From Candidatus Limnocylindrales bacterium (GTDB lineage Bacteria; Chloroflexota; Limnocylindria; Limnocylindrales; CSP1-4), in assembly GCA_036560085.1 (NCBI GenBank), contig DATBRX010000131.1, forward strand, positions 1 through 57,482: DNA of 57,482 nt, read 5' to 3'. The notes under the pieces were generated by a model. That model was not told where the DNA came from. It saw nothing but the letters and a program-made list of their open reading frames with translations, and did no database searches. The first letter of the stretch is position 1. Each line of letters opens with the position of its first letter. The position numbers were made by a program, and so were the translations under genes. Shown one piece after another: positions 1-57,482 of the stretch.

Positions 1-1022
<1,022 letters not shown>

Positions 1023-1069
1023 GAGACCGCCAAGTATAGGTTGGGCCCCTCCGTCCCTCCGCTGACCCG

Positions 1070-1678
1070 CTATTTGGCCGCGCTCGCGAACTGGTTCAGC
1101 CCGAGCAGGAAAGTGCGGTATTCGACTGTGGAAGCGGAAAAACCGGAATCGACCAGCAGGCTGCGGATCTCAGCCTCGTTGAAGTAGTGCCTGTGGTCGC
1201 GGATCTCCTCTGCGTCGATGATGTGCAGGCGGTAGGCCATGAACTCCAGCAACGGCCGCGACGCGCGCGATGGTGAGGTGAGCAGCAGCAGCCCGGGCGA
1301 GCGCAGCACGCGGTACGCCTCACGCAGATGGAGCCCTGGATCGTCGAGGTGTTCCAGCACGGCCAGCGACATGACCACGCTGACTGAGGCGCTGGCGATC
1401 TCGAGCGGTCGGCCCAGGTCCGTCTCGATCAGCGTGATGCCCGGCGGCGGGGGCTGCCCGAGCGCCAGGTCAACAGCGATGCCCGCTCCGATCCGTCGAC
1501 TTCGGTGCAGGTGCCGCAGCAGCCGGTAGTCATGGCCGCAGCCCAGGTCCGCGGCCACGGCCGCGTACGGCGGGAATTGGCGCAGGATGCGCCGCGCACG
1601 GAGGCGAAAGATCAGGTCGTCAAGTGCGGAGCCGCCATCCTGGCGGAATGACCTTTGCCGTCGCGATCCGCTGTCCAC
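1070..1678 (-). CDS. Class I SAM-dependent methyltransferase
   Basis: Motif I '[10 protein letters not shown]', '[10 protein letters not shown]', '[13 protein letters not shown]'. Lies 12 nt downstream of the GT2 gene on the same strand. Confidence 0.7.
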
Positions 1679-1690
1679 CGCGCCGATGGG

Positions 1691-2698
1691 TCAGCCTCCC
1701 TGGCCGCCGACTTGGTCGACTGGTTCACGGAGTGCATCAATTTGCTCGTGGGCTATGAGGTCGAGCTTGCTCTCGATCTCCTGGAAGCGACGACTGATGG
1801 AACTCAGCACCATGCCCACGACACCGAGCAGGATGCCGACGACCTCGAGGACCGCCGCCAGGACGGCCGACGGCAGTCGCAGCACCAGGCCGGTTCGGGC
1901 GAACTCGAGCACGACCTCGATGCCCGGAATGAGGCCGATCGCCATGAACACCAGGCCAATGCCACCAAAGAATGTCAGCGGCTTGTAGTCGCGGAAAAGC
2001 AACAGGATGGTCCAAGCGATGCGCGCTCCGTCGCGGAACACCTTGATCTTGCTGGCGCTGCCCTTGGGCCGCGAACGCAGGTCGATCGGCAGCTCGACGA
2101 TGCGCATGCTGCGTTCAATGGTCTTGACCGTCAGCTCGGCTTCGATTTCGAAGCCCGACGCCGCGATCGGCACGGTGCGCACCAGCTGACGCGACATGAC
2201 GCGCAGCCCGGACAGGATGTCGGTCAGCCGGACCCGCAGCAGGAAACGCACCAGGGCCGCGTACATCCTGTTGCCGAACCGATTCAGGAAGTGGAACTGG
2301 CTGTTGGTGCCTTCCATCGTGCGCGAGCCGACGGTCATGTCGGCCCGCCCGGTACTGATCGGTGCGAGCAGGGCGTGCACCGCCTCGGCCGGGTAGGTGT
2401 CGTCACCGTCGACCATCACGTACGCCTCGGCGTCGATCGAGCGGAACGCCGTGCGCACCGCAAAACCCTTGCCTCGACGCGTTTCGGTCAGCACCTGCGC
2501 ACCGTGCTCGAGCGCGACCTTGGCCGTGGCGTCGGTCGAGTCGTTATCGATCACCCAGATCCGGGACTCGGGCAGCTCACGCCGGAAGTCGTCGATGACC
2601 TGGCCGATGGTCTGCGCTTCGTTGAGGCAGGGAATGATGACCGCGATGCCTCTGCCGGTGGAACGGATGGCCGGCGGCCGCGTCTGAACCAGGGTCAC
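1691..2698 (-). CDS. Family 2 glycosyltransferase, GtrB/DPM1-like polyprenyl-phosphate sugar synthase type
   Basis: 'IAVIIPCLNEAQTIGQVIDDF', 'DNDSTDAT', DxD 'MVDGDDTY'. Two C-terminal hydrophobic helices, as in GtrB-like enzymes. Confidence 0.8.
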   Translation of the reverse strand: MTLVQTRPPAIRSTGRGIAVIIPCLNEAQTIGQVIDDFRRELPESRIWVIDNDSTDATAKVALEHGAQVLTETRRGKGFAVRTAFRSIDAEAYVMVDGDDTYPAEAVHALLAPISTGRADMTVGSRTMEGTNSQFHFLNRFGNRMYAALVRFLLRVRLTDILSGLRVMSRQLVRTVPIAASGFEIEAELTVKTIERSMRIVELPIDLRSRPKGSASKIKVFRDGARIAWTILLLFRDYKPLTFFGGIGLVFMAIGLIPGIEVVLEFARTGLVLRLPSAVLAAVLEVVGILLGVVGMVLSSISRRFQEIESKLDLIAHEQIDALREPVDQVGGQGG

Positions 2699-2852
2699 GC
2701 CCTCACCGCGATCGCCAGGCAGCCGGTCTCAGGGAAATGCATGGGGTATCGATAGGCTGAGCGCAGAAAAAGTGCAATGGTCCCGGAAGTATAGGTACGC
2801 GATTTGTCTGGTTATGAGTGGCGCCAGTGATCTGCCACACTCGGCATATTCC

Positions 2853-4439
2853 ATGAGCAGCACGTCCGTCACCATGGCTGCGGAGACCCGATCGACGCTC
2901 GTCGTCCGCAACGAGCGCGCCCGCGTTTTCGGTGCGTCATTGGCGGTCTTCATCTTCACTTTCCTCGTTTACTACCTGACCGGTCCGGTCAACACGCCGT
3001 ACGACTTCCAGCTCTCCCAGGCCAACAACATCATCCACGGCCATCTCGACATGACGGCCGAGTACACGCGCAACCTGAATGTCCTCGAGCGGGTCCTGTA
3101 CGACGGCCAAGGCTTCTGCCTGCCGATCAATGACCCGCGCGGGCCGGAGATTGACGCCCTCATCCCAAACGCCCGCTTCAGCGCCGATTGCAAGCACTAC
3201 ATGCAGCACTCACTTGGGCCGGCATTCCTGCTGCTACCGCTCGTGCTGATCTTCGGCATGACCGTCAGCCAGGCGCTCGTCTCGGCTTTGATCGGCGCGG
3301 CGGGCGCGGTTGTCGTATTTGCCATCACGCGCCACTTCACGAGCTCACTGCGGACGCAACTGGCGCTGACCGTCCTGGGGGTCCTGGGCACGCAGATCTG
3401 GTTCAGCTCCGCCGACGGCAGCGTGTGGCATTTCGCCCATGCAACTGCCGTGTTCTTCGTCTTCAGCGGCATCTACTTCACGGTCGTGCGGCGCAACCCG
3501 CTGCTCGCCGGGGCCATGTTCGGCGCGGCCTTCATGTGCCGGCCCTCGACCATCATCGGCGGCTTGTTCGCGCTGGTGGCGTTCTCGGACATGTGGCTGC
3601 CCGCCGCGACCGAGGCCGGTCGCTCCATCCTGCGCCGTATCCAGCTGCGGCCCCTGGTCGCGCTGGCGATTGGTGTCGCGCCGTTCCTCGTGCTCAATTC
3701 GCTGGTCAACTACCTGCGCTTCGGCAGCCCATTCGAGTCGGGCTACAGCTACACCGAGCAGCTCTACCAGGACAACCTGACCTGGGTGTACCCGCACGGG
3801 CTCTTCAGCCCGCAGTACTGGTCGCGCCACGTGGCAATCGTCTTCGAGCAGATGCCCAACTTCTCGGGCAACCCGCCGTTCATCTGGCCTTCGTGGGCAG
3901 GCCAGGCCATGTGGGCCACCTCGCCTGCGCTGCTGCTCGGCCTGTTCGTGCACCTGCGCAAGTGGGTCTGGCCGGCGCGCCTGGCTGCCATCGCCATCGC
4001 GCTCTCGGGTGCGGTGCTGATCAGCGGTGCAGCCGGCGCGCAGCTGGGCGTTGTCCGGTGGACGCCGGCCAGCGTGCCATTCGCGCTGCACCTGTGGCCT
4101 TTCTGGATCGTGATCGGTCTCGCCATCGTCCTGTCAATCACGAACCGCGACCGGCTCGTGGTCGCGTGCTGGGCGGCAATCGTGCCCATCGTGCTCTTCA
4201 TCTGGATGTTCGCCGCAACGGGTTGGGCCCAGTTCGGCTACCGCTACGGGCTGGACTTCGTGCCGTTCCTGTTCCTGCTCGCCGTGATCATGGTCACGCG
4301 CGGGATGCGCCTGACGCGCTACCAGGTCGTGCTGATCGGCGCATCGGTGCTCATCAACCTGTGGGGCGTGCTGTGGATCCTGAAGTTCGCGATCGCCCCA
4401 GGTGGCCCGCTCAACGGCTGGACCTGGGTCAGCTACTGA
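2853..4439 (+). CDS. Polytopic membrane protein, GT-C-fold glycosyltransferase-like (PMT/ArnT-like)
   Basis: Frame of track ORF 2772..4439. Many hydrophobic segments and a first-loop aromatic/acidic motif 'YYLTGPVNTPYDFQLS'. Divergent from the GT2 gene. Start uncertain (ATG 2853 chosen; the ORF opens at 2772). Confidence 0.55.
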   Translation: MSSTSVTMAAETRSTLVVRNERARVFGASLAVFIFTFLVYYLTGPVNTPYDFQLSQANNIIHGHLDMTAEYTRNLNVLERVLYDGQGFCLPINDPRGPEIDALIPNARFSADCKHYMQHSLGPAFLLLPLVLIFGMTVSQALVSALIGAAGAVVVFAITRHFTSSLRTQLALTVLGVLGTQIWFSSADGSVWHFAHATAVFFVFSGIYFTVVRRNPLLAGAMFGAAFMCRPSTIIGGLFALVAFSDMWLPAATEAGRSILRRIQLRPLVALAIGVAPFLVLNSLVNYLRFGSPFESGYSYTEQLYQDNLTWVYPHGLFSPQYWSRHVAIVFEQMPNFSGNPPFIWPSWAGQAMWATSPALLLGLFVHLRKWVWPARLAAIAIALSGAVLISGAAGAQLGVVRWTPASVPFALHLWPFWIVIGLAIVLSITNRDRLVVACWAAIVPIVLFIWMFAATGWAQFGYRYGLDFVPFLFLLAVIMVTRGMRLTRYQVVLIGASVLINLWGVLWILKFAIAPGGPLNGWTWVSY

Positions 4440-4485
4440 CTTCGAGCGGAAAGCCCCAGCGCCGGGTGGAGATCGCGCCCCCGGT

Positions 4486-4722
4486 CTAGCTGATCGAGCC
4501 CCAGAAGCCGGTGCCGTAGCCGACCACGAGCACCACGAAGGTCAACACCGCGAGGACCACCCAGAAGGCGACGGCCATGCGCGTGCTCGTCGGGGCCTGC
4601 TCGGGGTTCGCCAGCTCGGCGGGCTTCCAGCGCCGCGAGCGCAGGCGGCTGCGCCAGGTGCGCTGCTCGACCGGGCTCGGCTCGAGACCGTTGGGCGTGG
4701 GGCGGTAGAGCTTCAGACTCAT
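4486..4722 (-). CDS. Hypothetical small membrane-anchored protein
   Basis: 78-aa ORF 15 nt downstream of prs on the same strand. Arg-rich N-terminus, then one TM helix 'MAVAFWVVLAVLTFVVLVVGYG'. No family recognised. Confidence 0.35.
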   Translation of the reverse strand: MSLKLYRPTPNGLEPSPVEQRTWRSRLRSRRWKPAELANPEQAPTSTRMAVAFWVVLAVLTFVVLVVGYGTGFWGSIS

Positions 4723-4737
4723 GCGCTTGGTCCTGGG

Positions 4738-5831
4738 CTACCCGGCGTGGGCCGCGGCGGGCGCGGGTTCACCGTGGCCGACTCCGTCCCGAAAGGTGTC
4801 ATCGTCCTCGCCGCGCGGCGTCTCCTCGTCCCACAGGATCATCTCCTGCACGAGCGACATGTCGCTGCTGAATAGAGCGCCGACCGACTCGCCGCGGTGG
4901 ATGCGCCTTATCGCCTCGCCGATAAGCGGCGCGACGCTCAGGACCTTGATCAGCGGCAGCTGCTTGGCCGCCGCCAGGGGCACCGTGTCGGTGATGACGA
5001 CCTCGGTGATCTCGGAGGCGCGCAGCCGGTCGGTGGCCGGGTCGGACAGCACGCCGTGCGTGGCACAGGCGTAGATATCGGTCACGCCTTCGCGAATCAG
5101 CGCGCGCTCGATCTCCATCAGCGTGCTGGCGGTGTCGATCTCGTCGTCGACGATGATCGCGCGCTTGCCCTTGACCTCGCCGATGACGTTGAGCAGCTCG
5201 GCTGTGCCGCGGTTGTCGGGGCGGCGCTTCTCGATGACGGCGAGCGGTGCGTCGAGGATCTCCGCGAAGGTCCGCGCGCGCTTGGCGAAGCCGAGGTCGG
5301 TGACCACGACCGGGTCTTCCAGGTTCAGCTTCTTGAAGTGGCTGGACAGCATGTGGACCGCGGTCAGCTCATCGACAGGGATCGAGAAGAAGCCCTGGAT
5401 CTGGCCCTGGTGGAGGTCCATGGTCAGCACCCGGTCGGCGCCGGCAACGCTGATCATGTCGGCGACGAGGCGCGCCGTGATCGGCACGCGCGGCTGGTCC
5501 TTCTTGTCCGAGCGGCCATAGGCGTAATACGGGATGACCGCCGTGATCCGCCCGGCGCTGGCGCGCTTGAAGGCGTCGATCATGATCAAAAGCTCCATGA
5601 TCGACTTCTGGACCGGGCTGTTGGTTGACTGGACGATGAACACGTCGCGGTCGCGCGCGTTGTCCTCGATCTTCACGAAGATGTTCTCGTTGGGGAACTC
5701 GAAGACCTGCGCGTGGCCCAGCTCTCGACCCAGGTAGCGCGCGATCTTGCGCGCCAGCTCGGGATTGGAGTTGCCTGTGTAGAGGTCGTATTGGTCGCTG
5801 TAGACGGTCGCGGCACGGCCGCCGAATGCGC

Positions 5832-5835
<4 letters not shown>
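4738..5835 (-). CDS. prs: Ribose-phosphate pyrophosphokinase (PRPP synthetase) with terminal extensions
   Basis: '[25 protein letters not shown]', '[11 protein letters not shown]', PRPP loop '[14 protein letters not shown]'. The start overlaps the gyrA stop by 4 nt. Confidence 0.9.
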
Positions 5836-12198
<6,363 letters not shown>

Positions 12199-12202
<4 letters not shown>

Positions 12203-12993
12203 GCGCCTACCCCGGCCACCGGCCCGCGCGCGCCGTGGCGCTGCAGCACCTCCTCGGCCAGCGCCGCGTACGCCTGGGCGCCGCGCGACTCCGGGCTGTA
12301 GCGCACGATCGGCCGCCCGTACGAGGGCGCCTCGGCAAGGCGAACTGAGCGTGGAACGATGGTCTCGTACACCGTTCCATTAAGGTGCCGGCGCACCTCT
12401 GCGGCCACGTCGGAAGACAAGGTTGTGCGCGCGTCGTACATCGTGAGCAGCACTCCGCCCAGGCGCAGCCGCGGATTCAGGTTGTCGCGCACAAGGTCGA
12501 CGGTGGCCAGGAGCTGCCCGAGGCCCTCGAGCGCGTAGTACTCGCACTGGATCGGCACCAGCACGGCGTCGGCCGCAGTCAGGGCGTTGACGGTCAGGAG
12601 GCCGACGGCCGGCGGGCAGTCGAGGATTATGAAGTCATACGCGTCCCGCACCTGTGCCAGCGCGGCGGACAACTTGCGCTCGCGCTGGCCCACACTGACG
12701 AGCTCGACCTCCGCTCCAGCGAGGTCAAGCCCGGATGGGATCAACGACAGCCCGTCGATCTGCGTCGGCTGCACGACGGAGCGCGTCAGCTGCGGGTCGA
12801 CGAGCGCGGGGTAGATGGAGCTTGCACCGCCCTGGCGGTCGACTCCGAGGCCGCTGGTAGCGTTGCCCTGTGGATCGAGATCCACGACCAGGACACGCCG
12901 ACCCGCTAGCGCGAGATAGGCCGCCAGGTTGATGACCGTGGTGGTCTTGCCGACGCCCCCCTTTTGGTTCGCGCAGGCGATGACGTCGCCCAC
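12199..12993 (-). CDS. parA: Chromosome partitioning ATPase ParA/Soj
   Basis: Deviant Walker A 'NQKGGVGKTTTVINLAA', 'VLVVDLDPQGNATSGLG', 'IILDCPP'. Confidence 0.92.
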
Positions 12994-13106
12994 TCAGCGA
13001 CCGAAGGAAGAGAGTGCATTCACGTCCTCAGATTCTATCGGAAACGGCCCATTCAGCCATTGTCGGGACGCCCGCTGCACGCTGGATGCACTGCCGCTTC
13101 ACGCGC

Positions 13107-13122
13107 GATTTCACGTGAAACA
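13107..13122. promoter_or_regulatory. parS-like ParB binding site (14/16 to TGTTTCACGTGAAACA)
   Basis: GATTTCACGTGAAACA, read directly. Core palindrome TTTCACGTGAAA. About 114 nt upstream of parA. Confidence 0.75.
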
Positions 13123-13154
13123 GCCGGAGGGGCTTCGCGCGTCTGTTGGGACAG

Positions 13155-13170
13155 CGTTTCACGTGAAACG
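13155..13170. promoter_or_regulatory. parS site, perfect 16-bp palindrome
   Basis: CGTTTCACGTGAAACG equals its own reverse complement. Same 12-bp core as the first site; centres are 48 bp apart. Confidence 0.85.
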
Positions 13171-13275
13171 GGCGGCCGAGGGCGCGCGCAGGCCTCTCAG
13201 GAACCCGACCTATACTCGGGCCGTCACGCGCAGCCAGCGCGTCTGCCGTGCGGCCAGCGACACTCGGAGCTCAGC

Positions 13276-13776
13276 TTGACCATTCCTTTCGCGGCGCTCT
13301 TCACGATCCTCGCCGCGTTGCTCGAAACGACCGTTCTGCCGGAGCTGCCCATCGCCGGTGCGATCGCGGACCTGGTCCTCATCTGTGCGACGTGCGCTGC
13401 AATCATCCTGGGCATCGAAGACGGCCTCGCCGCAGCCTTCCTGGGCGGACTGATGATCGATCTGCTCGTTCCCGATCGGCCCCTTGGCGCCGCGACACTG
13501 TCCCTGCTGCTGGTGCTCAGCCTGGCCATGATCGTTGCGCGCGTGGGCGGCCCCAGTCGACGCTGGCTCGCGGTAGCGATGACCGTGATCCTCACGCCGC
13601 TGCTGCACGGTCTGATGACGGTCATTTTGGTCGCGACCGAAGGCGTGCCGCTCGTGTTCTCACCCAGCGCCGTGCTTGTGGCCGCGTTCATGAACGGCGT
13701 GATCGCGATCCCGGTGGCCACGCTCTTCACCGCCATCGAGCACCGCTTCGGGACCGTGGAGCGCGTCGACTGGTGA
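13276..13776 (+). CDS. mreD: Rod shape-determining protein MreD
   Basis: In frame with track ORF 12964..13776; TTG 13276 chosen as start. Five hydrophobic segments. MreD-like pattern 'LLETTVLPELPIAGAIADLVLI...GLAAAFLGGLMIDLL'. Lies directly upstream of mrdA-rodA. Confidence 0.7.
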   Translation: MTIPFAALFTILAALLETTVLPELPIAGAIADLVLICATCAAIILGIEDGLAAAFLGGLMIDLLVPDRPLGAATLSLLLVLSLAMIVARVGGPSRRWLAVAMTVILTPLLHGLMTVILVATEGVPLVFSPSAVLVAAFMNGVIAIPVATLFTAIEHRFGTVERVDW

Positions 13777-13779
13777 CGC

Positions 13780-15690
13780 ATGGCTGACTACGTCCTGGGC
13801 CGGCCCGAGCCGCCGCAAAACCGTCTTGGCGTGCGCTTCGGCGTGTTCGGGTTGATCGTCGTTCTCGTCATCGGGGCCTTGACGACGCGCCTCTTCTACA
13901 TGCAGGGCGTTCAGGGTGGCTACTACACCGACCTGGCTGAGGCGAACCAGCACCGGACGCTGCCCATCAAATCGGCCCGCGGCATCATCTATGACCGCGC
14001 CGGGCGCGAGCTGGCGATCAACATCCCGTCGTACGTCGTCTACATCCGCCCGGCCGACCTGCCCTTCACCCAGCGCGACGCGGTCGCCGACGAGCTCGGA
14101 AGGCTGCTCGGCATCGATCCCACGGAGATCATCGCCGAGGTTGACAGGTACGCCAGCCAGCGCTTTGAGCTGGTGCGCATCGCGTCCGACATCTCGAGCG
14201 ACGTGGCCCGGATCATCGTGGAGGAAAACCGCAACCTGCCCGGCGTGGAGATCGGCATCGAGGACCGGCGCGAGTACGAGTACGGCCCCCTGCTGGCGCA
14301 CGTCCTCGGGTACGTCTCGCCAATCAGCGCCGATCAACTCGCGCAGCTGAAGGACGAGGGCTACCTGGCCGACGATCGGATCGGCCAGACAGGCGTCGAG
14401 GCCAGGTTCGAAGACGTCCTGCGCGGCACCTACGGCCAGGAGCAGGTCGAGCGTGACGCGTCAGGCAGGATCGTGCGCACGATCCAGATCCTTGAGCAGC
14501 CCCAGGCCGGCAATTCGCTCGAGCTGACGATCGATACGGAAATCCAGCGCGAAGCGACGGAGGCCCTGCAGTGGGCTACCGACATCGTCAACCTGCAGCA
14601 CGGCGTCATCATCGTCGCCAATCCGCAGACCGGCGAGATCCTGGCCATGGTGTCGCTGCCGACTTACGACGACAACATGTTTGCGCGCGGCATCACGACG
14701 GCCGAGTACAAGTCACTCATCGACAACCCCAACCATCCACTCGTCAACTACGCCATCTCCGAGCAGTACCCGCCCGGGTCCACGTACAAGCTCGTCACGG
14801 CCTCTGGCGCGCTGATGGATGGCCTGTTGAGCCCGACCCAGCAGCTCGAGACCGCGGCCTACCTGGAGATCGGTCCGTACCGCTACTACGACTGGAACCG
14901 GCGCGGCTTCGGCCCGCTGAACGTGACGCAGGCGTACGCCATCTCAAGCGACACGTATTTCTACCAGGTAGCCGGCATGCTCGGCATCGACCGCCTCGCG
15001 TACTGGGCGGACCAGTGGGGTTTCGGCAAGCGCACCGGTATTGACCTGCCGGCCGAGGCCAAGGGCATCATCCCGACCAACGCCTGGAAAGAGGCCACGT
15101 TCGGACAGGAGATCTTCCCGGGCGAGGTCTACCACGCCGGCATTGGCCAGGGCTACGACGCAGTTACGCCGCTGCAGCTGCTGAACGCCTACTGCGCCCT
15201 AGCCAACGGCGGCACGCTCTACAAACCGCAGATCGTGCGTCGGGTGCTCGCACCCGACGGCACGGTCGTGCAGGACTTCCAGCCCGAGGTGCTCTCAACC
15301 GTCGGCATCGATCCCGAGATCCTGCGCACGATGCGCCTGGCGGCGCGCGAGGTCGTGACGACCCGCCACTCGGGCAACCTGGTTGATCTGCCGCTGGTCG
15401 TCGCGGGCAAGACCGGCACCGCCGAGTTCGGCACGCGTGACGGCGAGGGCCGACTGCCCTTCCACTCGTGGTTCGTGGCCTTCGTGCCCAACTTCACCGC
15501 CGACCAAGCGGGCGATCCGGCAGCGACCGATTCTGAGCTGGCGATCGTCGCCTTCGCCTATGACGCCGTGGTCAAGGCCAATGCCGCGACCGAGATGGTC
15601 AAGTATTTCCTGCAGGAGCACTACGACCTGGGCGTCGACCTGACGCGGCCCGACCTGATGCAGGGCGGCAACCTGTGGGGCGGTAACTAG
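13780..15690 (+). CDS. mrdA: Penicillin-binding protein 2 (elongation transpeptidase)
   Basis: N-terminal TM anchor, dimer domain, transpeptidase motifs 'GSTYK' and 'KTGTA'. Confidence 0.9.
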   Translation: MADYVLGRPEPPQNRLGVRFGVFGLIVVLVIGALTTRLFYMQGVQGGYYTDLAEANQHRTLPIKSARGIIYDRAGRELAINIPSYVVYIRPADLPFTQRDAVADELGRLLGIDPTEIIAEVDRYASQRFELVRIASDISSDVARIIVEENRNLPGVEIGIEDRREYEYGPLLAHVLGYVSPISADQLAQLKDEGYLADDRIGQTGVEARFEDVLRGTYGQEQVERDASGRIVRTIQILEQPQAGNSLELTIDTEIQREATEALQWATDIVNLQHGVIIVANPQTGEILAMVSLPTYDDNMFARGITTAEYKSLIDNPNHPLVNYAISEQYPPGSTYKLVTASGALMDGLLSPTQQLETAAYLEIGPYRYYDWNRRGFGPLNVTQAYAISSDTYFYQVAGMLGIDRLAYWADQWGFGKRTGIDLPAEAKGIIPTNAWKEATFGQEIFPGEVYHAGIGQGYDAVTPLQLLNAYCALANGGTLYKPQIVRRVLAPDGTVVQDFQPEVLSTVGIDPEILRTMRLAAREVVTTRHSGNLVDLPLVVAGKTGTAEFGTRDGEGRLPFHSWFVAFVPNFTADQAGDPAATDSELAIVAFAYDAVVKANAATEMVKYFLQEHYDLGVDLTRPDLMQGGNLWGGN

Positions 15691-16845
15691 ATGACCGCGA
15701 TGCGCATCGAGCGCTCCCAGCTGAGCACGCTCGGGGCGCGCCCAGAATCCGGCAGCTGGCGCTCGTTTGACATCCAGCTGGCGGTCGCGGCCCTGTCGCT
15801 CGCTGTGATCGGACTGCTGATGGCGTGGACGAACAGCCCTGACGGCCCCTTGAGCGTCGGCTCGGTCTTCACGCGCGGCCTGATGTGGTTCGCGATCGCG
15901 ATCATCGCCTTCGCGGCGGTCGCCGTGTTCGACTACCGCTGGCTGAGCACCTTTGCCGCGCCGATCTACTTCATCAACATCGGCTTGCTCATCCTCACGC
16001 TGATCATCGGCAGCACGATCAACGGCGCTCAGCGCTGGCTCTCGATCGGTGGCCTGACCTTCCAGATCTCAGAGATCTCGAAGGTCGTGATGATCGGCGT
16101 CCTGGCCACCTTCCTGGAAGCGCGCAAGAACAACCTGGGCGGCCTTTCGACGCTCATCGGCGCCGGACTGCTCATCGCACCGCCCTTCGTGCTTGTCATG
16201 ATCCAGCCCGACCTTGGCAGCGCACTCGTGCTCGTCGCGATCGCTGCGGGCGCGCTCTTCCTGAGCGGCGCGAGCCTGCGCTGGATGGGTCTCGCCGCGG
16301 CCTCGGTCGTGGCCGCGGTGCCCGTCATCTGGTCGATCCTGCAGGACTACCAGCGGCGCCGCCTGCTGTCGTTCCTCGACCCCACGTCGGATCCCCAGGG
16401 CGCCGGCTTCCAGGTCATCCAGGCGCAGATAGCCGTCGGCTCAGGCGGGCTGTTCGGCAAGGGTCTGACCAACGGCAGCCACAGTGCGAGCGACCTGTTG
16501 CCGGTGCAGTCGACCGACTTCGCCTTCGCCGTGCTACTCGAGGAGCTCGGGTTCTTCGGCGGGGTCGTGGTGTTCCTGCTGTTCATATGGCTGATCTGGC
16601 GCGTGCTGCTTGTCGGCTGGCGTTCCGGATCGGTGTTCGGCATCGCCTTCGCAGGTGGTGTCGCGTCGATGATCGTGTTCCAGATCCTGGTCAACGCGGG
16701 CATGATCGCCGGCATCATGCCGGTGACCGGCATTCCCTTGCCGTTCATCACCCACGGCGGGGCGTCACTGGTGAGCACGGCCATCGCGCTCGGGCTCATG
16801 CAGAGCATCGCCATGCGCTCGGAGCAGCCGCGGCCGTCGTGGTAG
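15691..16845 (+). CDS. rodA: Peptidoglycan glycosyltransferase RodA (SEDS family)
   Basis: Polytopic FtsW/RodA/SpoVE pattern: 'QPDLGSALV', 'TDFAFAVLLEELGFFG', 'TGIPLPFITHGGASL'. ATG immediately follows the mrdA stop. Confidence 0.9.
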   Translation: MTAMRIERSQLSTLGARPESGSWRSFDIQLAVAALSLAVIGLLMAWTNSPDGPLSVGSVFTRGLMWFAIAIIAFAAVAVFDYRWLSTFAAPIYFINIGLLILTLIIGSTINGAQRWLSIGGLTFQISEISKVVMIGVLATFLEARKNNLGGLSTLIGAGLLIAPPFVLVMIQPDLGSALVLVAIAAGALFLSGASLRWMGLAAASVVAAVPVIWSILQDYQRRRLLSFLDPTSDPQGAGFQVIQAQIAVGSGGLFGKGLTNGSHSASDLLPVQSTDFAFAVLLEELGFFGGVVVFLLFIWLIWRVLLVGWRSGSVFGIAFAGGVASMIVFQILVNAGMIAGIMPVTGIPLPFITHGGASLVSTAIALGLMQSIAMRSEQPRPSW

Positions 16846-16878
16846 CGCGGCCGTCCTGGTAGCGCCCTGAACGACTAC

Positions 16879-16898
16879 CCGCTAAGCCCCCTTAGCGG
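16879..16898. terminator. GC hairpin between the convergent rodA and J-protein genes
   Basis: CCGCTAAG-CCCC-CTTAGCGG (8-bp stem) overlapping the stop codon of the J-domain gene. No U-tract, so weak as an intrinsic terminator. Confidence 0.3.
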
Positions 16899-17347
16899 CG
16901 GAGCAATGCCTCGATCTCGGCGCGGTACATACGCCCGGCCGGCGCGCGCATGAGCCATTCGAGAAACTCGGGATCGCGGCGCTTGATCTGGCCGAGCGTC
17001 CAGCCGCTGTAACGGCCAAAGTCGATCAGGCTGCCGCTGGGCGGACCGACCGCCGGGCCGGCACCGCCCGTGGCCACGTCGGACGCGTGACGGACAAGCC
17101 GGTCGCTGGCGCGCCGATCGCGCCGTGCGGCCAGCCACTCGTCGTAGCGGCGCCGCTTCTGCGGGTCGCGCAGTGTCTGGTAGGCCTCGTTGATGGCGGC
17201 CATGCGTTGCGCCGCCTCGTGGCTCGAATCCACGTCAGGGTGGTAGCGCTGGGCGAGCTTGCGATAGACCGTGCTGATGATCTCCTGGTCGGCGCTCTCG
17301 GCCAGCATCAGTACCTTGTAGTGCGTCGTCCGCGGGTCGGGGTTCAT
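16892..17347 (-). CDS. J-domain protein with DUF3820-like C-terminal module
   Basis: 'HYKVLMLAESADQEIISTVYRKLAQRYHPD' (HPD motif). C-terminal 'FGRYSGWTLGQIKRRDPEFLEWL'. Confidence 0.75.
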   Translation of the reverse strand: MNPDPRTTHYKVLMLAESADQEIISTVYRKLAQRYHPDVDSSHEAAQRMAAINEAYQTLRDPQKRRRYDEWLAARRDRRASDRLVRHASDVATGGAGPAVGPPSGSLIDFGRYSGWTLGQIKRRDPEFLEWLMRAPAGRMYRAEIEALLRR

Positions 17348-17564
17348 AACTTGGCGTCATCGTCGTCCTCCAACGTGAGTGTGGATAGGTGACGATGTGC
17401 GGGGACGCGACCGGTACCTTCATCGCCGCAACTTCCCTGCGGGCGGTAGCTGCGCGGTCCCACTCTTGGCTCGTAGCAGGCCCGTGTTGTATCCTTCTCG
17501 TTCGCGCCCAAAGCGCCCCCAAAGGTCCGTCCATTCGCCCATCAACCGCGCCTTCCGGAGAGTC

Positions 17565-18206
17565 ATGTACGCCGTCATCGAAACAGGTGGAAAGCAGTAC
17601 CGCGTCGAGCTCGGTAGCGAGTTCGCCGTGGAGCGGCTCGAGGGCACCCCGGGCGATACGATCAAGTTCGAGCGTGTCCTGCTCGTCGCTGACGGCGACA
17701 AGGCGAGCATCGGCACTCCGGTCGTTGATGAAGCGCTCGTGACCGCGAGCCTGGTTCGCCAGGACCGCGGCGAAAAGATCATCGTCTTCAAGTACCGCCC
17801 CAAGGCGCGTCATCGTTCGAAGAACGGCCATCGCCAGGAGCAGACGATCGTCCGCATCGCTGACATCACGCTGGGTGGCCGCAGCGCGGCGACCGAGGCG
17901 GAGGCCGAGCAGAAGGAAGCGTCCAAGGCGAAGGCCAAGGCCGCCGCCGAGGCTGAGAAGAAGGCCGCTGCCGATCAGGCGCTCGCAGCCAAGCTCGAGA
18001 AGGACGCCCAGGCGAAGGCTGCCGACGCGAAGGCTGCCGCGGCCAAGGCCGATAAGCCGGCTGAGACCAAGGCAACCAAGGCAAAGTCCGAGCCCAAGGC
18101 CAAGGCAGCTGCCACAAAGGCAAGTGCACCCAAGGCCGCCAAGCCGGCCGCCAAGAAGACTGAAACCGCGCCGGCCAAGAAGCCGCGCGCCAAGAAGGAC
18201 GAGTAA
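17565..18206 (+). CDS. rplU: 50S ribosomal protein L21 with a long Ala/Lys/Glu-rich C-terminal tail
   Basis: ATG 17565 preceded by GGAG. '[17 protein letters not shown]...[24 protein letters not shown]', then a tail of roughly 110 aa ([14 protein letters not shown]...[21 protein letters not shown]). Confidence 0.9.
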
Positions 18207-18211
18207 GCGAC

Positions 18212-18508
18212 ATGGCACACAAGAAAGCGGGCTCAAGCTCGAAGAACGGCCGCGACAGCGTCGGCCAGCGTCTCGGCGTGAAGGCCGGCGACGGCCAGCT
18301 CGTGTCGGCCGGTTCGATCATCGTCCGCCAGCGCGGCATGACCTTCCTGGCCGGCCCCGGTGCGGGCCTGGGCAAGGACTACACGGTGTTCGCGCTGACC
18401 GACGGGCGCGTCAAGTTCGAGCATGAGAAGCGCGACAAGAAGCGCGTCCGCATCGTGGCCGAGACAGCCCAGACGGCTCAGACCGCCCAGGCAGGCGCCA
18501 AGGCATGA
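18212..18508 (+). CDS. rpmA: 50S ribosomal protein L27
   Basis: '[24 protein letters not shown]'. No Prp-cleaved N-terminal extension. C-terminal 'TAQTAQTAQ' repeat. Confidence 0.95.
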
Positions 18509-18717
18509 AGCCCGACATTCACCCCAAGTACCACGCCGCCAAGGTCGTGTGCGCCTCGTGCCACACGGAGTTCGAGGTTGGCTCGACCCAGCAGACGCTG
18601 CATGTCGACATCTGCTCAAACTGCCACCCGTTCTTCACGGGCAAGCAGACGATCCTCGATCGCGCTGGCCAGGTCGAGCGCTTCCAGAAGCGCCTCGAGC
18701 GCACGGCGCGGCTCTGA
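18505..18717 (+). CDS. rpmE: 50S ribosomal protein L31 (Zn-ribbon type)
   Basis: 'MKPDIHPKY', CxxC...CxxC ('CASCHTEF', '[12 protein letters not shown]'). ATGA overlap with rpmA. Confidence 0.95.
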
Positions 18718-18719
18718 TC

Positions 18720-18742
18720 GCCCGGCCCGACTGGGCTCGGGC
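18720..18742 (+). terminator. Possible attenuator/terminator hairpin after rpmE
   Basis: GCCCGGCCC-GACT-GGGC(T)CGGGC, followed by CTAAACTTTCTC. Imperfect stem, weak T-tract. Confidence 0.3.
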
Positions 18743-18758
18743 CTAAACTTTCTCGCAC

Positions 18759-19724
18759 ATGGCGCGAACTGATTTCGGTGGCCAGGCCCTGCTAGAGGGC
18801 GTCCTGATGCGCGGCCGCAACTCGATCGGCATCGCACTGCGCCACCCCGACGGCTCCATCGTGTCCACGGCCGAGCCGCTCAACTCCATCCTGCACCGCA
18901 ACCGCTTTGCCCGCGCACCATTCTTCCGCGGCCTCGTGCTGTTGTACGAGACGCTCGTCATCGGCACGCGCTGGCTGATGCGCTCGGGCTCGGTCCAGGC
19001 AGAGGGCGAGGGCCAGGAGCTGGGCAAGGGCACGATCGCGCTGACGCTGATCGTCACGCTGGGCATGGCGATCGGTCTCTTCGTCCTGCTGCCGCTGTTC
19101 CTCGCTGGTGCAGCCACGAACGCAGTCGCCGGGCCGGGTCAGACGCTCCTCGCGCACTTGGTCGAGGGGCTGATCCGCGTCGTGATCTTCGTCGGCTACC
19201 TGCTCCTGGTGAGCCGGTTCGGCGATATCCAACGCACGTTCCAGTACCACGGCGCCGAGCACATGACGATCCACGCCCTGGAGCACGAGGATCCGCTGAC
19301 CGTCGAGCAGGTGCGCAAGTACCCGACCGCGCACCAGCGCTGCGGCACGGAGTTCCTGGTCATCTTCATCATCCTGTCGATCCTGATGTTCAGCCTGCTC
19401 GCGGGCCAAAGCCTGGTGGTGAGCATCGTGGGCCGCGTGCTGCTCGTGCCGGTGATCGCGTCGCTCGCATACGAGCTGTTGCGCTTCGGCGCTCGCTACC
19501 GCCACCACTGGTGGATTCGCTGGCTGTACCTGCCCGGCATCTGGCTGCAGGGCATCACTACGCGCCAGCCCGACGACGGAATGATCGAGGTCGCCATCGC
19601 GTCGATGCGTGAGGCCCTCGCCGCAAACGGCGAAGAGGCGCCCGCCGGCAGCCTCGATCCCTTACGCCGGCCGATCCCGAGCGGAGTCGAGGAGACAGCC
19701 GGCTCGGCGAACCAGGCCAGCTGA
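18759..19724 (+). CDS. DUF1385 family membrane protein
   Basis: '[14 protein letters not shown]' N-terminus, '[15 protein letters not shown]', 'HQRCGTEF'. Typical position upstream of prfA. Confidence 0.8.
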
Positions 19725-20812
19725 TGGGCCTCGACGAGCGCCTCGACGCGCTCGAGCGCCGTTTGATGGGGATCGAATCGGAGTGGGCGCGGCCCGAGGT
19801 CGCGTCTGACCCTGCGCAGCGGCGCGCCCTGGGCCGCGAGCAGTCGCAGATCGAGCCGATCGTCCATACCTACCGGCGGCTGCGCCTGGTGCGGGAGCAG
19901 CTCGCGTCCGCGCACGCAGCGGAGAGCGATCCCGAGTTGCGCGACCTGGCCCGTGCCGAGATCGACCAGGCGGAGATCGAGGAGCGGGTGCTGACCGAGG
20001 AGTTGCGCGTCCTGCTCCTGCCGCGCGACCCCAACGACGATAAGAACGTCATCGTCGAGATCCGTGCCGGCACTGGCGGTGAGGAGGCCGCGCTATTCGC
20101 CGCGCAACTTTTCCGCATGTACAAGCGCTACGCCGAGCGTCATCGCTGGCAGAGCGAGCTGATCTCGGCCAACGAGACCGGCATCGGTGGCCTGCGCGAG
20201 GTCATATTCGAGGTGCGCGGCCAGGGCGCGTACAGCCGTCTCAAGTTCGAGGGCGGTGTGCACCGCGTTCAGCGCGTGCCGGAAACCGAGTCGAGCGGCC
20301 GCATCCACACCTCGACGGTGACCGTCGCGGTGCTGCCCGAGGCCGACGAGGTCGAGGTCCAGATCGATGACAAGGACCTGCGCATCGATGTCTATCGCTC
20401 GCAGGGGCCGGGTGGCCAGAGCGTCAACACGACCGACTCGGCCGTGCGCATCACGCACATCCCGTCCGGCATCGTCGTGGCCATCCAGGACGAGAAGAGC
20501 CAGCACAAGAACCGCGCCAAGGCGATGAGCGTGCTGCGCGCGCGGTTGCTCGAGCAGGAGCAGCGAAAAGCGCATGAAGCTGAAGCGGAAGCGCGCCGCT
20601 CGATGGTCGGGTCGGGCGAGCGGTCGGAGAAGATTCGCACGTACAACTTTCCGCAGGACCGGGTCACCGATCACCGCATCGGCGTGGACCTGCACAACCT
20701 GCCCAACGTGCTCGACGGCGACCTGGATCGGCTGCTCGACGAGCTGATCTCGACCGACCAGGCGCAGCGCCTGGCGCACGTCGAGGAGGCATCGACGGCC
20801 GGGGTCGCTTGA
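19724..20812 (+). CDS. prfA: Peptide chain release factor 1
   Basis: PxT anticodon motif '[14 protein letters not shown]', GGQ '[24 protein letters not shown]'. 1-nt overlap with the upstream stop. Confidence 0.95.
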
Positions 20813-20832
20813 AAGTCTGATCGGGGGATCGA

Positions 20833-23046
20833 TTGGCCAAGACAGTCAGCGCCGAGAACGCTCCACGCGACATCTTCGAGGAGCCGCTCGCTCCCGGCGC
20901 GCCCGCGCCCCCGGTCGTCCGCGCGACAGATCTCACGGGCGTACATGTCCTCAAGGCAGGCGACATGTTCATGCTCAACAACGCCCATGGCGACGTGCGG
21001 CCCGACGGTCGCGGGCTGGGCCTGTTCCTGGGTGACACGCGCTTCCTGTCGACCTACGACCTCGTGCTGAACGGCACTCATCCAGTCGTGCTGCGGGCTG
21101 GCCCCGCGGCGGCGCAGCACAGTGTCATCCAGATGGCCAATCCGGACCTGCTCGAGCAGGGCGGCGACGTCAGCGAGGAGGTTGTGCTGCGCCGCCACTC
21201 GCTGGGCGTCGTGCGCGACCGCACCGTCAGCGACCGCCTGAAAGAACGGGTGACGGTCACGAACTACACGACCCTGCCCCAGCGCGCGCGCCTGACCCTG
21301 ATGCTCGACGCCGACTACGCGGATATCTTCGAGCTGCGCGGGCTCGTGCGTGAGCGACGGGGCGACCGCCTGGCCAACGAGTGGTCACCCGACGGCCTGA
21401 CGTTCACATACCGCGGCCTGGACAGGATCGTGCGCCGTACGGTTATCAGCCTCGAGCCGCACATGCACCGCGCGGCGACAACGGTTCCGGACGCGGAGCT
21501 CGACACCGCCGGAACCACGCTCGAGCTCGATTGGCTGATCGAGCCGGGGCGCAGCGAGACACTGAACATCGAGGTTCGCGCGGAGATCCGCGACGACTCG
21601 CCGCCGCACACGCCACCCCGACCGTGGACAGTGGGGGCCACGATCGAGACGAACCACGTCCTGGCCGAACGCGCGCTCGAGCGGTCGCGCGCCGATCTGA
21701 ACCTGCTGATCAACGACGGACCCGCAGCCGACGAGCGCTACATCGCTGCCGGCGTGCCGTGGTTCAGCTGCCTGTTCGGGCGCGACTCGATCATCACCAG
21801 CCTGCAGCTGCTCGCCGTGCGGCCGGAGATCGCCGCGACGACGCTGTCGGTCCTGGCGCGCCTCCAGGCGACGGAGGTCGACGAGTTCCGCGACGCTGCG
21901 CCGGGCAAGATCCTGCACGAGCTGCGCACGGGCGAGCTGGCGCGGACCGATGAGATCCCGCATACGCCCTACTACGGCACGGTCGACGCCACGCCGCTGT
22001 GGCTGATGCTGCTCGATGAGTACGAACGCTGGACCGGCGACTCGGCGCTCGTCGACCAGCTGTGGCCGAACGCCCTGGCGGCACTCGGCTGGCTCGACCG
22101 GTACGGCGACCTCGATGGCGACGGCTTCATCGAATACCAGCGCCAATCCGAGCGCGGACTGGTCAACCAGGGCTGGAAGGACTCGGCTGACTCGAACCGC
22201 AACCGCGATGGCACGCTCGCCGAAGGCCCGATCGCGCTGGTCGAGGTCCAGGCCTACGCCTTCGCCGCGCGGCGGGGCATGGCGCGGCTTGCGCGCAGGC
22301 GCGGAGACGAGGAGCTGGCCGCGCTGCAGGACGCCGCGGCCGAGGCGCTGCGTCAGCGCTTCGAGAAGGCCTTCTGGATGGAGGACGTGGGCACGTACGC
22401 CATTGCGCTCGATGGCGCCAAGCGCCAGGTAACGGGCATCGCCTCAAATGCCGGCCATGCCCTGTGGACGGGCATCGCCGACCCGCAGCGTGCCGCGCGG
22501 ACGGCGGAGGTGCTCACAGGACGCGGGATGTGGAGTGGCTGGGGAATTCGCACGCTGTCCGCGGAGACCATCGGTTACAACCCGATCGGCTACCACTTGG
22601 GCACGATCTGGCCGCACGACAACGCCATCTGCGCGGCCGGATTTGCGCGTTACGGCCTGTCCGAGGAGACGCGCCTCGTCGCGGGTGCGCTATTCGAGGC
22701 GACCGCGCACTTCCGCGAGGCGCGCCTGCCCGAGCTGTTCTGCGGCTTCGACCGCGCGACATCGCCGCTGCCGGTGCCCTACCCCGTCGCCTGCTCACCC
22801 CAGGCGTGGGCCGCGGGCTCGCTGTACCACCTCATGTCCGCGACCCTTGGTTTCCGGCCCGACGCGCGCGCCCACAGGCTCGAGCTGGTGCGCCCTGCAT
22901 TGCCGACGTGGCTGCCCAGCCTGCGCGTGCGTGGCCTGAGAGTGGGCGACGCGCATGTTGACCTGGAGTTCGGCGCCCAGGAGCAGTCCATCTCAGTCGA
23001 GGTCCTGCGGCGTACGGCGGACCTGGACGTCGTAGTTCGGCTTTGA
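20833..23046 (+). CDS. Amylo-alpha-1,6-glucosidase / glycogen debranching enzyme-type protein
   Basis: 'GVPWFSCLFGRDSIITS', 'VNQGWKDS', 'GYHLGTIWPHDN', 'CSPQAWAAGS' (six-hairpin GDE_C-like) behind an N-terminal beta domain. TTG start as in the track. Confidence 0.75.
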   Translation: MAKTVSAENAPRDIFEEPLAPGAPAPPVVRATDLTGVHVLKAGDMFMLNNAHGDVRPDGRGLGLFLGDTRFLSTYDLVLNGTHPVVLRAGPAAAQHSVIQMANPDLLEQGGDVSEEVVLRRHSLGVVRDRTVSDRLKERVTVTNYTTLPQRARLTLMLDADYADIFELRGLVRERRGDRLANEWSPDGLTFTYRGLDRIVRRTVISLEPHMHRAATTVPDAELDTAGTTLELDWLIEPGRSETLNIEVRAEIRDDSPPHTPPRPWTVGATIETNHVLAERALERSRADLNLLINDGPAADERYIAAGVPWFSCLFGRDSIITSLQLLAVRPEIAATTLSVLARLQATEVDEFRDAAPGKILHELRTGELARTDEIPHTPYYGTVDATPLWLMLLDEYERWTGDSALVDQLWPNALAALGWLDRYGDLDGDGFIEYQRQSERGLVNQGWKDSADSNRNRDGTLAEGPIALVEVQAYAFAARRGMARLARRRGDEELAALQDAAAEALRQRFEKAFWMEDVGTYAIALDGAKRQVTGIASNAGHALWTGIADPQRAARTAEVLTGRGMWSGWGIRTLSAETIGYNPIGYHLGTIWPHDNAICAAGFARYGLSEETRLVAGALFEATAHFREARLPELFCGFDRATSPLPVPYPVACSPQAWAAGSLYHLMSATLGFRPDARAHRLELVRPALPTWLPSLRVRGLRVGDAHVDLEFGAQEQSISVEVLRRTADLDVVVRL

Positions 23047-23942
23047 CGACGACCGTCGGCACCCTGCTCCGCGAGGCCGGTCAGAAGCTGACAGAGGCTG
23101 GGTCCGAGACGCCGCGGCTCGACGCCGAGCTCTTGCTCGGTCACGTGCTTGGAGTCGGCCGGGCGACTCTGCTCGCGGAGCCTGAATCGCAGGTTTCACA
23201 GGCCCAGTCGGCGGTCTTCGCCGGTCTGATCGAACGCCGTGCAAGAGGCGAGCCCGTGGCCTACCTGCGCGGCCTGAAGGAGTTCTACGGCCTCGCGTTG
23301 AGCGTGGACGAGCGCGCCCTGATCCCGCGGCCGGAAACGGAGACGGTGGTCGAGCGAGCGCTGGCCCTGATTGCCGAGCGCTTGACGAGCTCTCCCCGAC
23401 CGGCCGACGCGCAGCCGCTCCTGGTGTGGGATGTCGGCACCGGCAGTGGCGCAATCCCGGTCGCGCTGGCCGTCGAGTGCCGCCGGCGCGGCTACGGCCG
23501 CGACGTCGCGTTCCGGGCGACGGACGTGTCTGCGGATGCGCTGGCGCTGGCCACCGAGAACGCCGTCGCCCACGGCGTCGCCGACAGGATCGCCTTCGCG
23601 GTGGCCGACCTGGCTGATCTGCCCGACGCGGAGCCCGTCGACATCCTGACTGCCAATCTGCCTTACATCCGTTCCGACGACTTGCCGCAGCTGCCGATTG
23701 CCGCGAGCTATGAGCCGACCGTTTCACTCGACGGCGGCGTAGACGGCCTAACGTTAGTTAGGCAAATGGTCGCCCAGCTACCAGGCGTCGTCGTGCCCGG
23801 CGGAGTGGCGCTGCTCGAGATCGGCAGCGATCAGGCCGACGCCCTGGCCGCGCTCGCACCCACGGGCTGGGAGGTCTCTGTTCACGACGATCTGGCCGCG
23901 TGGCCGCGCGTCATCGAGCTGACCCGGCCGGCGAGCGCGTGA
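23043..23942 (+). CDS. prmC: Release factor glutamine N5-methyltransferase PrmC/HemK
   Basis: 'TPRLDAELLLGHVLG', 'YLRGLKEFYGL', SAM motif 'VWDVGTGSGAIPVALA', catalytic tetrad read as 'NLPY'. TTG start overlaps the upstream stop. Confidence 0.85.
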   Translation: MTTTVGTLLREAGQKLTEAGSETPRLDAELLLGHVLGVGRATLLAEPESQVSQAQSAVFAGLIERRARGEPVAYLRGLKEFYGLALSVDERALIPRPETETVVERALALIAERLTSSPRPADAQPLLVWDVGTGSGAIPVALAVECRRRGYGRDVAFRATDVSADALALATENAVAHGVADRIAFAVADLADLPDAEPVDILTANLPYIRSDDLPQLPIAASYEPTVSLDGGVDGLTLVRQMVAQLPGVVVPGGVALLEIGSDQADALAALAPTGWEVSVHDDLAAWPRVIELTRPASA

Positions 23943-24583
23943 TGGAGGTCGTTCGCTCAGACGAGCCGGGCGCGCTCGAGCGCGCGGCCGGGGCGCTCGG
24001 TCGGGGAGAGGTGATCGCGATCCCGACCGAGACCGTCTACGGCCTGGCGGCCCTGCCGCGCGCCGGGAGCGTGGAGCACCTCATCGCGGCCAAGCAGCGC
24101 TCGACCGAAAAGGGCATCCAGCTGCTGGTCGACTCGCTCGAACAGGTACGAGCGGTATGCATGGTGCCGCCCGCCGCCCAGAAGCTCGCGGACGCCTTCT
24201 GGCCGGGCGGCCTGACGATCGTGCTTGATCGCCGCGCGGACTCGGACCTGCCGCTGCTCCTGGGTGGCGGCCGCGCGACGCTGGGCGTGCGCCTGCCCGA
24301 CCATCCGCTGCCGCGCGAGCTTGCGCGGATGCTCGGGCCGCTCGCCGCGAGCTCGGCCAACGTCACCGGCCGGCCGCCGGCCACGACCGCGCACATGGTC
24401 ATCGAATCCCTGTCGGATGTCGTGAGCCTGATCGTCGACGACGGTCCGGTGCGGGGCGGGGTGTCATCGACGGTGGTCGACTGCTCCGGGTCGGCCGCCC
24501 AGGCGCCGGTCGTGCTGCGCGAAGGCGCGATCGCCGGCTCGGAGATCTTCGCCGCGCTCGGTCAGGAATACACTTCGCGTTGA
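23942..24583 (+). CDS. tsaC: L-threonylcarbamoyladenylate synthase (YrdC/YwlC/Sua5 family)
   Basis: 'GEVIAIPTETVYGLAA', 'KQRSTEKGIQLLV', 'FWPGGLTIVL', 'SSANVTGRPPA'. ATG 23942 shares 1 nt with the prmC stop. Confidence 0.85.
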   Translation: MEVVRSDEPGALERAAGALGRGEVIAIPTETVYGLAALPRAGSVEHLIAAKQRSTEKGIQLLVDSLEQVRAVCMVPPAAQKLADAFWPGGLTIVLDRRADSDLPLLLGGGRATLGVRLPDHPLPRELARMLGPLAASSANVTGRPPATTAHMVIESLSDVVSLIVDDGPVRGGVSSTVVDCSGSAAQAPVVLREGAIAGSEIFAALGQEYTSR

Positions 24584-24606
24584 GCGCCGCACGCTCATTT
24601 GATTGA

Positions 24607-25920
24607 GTGCGCACCCGACCTGACCTGGAGGCCGTGTCTTTGAGCGTCAGCACGACGTCGCGCATCGCCTGGGCCCCGCTCGCCGAAGTGGATCCTGATC
24701 TCTGGGGCGCGATGCAACGCGAGCGCGAACGGCAGCGCTGGAACATTGAGCTCATCGCGAGCGAGAACTACGCTTTTGCCGCGGTCCTGGAGGCGCAGGG
24801 CTCGTGGCTGACCAACAAGTACGCGGAGGGCCAGCCGGGCAAGCGCTATTACGGCGGTTGCGAGTTCGTCGACGAGGTCGAGGAGCTCGCCGAGCAGCGT
24901 GCCCTCGCGCTGTTCCCCGGCGCCGAGCACGTCAATGTCCAGCCTCATTCCGGCGCGCAGGCCAATATGGCCGCTTACGTGAGCGTGCTCGAGATGGGCG
25001 ATCGCGTGCTGGGCATGAACCTGGCCCACGGTGGTCATCTGACGCACGGCTCGCCGGTCAACTTCAGCGGCAAGTGGTTCGAGATCCACGCCTATGGCGT
25101 GCGCGAGGACGATGCCCGCATCGACTACGACGCGCTCGAGAAGCAGGCGCGCGAGGTCAAGCCCAAGTTGGTTGTCGCTGGCGCGAGTGCCTACCCACGC
25201 GTCATCGATTTCGAGCGCATCGCCCAGATCGCCCACGGCGTGGACGCGCTGTTCTTCGTGGACATGGCGCACATCGCCGGGCTCGTGGCGGCGGGCCAGC
25301 ACCCGAGCCCCTTCCCGCACGCCGACCTCGTGACGACGACGACCCACAAGACGCTGCGCGGGCCGCGCGGCGGCCTGGTGTTCTGCCGCGCAGACCTGGC
25401 CAAGCAGGTCGACAAGACGGTTTTCCCCGGATTGCAGGGCGGCCCGCTGATGCATGTCATCGCCGCGAAGGCGGTCGCGCTGCATCTCGCGAGCACCGAC
25501 GAGTTCCGATCCGACATGAAGCACACCGTCGAGAACGCCAAGCTGCTCGCGACGACCCTCGCCGACAACGGCGCGGCCGTCGTCTCCGGAGGCACGGACA
25601 ACCACCTGATGCTCGTTGACGTGACGCCGCTCGGCGTGACCGGGCGCGAGGCGGAGACGCTGCTCGACGAAATCGGCATCACGGTCAACAAGAACGCGAT
25701 CCCCTTCGACAAGAACCCGCCCAACATCGCGTCGGGCATTCGCGTCGGCACGCCGGCGACCACGACGCGCGGCTTCGGTCCCGACGAGATGCGCGAGATT
25801 GGCCAGCTCATCGTGAAGGCCATCCAGGGCCGGAACGATGAGTCCGCCAGCCAGCTGATCAAGACCAGCGTGCGTGAGATGTGCGCCCGCTTCCCGGTCC
25901 CGGGCCTGCCGGCGGAGTGA
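24607..25920 (+). CDS. glyA: Serine hydroxymethyltransferase
   Basis: 'IELIASENY', '[17 protein letters not shown]', PLP-Lys '[15 protein letters not shown]'. Start uncertain: GTG 24607, GTG 24634, or TTG 24640 (8 nt after GGAGG at 24627-24631). Confidence 0.95.
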
Positions 25921-27026
25921 GCCCGGACGCGCTCGGCGCGCTGCCATACGTCATTGCCGCGCTGATCGCGACGACTGTCGCCAGCCTGCTGCTGACGCCG
26001 GTCGCGATTCGACTTGCGCCCCGCCTGGGGGCGATCGATGTCCCGGATTCGGAGCGCCGCATTCACAGCCGGCCTATCCCGCGCACGGGCGGACTGGCGG
26101 TCGCGCTCAGCTTTCTCGGCGTCGGCGCGCTCGGACTGCTGGCCAACCAGGTCTTCCACCTGGCATTGCCCGGACGGCCGGTGCGGGCCAGCGAGCTGGC
26201 GGCACTGTTCATCGGCGTTGCCATCGGCGCCGGCTTCGGCTACCTCGATGATCGCCTGCAGCTCAAGGCGCGCTGGCAGTTCATCGCCCAGTTCGTCCTC
26301 GCCGGCATCGCGCTCGCGGGAGGCGTGCTGATCAACCGCCTGCCCGAGCCGCTTGGGCCCATCACCGACGCTGCGGCGATGGCCGCGACGACGATCTGGA
26401 TCGTGGGCATGCTCAACAGCGTCAATTTCGTGGACGGCCTGGACGGGCTGCTGGCCGGCATTTCGCTGATCGCGGTGACGACCCTCGGCATCAACTCGCT
26501 CTTCGCCGTGTCCATTCAGCCGGTCGTCGCGGTGCTGTGCGCTCTACTGGCCGGGGCGCTCCTGGGCTTCCTGCCCTACAACTTCCATCCCGCCCGCGTG
26601 TTCATCGGCACATCCGGAGTCTTTGCCGTGGGCTACGCGCTGGCCGTGTTGTCTGTGCTCGGTACGGCCAAGGTCGCGCTGGCGCTGCTCGTGTTGGGCG
26701 TGCCGATCATCGACACCTTCTGGATCATCCTGCGCCGTGTGTCAGCGGGTCGCTCGCCGTTCTCCGCAGATCGCGGCCACTTCCACCACAGGCTGCTCGA
26801 CCTTGGCCTGTCGCACCGCCAGGCGGTCCTCCTGATCTACCTCATCTGTTCCATCCTGGCGGTCCTCAGCCTGGCCCTGCCCAGCGGCGGCCAGATCACG
26901 GTATTCGTGCTCGTTGTCCTGGGCGGGGGGGCGCTGCTGTATCTGCTCACCCGCCGCGCGCGCGAGGCGCTCGATCGGTCGAGCTACGAGGACGAAGGGC
27001 CAGGCGCCTCGTCGGGGAACGAGTGA
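25917..27026 (+). CDS. Polyprenyl-phosphate GlcNAc-1-phosphate transferase-like (WecA/TagO/Rfe, MraY superfamily)
   Basis: 'GYLDDRLQL', '[12 protein letters not shown]', '[10 protein letters not shown]'; polytopic. GTG 25917 chosen (overlaps the glyA stop); the track ORF opens at 25881. Confidence 0.85.
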
Positions 27027-27060
27027 CCCGCTGCTATACTCCCGCCGCGCTACCGGGTAG

Positions 27061-27285
27061 TTGATGAACGACCTTGGCCGGGCGACTGCGTATCTCGCTC
27101 TCTTCTCAGAGATCGCGATCGTCCTGCTGGTCACGACGCTGCTCGGTGTGCTCTCGGGCTACTGGCTCGATCAGCGTCTAGGGACGCTACCCATCCTGTC
27201 GGTCGCGGGCATGCTTGCCGGCTTCGGACTGGGCGGAGTGGGGGTATATCGACTGATCGTGCGCTTCCTCGCTCGGTTCGAGTGA
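27061..27285 (+). CDS. AtpZ/AtpI-like small membrane protein of the F-ATPase operon
   Basis: 74 aa, two TM helices, 'GVLSGYWLDQRLGTLPILSVAGMLAGFGLG' pattern. Immediately upstream of atpB. Confidence 0.65.
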   Translation: MMNDLGRATAYLALFSEIAIVLLVTTLLGVLSGYWLDQRLGTLPILSVAGMLAGFGLGGVGVYRLIVRFLARFE

Positions 27286-27310
27286 GCGCCGAGCGGCCAA
27301 CGGGGAGACA

Positions 27311-28420
27311 GTGACAGACACGCCGCCGCACAAGGGTGCGATGACACCCGCGGACAAGCCGACTGAAGCCGAGGCGCGGATGCGCGAGGCGCTTGGGCCC
27401 GAGATGGCCAGCGACGCCGTCGGGGCCGCCGCTGCCGTCGCGTCCAAGCCGCGCTCGAACACCCGGCGCTGGATCTTCCTGGCGATCGTCGCCATCGTCG
27501 TCCTGCAGGTCGGGGCCGCCATCTTCTTCCCGCCGACCGGCCCCGACGGCAAGCCCTATCAATACCCGGCGGACGGCATGATCGGTGCCAACATCGAACT
27601 GCCTGCGCCCGAGGTCGTCTTCGACCCGACACCTGAAACACACCGCGACACGGGCCTCGTGACCTTCGACATTACCGTGTCGAACACGCTCTTCACCGGC
27701 TGGATCGTGATGATCCTGATCGTCGCGGTCGCCTTCCTCATGTCACGGGCGGTCAAGGTCGTACCCACCAGGGCGCAGAACGCGCTCGAGTACGTCTACG
27801 AGGGTCTGGCCAACTTCGCGACCTCGCTCGGCGGACGGCAGGCGCGGCGCTACGTGCCGATCTTCGCCGCGTTCTTCCTGTTCATCCTGCTGTCCAACTG
27901 GAGCGGCCTGGTGCCGCCGGTCGGACGAGTCCATTGGCTGCGCGCGCCGACGAGCGACGTGAACACGACCATCGGCCTGGCACTTTTCAGCTTCGGCATG
28001 TTCCACGTGGAGGGCATCCGCGCGCTTGGTTTGCGGCGTTACCTGGGCAAGTTCTTCAGCCTGCGTGCGTTCCGCACTGAGGGGGTGTCGGCCGGCCTCA
28101 TCGCGCTCTTTGTCGGGATCATCGAGTTCCTGCTCGAGTTCATCAAGCCGGTCACGCTGGCGATGCGACTCTTCGGCAACATCTACGGTGGTGAGGTCGC
28201 GCTGGGCGTGATCACCGGCCTGACGATTGCGCTGATCCCGGCAGCAATGGTCGGGCTCGAGTTCCTGCTCAACTTCATGCAGGCCCTGATCTTCTCGGTC
28301 CTGACCCTGATGTTCACTATCATCGCCACGGAGGCGCACGACGACCACGCGGAGCACGAGGCTCCGGAGGGCAACATCGCGCCCGACATGGCCGGCGCCC
28401 ATCCGGCGCCCGCTCACTGA
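27311..28420 (+). CDS. atpB: F0F1 ATP synthase subunit a (with long N-terminal extension as drawn)
   Basis: Essential Arg motif 'LAMRLFGNIYGGE', 'FILLSNWSGLVP'. Start uncertain. Confidence 0.9.
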   Translation: MTDTPPHKGAMTPADKPTEAEARMREALGPEMASDAVGAAAAVASKPRSNTRRWIFLAIVAIVVLQVGAAIFFPPTGPDGKPYQYPADGMIGANIELPAPEVVFDPTPETHRDTGLVTFDITVSNTLFTGWIVMILIVAVAFLMSRAVKVVPTRAQNALEYVYEGLANFATSLGGRQARRYVPIFAAFFLFILLSNWSGLVPPVGRVHWLRAPTSDVNTTIGLALFSFGMFHVEGIRALGLRRYLGKFFSLRAFRTEGVSAGLIALFVGIIEFLLEFIKPVTLAMRLFGNIYGGEVALGVITGLTIALIPAAMVGLEFLLNFMQALIFSVLTLMFTIIATEAHDDHAEHEAPEGNIAPDMAGAHPAPAH

Positions 28421-28478
28421 CCAAGTCCAACAAACAGCCCGGTAAGTCGCCGGGCGCTACGGAGGTAGAGAGAACGAG

Positions 28479-28691
28479 ATGGAACTCATTGGTGCAGGTC
28501 TCGCCGCGCTGGGCGTCATCGGCCCCGGCATCGGCGTCGGCATCCTGACTGGCCTGTCGACGAGCGCAATCGGCCGCAACCCCGATGCTGCCGCGCAAAT
28601 CCGGGCCACGTTCATCATCGGCGCGGCCTTCGCCGAGGGACTGGGCGTGCTCGCAGTCGTCGTCGGCCTGCTGTGCATCTTCCTGCGCTAG
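28479..28691 (+). CDS. atpE: F0F1 ATP synthase subunit c
   Basis: 70-aa hairpin, 'GRNPD' loop, ion-binding Glu in 'AFAEGLG'. GGAGG upstream. Confidence 0.95.
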   Translation: MELIGAGLAALGVIGPGIGVGILTGLSTSAIGRNPDAAAQIRATFIIGAAFAEGLGVLAVVVGLLCIFLR

Positions 28692-28712
28692 CCCGCGCAG
28701 GAAATTTCTGTC

Positions 28713-29270
28713 GTGCCAGTGTTCGCGGGCGCCGGAGGCGTACTAGACCCGATCCTGCGCCTCTTCGCTGAAGAGGCCGAGGTCGGCTTCCAGCTCAACC
28801 TGTTCTGGATCATCGCCCAGGCAGGCTCGTTCCTGCTGTTCTTCGTGATCCTGTATTTCGCCGCGTTCAAGCGCATAGGCGGGGTGCTCGAGGAGCGGCG
28901 TTCGAAGATCGAGCAGGGCCTGCGCGATGCCGACGATGCGCGCAAGGAGCGTGAGCAGGCCGCCAGCGAGCGCCTCGCGGTCCTGGCCCAGGCGCGCAAC
29001 GAGGCGGAGGACATACTCAGCCGGGCACAGAAGGTCGCGGATGAGTCGCGCGAACGCGACATGGCCGAGACGCGGGCGCAGCTCGAGCAGCTGCGCACCC
29101 AGGCCGCGGCGGACATCGCGTCCGAGAAGGAACGCGCCCTGGCCGACGTCCGTTCTCAGGTCGCCGAGCTCGCGCTCGCGGCCGCGTCGCGCGTCGTCGG
29201 CGAGACGATGACCGGCGAGCGCGAGAAGCGTCTCGTCAACGAGTTCCTGACCGAGGTTGGCAAGAAGTAG
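28713..29270 (+). CDS. atpF: F0F1 ATP synthase subunit b
   Basis: One N-terminal TM, then a long charged helix 'ERRSKIEQGLRDADDARKEREQA'. Correct operon position. Confidence 0.85.
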   Translation: MPVFAGAGGVLDPILRLFAEEAEVGFQLNLFWIIAQAGSFLLFFVILYFAAFKRIGGVLEERRSKIEQGLRDADDARKEREQAASERLAVLAQARNEAEDILSRAQKVADESRERDMAETRAQLEQLRTQAAADIASEKERALADVRSQVAELALAAASRVVGETMTGEREKRLVNEFLTEVGKK

Positions 29271-29272
29271 CC

Positions 29273-29830
29273 ATGGCCGGGACACGCAGGAGCAGCACCG
29301 CGCGGCGCTATGCCGAGGCCGTATTCGAGATCGCCGAGCGCGACGACACGGTTGAACGCTGGCTGACGCAGCTGAACGATGTCGCCGAGGCCGTCAGTCG
29401 CAAGGAGGTCGTGCGCCGGCTCGAGGATCCGCATGTGCCGCTCGAGGCGCGGGCCAAGGCTCTGCACGACGTTGCCGGCGCTCAGATGCTGCCCCAGATG
29501 AGCAACCTCCTGGGGCTCGTGTTGCGCCGCCGCCGGCTCGACACGCTGCCTCAGATTGCGCGCGAGTTCAAGCGTCTCTACAACCGCCGCGCGGGCGTCG
29601 TCGAGGCGACAGCCACGAGTGCCCTGAAGCTCGATGCCCAAGAGGTCGCCGATCTCACGGCCCGCCTCGAAAACATGACCGGCAAGAAGATCGAGCTGAG
29701 CACAGCAGTCGACGCGAACATCCTCGGCGGCATTCAGGTCCGCATCGGCGACACGCTGTATGACGGCAGCGTGCGCGGCCGGCTCGAGCGGCTGCGCGCG
29801 CGCCTCGAGTCGGGTGCGCTCACCGCGTGA
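29273..29830 (+). CDS. atpH: F0F1 ATP synthase subunit delta (OSCP)
   Basis: 'RRYAEAVFEIA' N-terminus, 'ILGGIQVRIGDTLYDGSVRGRLERL' C-terminus. Confidence 0.88.
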   Translation: MAGTRRSSTARRYAEAVFEIAERDDTVERWLTQLNDVAEAVSRKEVVRRLEDPHVPLEARAKALHDVAGAQMLPQMSNLLGLVLRRRRLDTLPQIAREFKRLYNRRAGVVEATATSALKLDAQEVADLTARLENMTGKKIELSTAVDANILGGIQVRIGDTLYDGSVRGRLERLRARLESGALTA

Positions 29831-29883
29831 TCCCGCTGAATTAGACAGACATCGAACCGCACGAGTAACGGAGAAAACCTGCG

Positions 29884-31416
<1,533 letters not shown>

Positions 31417-31439
31417 CAGAGCCGGAGAAGTAGCGGCAC

Positions 31440-33738
<2,299 letters not shown>

Positions 33739-34167
33739 ATGCCACTGCTGCTCGAGATCGTCACCCCGGAGAGGCAGGTCTTCTCCGAGGAGGTCGATTC
33801 GGTCGTCTGCCCGGGTATCGAAGGTGAGCTCGGCGTGCTGCCGCACCACGCGCCGCTCCTGACCACGCTGGGCGTGGGCGAGCTGCGCATCCGGCGCGGC
33901 GGTAGCGAGGAGTACTTCGCCATCGCGGGCGGCTTCCTCCAGGTGCGGCCAGACAAGGTCGTCGTCATGGCCGAGACAGCCGACCTGGCGAGCGATATCG
34001 ACCTCGAGAAGGCGACGGCGGCACGGCGCGAGGCCGAGCAGGCACTCGCCGAGGGCTTCGAGGAGCCGGCCGATCTCGCTCGTGCCCGGGCGTCCCTGCA
34101 GCGTGCGCTGCTGCGCATCCGCGTCGCCGAGCGGCACCGCCGGGAGGGTCCGCGCTCGCGCGGCTAG
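33739..34167 (+). CDS. atpC: F0F1 ATP synthase subunit epsilon
   Basis: 'LEIVTPERQVFSEEVDSVVCPGIEGELGVLPHHAPLLT'. ATG abuts the atpD stop. Confidence 0.9.
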   Translation: MPLLLEIVTPERQVFSEEVDSVVCPGIEGELGVLPHHAPLLTTLGVGELRIRRGGSEEYFAIAGGFLQVRPDKVVVMAETADLASDIDLEKATAARREAEQALAEGFEEPADLARARASLQRALLRIRVAERHRREGPRSRG

Positions 34168-34190
34168 GAGATACGTGGCCGCAGGAACCC

Positions 34191-35531
34191 ATGGCTGATC
34201 GTCTGTTCCACTGGGAATACCAAGAGCTCCCGGTTGAGCGACAGGCTTTTCGGGTAACAGGCGGCCGCCCGTTGCGCGGCAAGGTGCAGATCAGCGGCAG
34301 CAAGAACGCCGCGCTCAAGATGCTCGCCGCGGCGACGCTGACCGGCGAGCGCTGCCGCTTCACGAACGTGCCCGAGATCGAGGACGTGCGCGTCATGGCC
34401 GACGTGCTGCGTGACCTGGGCGTCGTCGTCGACCACCCCGCGCCGAACACCTATGAAGTGGCCGCGGGCGATGTGGAGTGGCTCTTCGTGCCGCTCGAGG
34501 CCGCGGCCAAAATGCGTGCCTCCTTCATCCTGCTCGGGCCGCTGCTCGCCCGTTTCGGGCGCGTGATCATGAGCAACCCCGGTGGCGACCGCATAGGCCG
34601 CCGGCCGGTCAACCTGCACGTGGACGCGATGCGCGCGCTGGGCGCTGACATCGAGTACCGCAACGGCTACTACTTCGCGCGCTCGAACGGCCGGCTGCGC
34701 GGCTCCGAGATCGCCTTTCCCCAGGTGACCGTGATGGGCACGGAGAACGCCATCCTTGGCGCGGCGCTGGCCGAGGGCCGGACGACCATCAGGCCCGCTG
34801 CCCAGGAGCCGGAGATCGACGACCTGATCCTGTTCCTGCAGAAGATGGGCGCGGATATCGAGCGCACCGCGCCGGACACCATCGTCGTCAACGGCCAGCG
34901 CCGGTTGCGCGGCGCAGACCACCACGTGCTGCCTGATCGCATCGAGACCGGCACGTTCCTGATTGCGGCGGCGGTCACCGGCGGCGAGGTGACCCTAGAG
35001 GGCGCGCCGTGCGACCACCTGGGCGCGTTCCTCGACGCGATGACGGACATCGGCGTGCCCGTGGCATGCGGGCGCAACACGATCGAGATCGCGTGCTCCG
35101 AGGATGCGGTCCGGTCATTCAAGGCGCGCGACATCGAGACTTCGCCCTACCCAGGCTTCGCGACAGACCTCCAGTCGCCCACGTCAGTGCTGCTCAGCCA
35201 GGCGACCGGCACGAGCAGGCTGCACGAGACGATCTTCGAGGACCGCCTCGAATGGCTGGCCGAGCTGCGGCGCATGGGCGCGCAGGTCGACCTGCTCGAC
35301 GCCCACAACGCCTCGATCAAGGGACCGGTCAAGCTACACGCGGCCGATGTCGAGATGGGCGACCTGCGCGCGGGAGCGTCACTGATCCTGGCCGCGCTGA
35401 CGGCCGAGGGCACGAGCACGATTCACGGCGCGCACCACGTTCGGCGCGGGTATGAGAACATCGAAGGCAAGTTCCTCGATCTGGGCGCGCAGATTGAGCA
35501 TGTCTCCGAAGAGGCGCGCGAGGGCGACTAG
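34191..35531 (+). CDS. murA: UDP-N-acetylglucosamine 1-carboxyvinyltransferase
   Basis: '[18 protein letters not shown]', active-site loop '[15 protein letters not shown]' (Asp where E. coli has Cys115), 'YPGFATDLQ'. Confidence 0.95.
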
Positions 35532-35547
35532 TGGATATCAGCAACTG

Positions 35548-36537
35548 ATGAAAATCGGCATCGATCTGGGCACGGCCAACATCCTCGTCTACGTGAAGGG
35601 CCGCGGCATTGTGGCGCGTGAGCCTTCGGTCGTGGCCGTTAGCGACGACAACCACATCGTCGCGGTGGGCGAAGAGGCGCGCGAGATGATCGGCCGCACC
35701 CCGGGCAACATCAGCGCCATCCGGCCGATGAAGGACGGCGTCATCGCCGACTACGTCATCACCGAGGCGATGCTGCGCTACTTCATCCGCAAGGCCGGCC
35801 GCGCACTGACCAAGCCCGACGTGATGATCAGCGTGCCGTCGGGCGTCACCAGTGTCGAGAAGCGTGCCGTGCGTGACGCGGCGCTCAAGGCCGGCGCGCG
35901 CGAGGCGTATCTCATCGAGGAGCCACTGGCCGCCGCGATCGGCGCCAACGTGCCCATCAGCGGCCCGTCGGGCAACCTCGTCATCGACATCGGCGGCGGC
36001 ACGTCGGAGATCGCCGTGATCTCGCTCGGCGGCATCGTGGTCGCGCGCTCGGTGCGCGTCGGTGGCAACCGCTTCGACGAGGCGATCGCCAACTACGTGC
36101 GCAAGAAGTACAACGTGATGATCGGCGACCGCACAGCCGAAGAGGTCAAGATGCAGATAGGCACGGCCATGCCGCTCGAGCGCGAGCTGCACATGGAGGT
36201 GCGCGGGCGCGACCTCATCGCCGGTCTGCCGCGGACGGTGCCCCTCACGAGCTCAGAGGTTATGGAGGCGCTCGAGCAGCCGCTCCAGCAGATAATCGGC
36301 GCGGTGCGCGCGGTGCTCGAGGAGACGCCGCCCGAGCTGTCGAGCGACATCATCGACAAGGGCATGGTCATGACCGGCGGCGGCTCGCTGCTGCGCAACA
36401 TCGACAAGCTGCTGACCCAGGTCACCGGCGTGCCCTGCCACGTCGCGGACAACGCGCTCAATTGCGTCGCCCTGGGGACCGGCCTGGCGCTCGAGCACTT
36501 CGACTTCTTCCGGAAGTCGCTCGTCCAGCGGATCTGA
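35548..36537 (+). CDS. mreB: Rod shape-determining actin homologue MreB
   Basis: ATG 35548 inside track ORF 35452..36537. '[13 protein letters not shown]', '[16 protein letters not shown]', '[17 protein letters not shown]'. Confidence 0.95.
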
Positions 36538-36572
36538 GCGAACCGGCAGACCTGCCGGCACCGACGCGCAAC

Positions 36573-37289
36573 ATGGAGCCCGATTCGACACGCCCGGTGC
36601 GCTCGCTGGTCGACTTGCACTGCCACACCAGCGCATCGTTCGATTCACTCAGCAAGCCGGCAGACGTCGCCCGCGTGGCGGCGGAGCGCGGTCTGACCCA
36701 CCTGGCGATCACCGATCACGACCGGATCGACGGTGCTCTCGCGGCGCGCGACGCGGCGCCGGCCGGGCTCGCGATCATCGTTGGCCAGGAGGTGCGCACC
36801 ACCACCGGCGATCTCATCGCGCTCTTCGTCGAGCGGCCCATCCCGCCCGGCTTGGCGCCGGCTGATGCGGCCCAGCGCATCCGCGAGCAGGGCGGCGCGG
36901 TGGGCCTCGCCCATCCATATGATCGCTTTCGTGCCGGCGCCGCCCGGCCCGGCTGGGAGGACGAGCTGGAGCGACTGCTGCCGCGGCTCGACTACGTCGA
37001 GACGTGGAACTCGCGCTTGATGCTCGGCGACGGCAACCGACGTGCAGCCGAGCTCGCCCACGCCCATGGCTTGCCCGGCGCGGCCGTTTCCGACGCCCAC
37101 ACGCTGCTCGAGGTGGGCGTGTCGTACACGGTGGTTGACGGGCCGCTCGATAGCGCCGCCGACCTGCGCGCTGGCCTTGTTGGGGCGCGCATCGTGACCA
37201 GCCACGGCTCGCGCCTGGTGCGCCTGGCCACGCCGCTGGCGAAGGTCATCCAGCGCATGCGCGGCAATGGCCGCGTGCCGGTGGCATGA
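36573..37289 (+). CDS. PHP-domain metal-dependent phosphoesterase
   Basis: ATG 36573. 'VDLHCHTSASFDS', 'LAITDHDRIDGA', 'GLAHPYD', 'AVSDAHT'. Confidence 0.75.
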   Translation: MEPDSTRPVRSLVDLHCHTSASFDSLSKPADVARVAAERGLTHLAITDHDRIDGALAARDAAPAGLAIIVGQEVRTTTGDLIALFVERPIPPGLAPADAAQRIREQGGAVGLAHPYDRFRAGAARPGWEDELERLLPRLDYVETWNSRLMLGDGNRRAAELAHAHGLPGAAVSDAHTLLEVGVSYTVVDGPLDSAADLRAGLVGARIVTSHGSRLVRLATPLAKVIQRMRGNGRVPVA

Positions 37290-38410
37290 GCGACCCCGCA
37301 GCGGACCAGCCGTCGGCTGAGGCGCGGGTCGTCGACGAGCCGATCGTCGACTATCCGGGCGTCCACGAGGAGTCGACACCACCGCAGCCGCTGTCGCGCC
37401 GGTTGCGCGACCCGCGCACGATCGTCTCGCTGGTCCTGCCCATCGTCCTGCTCGTGCTGGTGGCGCTCAGCCTGAAGGACCTCGACCTCAATGAACTGAC
37501 GCAGACAATCGTGCGCGCGAACCCATGGTTCCTGATCGCGGCCTTCGCCATCTACTACGCCGGGTTCCCATTGCGCGGCTATCGCTGGCAGCTGCTGCTG
37601 CGCCGCGCCGGCACGCACATCAGCCTGCGCGATTCGACGGAGATCATGTTCATCTCATGGCTGGTCAACTGCCTCGTGCCGGCCAAGCTGGGCGACGTCT
37701 ATCGCGCGTGGCTGCTCAAGGCGAACTTCACGGTGTCGTTGAGCCGCACGTTCGGCACGGTCTTCATCGAGCGCATCTTCGATCTCTTCGCCATCGCCAT
37801 CCTCGGCCTGGGCGCGGCGTTCTGGAGCTTCCGCGGCAACCTGCCGACGGCGGTCCAGGTAGTGATTGCCATCGGGCTCGCGGTGGTCCTGCTGCTGAGC
37901 GTCGGTCTGTACACCGTGCGCAATTTCGGCAAGCGCGCCCTGCTCCGTGTGCCACTGCCCAGGAAGAAGCAGCTGCTCGAGCTGTACGAGAAGTTCGAGG
38001 AGGGCGTCTTCGCCATCAACCCGCGCCAGGTGCCGTGGCTGGCCGTGGTCACGGCGGCCATCTGGGCGACCGAGGCGATCCGGCTGCTGCTCGTCATCGA
38101 GGCGCTCAACTTCCGCGACGTCCACCTGGGCATCAGCGGCGCGTTCTTTGTCGCGCTGTCGGCGTCGCTGCTGACGGCGATCCCGCTCACGCCGGCCGGC
38201 CTTGGGATCGTTGAGCTCGGCATCGTGGGCATCCTGACGGTCATCTACGGCGTGGACCAGACGAACGCGGTCGCGATCACCCTCGTCGACCGGGCGATCA
38301 GCGTGTTCTCGATCTGGTTCACGGGTGGTCTCATCTACGCGTTATCGCGCAAGACGAAAGCCAACGTGACCCGACGCCCGGCAGATAGGGCGAGCGCCGC
38401 CGGCGGCTAG
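37286..38410 (+). CDS. UPF0104 / lysyl-phosphatidylglycerol-synthase-TM-like (flippase-like) membrane protein
   Basis: ATGA overlap with the PHP gene. Polytopic. 'FPLRGYRWQLLLRRAG', 'LTPAGLGIVELGIVGIL'. Confidence 0.65.
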   Translation: MSDPAADQPSAEARVVDEPIVDYPGVHEESTPPQPLSRRLRDPRTIVSLVLPIVLLVLVALSLKDLDLNELTQTIVRANPWFLIAAFAIYYAGFPLRGYRWQLLLRRAGTHISLRDSTEIMFISWLVNCLVPAKLGDVYRAWLLKANFTVSLSRTFGTVFIERIFDLFAIAILGLGAAFWSFRGNLPTAVQVVIAIGLAVVLLLSVGLYTVRNFGKRALLRVPLPRKKQLLELYEKFEEGVFAINPRQVPWLAVVTAAIWATEAIRLLLVIEALNFRDVHLGISGAFFVALSASLLTAIPLTPAGLGIVELGIVGILTVIYGVDQTNAVAITLVDRAISVFSIWFTGGLIYALSRKTKANVTRRPADRASAAGG

Positions 38411-38420
38411 CGGAGCCAAT

Positions 38421-38446
38421 GAAAAAGCCGGTCGTGGCGACCGGCT
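38421..38446 (-). terminator. Intrinsic terminator after the XRE gene (possibly bidirectional)
   Basis: Minus strand reads AGCCGGTCG-CCA-CGACCGGCT followed by TTTTC. Lies 52 nt below the XRE stop and 16 nt beyond the stop of the convergent plus-strand gene. Confidence 0.5.
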
Positions 38447-38498
38447 GATCCAGGCGAGTGACGCAGACGGACCGAGCGGCCGCGACCGAACAGAATGG

Positions 38499-38930
38499 CT
38501 AGTTGCGGTTGGGCATCCGGGCCGCGGCCAACACCTGGCGCGGATCGGTGGTCACGGCGCCGTTCTGGCGCGCTGCGGCGAGGCGGCGCATCCGGAGGGC
38601 GAGGTAGTACTCCATCACCTGGCGCACCTGTGGCTCGCTCAAGAGGTCGTCTGAGCGAAGCGCGTACTCGACGCGCGCAGTGGGGTGGCTCGCAGTGGAG
38701 GCCACGAGGCCAAAGTACTGCGGAGTCTCTGTCTCGTCGCGCAGCTCACGGAGGCCGCGAGCGAGCTTTGTGGCGGTCCCCAGCGACGGAGTGCGGTCAC
38801 CCCGCACAAGGCGCGAGATGGTCGAGTGATCCACACCCGACTGCTGCGCCAGCTGGCGCTGCGACATCTTCTTCGCCTTGAGCTGAGTCCTCAGCCAGTC
38901 GTTGAAGGCCCGTCCGTTCTGGACGCTCAT
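38499..38930 (-). CDS. XRE-family helix-turn-helix transcriptional regulator
   Basis: 'KKMSQRQLAQQSGVDHSTISRLVRGDRTPSLGTATKLARGL'. ATG 38930 preferred (AGGGGA 5 nt upstream); the track ORF opens at TTG 39020. Confidence 0.75.
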   Translation of the reverse strand: MSVQNGRAFNDWLRTQLKAKKMSQRQLAQQSGVDHSTISRLVRGDRTPSLGTATKLARGLRELRDETETPQYFGLVASTASHPTARVEYALRSDDLLSEPQVRQVMEYYLALRMRRLAAARQNGAVTTDPRQVLAAARMPNRN

Positions 38931-39034
38931 TGGATCCCCTGCTGCGTGATCGGGCGTGGGCACAGCGGCATAATCCGGTGCGCGGGTGTTGCTCGATATA
39001 GGCCCTTGGTACGGTGCCAAAACGGCCTACCGGG

Positions 39035-40042
39035 TCAAGCCCCCGGAGGGGCCGAGCGCGCTGCTCCGCGGCGCAGGTTGAACGCCTCCGGCGGTAGCAC
39101 CGGCAGCTCCTGGCCGTCGGCCAGCATGAGCGCCCGCTCGAGGTTGATCGCGTCGTAGCCGGCATCCATGCCGGGCGTCTCCAGGAAGGTCGGCAGGGCG
39201 CCCAGCCAGGGGTGATTCAGGAGATCGCGCAGGCCGTCGCGGCCGATCTTGCCGGCGCCGACATGCTCGTGCCGATCGAGGCGCGACCCCAGCTCGACGC
39301 GCGAGTCGTTGAGATGCAGCATGACGACGTTGGCGCGCCCGAGCAGGCGCTCCGCGCGCTCGGTGAGCCACTCGATCCAGGTGCTGCTGCCCACGTCGTA
39401 CCCACCACCCCACAGGTGGGCGGTGTCGAGACATACACCCAGGCGTTCCATGGGCAGCCCGGCCGCGTCCGCCGCGGCCAGGATGTCAGCTAGGTCCTCG
39501 AGCGACGAGCCGATGCCGTCGCCCGTGCCGGCGGCGTTCTCCAGCACCAGGCGCGGCAGAAGGCCCGGCGCTGGCTCGCTCTGATCGGCTTCGCGCAACA
39601 CGGCCGCGAGGCCGCGGACGAGGCGCTCGATCGCGCTGTCGCGCTCGTCACCGCGATGCGAGCCGATGTGCATGACGACGTTCTGAGCGCCGTACTCACG
39701 GCCGACAACTAGCTCGTGGGCCATGGTGGCGACGGAGCGTGCCCAGAACTCCTCGTTCGCGCCGCACAGGTTGACCAGGTAGGGCGCATGAATCGCGAGT
39801 TGCTCGATGCCCGCTGCCGCAAGGCGCTGACGGAACTCGGGCAGCTCGGCCGGCAGCTCGTCACGCCGCCGCCAGGCGACCGGGTTGTCGGTGAAGACCT
39901 GGACGGCGTTGGCGCCAATCGCCTGTGCCCGGTCGGCGGCCTTGAGCAACCCCTGGCCGAGCTGCAGATGGGGCCCGATGAGCCGTTTGAAGTCAGTCAC
40001 GGTCTCGATGTTTTCCAGCAAAGCCGATTTGACGGCCATCAT
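39035..40042 (-). CDS. nfo: Endonuclease IV (AP endonuclease family 2)
   Basis: 'IHAPYLVNL', 'HIGSH', 'LENAAGTG', 'VCLDTAHLWGGGYD', 'HLNDS', 'DRHEHVGAGKIG', matching E. coli Nfo metal-ligand motifs. Confidence 0.9.
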   Translation of the reverse strand: MMAVKSALLENIETVTDFKRLIGPHLQLGQGLLKAADRAQAIGANAVQVFTDNPVAWRRRDELPAELPEFRQRLAAAGIEQLAIHAPYLVNLCGANEEFWARSVATMAHELVVGREYGAQNVVMHIGSHRGDERDSAIERLVRGLAAVLREADQSEPAPGLLPRLVLENAAGTGDGIGSSLEDLADILAAADAAGLPMERLGVCLDTAHLWGGGYDVGSSTWIEWLTERAERLLGRANVVMLHLNDSRVELGSRLDRHEHVGAGKIGRDGLRDLLNHPWLGALPTFLETPGMDAGYDAINLERALMLADGQELPVLPPEAFNLRRGAARSAPPGA

Positions 40043-40053
40043 ATTGTGGCCTC

Positions 40054-40659
40054 ATGGATCCCGATCTCCTGACCGCCCTGAAAGCCCTATCGGATGCGTC
40101 ACGCCTGCGCATCGTCGGCCTGCTCGCCGACGGTCGGCGCATGGCCGTCGAACAGCTCGCCGCCGCACTCAAGGTCACGCCGGCGACGGTCGTGCATCAC
40201 CTCAGGAAGCTGCGCGAGGCGGGACTGGTCGAATCGCACCCGCGGCCGCCGTACATGGACTACTCGCTCCGACTGGGCCGCCTGTCCGAGATCGGCGCCA
40301 GCCTGCACCGCATCGCGCGTGAGCAGACCGGCGCGGCGGAAGTGGACCCGACGCTCCCCGACTGGGCCACGCCGGCCGACGCCAAGGTGCTGCGCGCCTT
40401 CTTTGATGGTGAGCGGCTGACCAGCATCCCGGTCCAGCATTCGAAGCGCCTCGTCGTGCTGCGCCGCCTCGCCGAGACCATCTTCGAGAAGAAGCGCAAG
40501 TACCCGGAGAAGGAGGTCAACCAGCTGCTCGCCGTGCGTCACCCTGACGCGGCGTCGCTGCGCCGCTACCTGGTCGACGAGGGCTTCATGGCGCGCAAGC
40601 AGGGCGTGTACCGGCTCCAGCCGCGCAAGGACTGGCCCAAGGTGGGTTCAGGCCGCTAG
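40054..40659 (+). CDS. ArsR-family HTH regulator fused to a DUF2087 domain
   Basis: 'LKALSDASRLRIVGLLADGRRMAVEQLAAALKVTPATVVHHLRKLREAGLV', then 'RLTSIPVQHSKRLVVLRRLAE...YPEKEVNQLL...DAASLRRYLVDEGFM'. Confidence 0.8.
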   Translation: MDPDLLTALKALSDASRLRIVGLLADGRRMAVEQLAAALKVTPATVVHHLRKLREAGLVESHPRPPYMDYSLRLGRLSEIGASLHRIAREQTGAAEVDPTLPDWATPADAKVLRAFFDGERLTSIPVQHSKRLVVLRRLAETIFEKKRKYPEKEVNQLLAVRHPDAASLRRYLVDEGFMARKQGVYRLQPRKDWPKVGSGR

Positions 40660-40683
40660 GCGGTGATGCCTGGGCGACGGGCC

Positions 40684-41337
40684 CTACCGCTCGCGCGCGA
40701 GGGCCAGCCCCGACACGGCATGCGCGCCCGCCGCATACAACGCCGCGGCGCAGCCGCTGAGCGTCGCGCCGGTCGTAACGACGTCGTCGACGAGCACGAT
40801 CCAGCCGCCGCTCACCTGGCGTCGGCCGCCGGCCTTGATCGAGAAGGCGCCGCCCACGTTCGCGGCGCGCGCGCGCCGGCCAAGGCTGTGCTGCGCCGCG
40901 GTGCGCGCCGCCCGTTCGAGCACGGTCGCGACCGGCATCTTGAGCAAGCGGCCGGCGGCGCGCGCGAGCAGCTCGGCCTGGTCAAAGCCGCGTTCCTTGA
41001 GCCGCGCGGCGTGAACGGGCACCGGCACCAGCACGTCACCACCGATCCCGGCGCGCCCCCAGCGCGCGGCCATCTGCTCGGCCAGGACATCGACCAAGCG
41101 CAGCTCGCCGTCATACTTGAGCGCGGCCAGCGCGGCGCGCGCCACACCGCTGTACGAGCAGCACCATTCGAGCTGGACGAGCCCCCGGGGCTGGGTGGTG
41201 GCGAGACCCAGCGGCACGCCGGGCGGCTCGTCACGGCGCCGCGCGAGGGAGGGCAGGCACTTACTGCAGACCGCGGCGCCCTCGCGGCCGCAGCCCGGAC
41301 AGGCGGGCGGCAGCAGGACATCGAGCAACCGTCGCAT
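40684..41337 (-). CDS. ComF family protein (ComFC/GntX-like phosphoribosyltransferase)
   Basis: ATG 41337 inside track ORF 40684..41619. N-terminal Zn-finger 'CPGCGREGAAVCSKC', PRT motif 'IVLVDDVVTTGATL'. Confidence 0.8.
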   Translation of the reverse strand: MRRLLDVLLPPACPGCGREGAAVCSKCLPSLARRRDEPPGVPLGLATTQPRGLVQLEWCCSYSGVARAALAALKYDGELRLVDVLAEQMAARWGRAGIGGDVLVPVPVHAARLKERGFDQAELLARAAGRLLKMPVATVLERAARTAAQHSLGRRARAANVGGAFSIKAGGRRQVSGGWIVLVDDVVTTGATLSGCAAALYAAGAHAVSGLALARER

Positions 41338-41445
41338 CGCCCCTGAAGATTGGCGCGCCACGCTCACCGGCGGCTCATCTGGCGCTTGGCGCGCGCTTAT
41401 CATCGCGGCGATGCTGCCGCCGACGGCCCTGGACACGGCACGCAG

Positions 41446-42618
41446 ATGACCAATCGCCGCTGGGCGGGACCGCTGGCGCTCGGGCTTGCCGCGCTCGGGG
41501 TGCTCGTCCTGGTCGGGGTGCTGGCCGCGTGGTTCAACGAGTCGCGCGGCTGGGCCTACGACTTCCACCCCTATTACGACGGCGCATTGCGGCTGCTGGC
41601 CAACGGCAGCCCGTACCAAGCGGTGACCCTCGACGGTCCGTTCTCACCGGGACCCAAGGGCCTGTACCTGTACTCGCCCGTGCTCGCCGCGCTGTTCGTG
41701 CCGCTGACCTGGCTGGGCGAGGGGAGCGCCATCGTCGTCTGGGCTACGCTGCATATCGCGGCATTGGTCGCGCTCTGCGCGCTGATGCCAATCTCGCGCA
41801 ATCTGCGGCTCGCGACCTTCGGCATCGCCTGTCTCAGCGCGCCCGTCCTGTACGACATCGACCTGGGCAACGTCAGCCTGTTCGTCACGCTGGCCGCGGT
41901 GCTGGTCTGGCGCTGGCTCGACCGGCCGGGGAGCGGCATCGTGCTCGCCCTGGCGCTGCTGGTGCGACCGGCCATGGCGGTGATCTGTGGCTGGTGGCTG
42001 CTGCGCGGCCTGTGGCGGCCCGTCGCCTGGGCAGTTGGCACATTCGCCGCGGTCGCTGCGGTCAGCCTCGTTTGGCTGCGGCCGGACGTGTGGTGGGAGT
42101 GGCTGACCGTCCTGCGCAACGTGAGCAACGTGACGGGCGTGAAGGCCAATGTCGACCTGGGCTCGGCCGTGCTGATGGTCGGTGGCTCGGCCGAGGTCGC
42201 TCAGATCGCGCTGTACGGCGGCTACGTGATCGCGGTTGCGGCCATCCTGCTCAGCCTGCGCCGCGACCGCGAGCTGTCATTCGTGGTCACGCTCATGGCG
42301 ACGCTGCTGCTCTCGCCGCTGTTGTGGGACCACTACCTGACCAACCTGCTCATCCCGGCAGCGTTCCTGGCCGCGCGCGGGCGCGCCTGGGGCTTGGCCC
42401 TGCCGCTGCTGTGCTGGGCGCCGCAGATCATCGCCGTGCTCATACCGGAGATGCGGACCCATGCCGACGGAGCGCTGGCGCTGGTGGCGGTCCTGGGTGT
42501 CGTGCTGCCCTTCCTGGCGCCCGACTCAGATGCGCGCGCCGGCTTCTTCTGGGAGCGTCGCTGGGGGCCTTTACGCGGCCGGCGCCAGGGTGACGTAATC
42601 GCCGACGCTGAGGCCTGA
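41446..42618 (+). CDS. GT87 (DUF2029)-like polyprenyl-phosphate-sugar-dependent membrane glycosyltransferase
   Basis: ATG 41446. 'WAYDFHPYYDGALRLLANGSPY...LYLYSPVLAALFVP', then about 9 further hydrophobic segments. Confidence 0.65.
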   Translation: MTNRRWAGPLALGLAALGVLVLVGVLAAWFNESRGWAYDFHPYYDGALRLLANGSPYQAVTLDGPFSPGPKGLYLYSPVLAALFVPLTWLGEGSAIVVWATLHIAALVALCALMPISRNLRLATFGIACLSAPVLYDIDLGNVSLFVTLAAVLVWRWLDRPGSGIVLALALLVRPAMAVICGWWLLRGLWRPVAWAVGTFAAVAAVSLVWLRPDVWWEWLTVLRNVSNVTGVKANVDLGSAVLMVGGSAEVAQIALYGGYVIAVAAILLSLRRDRELSFVVTLMATLLLSPLLWDHYLTNLLIPAAFLAARGRAWGLALPLLCWAPQIIAVLIPEMRTHADGALALVAVLGVVLPFLAPDSDARAGFFWERRWGPLRGRRQGDVIADAEA

Positions 42619-42963
42619 GCTGGTCAGTGAACCGGCTGGGACCTCGACGGCGCCGCGCGCGCCGCGCACCCACGGCACGAGCCCGGTCCACGGCCGCAGG
42701 TTCGGTTTGAGCGCAACCACCATCCGTGCGCCGTCCGCGCGCGGCGCGCCAACGAATACCACGTCGATCGCGAAGCGCATGAAGAACATGTGCACCCCGT
42801 TGGTGCCGGGCAGGTAGAGCCCCTCGCCCGCGGCCAGGCCACGCCGGCCGATCAGGCCGCGTAGCCGCGCCAGCCACGAGTCGGCGACATCGAGCTGCCA
42901 CAGTGGTGCCGCCGAACCCGCGGCGTGCAGCTCCACCCTATTGCTCGGCTTCTTGTCGCTCAC
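42571..42963 (-). CDS. DUF192 (COG1430) family protein
   Basis: 'ADSWLARLRGLIGRRGLAAGEGLYLPGTNGVHMFFMRFAIDVVFV', C-terminal 'EVPAGSLTSSGLSVGDYV'. 24 nt downstream of tadC on the same strand. Confidence 0.75.
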   Translation of the reverse strand: MSDKKPSNRVELHAAGSAAPLWQLDVADSWLARLRGLIGRRGLAAGEGLYLPGTNGVHMFFMRFAIDVVFVGAPRADGARMVVALKPNLRPWTGLVPWVRGARGAVEVPAGSLTSSGLSVGDYVTLAPAA

Positions 42964-42987
42964 CGCGAACGATGATGCGCGATCGAG

Positions 42988-43911
42988 CTACTGGCCGTTG
43001 CTCATGTTGAGCGCGATCAGGATGATCGCCGGGCCAAGGATGACGATGAACATCGAGGGGAAGATGCAGCCGACGAGCGGGAAGAGCATCTTGATGGGCG
43101 CCTTGGCGGCCAGCTCCTCGGCACGCTGGCGGCGCTCGATGCGCAGCTGCTCCGACTGGACCTGCAGGACCTTGCTGATCGAGACGCCCAGCTGCTCGGC
43201 CTGGACGATCGCGCCGATGAAGTTGGACAGCGCCTGCACCTCAGTTCGGCCGACGATGTCGCGCAGTGCGTCGCGGCGCGTCTTGCCGACACGGATCTCG
43301 GCCAGTGCCCGGCGGAACTCGTCGGCCAGCGGGCCGTGCGTCTTCTCGACAACCTTGGCCAGCGCGCCATCGAACGACAGGCCGGCGCGGACCGAGATGG
43401 TCAGCAGGTCGAGCGTGTCGGGCGTGGCCAGCAGGATGGCCTTCTGGCGCGCCTTGATGCGTCGGCCGAGCCAGATCTCGGGCCCCAGGAAGCCGAACCC
43501 GCCAATGGCCAGCGCGCCGATGAAGCCGAAGGGCGCGTTGCCCATCAGGATGCCGAAGACCGCGAACGCGCCCGCGCCGAACAGGCCGGCCATGACCAGC
43601 TTCATGCCGAGGAAATCGATCGTTCGCAGAGCGCCCGGGTTGCCGGCCATCGACAGGCGCCTCTCCGTGCGACTGACCTTGGACGGACTGGCGAAGCGCT
43701 GAGCGATGCCTGACAGACGAGTAGCCAGGGGGCGCAGGGTGCGCTCGAACAACGGCTGCTGGAGCTCGATCTCCTCGAGCGTGCGGGCCTGCATCGAGCC
43801 GAGCTGCGACAGCCGGGCCTGGACCGGGTCCATCTGCTTGGATCCGGCGAGGGCGAGGAAGACGAGCAGGACGCCCAGCGCGGCGACGCCGGCCATGATG
43901 ATCGGAAGCAT
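42988..43911 (-). CDS. tadC: Tad pilus inner-membrane platform protein TadC (T2SS-F family)
   Basis: T2SSF domain pattern 'PDTLDLLTISVRAGLSFDGAL', terminal TM helices. Confidence 0.85.
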   Translation of the reverse strand: MLPIIMAGVAALGVLLVFLALAGSKQMDPVQARLSQLGSMQARTLEEIELQQPLFERTLRPLATRLSGIAQRFASPSKVSRTERRLSMAGNPGALRTIDFLGMKLVMAGLFGAGAFAVFGILMGNAPFGFIGALAIGGFGFLGPEIWLGRRIKARQKAILLATPDTLDLLTISVRAGLSFDGALAKVVEKTHGPLADEFRRALAEIRVGKTRRDALRDIVGRTEVQALSNFIGAIVQAEQLGVSISKVLQVQSEQLRIERRQRAEELAAKAPIKMLFPLVGCIFPSMFIVILGPAIILIALNMSNGQ

Positions 43912-43913
43912 CG

Positions 43914-44915
43914 CTAGACCTCGATGTCGACGATGCGCCGGATGAGGATGAAGCCTATGAGCATCATGAATCCGCCTCCGGCGAGAATGAACATGCCCGC
44001 GGGCAGCCCGAGCAGCTCGGGGGGCTTCTGGAGCATGGGCGCCATGAATGTTGGCGCGATGACCGATAGCAGTAGGACCAGCGCGATCGGCAGGAAGCCA
44101 ACGACATAGCCCGACATGCGCTGCTGCGCGGTGAGCGTTCGAATCTCGCCCTTGATGCGCACCCGCTCACGGATGGTGAACGCGATGCTGTCGAGGATCT
44201 CGGCGAGGTTGCCGCCGACCGTGTGATGGATGGCAATGGCCGTGGTCATCAGGTCGAGGTCGTCCGAGCGCACGCGGCGCTGGAGATTGGCCAGTGCCTC
44301 GTCGAGCGGCAGGCCCAGGTTGACCTCGCGGATGACACGCGCGAACTCGGTCGACATGGGCGGTCGGGTCTCACGCACGATCATTTCGACCGCCTGCAGG
44401 AAGGACGATCCGGCGCGCAGCGAGTTGGCGAGCAGCATGATCGTGTCGGCGAGCCCGGTATTGAACGCCTTGAGCCGCTTGCCCTTGCGCCGGCCGAGCC
44501 AGAACTTTGGCAGCCAGTACCCGACCAGCAGCGCCGCGATCCACGCGATTGGGCTGGCGAACAGAGGTATGAGTGGGCTCAGGCCGACGAACAGCAGGGG
44601 CAGCCCGAGGATCGCGCCAGCGCGAATGGCCAGGAACTCGGTGGGCTTCAGGGCCAGGTCGGCCCGGGCAAGCTCGCGGGCGAGGTTGCTGCCCCAGTCG
44701 CGGCGCTCGACGATGCGGTTGAAGTTGGCCAGCGCGGCTGATGTGGCGATGCGTTCGCCCAGGTCGCGCTTGGCCTCTGTGTCGTGGCGGTCGCTGTCGC
44801 CCGCGGCGTAGCGCTCGAGGCGCGCGTTCACGTCGGAGCCACCGGCGAGGCTGACGAAGATCAGCAGCACGCCGACGGCGGCACCAGCGGCGACGAGGAT
44901 GACGAGTGGATCCAT
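43914..44915 (-). CDS. tadB: Tad pilus inner-membrane platform protein TadB (T2SS-F family)
   Basis: 'LADTIMLLANSLRAGSSFLQAVEMI', 'EVNLGLPLDEAL'. 2-nt gaps to cpaF and tadC. Confidence 0.85.
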   Translation of the reverse strand: MDPLVILVAAGAAVGVLLIFVSLAGGSDVNARLERYAAGDSDRHDTEAKRDLGERIATSAALANFNRIVERRDWGSNLARELARADLALKPTEFLAIRAGAILGLPLLFVGLSPLIPLFASPIAWIAALLVGYWLPKFWLGRRKGKRLKAFNTGLADTIMLLANSLRAGSSFLQAVEMIVRETRPPMSTEFARVIREVNLGLPLDEALANLQRRVRSDDLDLMTTAIAIHHTVGGNLAEILDSIAFTIRERVRIKGEIRTLTAQQRMSGYVVGFLPIALVLLLSVIAPTFMAPMLQKPPELLGLPAGMFILAGGGFMMLIGFILIRRIVDIEV

Positions 44916-44917
44916 GG

Positions 44918-46396
44918 CTAGATCGGCTGCCCGAACATGCGCGGCGGCAGGTGGATGCCGTGCGCCTCGAACTTCTCACTGAAGCGCGGTCGCACACCGG
45001 TCGGGCGCAGCCGACCCTGGACCTTGCCCTCGACAATGCCGGTCTGCTCGAACATGAACACGTCCTGCAGGACGATGACGTCGCCTTCCATGCCCTGGAC
45101 CTCGGTGATGTTGGTGATCTTGCGCGACCCGTCCTTGAGCCGGTCCTGGTGCACGATCAGGTCGACGGCTGAGGCGATCTGCTCGCGCACAGCGCGCAGC
45201 GGCAGCTCGACGCCGGCGAACAGCACCATTGTCTCGAGGCGGGCGAGCATGTCGCGCGGCGTGTTGGCGTGACCGGTCGACATGGAGCCGTCGTGGCCGG
45301 TGTTCATGGCCTGGAGCATGTCCAGCGCCTCACCGCCGCGGCACTCGCCGACGATGATGCGATCGGGCCGCATGCGCAGGGCGTTGCGCACGAGCTCGCG
45401 GATGGGGATCGCGCCCTTGCCCTCGATGTTGGCCGGGCGCGACTCGAGCGTGACCACGTGCTCCTGGCGAAGCTGGAGCTCGGCCGCGTCCTCGACGGTG
45501 ACGATGCGCTCGTCGTTGGGAATGAACGATGAGAGAACGTTGAGCATCGTCGTCTTGCCGGAGCCCGTGCCGCCGCTGACAAAGACGTTGAGGCGCGCTT
45601 CGACGCACGCCCGCAGGAAGTCAAACATCTCCGGTGTCGAGGTGCCGAAGCGGATGAGGTCGTCGGTGGTCAGCGGCGTGGCCGCGAACTTGCGGATGGT
45701 CAGGACCGGGCCGACAAGCGAGATGGGTGGGATCACCGCGTTGACGCGCGACCCGTCGACGAGGCGCGCGTCGACCATGGGACTCGACTCATCGACTCGG
45801 CGGCCGATGGGCGAGATGATGCGATCGATGATGCGCATCACGTGCTCGTCGTTCTGGAAGGTGACGTTGGTCAGCTCCAGCTTGCCCGAGCGCTCGATGT
45901 ACACCTGGCGCGGGCCGTTGACCATCACCTCGGTGATGCCCTCGTCGCGCAGCAGCGGCTCGAGCGGGCCAAGACCGACGATCTCGTCGGTGATCTGCTC
46001 GAGCATGCGCGTGCGCTCGGCACGGGTGAGCGCCAGGCCCTCGGCGTCGAGCGCGCGGCCGAATGCTTCCTCGATCTCGCGCCGGACCTCGACCGCGTTG
46101 GCCAGGTCGAGCTTGGGATCGATGTCACTGATGACGCGCTGCTGAATGCGGAACTTGGCATCGCGGAACGACTCGCGCAGCGGCACCTGGGCGAGCATCC
46201 GCCCGGTCGTCGGGGCACCGCCCTGGCCGGGCGAGCCAGGAGCCGGGGGAGGCGCGGTCGGCAGCCGCTCAAGGCCGGCCGGTGGCCGGACCGGCGGCTG
46301 GCTCCCGGGGTTCTGCGACGCAGCCGGATCCGCCGGGGCGATGCCCGGCATGTCGGCGGCTGGTCGTGCGCTTTCTATGCGGCGCAGCAGAGACAT
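44918..46396 (-). CDS. cpaF: Tad pilus secretion ATPase CpaF/TadA (Pro-rich N-terminus)
   Basis: Walker A 'VSGGTGSGKTTMLN', 'VTVEDAAELQL', 'IIVGECRGGEALDMLQAMNTGHDGSMSTGHAN'. Confidence 0.95.
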   Translation of the reverse strand: MSLLRRIESARPAADMPGIAPADPAASQNPGSQPPVRPPAGLERLPTAPPPAPGSPGQGGAPTTGRMLAQVPLRESFRDAKFRIQQRVISDIDPKLDLANAVEVRREIEEAFGRALDAEGLALTRAERTRMLEQITDEIVGLGPLEPLLRDEGITEVMVNGPRQVYIERSGKLELTNVTFQNDEHVMRIIDRIISPIGRRVDESSPMVDARLVDGSRVNAVIPPISLVGPVLTIRKFAATPLTTDDLIRFGTSTPEMFDFLRACVEARLNVFVSGGTGSGKTTMLNVLSSFIPNDERIVTVEDAAELQLRQEHVVTLESRPANIEGKGAIPIRELVRNALRMRPDRIIVGECRGGEALDMLQAMNTGHDGSMSTGHANTPRDMLARLETMVLFAGVELPLRAVREQIASAVDLIVHQDRLKDGSRKITNITEVQGMEGDVIVLQDVFMFEQTGIVEGKVQGRLRPTGVRPRFSEKFEAHGIHLPPRMFGQPI

Positions 46397-46410
46397 CTAG
46401 CCCTTCTCCT

Positions 46411-47679
46411 TTAGTGGGCGCGCCACTGGAACAGGCCACCTGACTTTCGCTGCGCGGCGCGCGCTGGGGCCTGACCCGGCTGTACCTGCTCGCCACCAAC
46501 GATGGTCTTGGTCAAGCGCACGACGTCCTCGGCGACGCGCGTCTGGCGCGCGCCGACGACGAACGGCACGCCGCGGTTGAGGGCGTACACGACGGTCCGG
46601 CCGTCTGACACGATGCTGTGGCTGATCTTGCGCCCGATCGAGCTCTCGACGTCGTGCAGCCGGATGCCGTAGCCAGAGTCGGCGCGGTTGAGCAGCAGCT
46701 GGACCTTGCCCTCCGGATAGCCGAGCTGCTCGACGAGGGCCAGGAACTGGCGGATGTTCTTGATGTTGGTTATCTCGAGCGTCAGCACGGTCAGCACGAT
46801 GTCCGACTGATCGAGGAACGCGAGCGTCACGTCCTGGAGCAGCGGCGAGCAGTCGACCACGACCAGGTCGTGGGTCAGGCGCAGCGCGGAGATGATCTTT
46901 GAGACGTGGTCGGGCGTTACGAGCTCGGCCATCTCCGGGCTGGGCGGCGCCATCAGCACGCGCACGCCGGTGCTGTGATCGACGAGCGTTGTCTCGAGCG
47001 TCTCCATGTCCCCGCCCGCCATCTCGCGCGCCACATCGGCGATCGTCTGGTTCTTGGGATTGAGGTTGAGCAGCACGCCCACATCGCCGAATTGCAGGCC
47101 GCCGTCGACGAGCGCCACCTTCTTGCCGAGCTCGGCCTTGGCGGCCACGGCGAAGTTGACGGCCAGTGTCGTGCGCCCGACGCCGCCCTTGGGCGAGAAG
47201 AAGGTCACCACCTGGCCGTTGTGGGCCTGGATGGGCTCGGCATGGCCGTTGCCGGACGCCGCGGGTCGGACGCTGGCAACGCGATCGAGCTTCTGGCGCT
47301 CGCGCTGATGGACGTTTCGGATCGACGCCGCGAGCTCGTCGCTGCTGAACGGCTTGACGAGGAACTCGCGCGCGCCGGCGAGCATCGCGCGGCGCAGGTA
47401 GTCGGGCTCGCCCTGGACGCTCATCATGATGATCGAGGCCGTGGGCACACGCAGCGACAGCTGCTCGGCCGTGGCGATGCCGTCCATGCCGGGCATGTTG
47501 ATGTCGAGCAGCAGCACGTCGACCGGCGCTTGCGTGGCCAGGCTGAGCGCCTCCTGGCCAGAACCGACGCTGCCGACGACGGCCATGTCCGACTCGAAGC
47601 TGAGCAGCTTCGCCAGGTGGTCGCGCGTCTCGATGATGTCGTCGACGATCACCACCCGGATCGGCTCAGTTGTGCTCAC
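46411..47679 (-). CDS. cpaE: CpaE/TadZ-like ParA/MinD-family ATPase with N-terminal receiver domain
   Basis: REC: 'RVVIVDD', 'DVLLLDINMPGMDG', 'FLVKPF'. ATPase: deviant Walker A 'FSPKGGVGRTTLAVNFA'. Confidence 0.85.
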   Translation of the reverse strand: MSTTEPIRVVIVDDIIETRDHLAKLLSFESDMAVVGSVGSGQEALSLATQAPVDVLLLDINMPGMDGIATAEQLSLRVPTASIIMMSVQGEPDYLRRAMLAGAREFLVKPFSSDELAASIRNVHQRERQKLDRVASVRPAASGNGHAEPIQAHNGQVVTFFSPKGGVGRTTLAVNFAVAAKAELGKKVALVDGGLQFGDVGVLLNLNPKNQTIADVAREMAGGDMETLETTLVDHSTGVRVLMAPPSPEMAELVTPDHVSKIISALRLTHDLVVVDCSPLLQDVTLAFLDQSDIVLTVLTLEITNIKNIRQFLALVEQLGYPEGKVQLLLNRADSGYGIRLHDVESSIGRKISHSIVSDGRTVVYALNRGVPFVVGARQTRVAEDVVRLTKTIVGGEQVQPGQAPARAAQRKSGGLFQWRAH

Positions 47680-47706
47680 GGACGTGCGGCCTCCCCACCC
47701 ACCGGT

Positions 47707-48561
47707 TCAGGGCGTGACCGACTTGGGCGGCAGGACCCCCCATTGGTCGACCAGCTCCTTCAGGGTGATACCGCTGGTGGTTGTGTCCGGTGCCCCGCTA
47801 TCGCCGGGCGCCCGCATGAGGAGCGACACGTTGCCGTCGAGCTGGGCGAAACGCACGACTTCGGATTGCTGGGGCGAGACCGCGAGCACGACGACCACGT
47901 CCGGCTCGGGCACGCCATTTGGCGTAACCCCGTTGTTGGGGTCGTTTGACCGCGCCATGACCGCCAGGACCTGCACGTTCTGCACGACGACTTTGACGGT
48001 GGTGTTGTTCATGAATTCGTCGACCGAGATGTACGGGTTGGTATCCACCACCGTGCCATCCGGGCTCACGTGGCCGTAGTTCGGGTTGGGCAGCACCTGC
48101 GGGTTGAGCGAGTCGGTGTCGCGCATCGAGATGAGGACGTCGACCCGATCACCGGGCTGCAGCAGCGCGCCCACGGCGTCCACCTTGCTCAGCGGAATCG
48201 CGATCGCGACGAGTCCGGGCTGGATCGACCCGGCGATCTGGGCCACGGCGGTCGTGTCGAAATCGCTGGCCGTGAGGGCCTGGCCTGCCGGGACGGCGCG
48301 GCGGACGATCTGGCCCACCAGCTCCTCGGGATGCTGATATGTGCCCGAGGCATCTGCCTGCGGGCGCGGCTGAGTGGTCAGCTTGTCGGCCGTGAGCTCG
48401 GTGCCCAGGGTCAGGTCGACTGCGGCCACGACGACGTTGACGTCGGCCGGCGGCGCATCGACGGTCGGGCTGCCCAGGCCGCCGAATGCGAGCACCGCCA
48501 CGAAGGCGACGGCGGCGAGCAGGACACCGGCAATGAGCATGAATCGGTTGGCGCGCTTCAA
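47707..48561 (-). CDS. cpaB: Flp pilus assembly protein CpaB (SAF + RcpC-like)
   Basis: TTG start with GGAGAGG 6 nt upstream. N-terminal TM 'FMLIAGVLLAAVAFVAVLAF', 'VVVAAVDLTLGTELTADKL', 'GLVAIAIPL...LLQPGDRVDVL'. Confidence 0.85.
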   Translation of the reverse strand: MKRANRFMLIAGVLLAAVAFVAVLAFGGLGSPTVDAPPADVNVVVAAVDLTLGTELTADKLTTQPRPQADASGTYQHPEELVGQIVRRAVPAGQALTASDFDTTAVAQIAGSIQPGLVAIAIPLSKVDAVGALLQPGDRVDVLISMRDTDSLNPQVLPNPNYGHVSPDGTVVDTNPYISVDEFMNNTTVKVVVQNVQVLAVMARSNDPNNGVTPNGVPEPDVVVVLAVSPQQSEVVRFAQLDGNVSLLMRAPGDSGAPDTTTSGITLKELVDQWGVLPPKSVTP

Positions 48562-48822
48562 GGTGCCTCTCCAAGCGTGGTGTGACAGGTGTCAACGACC
48601 ATAGAAGCGGTGCAGGGGTGTCGCGATGCCCCGAATGGGCTAGGACCATGCGCCTCTGCACCGTACCGACCACCCGCCTGGTGCCCGGCGAAACGACCCC
48701 TCATTCACGCTGGCCAGGGCGCTGGGCGCACAAGAAAAGAGAGCGCCACCTGGTCCCGCGAGATAGGACTCAGGCGGCGCTCCCACGAGCGGGCGCTCCC
48801 GCTGCCGCGGGCCCTCCACCCG

Positions 48823-48957
48823 CTACATGCGGTTCCCGAGGTCGGACAGCATCGAGTTGATCGAGCCGCCCATGAAAGTGATCGCGATGATCGACGCCAC
48901 CGCAATGAGGGCCAGGATGAGTGCGTACTCGGCCAGTCCCTGTCCGGCCTGCTTCAT
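48823..48957 (-). CDS. flp: Flp/Fap family pilin (copy 1, nearest cpaB)
   Basis: Not in the track (<60 aa). MKQAGQGLAEYALILALIAVASIIAITFMGGSINSMLSDLGNRM. Carries the G/xxxxEY processing motif. An in-frame GTG at 48990 with GGAG upstream would add 11 aa. Confidence 0.8.
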   Translation of the reverse strand: MKQAGQGLAEYALILALIAVASIIAITFMGGSINSMLSDLGNRM

Positions 48958-49169
48958 TCGAGCAGGCGCGCGCCCAGATGCGAACTTCACTTCAGTGCTC
49001 CGTCGATAAGTGCTTGCATCGCAATAGCCGCGACGCTGCCCCGACTCTGGCCCAGGCCACTGGGGGCCGAAATAGGAAAGCGGTACCCATTGGCGGCGCC
49101 GCCTGCCGTCGCACGGGGCAGCTGCGCAACGAGGCGGTGCGTCAAGGCTCCGCCACCGCGCGGACGACG

Positions 49170-49310
49170 CTAGCCGTTGATCGTGTCGGCGATGATCGAG
49201 AGGATGTCGTTGATCTGGGTGCCGAACAGGGTCAGCGCGACCAGTGCCACGATCACGATGAGGGCGACGATCAGCGCGTACTCAGCCAGGCTCTGACCGC
49301 GGTCGTCCAT
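49170..49310 (-). CDS. flp: Flp/Fap family pilin (copy 2)
   Basis: Not in the track. MDDRGQSLAEYALIVALIVIVALVALTLFGTQINDILSIIADTING. No obvious SD. Confidence 0.75.
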   Translation of the reverse strand: MDDRGQSLAEYALIVALIVIVALVALTLFGTQINDILSIIADTING

Positions 49311-49360
49311 GGCGCCGATCGTAAGGCATCACGCCCTGGCCGATTGGCGGTGTGCCGGGC

Positions 49361-49395
49361 AAAGGAAAAGGGCGTCGGCCTTGCGGCCGACGCCC
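49361..49395 (-). terminator. Strong intrinsic terminator/attenuator 25 nt after flp copy 3
   Basis: Minus strand: GGGCGTCGGCC-GCAA-GGCCGACGCCC (11-bp GC stem, GNRA loop), followed by TTTTCCTTT. Confidence 0.65.
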
Positions 49396-49420
49396 TGCTT
49401 GTCGCTTGTGGCGAACGAGA

Positions 49421-49585
49421 TCAGATCTTGTTGCCGACGTTCGACAGGATGCTGTTGATCTGGCCACCGAGGAACGTGACCGCGGCGATCGCCAGGACGG
49501 CGATGAGCGCCAGGATCAGCGCGTACTCGGCCAGACCCTGACCGCGCTCGTCGCTGCGAATCAGGCTCACCAGGTACTGAAGCAT
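49421..49585 (-). CDS. flp: Flp/Fap family pilin (copy 3, promoter-proximal, long leader)
   Basis: Not in the track. MLQYLVSLIRSDERGQGLAEYALILALIAVLAIAAVTFLGGQINSILSNVGNKI. GGAGGG SD upstream. Confidence 0.85.
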   Translation of the reverse strand: MLQYLVSLIRSDERGQGLAEYALILALIAVLAIAAVTFLGGQINSILSNVGNKI

Positions 49586-49780
49586 TCGAACACCCTCCGG
49601 TATTGGATTAGTCCATCAAGAAGGACGCGCCAAAGATGCGCCGCACCGCAGCGCTGCCGAAATGGGACGAGAGTCCAAGCCGGGTAGCCACTAGTCCTGC
49701 CCGGATTCGTGCTCGGTGACCGGTCAGGCGGGGCATCGAGCACGCCCGCAGCGGGGCACCGAGCCGCTCGCAGCGGGGCG

Positions 49781-50896
49781 TCAGCCCGTGGCTGTGCTCA
49801 CCTCGAGCGTCGAACGGTCGCTCGACAGGGTCACCTGCAGCCCCGCAGCATCAGCACGCAGCTGGATGTCGCTCCACGCCCCCTCGGGCAGCCCGGTGGC
49901 ACGCAACGTGTCGTCGCGCTCCTGTTCGCGGATCATCGATGCCAGGGCGGCGGGCAGAGTTCGTTCGTGGCGCGCGGCGGCAACGACGGCGTGGGCCCGG
50001 GTCGCGGCGCTCTGGGTGGCCTGCGCGCTGCTGGCCTGGATCGTGGCGCTGACGCTGCCTGCGGTCCAGTTGAGCTTCACGCTGAGCGCCGCGGGCGCGC
50101 CTGACAGGTAACCGCTCATGGCGTCGTCGATGATCCGGAACAGCGCGCTCTCGAGGTCTGACCTCAGGCGTCGGTCTGCGCCGACCGATTCGAAGCGCAC
50201 CGCGAGGCCCGCGCGCCGGCCGCGCTCCAGGGACGAGCGGCGCAGCGTCGGCACGAGGCCCAGGTCATCGAGCACCATCGGCCGTACGTCGAAGATGAAA
50301 TCCTTGGTCGCGGCGAGCGCGTGCTCGACCATGCGCACGAGCTCGGCCAGCTCAGCCTGGGCCTGCTCGGGCTGGCGCTCGAATAGCCGCTGGACCACGT
50401 GCGCCTGCAGGGCGATGTTAGCGATGCTCTGCGCCGGCCCATCGTGCATCTGGCGCGCTATCTCGCGGCGCAGTTGCTCTTGGGCGGCCAGGTCCTCGCC
50501 CGGGTTCGTATTGGGGGCCGAGGCGGCCACAATGCCGTCCGGGGGGACGGCGCGCATGACGGGCAGTATCTCTGCCAGCCGGTCGCGGAAGCGCTGCAGC
50601 GCGCGTTGCTTGCCGCCGAGCACGTCGAGCTGGGCCTGCATCAGCGTCACCCGTCGCGTCTGGGCCAGGAGCGCCGTCCGTGCCTCTGCCAGCTCCGGCG
50701 CAACAGGCTCGTTGCGCTCGAGCGCGGTGACGCGTTCCTCGGCCTGGATGCGCCGCGCCTCGTGGCGCTCGCTCTCGGTCGCGGTCTGGCGCAGCAGCAT
50801 CTCGATCTCGGCAAGCTCGCGCTCGAGCGTCGCCTGGTCCGCGGCGAGCTCGCCCGCCAGCTGAGGCAGCGTCCTATCCATCGGTCGAATCCACAC
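49781..50896 (-). CDS. DegS-like cytoplasmic histidine-kinase homologue with HisKA_3 H-box but a degenerate ATPase domain
   Basis: N-terminal coiled coil. H-box 'REIARQMHDGPAQSIANIALQ'. No recognisable N-box, G1 (DxGxG) or G2 in the C-terminal half. Confidence 0.65.
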   Translation of the reverse strand: MWIRPMDRTLPQLAGELAADQATLERELAEIEMLLRQTATESERHEARRIQAEERVTALERNEPVAPELAEARTALLAQTRRVTLMQAQLDVLGGKQRALQRFRDRLAEILPVMRAVPPDGIVAASAPNTNPGEDLAAQEQLRREIARQMHDGPAQSIANIALQAHVVQRLFERQPEQAQAELAELVRMVEHALAATKDFIFDVRPMVLDDLGLVPTLRRSSLERGRRAGLAVRFESVGADRRLRSDLESALFRIIDDAMSGYLSGAPAALSVKLNWTAGSVSATIQASSAQATQSAATRAHAVVAAARHERTLPAALASMIREQERDDTLRATGLPEGAWSDIQLRADAAGLQVTLSSDRSTLEVSTATG

Positions 50897-50914
50897 CCGT
50901 ATCCGTGCTCAAGA

Positions 50915-51661
50915 TCAGTCCTCGGGGATCCGGATCCAGCCCTGCTTCATCGCGTAGACCACGGCCTGCGTGCGGTCGTTGACCGACAGCTTGCGCAGGA
51001 TCGAGCTCATGTGGTTCTTCACCGTCTGCTCGGAGATCGTCAGCGCATACGCGACCTGCTTGTTGGTCATGCCCTTGGCGATGTTGTCCAGGATCTCGAC
51101 CTCACGCGGCGAGAGCGGCGCGAAGATGGGAGCTGCTTCCTGGCCGTACACCGCCAGCTCGCGGAACTCCTTCAAGACGCGTGACGCGACCGACGGGCGT
51201 GAAAAGACCTTGTCGTTGATCAGGTACTCGCCGGCGCGAACGCGGCGGATGATGGTGACGAGGTCATCAGGGTTGATGTCCTTGAGGATGAATGCCGCGG
51301 CACCGGCCTTGATGGCCTCGAACAGCTGGTCCTCGTCCTCTGCGACCGCGAGGGCGATGATGCCCGCTGACGGGACCTCGCGCTTGATGCGCTGCGTCGT
51401 CTCGATGCCGCCCGGGGCAGGCAGCGACAGGTCGAGCAAGACAATGTCGGGCGTCATCTCCACCGCCATCGAGAATGCTTCACGCGCGTCCTCGGCCTCG
51501 GCGACGATGTCGAAATCGGGCTCCTTGTCGAGCATCTGGCGCATGCCCATGCGGAACAGGGCGTGGTCGTCGACAAGCAGGATCTTGGTGCGCTGCTCGG
51601 GGTTGCGCCGGTCAGGCCCTCCGCGTCTCCGGTCAGGCCCGCTGTAATCGGCTTCGTTCAC
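50915..51661 (-). CDS. NarL/LuxR-family response regulator
   Basis: REC 'KILLVDDHALFRMG', 'DIVLLDLSLP', 'FILKD'. GerE HTH 'LSPREVEILDNIAKGMTNKQVAYALTISEQTVKNHMSSILRKL'. N-terminal 'GPDRRRGGPDRRN' repeat. Confidence 0.9.
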   Translation of the reverse strand: MNEADYSGPDRRRGGPDRRNPEQRTKILLVDDHALFRMGMRQMLDKEPDFDIVAEAEDAREAFSMAVEMTPDIVLLDLSLPAPGGIETTQRIKREVPSAGIIALAVAEDEDQLFEAIKAGAAAFILKDINPDDLVTIIRRVRAGEYLINDKVFSRPSVASRVLKEFRELAVYGQEAAPIFAPLSPREVEILDNIAKGMTNKQVAYALTISEQTVKNHMSSILRKLSVNDRTQAVVYAMKQGWIRIPED

Positions 51662-52521
51662 TGGTGACTCCTCTCTTGTAGAGCGATGGTGAGCCGCACG
51701 ACCGTGCCGGCGGCATGGTGGGATTTGATGGCCAGGCTCGAGCCGAGCAATTCAGCCCGCTCGCGCATGAAACGCAGTCCGAAGTGGCGGCGGTTGGGAT
51801 TGGCAGTAACCGTCGTGTAGTCGAAGCCGCGGCCGTCGTCACCGACTTCGAGCACCCACGTCGGGCTGCCGTCGGGAGCTACGCCCTCGCTGGTGTGGAT
51901 CCATGCCCGACTGGCTGATGCGTGTTTGGCGATATTGCGCAGGGCCTCCTGGGCGACGCGCAGCACGACAGTGCGCGCGGCGGCATGAAGATAGTTGCCC
52001 GCGGCTTCGAGCCGGAGCTCGATTGGCAGTCCGGAGCGCTGGCTGATTGCCGACGCGCTGTCGCGCAGGGCATCGTCGAGCCCGACGGCCTCGCCGAGCG
52101 ACGGCCGGAGCTGGTTGATGTAGCCACGCAGCGTGTCCAGCTCGCGCTCCAGCAGCGTGCGCAGCGCGGTCAGCTCCGTAACCGCGGCGGCCGGTTCTTC
52201 GCGCAGCGCGCGCTCGACGAGCTGCGTCTGGAAGATGGCGTTGGCAAAGGCCTGCGCCGGACCATCGTGGAGCTCCTCGGCGAGGCGAGAGCGCTCCTGC
52301 TCTTGGGCACCCAGGAGAGCCATCGCGATTCGCGGATCAGCCTCGAGCGGGGTAGCGTCGGCCGCCAGTGCGGACTCCGCCTCCGGCACGGGAGACGCAT
52401 CGGCTTGCACCTGGCGGTTGGCGGCCAAGGTGCCGTTCTCCATCGAATTCGGAGTATAGGTCGCTGGGACGTCCCGACTTGTGGTGCGCGCACGCACCAC
52501 GTCGCGCTCGTTGTCGCTCAT
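51658..52521 (-). CDS. Soluble HisKA_3 histidine kinase without a recognisable sensor domain
   Basis: H-box 'LAEELHDGPAQAFANAI', N-box 'QEALRNIAKHASA', G1 'VGDDGRGFD', G2 'HFGLRFMRERAELLG'. No TM segment. 4-nt overlaps with the upstream GT-C gene and the downstream RR gene. Confidence 0.85.
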   Translation of the reverse strand: MSDNERDVVRARTTSRDVPATYTPNSMENGTLAANRQVQADASPVPEAESALAADATPLEADPRIAMALLGAQEQERSRLAEELHDGPAQAFANAIFQTQLVERALREEPAAAVTELTALRTLLERELDTLRGYINQLRPSLGEAVGLDDALRDSASAISQRSGLPIELRLEAAGNYLHAAARTVVLRVAQEALRNIAKHASASRAWIHTSEGVAPDGSPTWVLEVGDDGRGFDYTTVTANPNRRHFGLRFMRERAELLGSSLAIKSHHAAGTVVRLTIALQERSHQ

Positions 52522-54155
52522 CGACAGGCCTCATTGACCGTGAAGGCGGCACTCTCGGAAGGCATTCCGGGCACCTCCACGAAGCAAGCGGCAGCTTCAG
52601 CGGAGCGCAACACGCCCGGGAAAGCGCCGCGCGGCTCGGTCACGACGACCAGCCCGGCGTTGAAGTCACGCGCCAGCTGCGTGATCGAGCCGACCGCCTC
52701 GTCGGGCAGGGCGAGGGCCGGCCGGCCGGTGGCACTCGACAACCAAATGGGCCGATCGGTGATCACGGGCTCGGCGCCGCCGGGCAAGGCCGCCGCCACG
52801 CTCTGGATGTGAGCGCTATCGGTCAGTGCAGCGTTGGCCGCGCCGACCAGGGCGAGGGACGTGATGGGAATCGTGGCCAGGGCGAGCGCTGCCGGGGCGA
52901 GCCACGAGTTCGAGCGCGGCCAGCTCCGCCAGACGCGGATGCGCGCCACCAAGGCGTCTAGGCCCACGACGGCGGCCACGATCAAGCCGACGTGGAGCGG
53001 CCCGGCGGCGTGCTCGAACGTGCCCCAGAGCGTCGCGACCGGGAAGAGCACGCTCGTTGCGAAGAACGTGATGGCGCCGCTCAACAGCAACATGGCGAGC
53101 GGCCCCTGCCTGGAGAGCGACGTGCGTCCGGCGAGAGCGGCCGCCACGGTCACGAGGCCGATGACCGCCACCGGGCCAGCGCCAACCACGAGCACGTCGA
53201 CTGCGTCGTGCCACAACGCGCCTCCGATGTTGCCCAGGATCGTGAGCAGGCCCTGGGCCAGGAACCCGCTGAGCGTCGGCTGATCGGTGTAGGCGAAGAT
53301 CTGCTCGTTGCGCGTCAGGAAGATGTTGTCGGTCACCTGGCCGGGCAGCGGCGTGCCGAATACGGCAAGGTTGCGCGCCCACCAGGGCAGCGCGACGAGT
53401 GCCGCGATCGCAGCGACCCCCGTCGATGTGGCGAAGGTCCGGGCCACCGACTGACCGGCCAGCAGGCTGCCGACCACGAAGGCGACTCCCAGCCACACCG
53501 CTTCCATCCGCGTCAGGTAGGCGAGACCGAGCGTCACGCCCAGCGCGATGACGTTCTTACGCTCGCCGGCAACGGCGCGTGGGATGAGCAGGCCCGCCGC
53601 GACTCCAAGAACGGCGAAGGGAATGGTCGAGTCAGGCGCGCCCGTTGCGAGCAGCAGCGGCGCCGAGCTGGCGGTCAACAACGCGGCGCCGAGTTCGACG
53701 GTCATGGAACGCCGCTCGTCCAGCTTCAGGGCGCGGGCCGTGTCGCGCGCCACGAGCCAGGCCATCGGCGCGAGCGTGGCGCCCAACAGGACGAAACCCA
53801 TCTGGGCCGCGCTGAACGACGGGCCGAAAAGAGCCAACCCGGCGGCGGCGACGAAGGAGGCCATCGGCTGCCAGAGTTCGAACGCTGGCCGGGGCAGCGT
53901 CAGTGGAGGCGTGGCGTAGCTCCAGATTGCATCGATCACCGGGCCGCGGCCGTTGACCAGGTTGCGCGCCACGTCGACGTAGTAGCTCGTTCCTTCTGAG
54001 AGCGGATCGCGCACGAGCGCGATCACGAGCAGGCCGATGGCCAGCCCGAGAACGTAGAGCGCGGCAAAGGTCGTGGCGCTCGCGACAAGCGGCCGCCGCC
54101 AGACGTGGGCATGGACCGCGCCCATGGTGGGCGCCGTCGCCGTCATTGCTCGCAC
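52518..54155 (-). CDS. GT-C-fold membrane glycosyltransferase-like protein (PMT_2/ArnT-like) with extracytoplasmic C-terminal domain
   Basis: First-loop 'EGTSYYVDVARNLVNGRG', at least 10 hydrophobic segments, soluble Cys-containing tail of about 110 aa. Same architecture as the upstream paralogue. Confidence 0.6.
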   Translation of the reverse strand: MRAMTATAPTMGAVHAHVWRRPLVASATTFAALYVLGLAIGLLVIALVRDPLSEGTSYYVDVARNLVNGRGPVIDAIWSYATPPLTLPRPAFELWQPMASFVAAAGLALFGPSFSAAQMGFVLLGATLAPMAWLVARDTARALKLDERRSMTVELGAALLTASSAPLLLATGAPDSTIPFAVLGVAAGLLIPRAVAGERKNVIALGVTLGLAYLTRMEAVWLGVAFVVGSLLAGQSVARTFATSTGVAAIAALVALPWWARNLAVFGTPLPGQVTDNIFLTRNEQIFAYTDQPTLSGFLAQGLLTILGNIGGALWHDAVDVLVVGAGPVAVIGLVTVAAALAGRTSLSRQGPLAMLLLSGAITFFATSVLFPVATLWGTFEHAAGPLHVGLIVAAVVGLDALVARIRVWRSWPRSNSWLAPAALALATIPITSLALVGAANAALTDSAHIQSVAAALPGGAEPVITDRPIWLSSATGRPALALPDEAVGSITQLARDFNAGLVVVTEPRGAFPGVLRSAEAAACFVEVPGMPSESAAFTVNEACR

Positions 54156-55804
54156 CGCGGATCTTCAGGCGTGAGGCACACCGCGTAGACGGCGCCCGCG
54201 GGACTCGCGACGGTCACCGGGTTGATCGTCGCCACTGGCGCGCTGACGCGCGACGGCACGACGGCGACCGGCGCGGACAACCAGGTCGGATGCACCGTGC
54301 CGTTCAGCACCGGCACCAGGGCGGGAACGATCGAACCCTGCTCGAGCACCAGCCAGCGCACGTCATAGGCGCGCATCGCTGATTCGATGGTCGCCAAATC
54401 ATCGTTCGGCGAGATGACGCCCGGATGGCCGCTCAGGTAGTGATAGGCGCCGCTGTCGCCGGACATGACGCGGTCGCTGTGCGGCGCGACGATCAGCGCC
54501 GCGGCCAGGCGCGACTCGACGTCACGGACCGCGCGCCACTCGCCGATGGTGATCAGGGACTGGCCGACCGCGCCCAAGAAGGCGACGGCGACCGCGCCGT
54601 ATGCGAAGCGCCGCGTCGCCGTGGCCGCATCCCAGGTGGGACGGCGCTCAGCGATCCAGCGCACCGCGCCACCCACGCCGATGACCACGAGCACGAACGT
54701 GTGGGGGAGGAGCGCTACTGCCGAGTGGATGAATGTGCCGTAGGGCACGTGCACAGCGAAGACCAGGCCGCTTGCGGCGAATAGGACGAGCCCGTAGATG
54801 AGCATCGGGACGACGTTGGTGTCGCGCCTTCGTGCCGACGCCCCAATGAGCGCAAACGGCGTCAAGACCACGACGAGCGGCAGGAGCGCGAACTGGCCCA
54901 GCGCGCTCAGCAGCCCGCTCAGCCGCGAAGCGAGGAACGGCCCCCAGCCGTCGGCGAGGAGCGTCGCGGGCGTTGCCGGGGCGGTGACGCTGAACAGCTG
55001 GCCGTAGTCGCTGATCCACAGGATCCGTCCGTTCGCCGCCGATGGCGCGATCGAACCGAAGACCTCGAGCTGGCGATACAGCCACGGCCCGTAGAACAGC
55101 CCGAAGAGCCCGATGCAGCCGATGGCCGCGGACCAGCCGATCACCTGCCCGCGCCCACGGCCACGCACCAGCTCGCGTGCGAACGCGAGCGCGAACGGCA
55201 CTCCGAGCAGCACGCCGTCGTTGCGCGCCAGCGCGGCGAGGCCAACAACGGCGCCACCGAGCACGAACGCGCGGCGATCACCGCGCATACCGCGCGCGCA
55301 CAGCCACAGCGCCAGCGCGCCAAGTGTCATGAAGAGCCCAAAGTTGTCCGGCTGGCCGAAGAACGGCGTCAAGCCGCCCGGTACCGCGGCCAGCAGCCCC
55401 GCGGCCACGGACAGGCGCGTCTCCAGGCCGGCGTCGCGGGCAATGAAGTAGGTCAGTGGCGCCGCCGCCGCCCCAATGAGCCACATCGGCAGCTGGGACG
55501 CCAGCGCTGTGGTGCCAAGCACCCAGATGAAGGGCACCTGGACGAGCACCGCCAGCGGCAGCCAGTGGCCATTGGAGGGGATGGGCAGGGTCGGGTCGGT
55601 CGGTATCTGCCCGCCGACGTCGACGAAATTCCAGATGTAGTCGATCGTCAGGCCATGACCGCCAGCCAGCGACTGGGCGACGCTGTAGTAGTAGTAGGAG
55701 TCGGGGTAGGCGGGACCCGCGAAGGCAGCGCCGACCGCTACCCTGACCAGGAAGGCGGCCGCAAACAGTCCTAGAGCGATCATGACTGCGGTGCACCGTA
55801 GCAA
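54143..55804 (-). CDS. GT-C-fold membrane glycosyltransferase-like protein (PMT_2/ArnT-like), tandem paralogue
   Basis: 'YPDSYYYYSVAQSLAGGHG' first-loop motif, polytopic, C-terminal soluble domain. 13-nt overlap with the next gene. Confidence 0.65.
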   Translation of the reverse strand: MLRCTAVMIALGLFAAAFLVRVAVGAAFAGPAYPDSYYYYSVAQSLAGGHGLTIDYIWNFVDVGGQIPTDPTLPIPSNGHWLPLAVLVQVPFIWVLGTTALASQLPMWLIGAAAAPLTYFIARDAGLETRLSVAAGLLAAVPGGLTPFFGQPDNFGLFMTLGALALWLCARGMRGDRRAFVLGGAVVGLAALARNDGVLLGVPFALAFARELVRGRGRGQVIGWSAAIGCIGLFGLFYGPWLYRQLEVFGSIAPSAANGRILWISDYGQLFSVTAPATPATLLADGWGPFLASRLSGLLSALGQFALLPLVVVLTPFALIGASARRRDTNVVPMLIYGLVLFAASGLVFAVHVPYGTFIHSAVALLPHTFVLVVIGVGGAVRWIAERRPTWDAATATRRFAYGAVAVAFLGAVGQSLITIGEWRAVRDVESRLAAALIVAPHSDRVMSGDSGAYHYLSGHPGVISPNDDLATIESAMRAYDVRWLVLEQGSIVPALVPVLNGTVHPTWLSAPVAVVPSRVSAPVATINPVTVASPAGAVYAVCLTPEDPRCEQ

Positions 55805-55907
55805 CGGACCTAGGGGGCAGGGACCCGTACCAAAGGCCTAGCCGGTACGCCTAACGGGTACGAACGGGCCATCGTTCGCGCTGCGCGCGCGAGGCACATT
55901 TGCGCTC

Positions 55908-56777
55908 GTGACTGCCCTTTTCCGCCAGCCTGCGCAGCGGCGCATCCTCGTGCACGCCGCCGTGGTGATCGGGCTCGTCTTCGCTGCCTACATCTTCTTG
56001 GTCAGCGCGGCGCAGAAGGGCTCGCTTGGCTTCGACATCGTCGCGTACTGGAGCGTCGACCTCGCGCACCCGTACCACGGCAATGTGGGCGACCTGGGGT
56101 TCTTCGCCTACGCGCCGCCGATCGCGCTACTCCTCGCACCGTTCACGGCCCTGCCGTTCCCGATCTTCGTGACGGGCTGGTACGTGCTGCTGCTGACCAC
56201 GCTCGCCTGGCTCGGCAGGCGCCAGATGCTGATCCTGCTCGCCTTTCCACCGGTCGCGCTCGATCTGTACCACGGCAACATCCACCTGCTGCTCGCCGCC
56301 GCGATCGTGCTCGGCATGCGCTACCCGGCCGCGTGGTCGTTCGTGCTGCTGACCAAAGTCACGCCGGGCATCGGGCTGCTGTGGTTTGCCGCGCGGCGCG
56401 AGTGGCGCTCCCTCAGCGTTGCCCTCGCGGCGACCGCGCTGATCGTCGCCGGCACCCTCGTGTTCCTGCCTGCCCAGTGGCTGGGCTGGCTGCAGATGCT
56501 GACCGACAGCGCCGGCACGGCGCCACCCTGGCCGGCGCTGCCCGTTCCGCTGGTGCTGCGCCTGCCCCTCGCGGCACTCATCGTCCTTTGGGGCGCCCGG
56601 CGCGACGCACGCTGGACGGTCCCCATTGCCGCCGCGATCAGCCTGCCCGCGCTGTGGCCGGGCGGCTTCGCCATCCTCGCCGCGTGCTGGCCGCTGCGCT
56701 CGGCTCATTCAGTTCAGGCACGACCCAAAGCCGCGCCCCAAGCAGGATCGATGGATGTCCAGCCAGCCGCGGCCTAG
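55908..56777 (+). CDS. GT87 (DUF2029)-like membrane protein
   Basis: GTG start. 'FDIVAYWSVDLAHPYHG...FFAYAPPIALLLAPF', about 8 hydrophobic segments. Divergent from the GT-C pair. Confidence 0.55.
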   Translation: MTALFRQPAQRRILVHAAVVIGLVFAAYIFLVSAAQKGSLGFDIVAYWSVDLAHPYHGNVGDLGFFAYAPPIALLLAPFTALPFPIFVTGWYVLLLTTLAWLGRRQMLILLAFPPVALDLYHGNIHLLLAAAIVLGMRYPAAWSFVLLTKVTPGIGLLWFAARREWRSLSVALAATALIVAGTLVFLPAQWLGWLQMLTDSAGTAPPWPALPVPLVLRLPLAALIVLWGARRDARWTVPIAAAISLPALWPGGFAILAACWPLRSAHSVQARPKAAPQAGSMDVQPAAA

Positions 56778-57482
56778 CGTCACCCTCGTCCTCCCCGCGT
56801 ACAACGAGGAGGCGCGCATCGGCTCGGCGCTGAACGAGCTGTTCGGCTACCTGCGCAGGGGCGGCCCACCCCGTGAAGGCTCGCGCCCAGCGACCGAGCT
56901 CGGGCTTACCGACATCCTCGTCGTGGACGACGGCTCGACCGACGGCACTGCCCAGATCGTCGCCACGCGGCCCGAGTTCGCCCCCGGCTCAACGCCCCAG
57001 CTGCGCCTGCTCAAACGTTCTCACGAGGGCAAGGGCGCGGCCGTCAGGGCGGGCATGCTCGAGGCAACAGGTGACTTCGTGTGCTTCGCCGACGCGGATT
57101 TCGCGACCCCGCCTGACCAGCTGCCCCTCCTGACCGACGCGCTCACCACCCACGACGTCGCGCTCGGCAGTCGTGTCCAGCCTGACGGAACCGACCGCCG
57201 CCAGAGCCAGCCGTTCCATCGGCGCTTGATCGGGCGGTTCTTCCACTGGCTCGCCGCGGTGTGGGTCACTGGTCCCGTGCCGGACACGCAGTGCGGCTTC
57301 AAGGGCTTCCGGCGCGAGGTCGCGCACGACCTGTTCGGGCAACAGCGCCTAACGAGCATCGTCTTCGACGCCGAGCTCATCCACCTCGCCCGCCGCCGCG
57401 GCTACAGCATCGCCAATGTCCCTGTCCAGTGGAGTGACAAGCGCGGCTCGCGAATGCGCGTTCGCCCCGGCCTCGCGTTGCG
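56755..57482 (+). CDS. Family 2 glycosyltransferase, polyprenyl/dolichyl-phosphate sugar synthase-like (3' end beyond window)
   Basis: Open-ended frame read by hand from ATG 56755. 'VTLVLPAYNEEARIG', 'VVDDGSTDGT', DxD 'FADADFATPP', 'DTQCGFKGFRR'. Overlaps the upstream gene by 23 nt. Confidence 0.85.
   Translation, partial: MSSQPRPSVTLVLPAYNEEARIGSALNELFGYLRRGGPPREGSRPATELGLTDILVVDDGSTDGTAQIVATRPEFAPGSTPQLRLLKRSHEGKGAAVRAGMLEATGDFVCFADADFATPPDQLPLLTDALTTHDVALGSRVQPDGTDRRQSQPFHRRLIGRFFHWLAAVWVTGPVPDTQCGFKGFRREVAHDLFGQQRLTSIVFDAELIHLARRRGYSIANVPVQWSDKRGSRMRVRPGLAL

Follow-up and report, generated by a model that had tools for sequence, protein, structure and literature searches.

Gene content and organization of the locus

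The DNA analyzed here, a window of 57,482 nt, is a contig from a metagenome-assembled genome of Candidatus Limnocylindrales (Chloroflexota). Between positions 42571 and 55804 it carries 14 genes, all on the minus strand, encoding two GT-C-fold glycosyltransferases (GTC1, GTC2), a HisKA_3 kinase (HK), a NarL/GerE regulator (RR), a DegS-like pseudokinase (HK-like), three Flp pilins, CpaB, REC-CpaE, CpaF, TadB, TadC, and a DUF192 protein. Open reading frames and Pfam/NCBIfam annotation bear out the identities and coordinates of these genes as given in a preliminary description of this DNA, and the overlaps and gaps quoted there are exact: GTC1/GTC2, GTC2/HK, and HK/RR overlap by 13, 4, and 4 nt, as in translational coupling, and the RR/HK-like, cpaF/tadB, and tadB/tadC gaps are 18, 2, and 2 nt. 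The accompanying picture of a cluster joined throughout by overlaps or tiny gaps holds for these junctions but not for the pilin region, where the spacers measure 195 nt (HK-like to flp1), 110 nt (flp1 to flp2), 179–212 nt (flp2 to flp3), and 261 nt (flp3 to cpaB). An intrinsic terminator lies 3′ of flp1 (49369..49396, minus strand; 12-bp stem with 10 GC pairs and a U-run; −32 kcal/mol, z = −5.0, with 0/200 shuffles as stable), and a terminator-like hairpin with a U-tract lies 3′ of flp3 (48730..48783, minus strand; z = −4.65, again 0/200 shuffles). Given these terminators and the long spacers, co-transcription of the cluster cannot be assumed; the 14 genes form several operons rather than a single transcription unit. 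The conserved unit also reaches beyond the bounds first drawn around it, taking in an operon of GT87 and GT2 that diverges from the cluster (55908 to the end of the window), a further GT87 gene (GT87a), and a ComF-like gene.

All three pilin genes, on the minus strand, encode the G/xxxxEY motif and score slightly below the Flp_Fap cut-off of 32.2 bits (25.6–32.0 bits). The product of flp1 (49421..49585; 32.0 bits; G/QGLAEY), a gene with its own upstream spacer and strong terminator, is the probable major pilin. The divergent flp2 (49170..49310; 25.6 bits) is a distinct conserved paralog with orthologs at three related loci (L086, L087, L088) and is a candidate minor pilin; flp3 spans 48823..48990 (29.5 bits), with a database start at 48957 and a gene call of 44 aa. 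The Ser-rich C-terminal tails pointed out previously are real, but the enrichment is modest, at 2–3 Ser per 13 residues. A profile and motif scan of the window's 544 ORFs of 30 aa or more found no prepilins beyond these three.

The assembly genes, likewise on the minus strand, comprise CpaB/RcpC (47707..48561; Pfam SAF and RcpC domains; TIGR03177 137 bits, above cut-off), CpaE/TadZ (46411..47679; a ParA-like ATPase with a receiver; Response_reg E 1.5e-26, plus AAA_31), the secretion ATPase CpaF/TadA (44918..46396; T2SSE E 5.6e-63; 599 relatives found), and the T2SSF platform proteins TadB (43914..44915) and TadC (42988..43911). The CpaE receiver looks canonical, with DD, D58, and K108 present, and these three motifs recur in all 46 loci from Chloroflexota, against 10/30 from other phyla. 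The last gene (42571..42963; DUF192 E 3e-13) belongs to a type that recurrently closes the Tad operons of monoderm phyla: 13/28 loci from Chloroflexota and 16/42 from other phyla have one, and another has been noted within a Firmicutes tad operon (PMC12786226). As the preliminary description had it, the window lacks a Peptidase_A24 (TadV) peptidase, a secretin, and TadE/F/G, by Pfam scans of all other sizeable ORFs and by motif scans. Secretin-less Tad loci, described there as fitting monoderm envelopes, are already documented as the rule in Chloroflexota (PMC12488501, PMC7332563).

Downstream of the tad genes lies a ComF(C)-like gene (40684..41337, minus strand; TIGR00201 comF E 2e-26, below cut-off), a conserved neighbor in 25/28 Chloroflexota tad loci. 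This raises the question of whether the pilus serves mainly for DNA uptake, with ComF(C) and DegS/DegU-like regulation as in Bacillus, a purpose compatible with either of the glycosylation readings discussed below. In Bacillus subtilis, degSU lies near comF, which would favor such a role. Flp pili of Micrococcus luteus have also been implicated in DNA uptake (PMC6370729). However, the ComF family is common in bacteria of no known competence, a Pfam scan of the window found no comEC, comEA, or dprA, and a PimE-like GT-C gene on the plus strand (GT87a, 41386..42618 as gene call; GT87 E 2e-21) stands between DUF192 and ComF, in convergent orientation to DUF192, with whose 3′ end it shares 48 nt, so DUF192 and ComF are not co-transcribed. 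We regard competence as the main purpose of the pilus as rather improbable.

Signaling and sugar-transferase genes

What had been called a three-protein kinase module is present and can be described more specifically. HK (51658..52521, minus strand) is a soluble, sensor-less histidine kinase with Pfam HisKA_3 and HATPase_c domains, H, N, G1, and G2 boxes all intact in alignment, and no hydrophobic segment. RR (50915..51661, minus strand) is a NarL/DegU-type response regulator (Pfam REC and GerE HTH; NCBIfam NarL-like match, below cut-off) that is 74–87% identical in Limnocylindria relatives. HK-like (49781..50896, minus strand), with HisKA_3 as its only Pfam domain, combines a coiled-coil N-terminus, a DHp domain with the H-box MHDGPAQ, and a degenerate ATP-binding domain in which the N, G1, and G2 boxes are lost in alignment. 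Its Anaerolineae orthologs are complete DegS+HisKA_3+HATPase_c kinases, and the signaling set there is an ordinary pair of regulator and DegS-like kinase. About 80 nt upstream of flp1 lies the palindrome GGAC-N4-GTCC (49665..49676), within a spacer that holds five GGAC/GTCC half-sites. It occurs once in the window, close to the chance expectation of 1.74, so that what argues for it is its conservation, as GGGACnCCnGTCCCAT at the same place in L084, L086, L087, L095, L108, and L001. The palindrome is a candidate operator for a GerE-type regulator, which fits the earlier suggestion that the kinase module controls the pilus.

Both large membrane proteins upstream have, in their AF2 models, the GT-C fold first assigned to them. 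GTC1 (54143..55804, minus strand; database start 55783) is named 'glycosyltransferase family 39' by NCBI and scores 25.5 bits for PMT_2, slightly below the cut-off of 26.1; its model (pLDDT 87) is matched by Foldseek to STT3/AglB/PglB and ArnT (TM 0.56/0.57), AftA, ALG9, and Pmt4. Its paralog GTC2 (52518..54155, minus strand; PMT_2 30.6 bits; pLDDT 79.7) matches AglB, ArnT (TM 0.51), STT3, AftA, and PglB. PDB and NCBIfam searches gave no sequence match for either protein. Conserved residues include PAYPD[SA]xYY, RxDG, and H353 in GTC1 and FPxPE[DG][TS]AYY in GTC2, and acidic, catalytic-type motifs after TM1 are kept in both.

Divergent from GTC1, a short GT87/DUF2029-type GT-C membrane protein (GT87b, 55908..56777, plus strand; Pfam GT87 E 4.7e-10) overlaps by 23 nt an ArnC/DPMS-like GT2 (56755..57482, plus strand; Pfam Glycos_transf_2 E 1.9e-25) that is truncated by the window end. 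A full-length ortholog of the latter finds ArnC (E 6e-14), DPMS 5mlz (E 9e-10), and GtrB as its best PDB sequence matches, making GT2 a candidate polyprenyl-phosphate sugar synthase. In 25/39 metagenome loci, GTC1 has a divergent GT2 upstream of it; the Anaerolineae GT2, co-directional there, matches the window GT2 best among window genes. A GT87 gene is found upstream in 12 of the 25 relatives with enough sequence, and GT87 genes in general sit at varying places within the cluster or adjoining it in relatives.

Both kinases lack transmembrane or known sensor domains by Pfam scan and sequence, and translational coupling joins the GT-C genes to kinase genes, GT-C with TCS being the most constant pairing of the cluster. 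Hence GTC1 and GTC2 might act mainly as membrane co-sensors for the two soluble kinases, reporting for instance lipid-linked sugar status or pilus state. The retained catalytic-type motifs in both paralogs and the lipid-sugar synthase-like GT2 that accompanies the pair in both Chloroflexota classes speak against this, and a GT-C protein serving as a kinase co-sensor would, to our knowledge, be without precedent; we consider such a role very unlikely.

Conservation of the linkage in relatives

With CpaF as the starting point, the GT-C pair was found upstream in 13/25 species-level Tad loci of Chloroflexota, and thus absent from about half, and in 0/42 Tad loci from other phyla. The positive loci span Limnocylindria and Anaerolineae/Ardenticatenia and keep the same order of GT-C pair, two-component system (TCS), flp, and tad genes. 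Starting from GT-C in metagenome loci, we found the TCS in 28/28, flp in 21/23, and the tad core in 17/18. Ten Anaerolineae-type look-ups yielded six full clusters, one with tad 9 kb away, two with GT-C and flp but no tad core, and one with the TCS only. Chance cannot account for an arrangement seen again in dozens of independent contigs; this is a real cluster conserved across two Chloroflexota classes, as the co-localization proposed at the outset would have it.

Some of this adjacency may nonetheless be inherited synteny, since the neighborhood of ATP synthase and MreB is partly conserved along with tad. The window carries parAB, gyrBA, ATP synthase, murA, and mreB, and the GT-C pair is flanked by ATP synthase and MreB in the distant relative L167, so that a slowly rearranging, origin-proximal region could hold functionally unrelated genes together; the GT-C genes missing from half of the Chloroflexota tad loci fit such a history. 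Adjacency without function appears highly improbable, however: order and strand are the same across two classes despite 25–30% GT-C identity, stop and start codons overlap, association is near complete from the GT-C side, and the GT-C and flp pair outlasts relocation from the tad core.

The exceptions bear on what the GT-C pair serves. In L168 a GT2-MT-X-GTC-GTC-RR-HK block has no adjoining tad genes, and L093 has a GT-C homolog without downstream tad, so the tightest partner of the pair is the TCS rather than the pilus genes. The transferases could serve to build or modify a glycan or adhesin of the envelope (for example a wall polysaccharide, a lipoglycan, a sheath, or a material resembling holdfast), leaving the pilin unglycosylated, while the DegS/DegU-like system turns on glycan and pili together as one surface-attachment program. 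With up to four GT-C proteins and a lipid-sugar synthase, the locus is reminiscent of the enzyme sets with which Actinobacteria build polymers (PMC3485146, PMC12041525), the coupling of the GT-C pair is to TCS genes and not to flp, a polysaccharide deacetylase accompanies the GT-C genes in L167, and GT4 and FemAB-like genes lie upstream in L084. Yet this GT-C subfamily is hardly ever found apart from flp or tad genes, whereas genes for a general envelope glycan should also turn up where Tad is missing, and the related contigs L169 and L172, of one lineage, retain a lone GT-C gene beside a lone flp gene. We hold the envelope as sole target to be unlikely, though a serious contender.

A proposed two-component-controlled Tad pilus with a glycosylation module

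The reading we favor, to which we give an even chance, is that the TCS controls the Tad pilus and that a dedicated module carries out glycosylation from polyprenyl-phosphate sugars, with the pilin as the likeliest acceptor. The observations of the preliminary description are confirmed and its interpretation is partly supported. The locus would encode the Tad/Flp pilus of a single-membrane (monoderm) member of the Chloroflexota, with adjacent operons forming a conserved supra-operon of three blocks. The pilus block consists of three spaced flp genes and the cpaB-cpaE-cpaF-tadB-tadC-DUF192 assembly operon, the prepilin peptidase presumably being encoded elsewhere in the genome. The signaling block, of DegS/DegU type, groups the catalytic HisKA_3 kinase and the NarL/GerE regulator with a DegS-like protein that retains a phospho-accepting His/DxxxQ DHp domain and lacks a working ATP-binding domain. 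We infer the regulon membership and phosphotransfer routes as follows: the regulator would bind GGAC-N4-GTCC upstream of flp1 and set pilin transcription, and the canonical receiver on CpaE/TadZ may give the same kinase a second, post-translational hold on assembly.

The glycosylation block comprises GTC1/GTC2, the divergent ArnC/DPMS-like GT2, and one or two PimE-like GT87 enzymes. GT2 would load the putative donor sugar onto polyprenyl phosphate, and the GT-C pair, which may act as a heterodimer, would transfer the resulting lipid-linked monosaccharide on the external side of the membrane; GT87 enzymes may lengthen the glycan. The likeliest acceptor would be the Flp pilin, at its exposed C-terminal tail, while it is still embedded in the membrane and before assembly. 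There are hints of glycosylation on the tiny pilins or on their envelope; the pilin as GT-C substrate, raised previously, is an inference, and one relative has the GT-C/TCS module without adjoining tad. The conserved Ser33 is possibly the acceptor site: among distinct pilins, mature position 33 is Ser/Thr in 65/72 from GT-C-positive loci versus 15/41 from elsewhere, an enrichment confounded by phylogeny because Ser33 also occurs in pilins of GT-C-negative Chloroflexota loci. Caulobacter provides the only solved Tad pilus, whose structure is without glycan density (PMC10710030).

Secretin-less Chloroflexota Tad, TCS-linked Tad, and GT-C pilin glycosylation (TfpW) are each already known; a literature search found no description of the GT-C pair, TCS, and secretin-less Tad combined, in line with the earlier remark that no described Tad locus of such composition was known to its author. 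Monoderm Tad loci (Chloroflexales rcpC-tadZABC/flp, Actinobacteria, Firmicutes) share with ours CpaB, CpaE/TadZ, CpaF/TadA, TadB, TadC, short G/xxxxEY Flp pilins, and secretin absence. They have TadE/F/G-type pseudopilins, which the present cluster lacks; here, in turn, the TadZ receiver is canonical, not atypical, and a GT-C pair, GT2, GT87 genes, and a DegS-like TCS are embedded. In Pseudomonas aeruginosa a TCS, PprA-PprB, is likewise encoded beside flp-tad-rcp, and its regulator drives the flp/tad genes (PMC3510237, PMC6821963); in contrast, the kinases here are soluble and HisKA_3/DegS-like, one is a pseudokinase, the TCS genes share an operon with glycosyltransferases, and the host is monoderm.

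In type IVa pili, the GT-C enzyme TfpW, whose gene adjoins pilA, modifies Ser/Thr of the pilin from a polyprenyl-phosphate sugar (bioRxiv 10.1101/2020.04.19.049825); TfpO/PilO and PglL are further pilin-glycosylating enzymes of these pili. TfpW acts on the globular pilin of another pilus class; moreover, it is a single enzyme, whereas here a pair occurs with GT2/GT87 and pilin modification is putative. Actinobacterial Ppm1, Pmt (GT39; with Ppm1, protein O-mannosylation), and PimE (a polyprenyl-phosphate-mannose-dependent GT87) follow the same logic of a GT2 lipid-sugar synthase feeding extracytoplasmic PMT_2/GT87 GT-C enzymes (PMC5882110, PMC12041525, PMC3485146), but those genes are scattered, while here they cluster with pilus genes and the GT-C pair has marginal PMT_2 scores and no MIR domains. 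Finally, DegS-DegU of Bacillus subtilis likewise joins a soluble coiled-coil HisKA_3 kinase to a NarL-type regulator, and Pfam recognizes a DegS domain in the Anaerolineae orthologs. The window's lineage departs from this scheme in two ways: its DegS-like protein is without the ATP-binding domain, which has been lost, and it has gained a second kinase, one that has no sensor.

Organization of the cluster and its Tad machine

Fourteen co-directional minus-strand genes run from 55804 down to 42571, as the preliminary description had stated, and every overlap and gap that it quoted is exact. In order, they encode two GT-C proteins that are paralogous to each other, GTC1 (54143-55804) and GTC2 (52518-54155); a histidine kinase, HK (51658-52521; 287 aa, HisKA_3 and HATPase_c); a response regulator, RR (50915-51661; REC and GerE); an HK-like protein, HKL (49781-50896; 371 aa, HisKA_3 only); the prepilins flp1 (49421-49585), flp2 (49170-49310), and flp3 (48823-48990); and CpaB, REC-CpaE, CpaF, TadB, TadC, and DUF192. 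The window has a G+C content of ~68%, and the nearest relatives of its CpaF come from Chloroflexota/Limnocylindria MAGs (77-85% identity). Contigs with identical sequence proved shorter and did not lengthen it. The remaining genes are housekeeping genes (secA, gyrBA, parAB, PBP2/RodA, ribosomal proteins, prfA, ATP synthase, murA, mreB, and others); parAB and gyrBA are common in origin-proximal regions.

The cluster had been described as joined throughout by overlaps or tiny gaps, which is true of the quoted junctions and not of the surroundings of the pilins, where spacers of 195, 110, about 180-210, and 261 nt occur. On its 3' side flp1 is followed by an intrinsic terminator (12-bp stem with 10 GC pairs, U-run, z = -5.0), and flp3 by a long hairpin with a U-tract (z = -4.65). 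The cluster is thus neither gap-free nor a single operon; the junctions make it likely that transcription units comprise GTC1-GTC2-HK-RR-(HKL), flp1, flp2-flp3, and cpaB-cpaE-cpaF-tadB-tadC-DUF192. A sigma-70 promoter scan of 42-57 kb, with a model that is uninformative for this phylum, returned no matches, and an Rfam scan meant to reveal riboswitches or further RNAs around the pilin genes found no family anywhere in the window. A GT87 gene, GT87a (41386-42618, +), is convergent with DUF192, and the 3' ends of the two overlap by 48 nt (42571-42618), an arrangement in which transcription of one gene could interfere with the other or have antisense effects.

The machine itself has a CpaF/TadA-type secretion ATPase (T2SSE, E 5.6e-63), two platform proteins that both match T2SSF (TadB, 43914-44915; TadC, 42988-43911), and a CpaE/TadZ (46411-47679, -) with an N-terminal Response_reg domain followed by AAA_31/CbiA. 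The three short Flp pilins carry G/xxxxEY and a hydrophobic helix and score 25.6-32.0 bits against Flp_Fap, slightly below the 32.2 cut-off; a profile and motif scan of 544 ORFs (>=30 aa) recovered these three prepilins and no other. The absence from the window of a secretin, of TadE/F/G, and of a prepilin peptidase, noted earlier from the sequence, was borne out by Pfam, profile, and motif scans. There is no secretin (RcpA/CpaC) domain in the window by Pfam, no Peptidase_A24 (TadV/CpaA) in the 57-kb window or within the flanks (up to ±10 kb, with Pfam labels) of the relatives placed on contigs by exact look-up, and no TadE/TadF/TadG pseudopilin among the 544 window ORFs of at least 30 aa or in those flanks; the same TadE-type profile does detect pseudopilins in Firmicutes and Actinobacteria loci. 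The missing secretin is expected because the host belongs to the Chloroflexota, about one-third of whose 3,780 genomes carry Tad and in which secretin-less systems are the documented norm (PMC12488501). Chloroflexales loci have been given as rcpC-tadZABC, tadEEG, plus flp (PMC7332563). DUF192, present in 16/42 Tad loci of other phyla, was noted in 2025 in a Firmicutes tad operon, where it is the last gene but one, close to the 3' end (PMC12786226).

A ComF(C)-like gene (40684-41337, -; double zinc ribbon and phosphoribosyltransferase) lies 3' of tad in 25 of 28 Chloroflexota loci (homologous loci of relatives L002-L040, L165, L166, L170, L171, L173, and L174), followed by hpf in Anaerolineae. 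These observations hint that the tad-comF linkage is old and that a DNA-uptake role for the pilus is possible.

Conservation of the neighbourhood in both directions

We surveyed the neighbourhood from CpaF by scanning one genome per GTDB species, keeping the 80 best loci with 10 kb on either side, and annotating these by tblastn and by profiles built in this analysis. Among these 80, the GT-C pair is present in 13/25 Chloroflexota Tad loci that extend 7.5 kb or more upstream of CpaF, compared with 0/42 in other phyla (Firmicutes, Actinobacteria, Planctomycetota, Acidobacteriota, and others). The co-localization expected in relatives is therefore found, with the gene order of the window in all 13 positive loci, five of them Limnocylindria-type and eight from Anaerolineae/Ardenticatenia with CpaF at 58-67% identity. 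Four of the GT-C-negative Chloroflexota loci have a HisKA_3 kinase upstream and eight have neither kinase nor GT-C; a HisKA_3 kinase is nearby in 11/42 loci of other phyla.

For the reverse test, metagenomes were scanned with aligned GTC1 orthologs as the seed, and 80 loci at 44-69% identity were recovered. Counted over loci with enough downstream sequence, a two-component system (TCS) accompanies GTC1 in 28/28, flp in 21/23, tad core genes in 17/18, and the second GT-C gene in 32/39; a divergent GT2 upstream (25/39) and GT87 (12/25) give lower bounds because their profiles were built from two sequences each. For the Anaerolineae-type GT-C, ten database proteins were placed on contigs with precomputed Pfam labels, six of which read GT2-methyltransferase-(X ~490 aa)-(Y ~355 aa)-GTC-GTC-RR-DegS kinase-Flp-REC-CpaE-CpaF-TadB-TadC-ComF-hpf.

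On contig L168 (6738-15268) GT2-MT-X-GTC-GTC-RR-DegS kinase (MT, methyltransferase) is found with no tad or flp gene adjoining. L169 (10001-11783) and L172 (8916-10676), related metagenome contigs of one lineage with GT-C proteins 83% identical, each carry a single GTC1-type gene that converges on an equally solitary, canonical flp; a dodecin gene comes after flp, and within 10 kb there is no tad core. In this lineage GT-C stays with the pilin gene and not with the pilus machine. Loci L020 and L038 have a TCS and tad core, with flp and GT-C missing from that stretch. Together these patterns indicate that the primary tie of the GT-C genes is to the TCS. On L167 the GT-C pair is ~9 kb away from an inverted tad cluster, and L093 (8356-13092) has a GTC1 homolog and a GT87 gene and, by full-ORF profile search, no TCS or tad genes; L093 and L168 are the two exceptions to the linkage.

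Conservation in both directions strongly supports a functional linkage of the GT-C pair, the TCS, and the pilus genes, and the preliminary interpretation is supported in part. ATP synthase and mreB lie near tad/GT-C both in the window (27311-36537) and in the distant Anaerolineae-type L167 (4212-9906), so the neighbourhood may in part be old inherited synteny.

The GT-C pair and its possible acceptors

Neither GT-C protein is readily named from sequence. GTC1 scores 25.5 bits against PMT_2, below the 26.1 cut-off, and GTC2 30.6 bits, above it, with no MIR domain match; neither matches any NCBIfam family. PDB sequence searches gave no meaningful matches, and none to solved PMTs, so both proteins are classed by predicted fold. 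The models, predicted with confidence (pLDDT 87 for GTC1, 79.7 for GTC2), have significant PDB fold matches (E <= 0.001) that are all GT-C: STT3/AglB/PglB, ArnT, AftA/AftB, ALG9, DPY19, and Pmt4. ArnT is matched at TM 0.51-0.57 in either direction, and Pmt4 ranks lower among the GTC1 matches. The models thus identify GTC1 and GTC2 as multi-pass GT-C-fold enzymes with a predicted extracytoplasmic C-terminal domain. The catalytic residues of GT-C enzymes sit right after TM1, in the first extracytoplasmic loop; there both proteins keep acidic motifs, which are PAYPD[SA]xYY in GTC1, with the Asp conserved at least 90%, and in GTC2 either FPxPE[DG][TS]AYY (Limnocylindria) or GFPLDDxWIH (Anaerolineae). 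We rejected an identity with ArnT (GT83), for which there was fold similarity and neither an NCBIfam ArnT match nor a PDB sequence match. Chloroflexota are reported to be without an outer membrane (PMC12488501), which bears against ArnT's lipid A acceptor.

Divergent from GTC1, GT87b (55908-56777, +) and GT2 (56755 to the window end, +; ArnC/DPMS-like) form an operon with a 23-nt overlap. The best PDB matches of a full-length ortholog of GT2 are ArnC, dolichol-phosphate-mannose synthase, and GtrB, enzymes that put sugar on polyprenyl phosphate. This conserved neighbour points indirectly to a polyprenyl-phosphate-linked sugar as a candidate donor for the GT-C pair.

In Anaerolineae clusters a GT2, a methyltransferase, and X lie directly upstream of the GT-C pair. 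The families X (~490 aa) and Y (~355 aa), which Anaerolineae/Ardenticatenia clusters keep in the interval from the methyltransferase to the GT-C pair, have no Pfam match (L029:182-2789; L165:7427-10008; L170:7420-9960; L166:6480-7937). A second trio of glycosylation type occurs in the window at a distance of 50 kb from the pilus genes; it consists of a Methyltransf_23 gene (1070-1678, -), an AglJ-like GT2 (1691-2698, -), and a divergent gene (2772-4439, +) for a 555-aa multi-pass membrane protein without a Pfam or NCBIfam match. We considered this trio as a homolog of GT2-MT-X and rejected it: the GT2 and methyltransferase are weakly similar and the 555-aa protein not at all.

The GT-C fold alone does not show whether the acceptor is a protein, a lipid, or a glycan, and a serious rival reading is that the GT-C genes serve an envelope glycan and are co-regulated with the pili. 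The pilin is the best single guess for the substrate. Mature pilins have ~39 residues (e.g., QGLAEYALILALIAIVAIVALIFLGGQVSKILSTVGNSV), and Ser/Thr occupies position 33 in 65/72 distinct pilins of GT-C-positive loci versus 15/41 in Tad loci of other phyla, a signal confounded by phylogeny because GT-C-negative Chloroflexota pilins have Ser/Thr33 as well. The OST-like folds among the matches led us to consider N-glycosylation as the main model, which was rejected: N-x-S/T sequons do not occur in the pilins of Limnocylindria and are inconsistent in those of Anaerolineae, so that any modification of the pilin would more likely be O-linked than N-linked. The only Tad pilus structure solved, that of Caulobacter, has no glycan density (PMC10710030).

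The second pilin gene, flp2 (49170-49310, -), encodes a distinct conserved paralog with the tail ...GTQINDILSIIADTING and orthologs in L086-L088, and some relatives have a further divergent Flp with Glu, not Ser, at position 33. Both could be substitutes for the TadE/F-type minor pilins that are missing.

The kinase module and a composite reading of the locus

In the kinase module, HK is soluble, without a sensor domain, and keeps its H, N, G1, and G2 boxes; RR is of the NarL type. HKL has a coiled-coil N-terminus and an H-box, MHDGPAQ, with the DxxxQ signature kept, and is a pseudokinase since its N, G1, and G2 boxes are lost. Its positional orthologs in Anaerolineae/Ardenticatenia (L029:6847-7911; also L165-L174) are complete DegS + HisKA_3 + HATPase_c kinases directly after the regulator, with no extra short kinase. 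PF05384 (DegS), detected in those orthologs, is undetected in HKL at E <= 0.01, and HKL aligns with them end to end. The complete single kinase of Anaerolineae indicates that the Limnocylindria version is a derived, split DegS/DegU-like pair, in what looks like a lineage-specific separation of sensing and catalysis.

Two possible outputs of this pair can be read from the locus. A palindrome, GGAC-N4-GTCC, lies at 49665-49676, ~80 nt upstream of flp1, in a spacer with five GGAC/GTCC half-sites; it has a single copy in the window, by itself close to the chance expectation of 1.74. It is kept as GGGACnCCnGTCCCAT at the same position in six relatives with diverged surrounding spacer, a footprint readable from close relatives only, as alignment across distant relatives is too noisy. 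Upstream of GTC1, flp2, flp3, and cpaB we found scattered half-sites and no second full palindrome. As a candidate operator, which is only a lead, it would fit a dimeric GerE-type regulator at the major pilin promoter, and with it control of the pilus by the kinase module is plausible. The other possible output is the CpaE receiver, which keeps the acidic pair, the phospho-accepting Asp motif, and the conserved Lys; by motif count, all three are present in 46/46 Chloroflexota loci versus 10/30 loci of other phyla. The TadZ receiver is usually described as atypical (bioRxiv 10.64898/2026.07.08.737194). From these motifs we infer that phosphotransfer to the CpaE receiver may occur.

Taken together, the evidence gives about even odds that the locus encodes a TCS-controlled Tad pilus with its own polyprenyl-phosphate-sugar glycosylation module. 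A more specific version, which we regard as rather unlikely, is a dedicated Chloroflexota pathway for Flp-pilin O-glycosylation, wired to a split DegS-like pair controlling pilin transcription and assembly. GT2 would be the lipid-sugar synthase, a heterodimeric GT-C would start a glycan on Ser33 of the ~39-residue pilin, and the GT87 enzymes would lengthen it. The kinase/pseudokinase pair would steer pilin transcription via the GerE-type regulator and pilus assembly via a phosphorylatable TadZ receiver.

Among the adhesive pili of bacteria, those of the Tad class are the most widespread, and their pilins are commonly pictured as bare 40-residue helices. A conserved GT-C module dedicated to glycosylation in Tad loci, if real, would give a new view of how these pili adhere, evade phages, and bundle as filaments, and of their surface chemistry; it would also provide a role for a large group of 'family 39-like' GT-C enzymes that has no name. 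Archaeal pilins are glycosylated by the GT-C enzyme AglB; the O-glycosylation pathway, if true, would be a bacterial parallel and the first GT-C-dependent glycosylation of Tad pili. Together with the canonical TadZ receiver, the split kinase/pseudokinase offers a testable route by which a TCS could gate pilus assembly directly. The cluster is also found in Anaerolineae and Ardenticatenia MAGs, and cultured members of these groups, if they carry it, would open the hypothesis to experiment.

The earlier remark that no described Tad locus of such composition was known to its author agrees with our full-text literature searches, which found none, nor any paper linking GT-C/family-39 enzymes to Tad loci, nor anything on pili in Limnocylindria. 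Singly, the ingredients are of known kinds; it is for the combination, the split kinase/pseudokinase, and the canonical TadZ receiver that we found no description. Among GT-C enzymes that modify a pilin, the nearest precedent is TfpW, which acts on type IVa pili of P. aeruginosa (bioRxiv 10.1101/2020.04.19.049825). The actinobacterial Ppm1/Pmt/PimE enzymes follow the same logic as the glycosylation genes here, with a GT2 lipid-sugar synthase, a PMT_2-like GT-C, and a GT87 (PMC5882110, PMC12041525, PMC3485146). For regulation, the counterpart is PprAB of P. aeruginosa, a TCS that lies beside flp/tad, as the TCS does here, and controls those genes (PMC3510237, PMC6821963).
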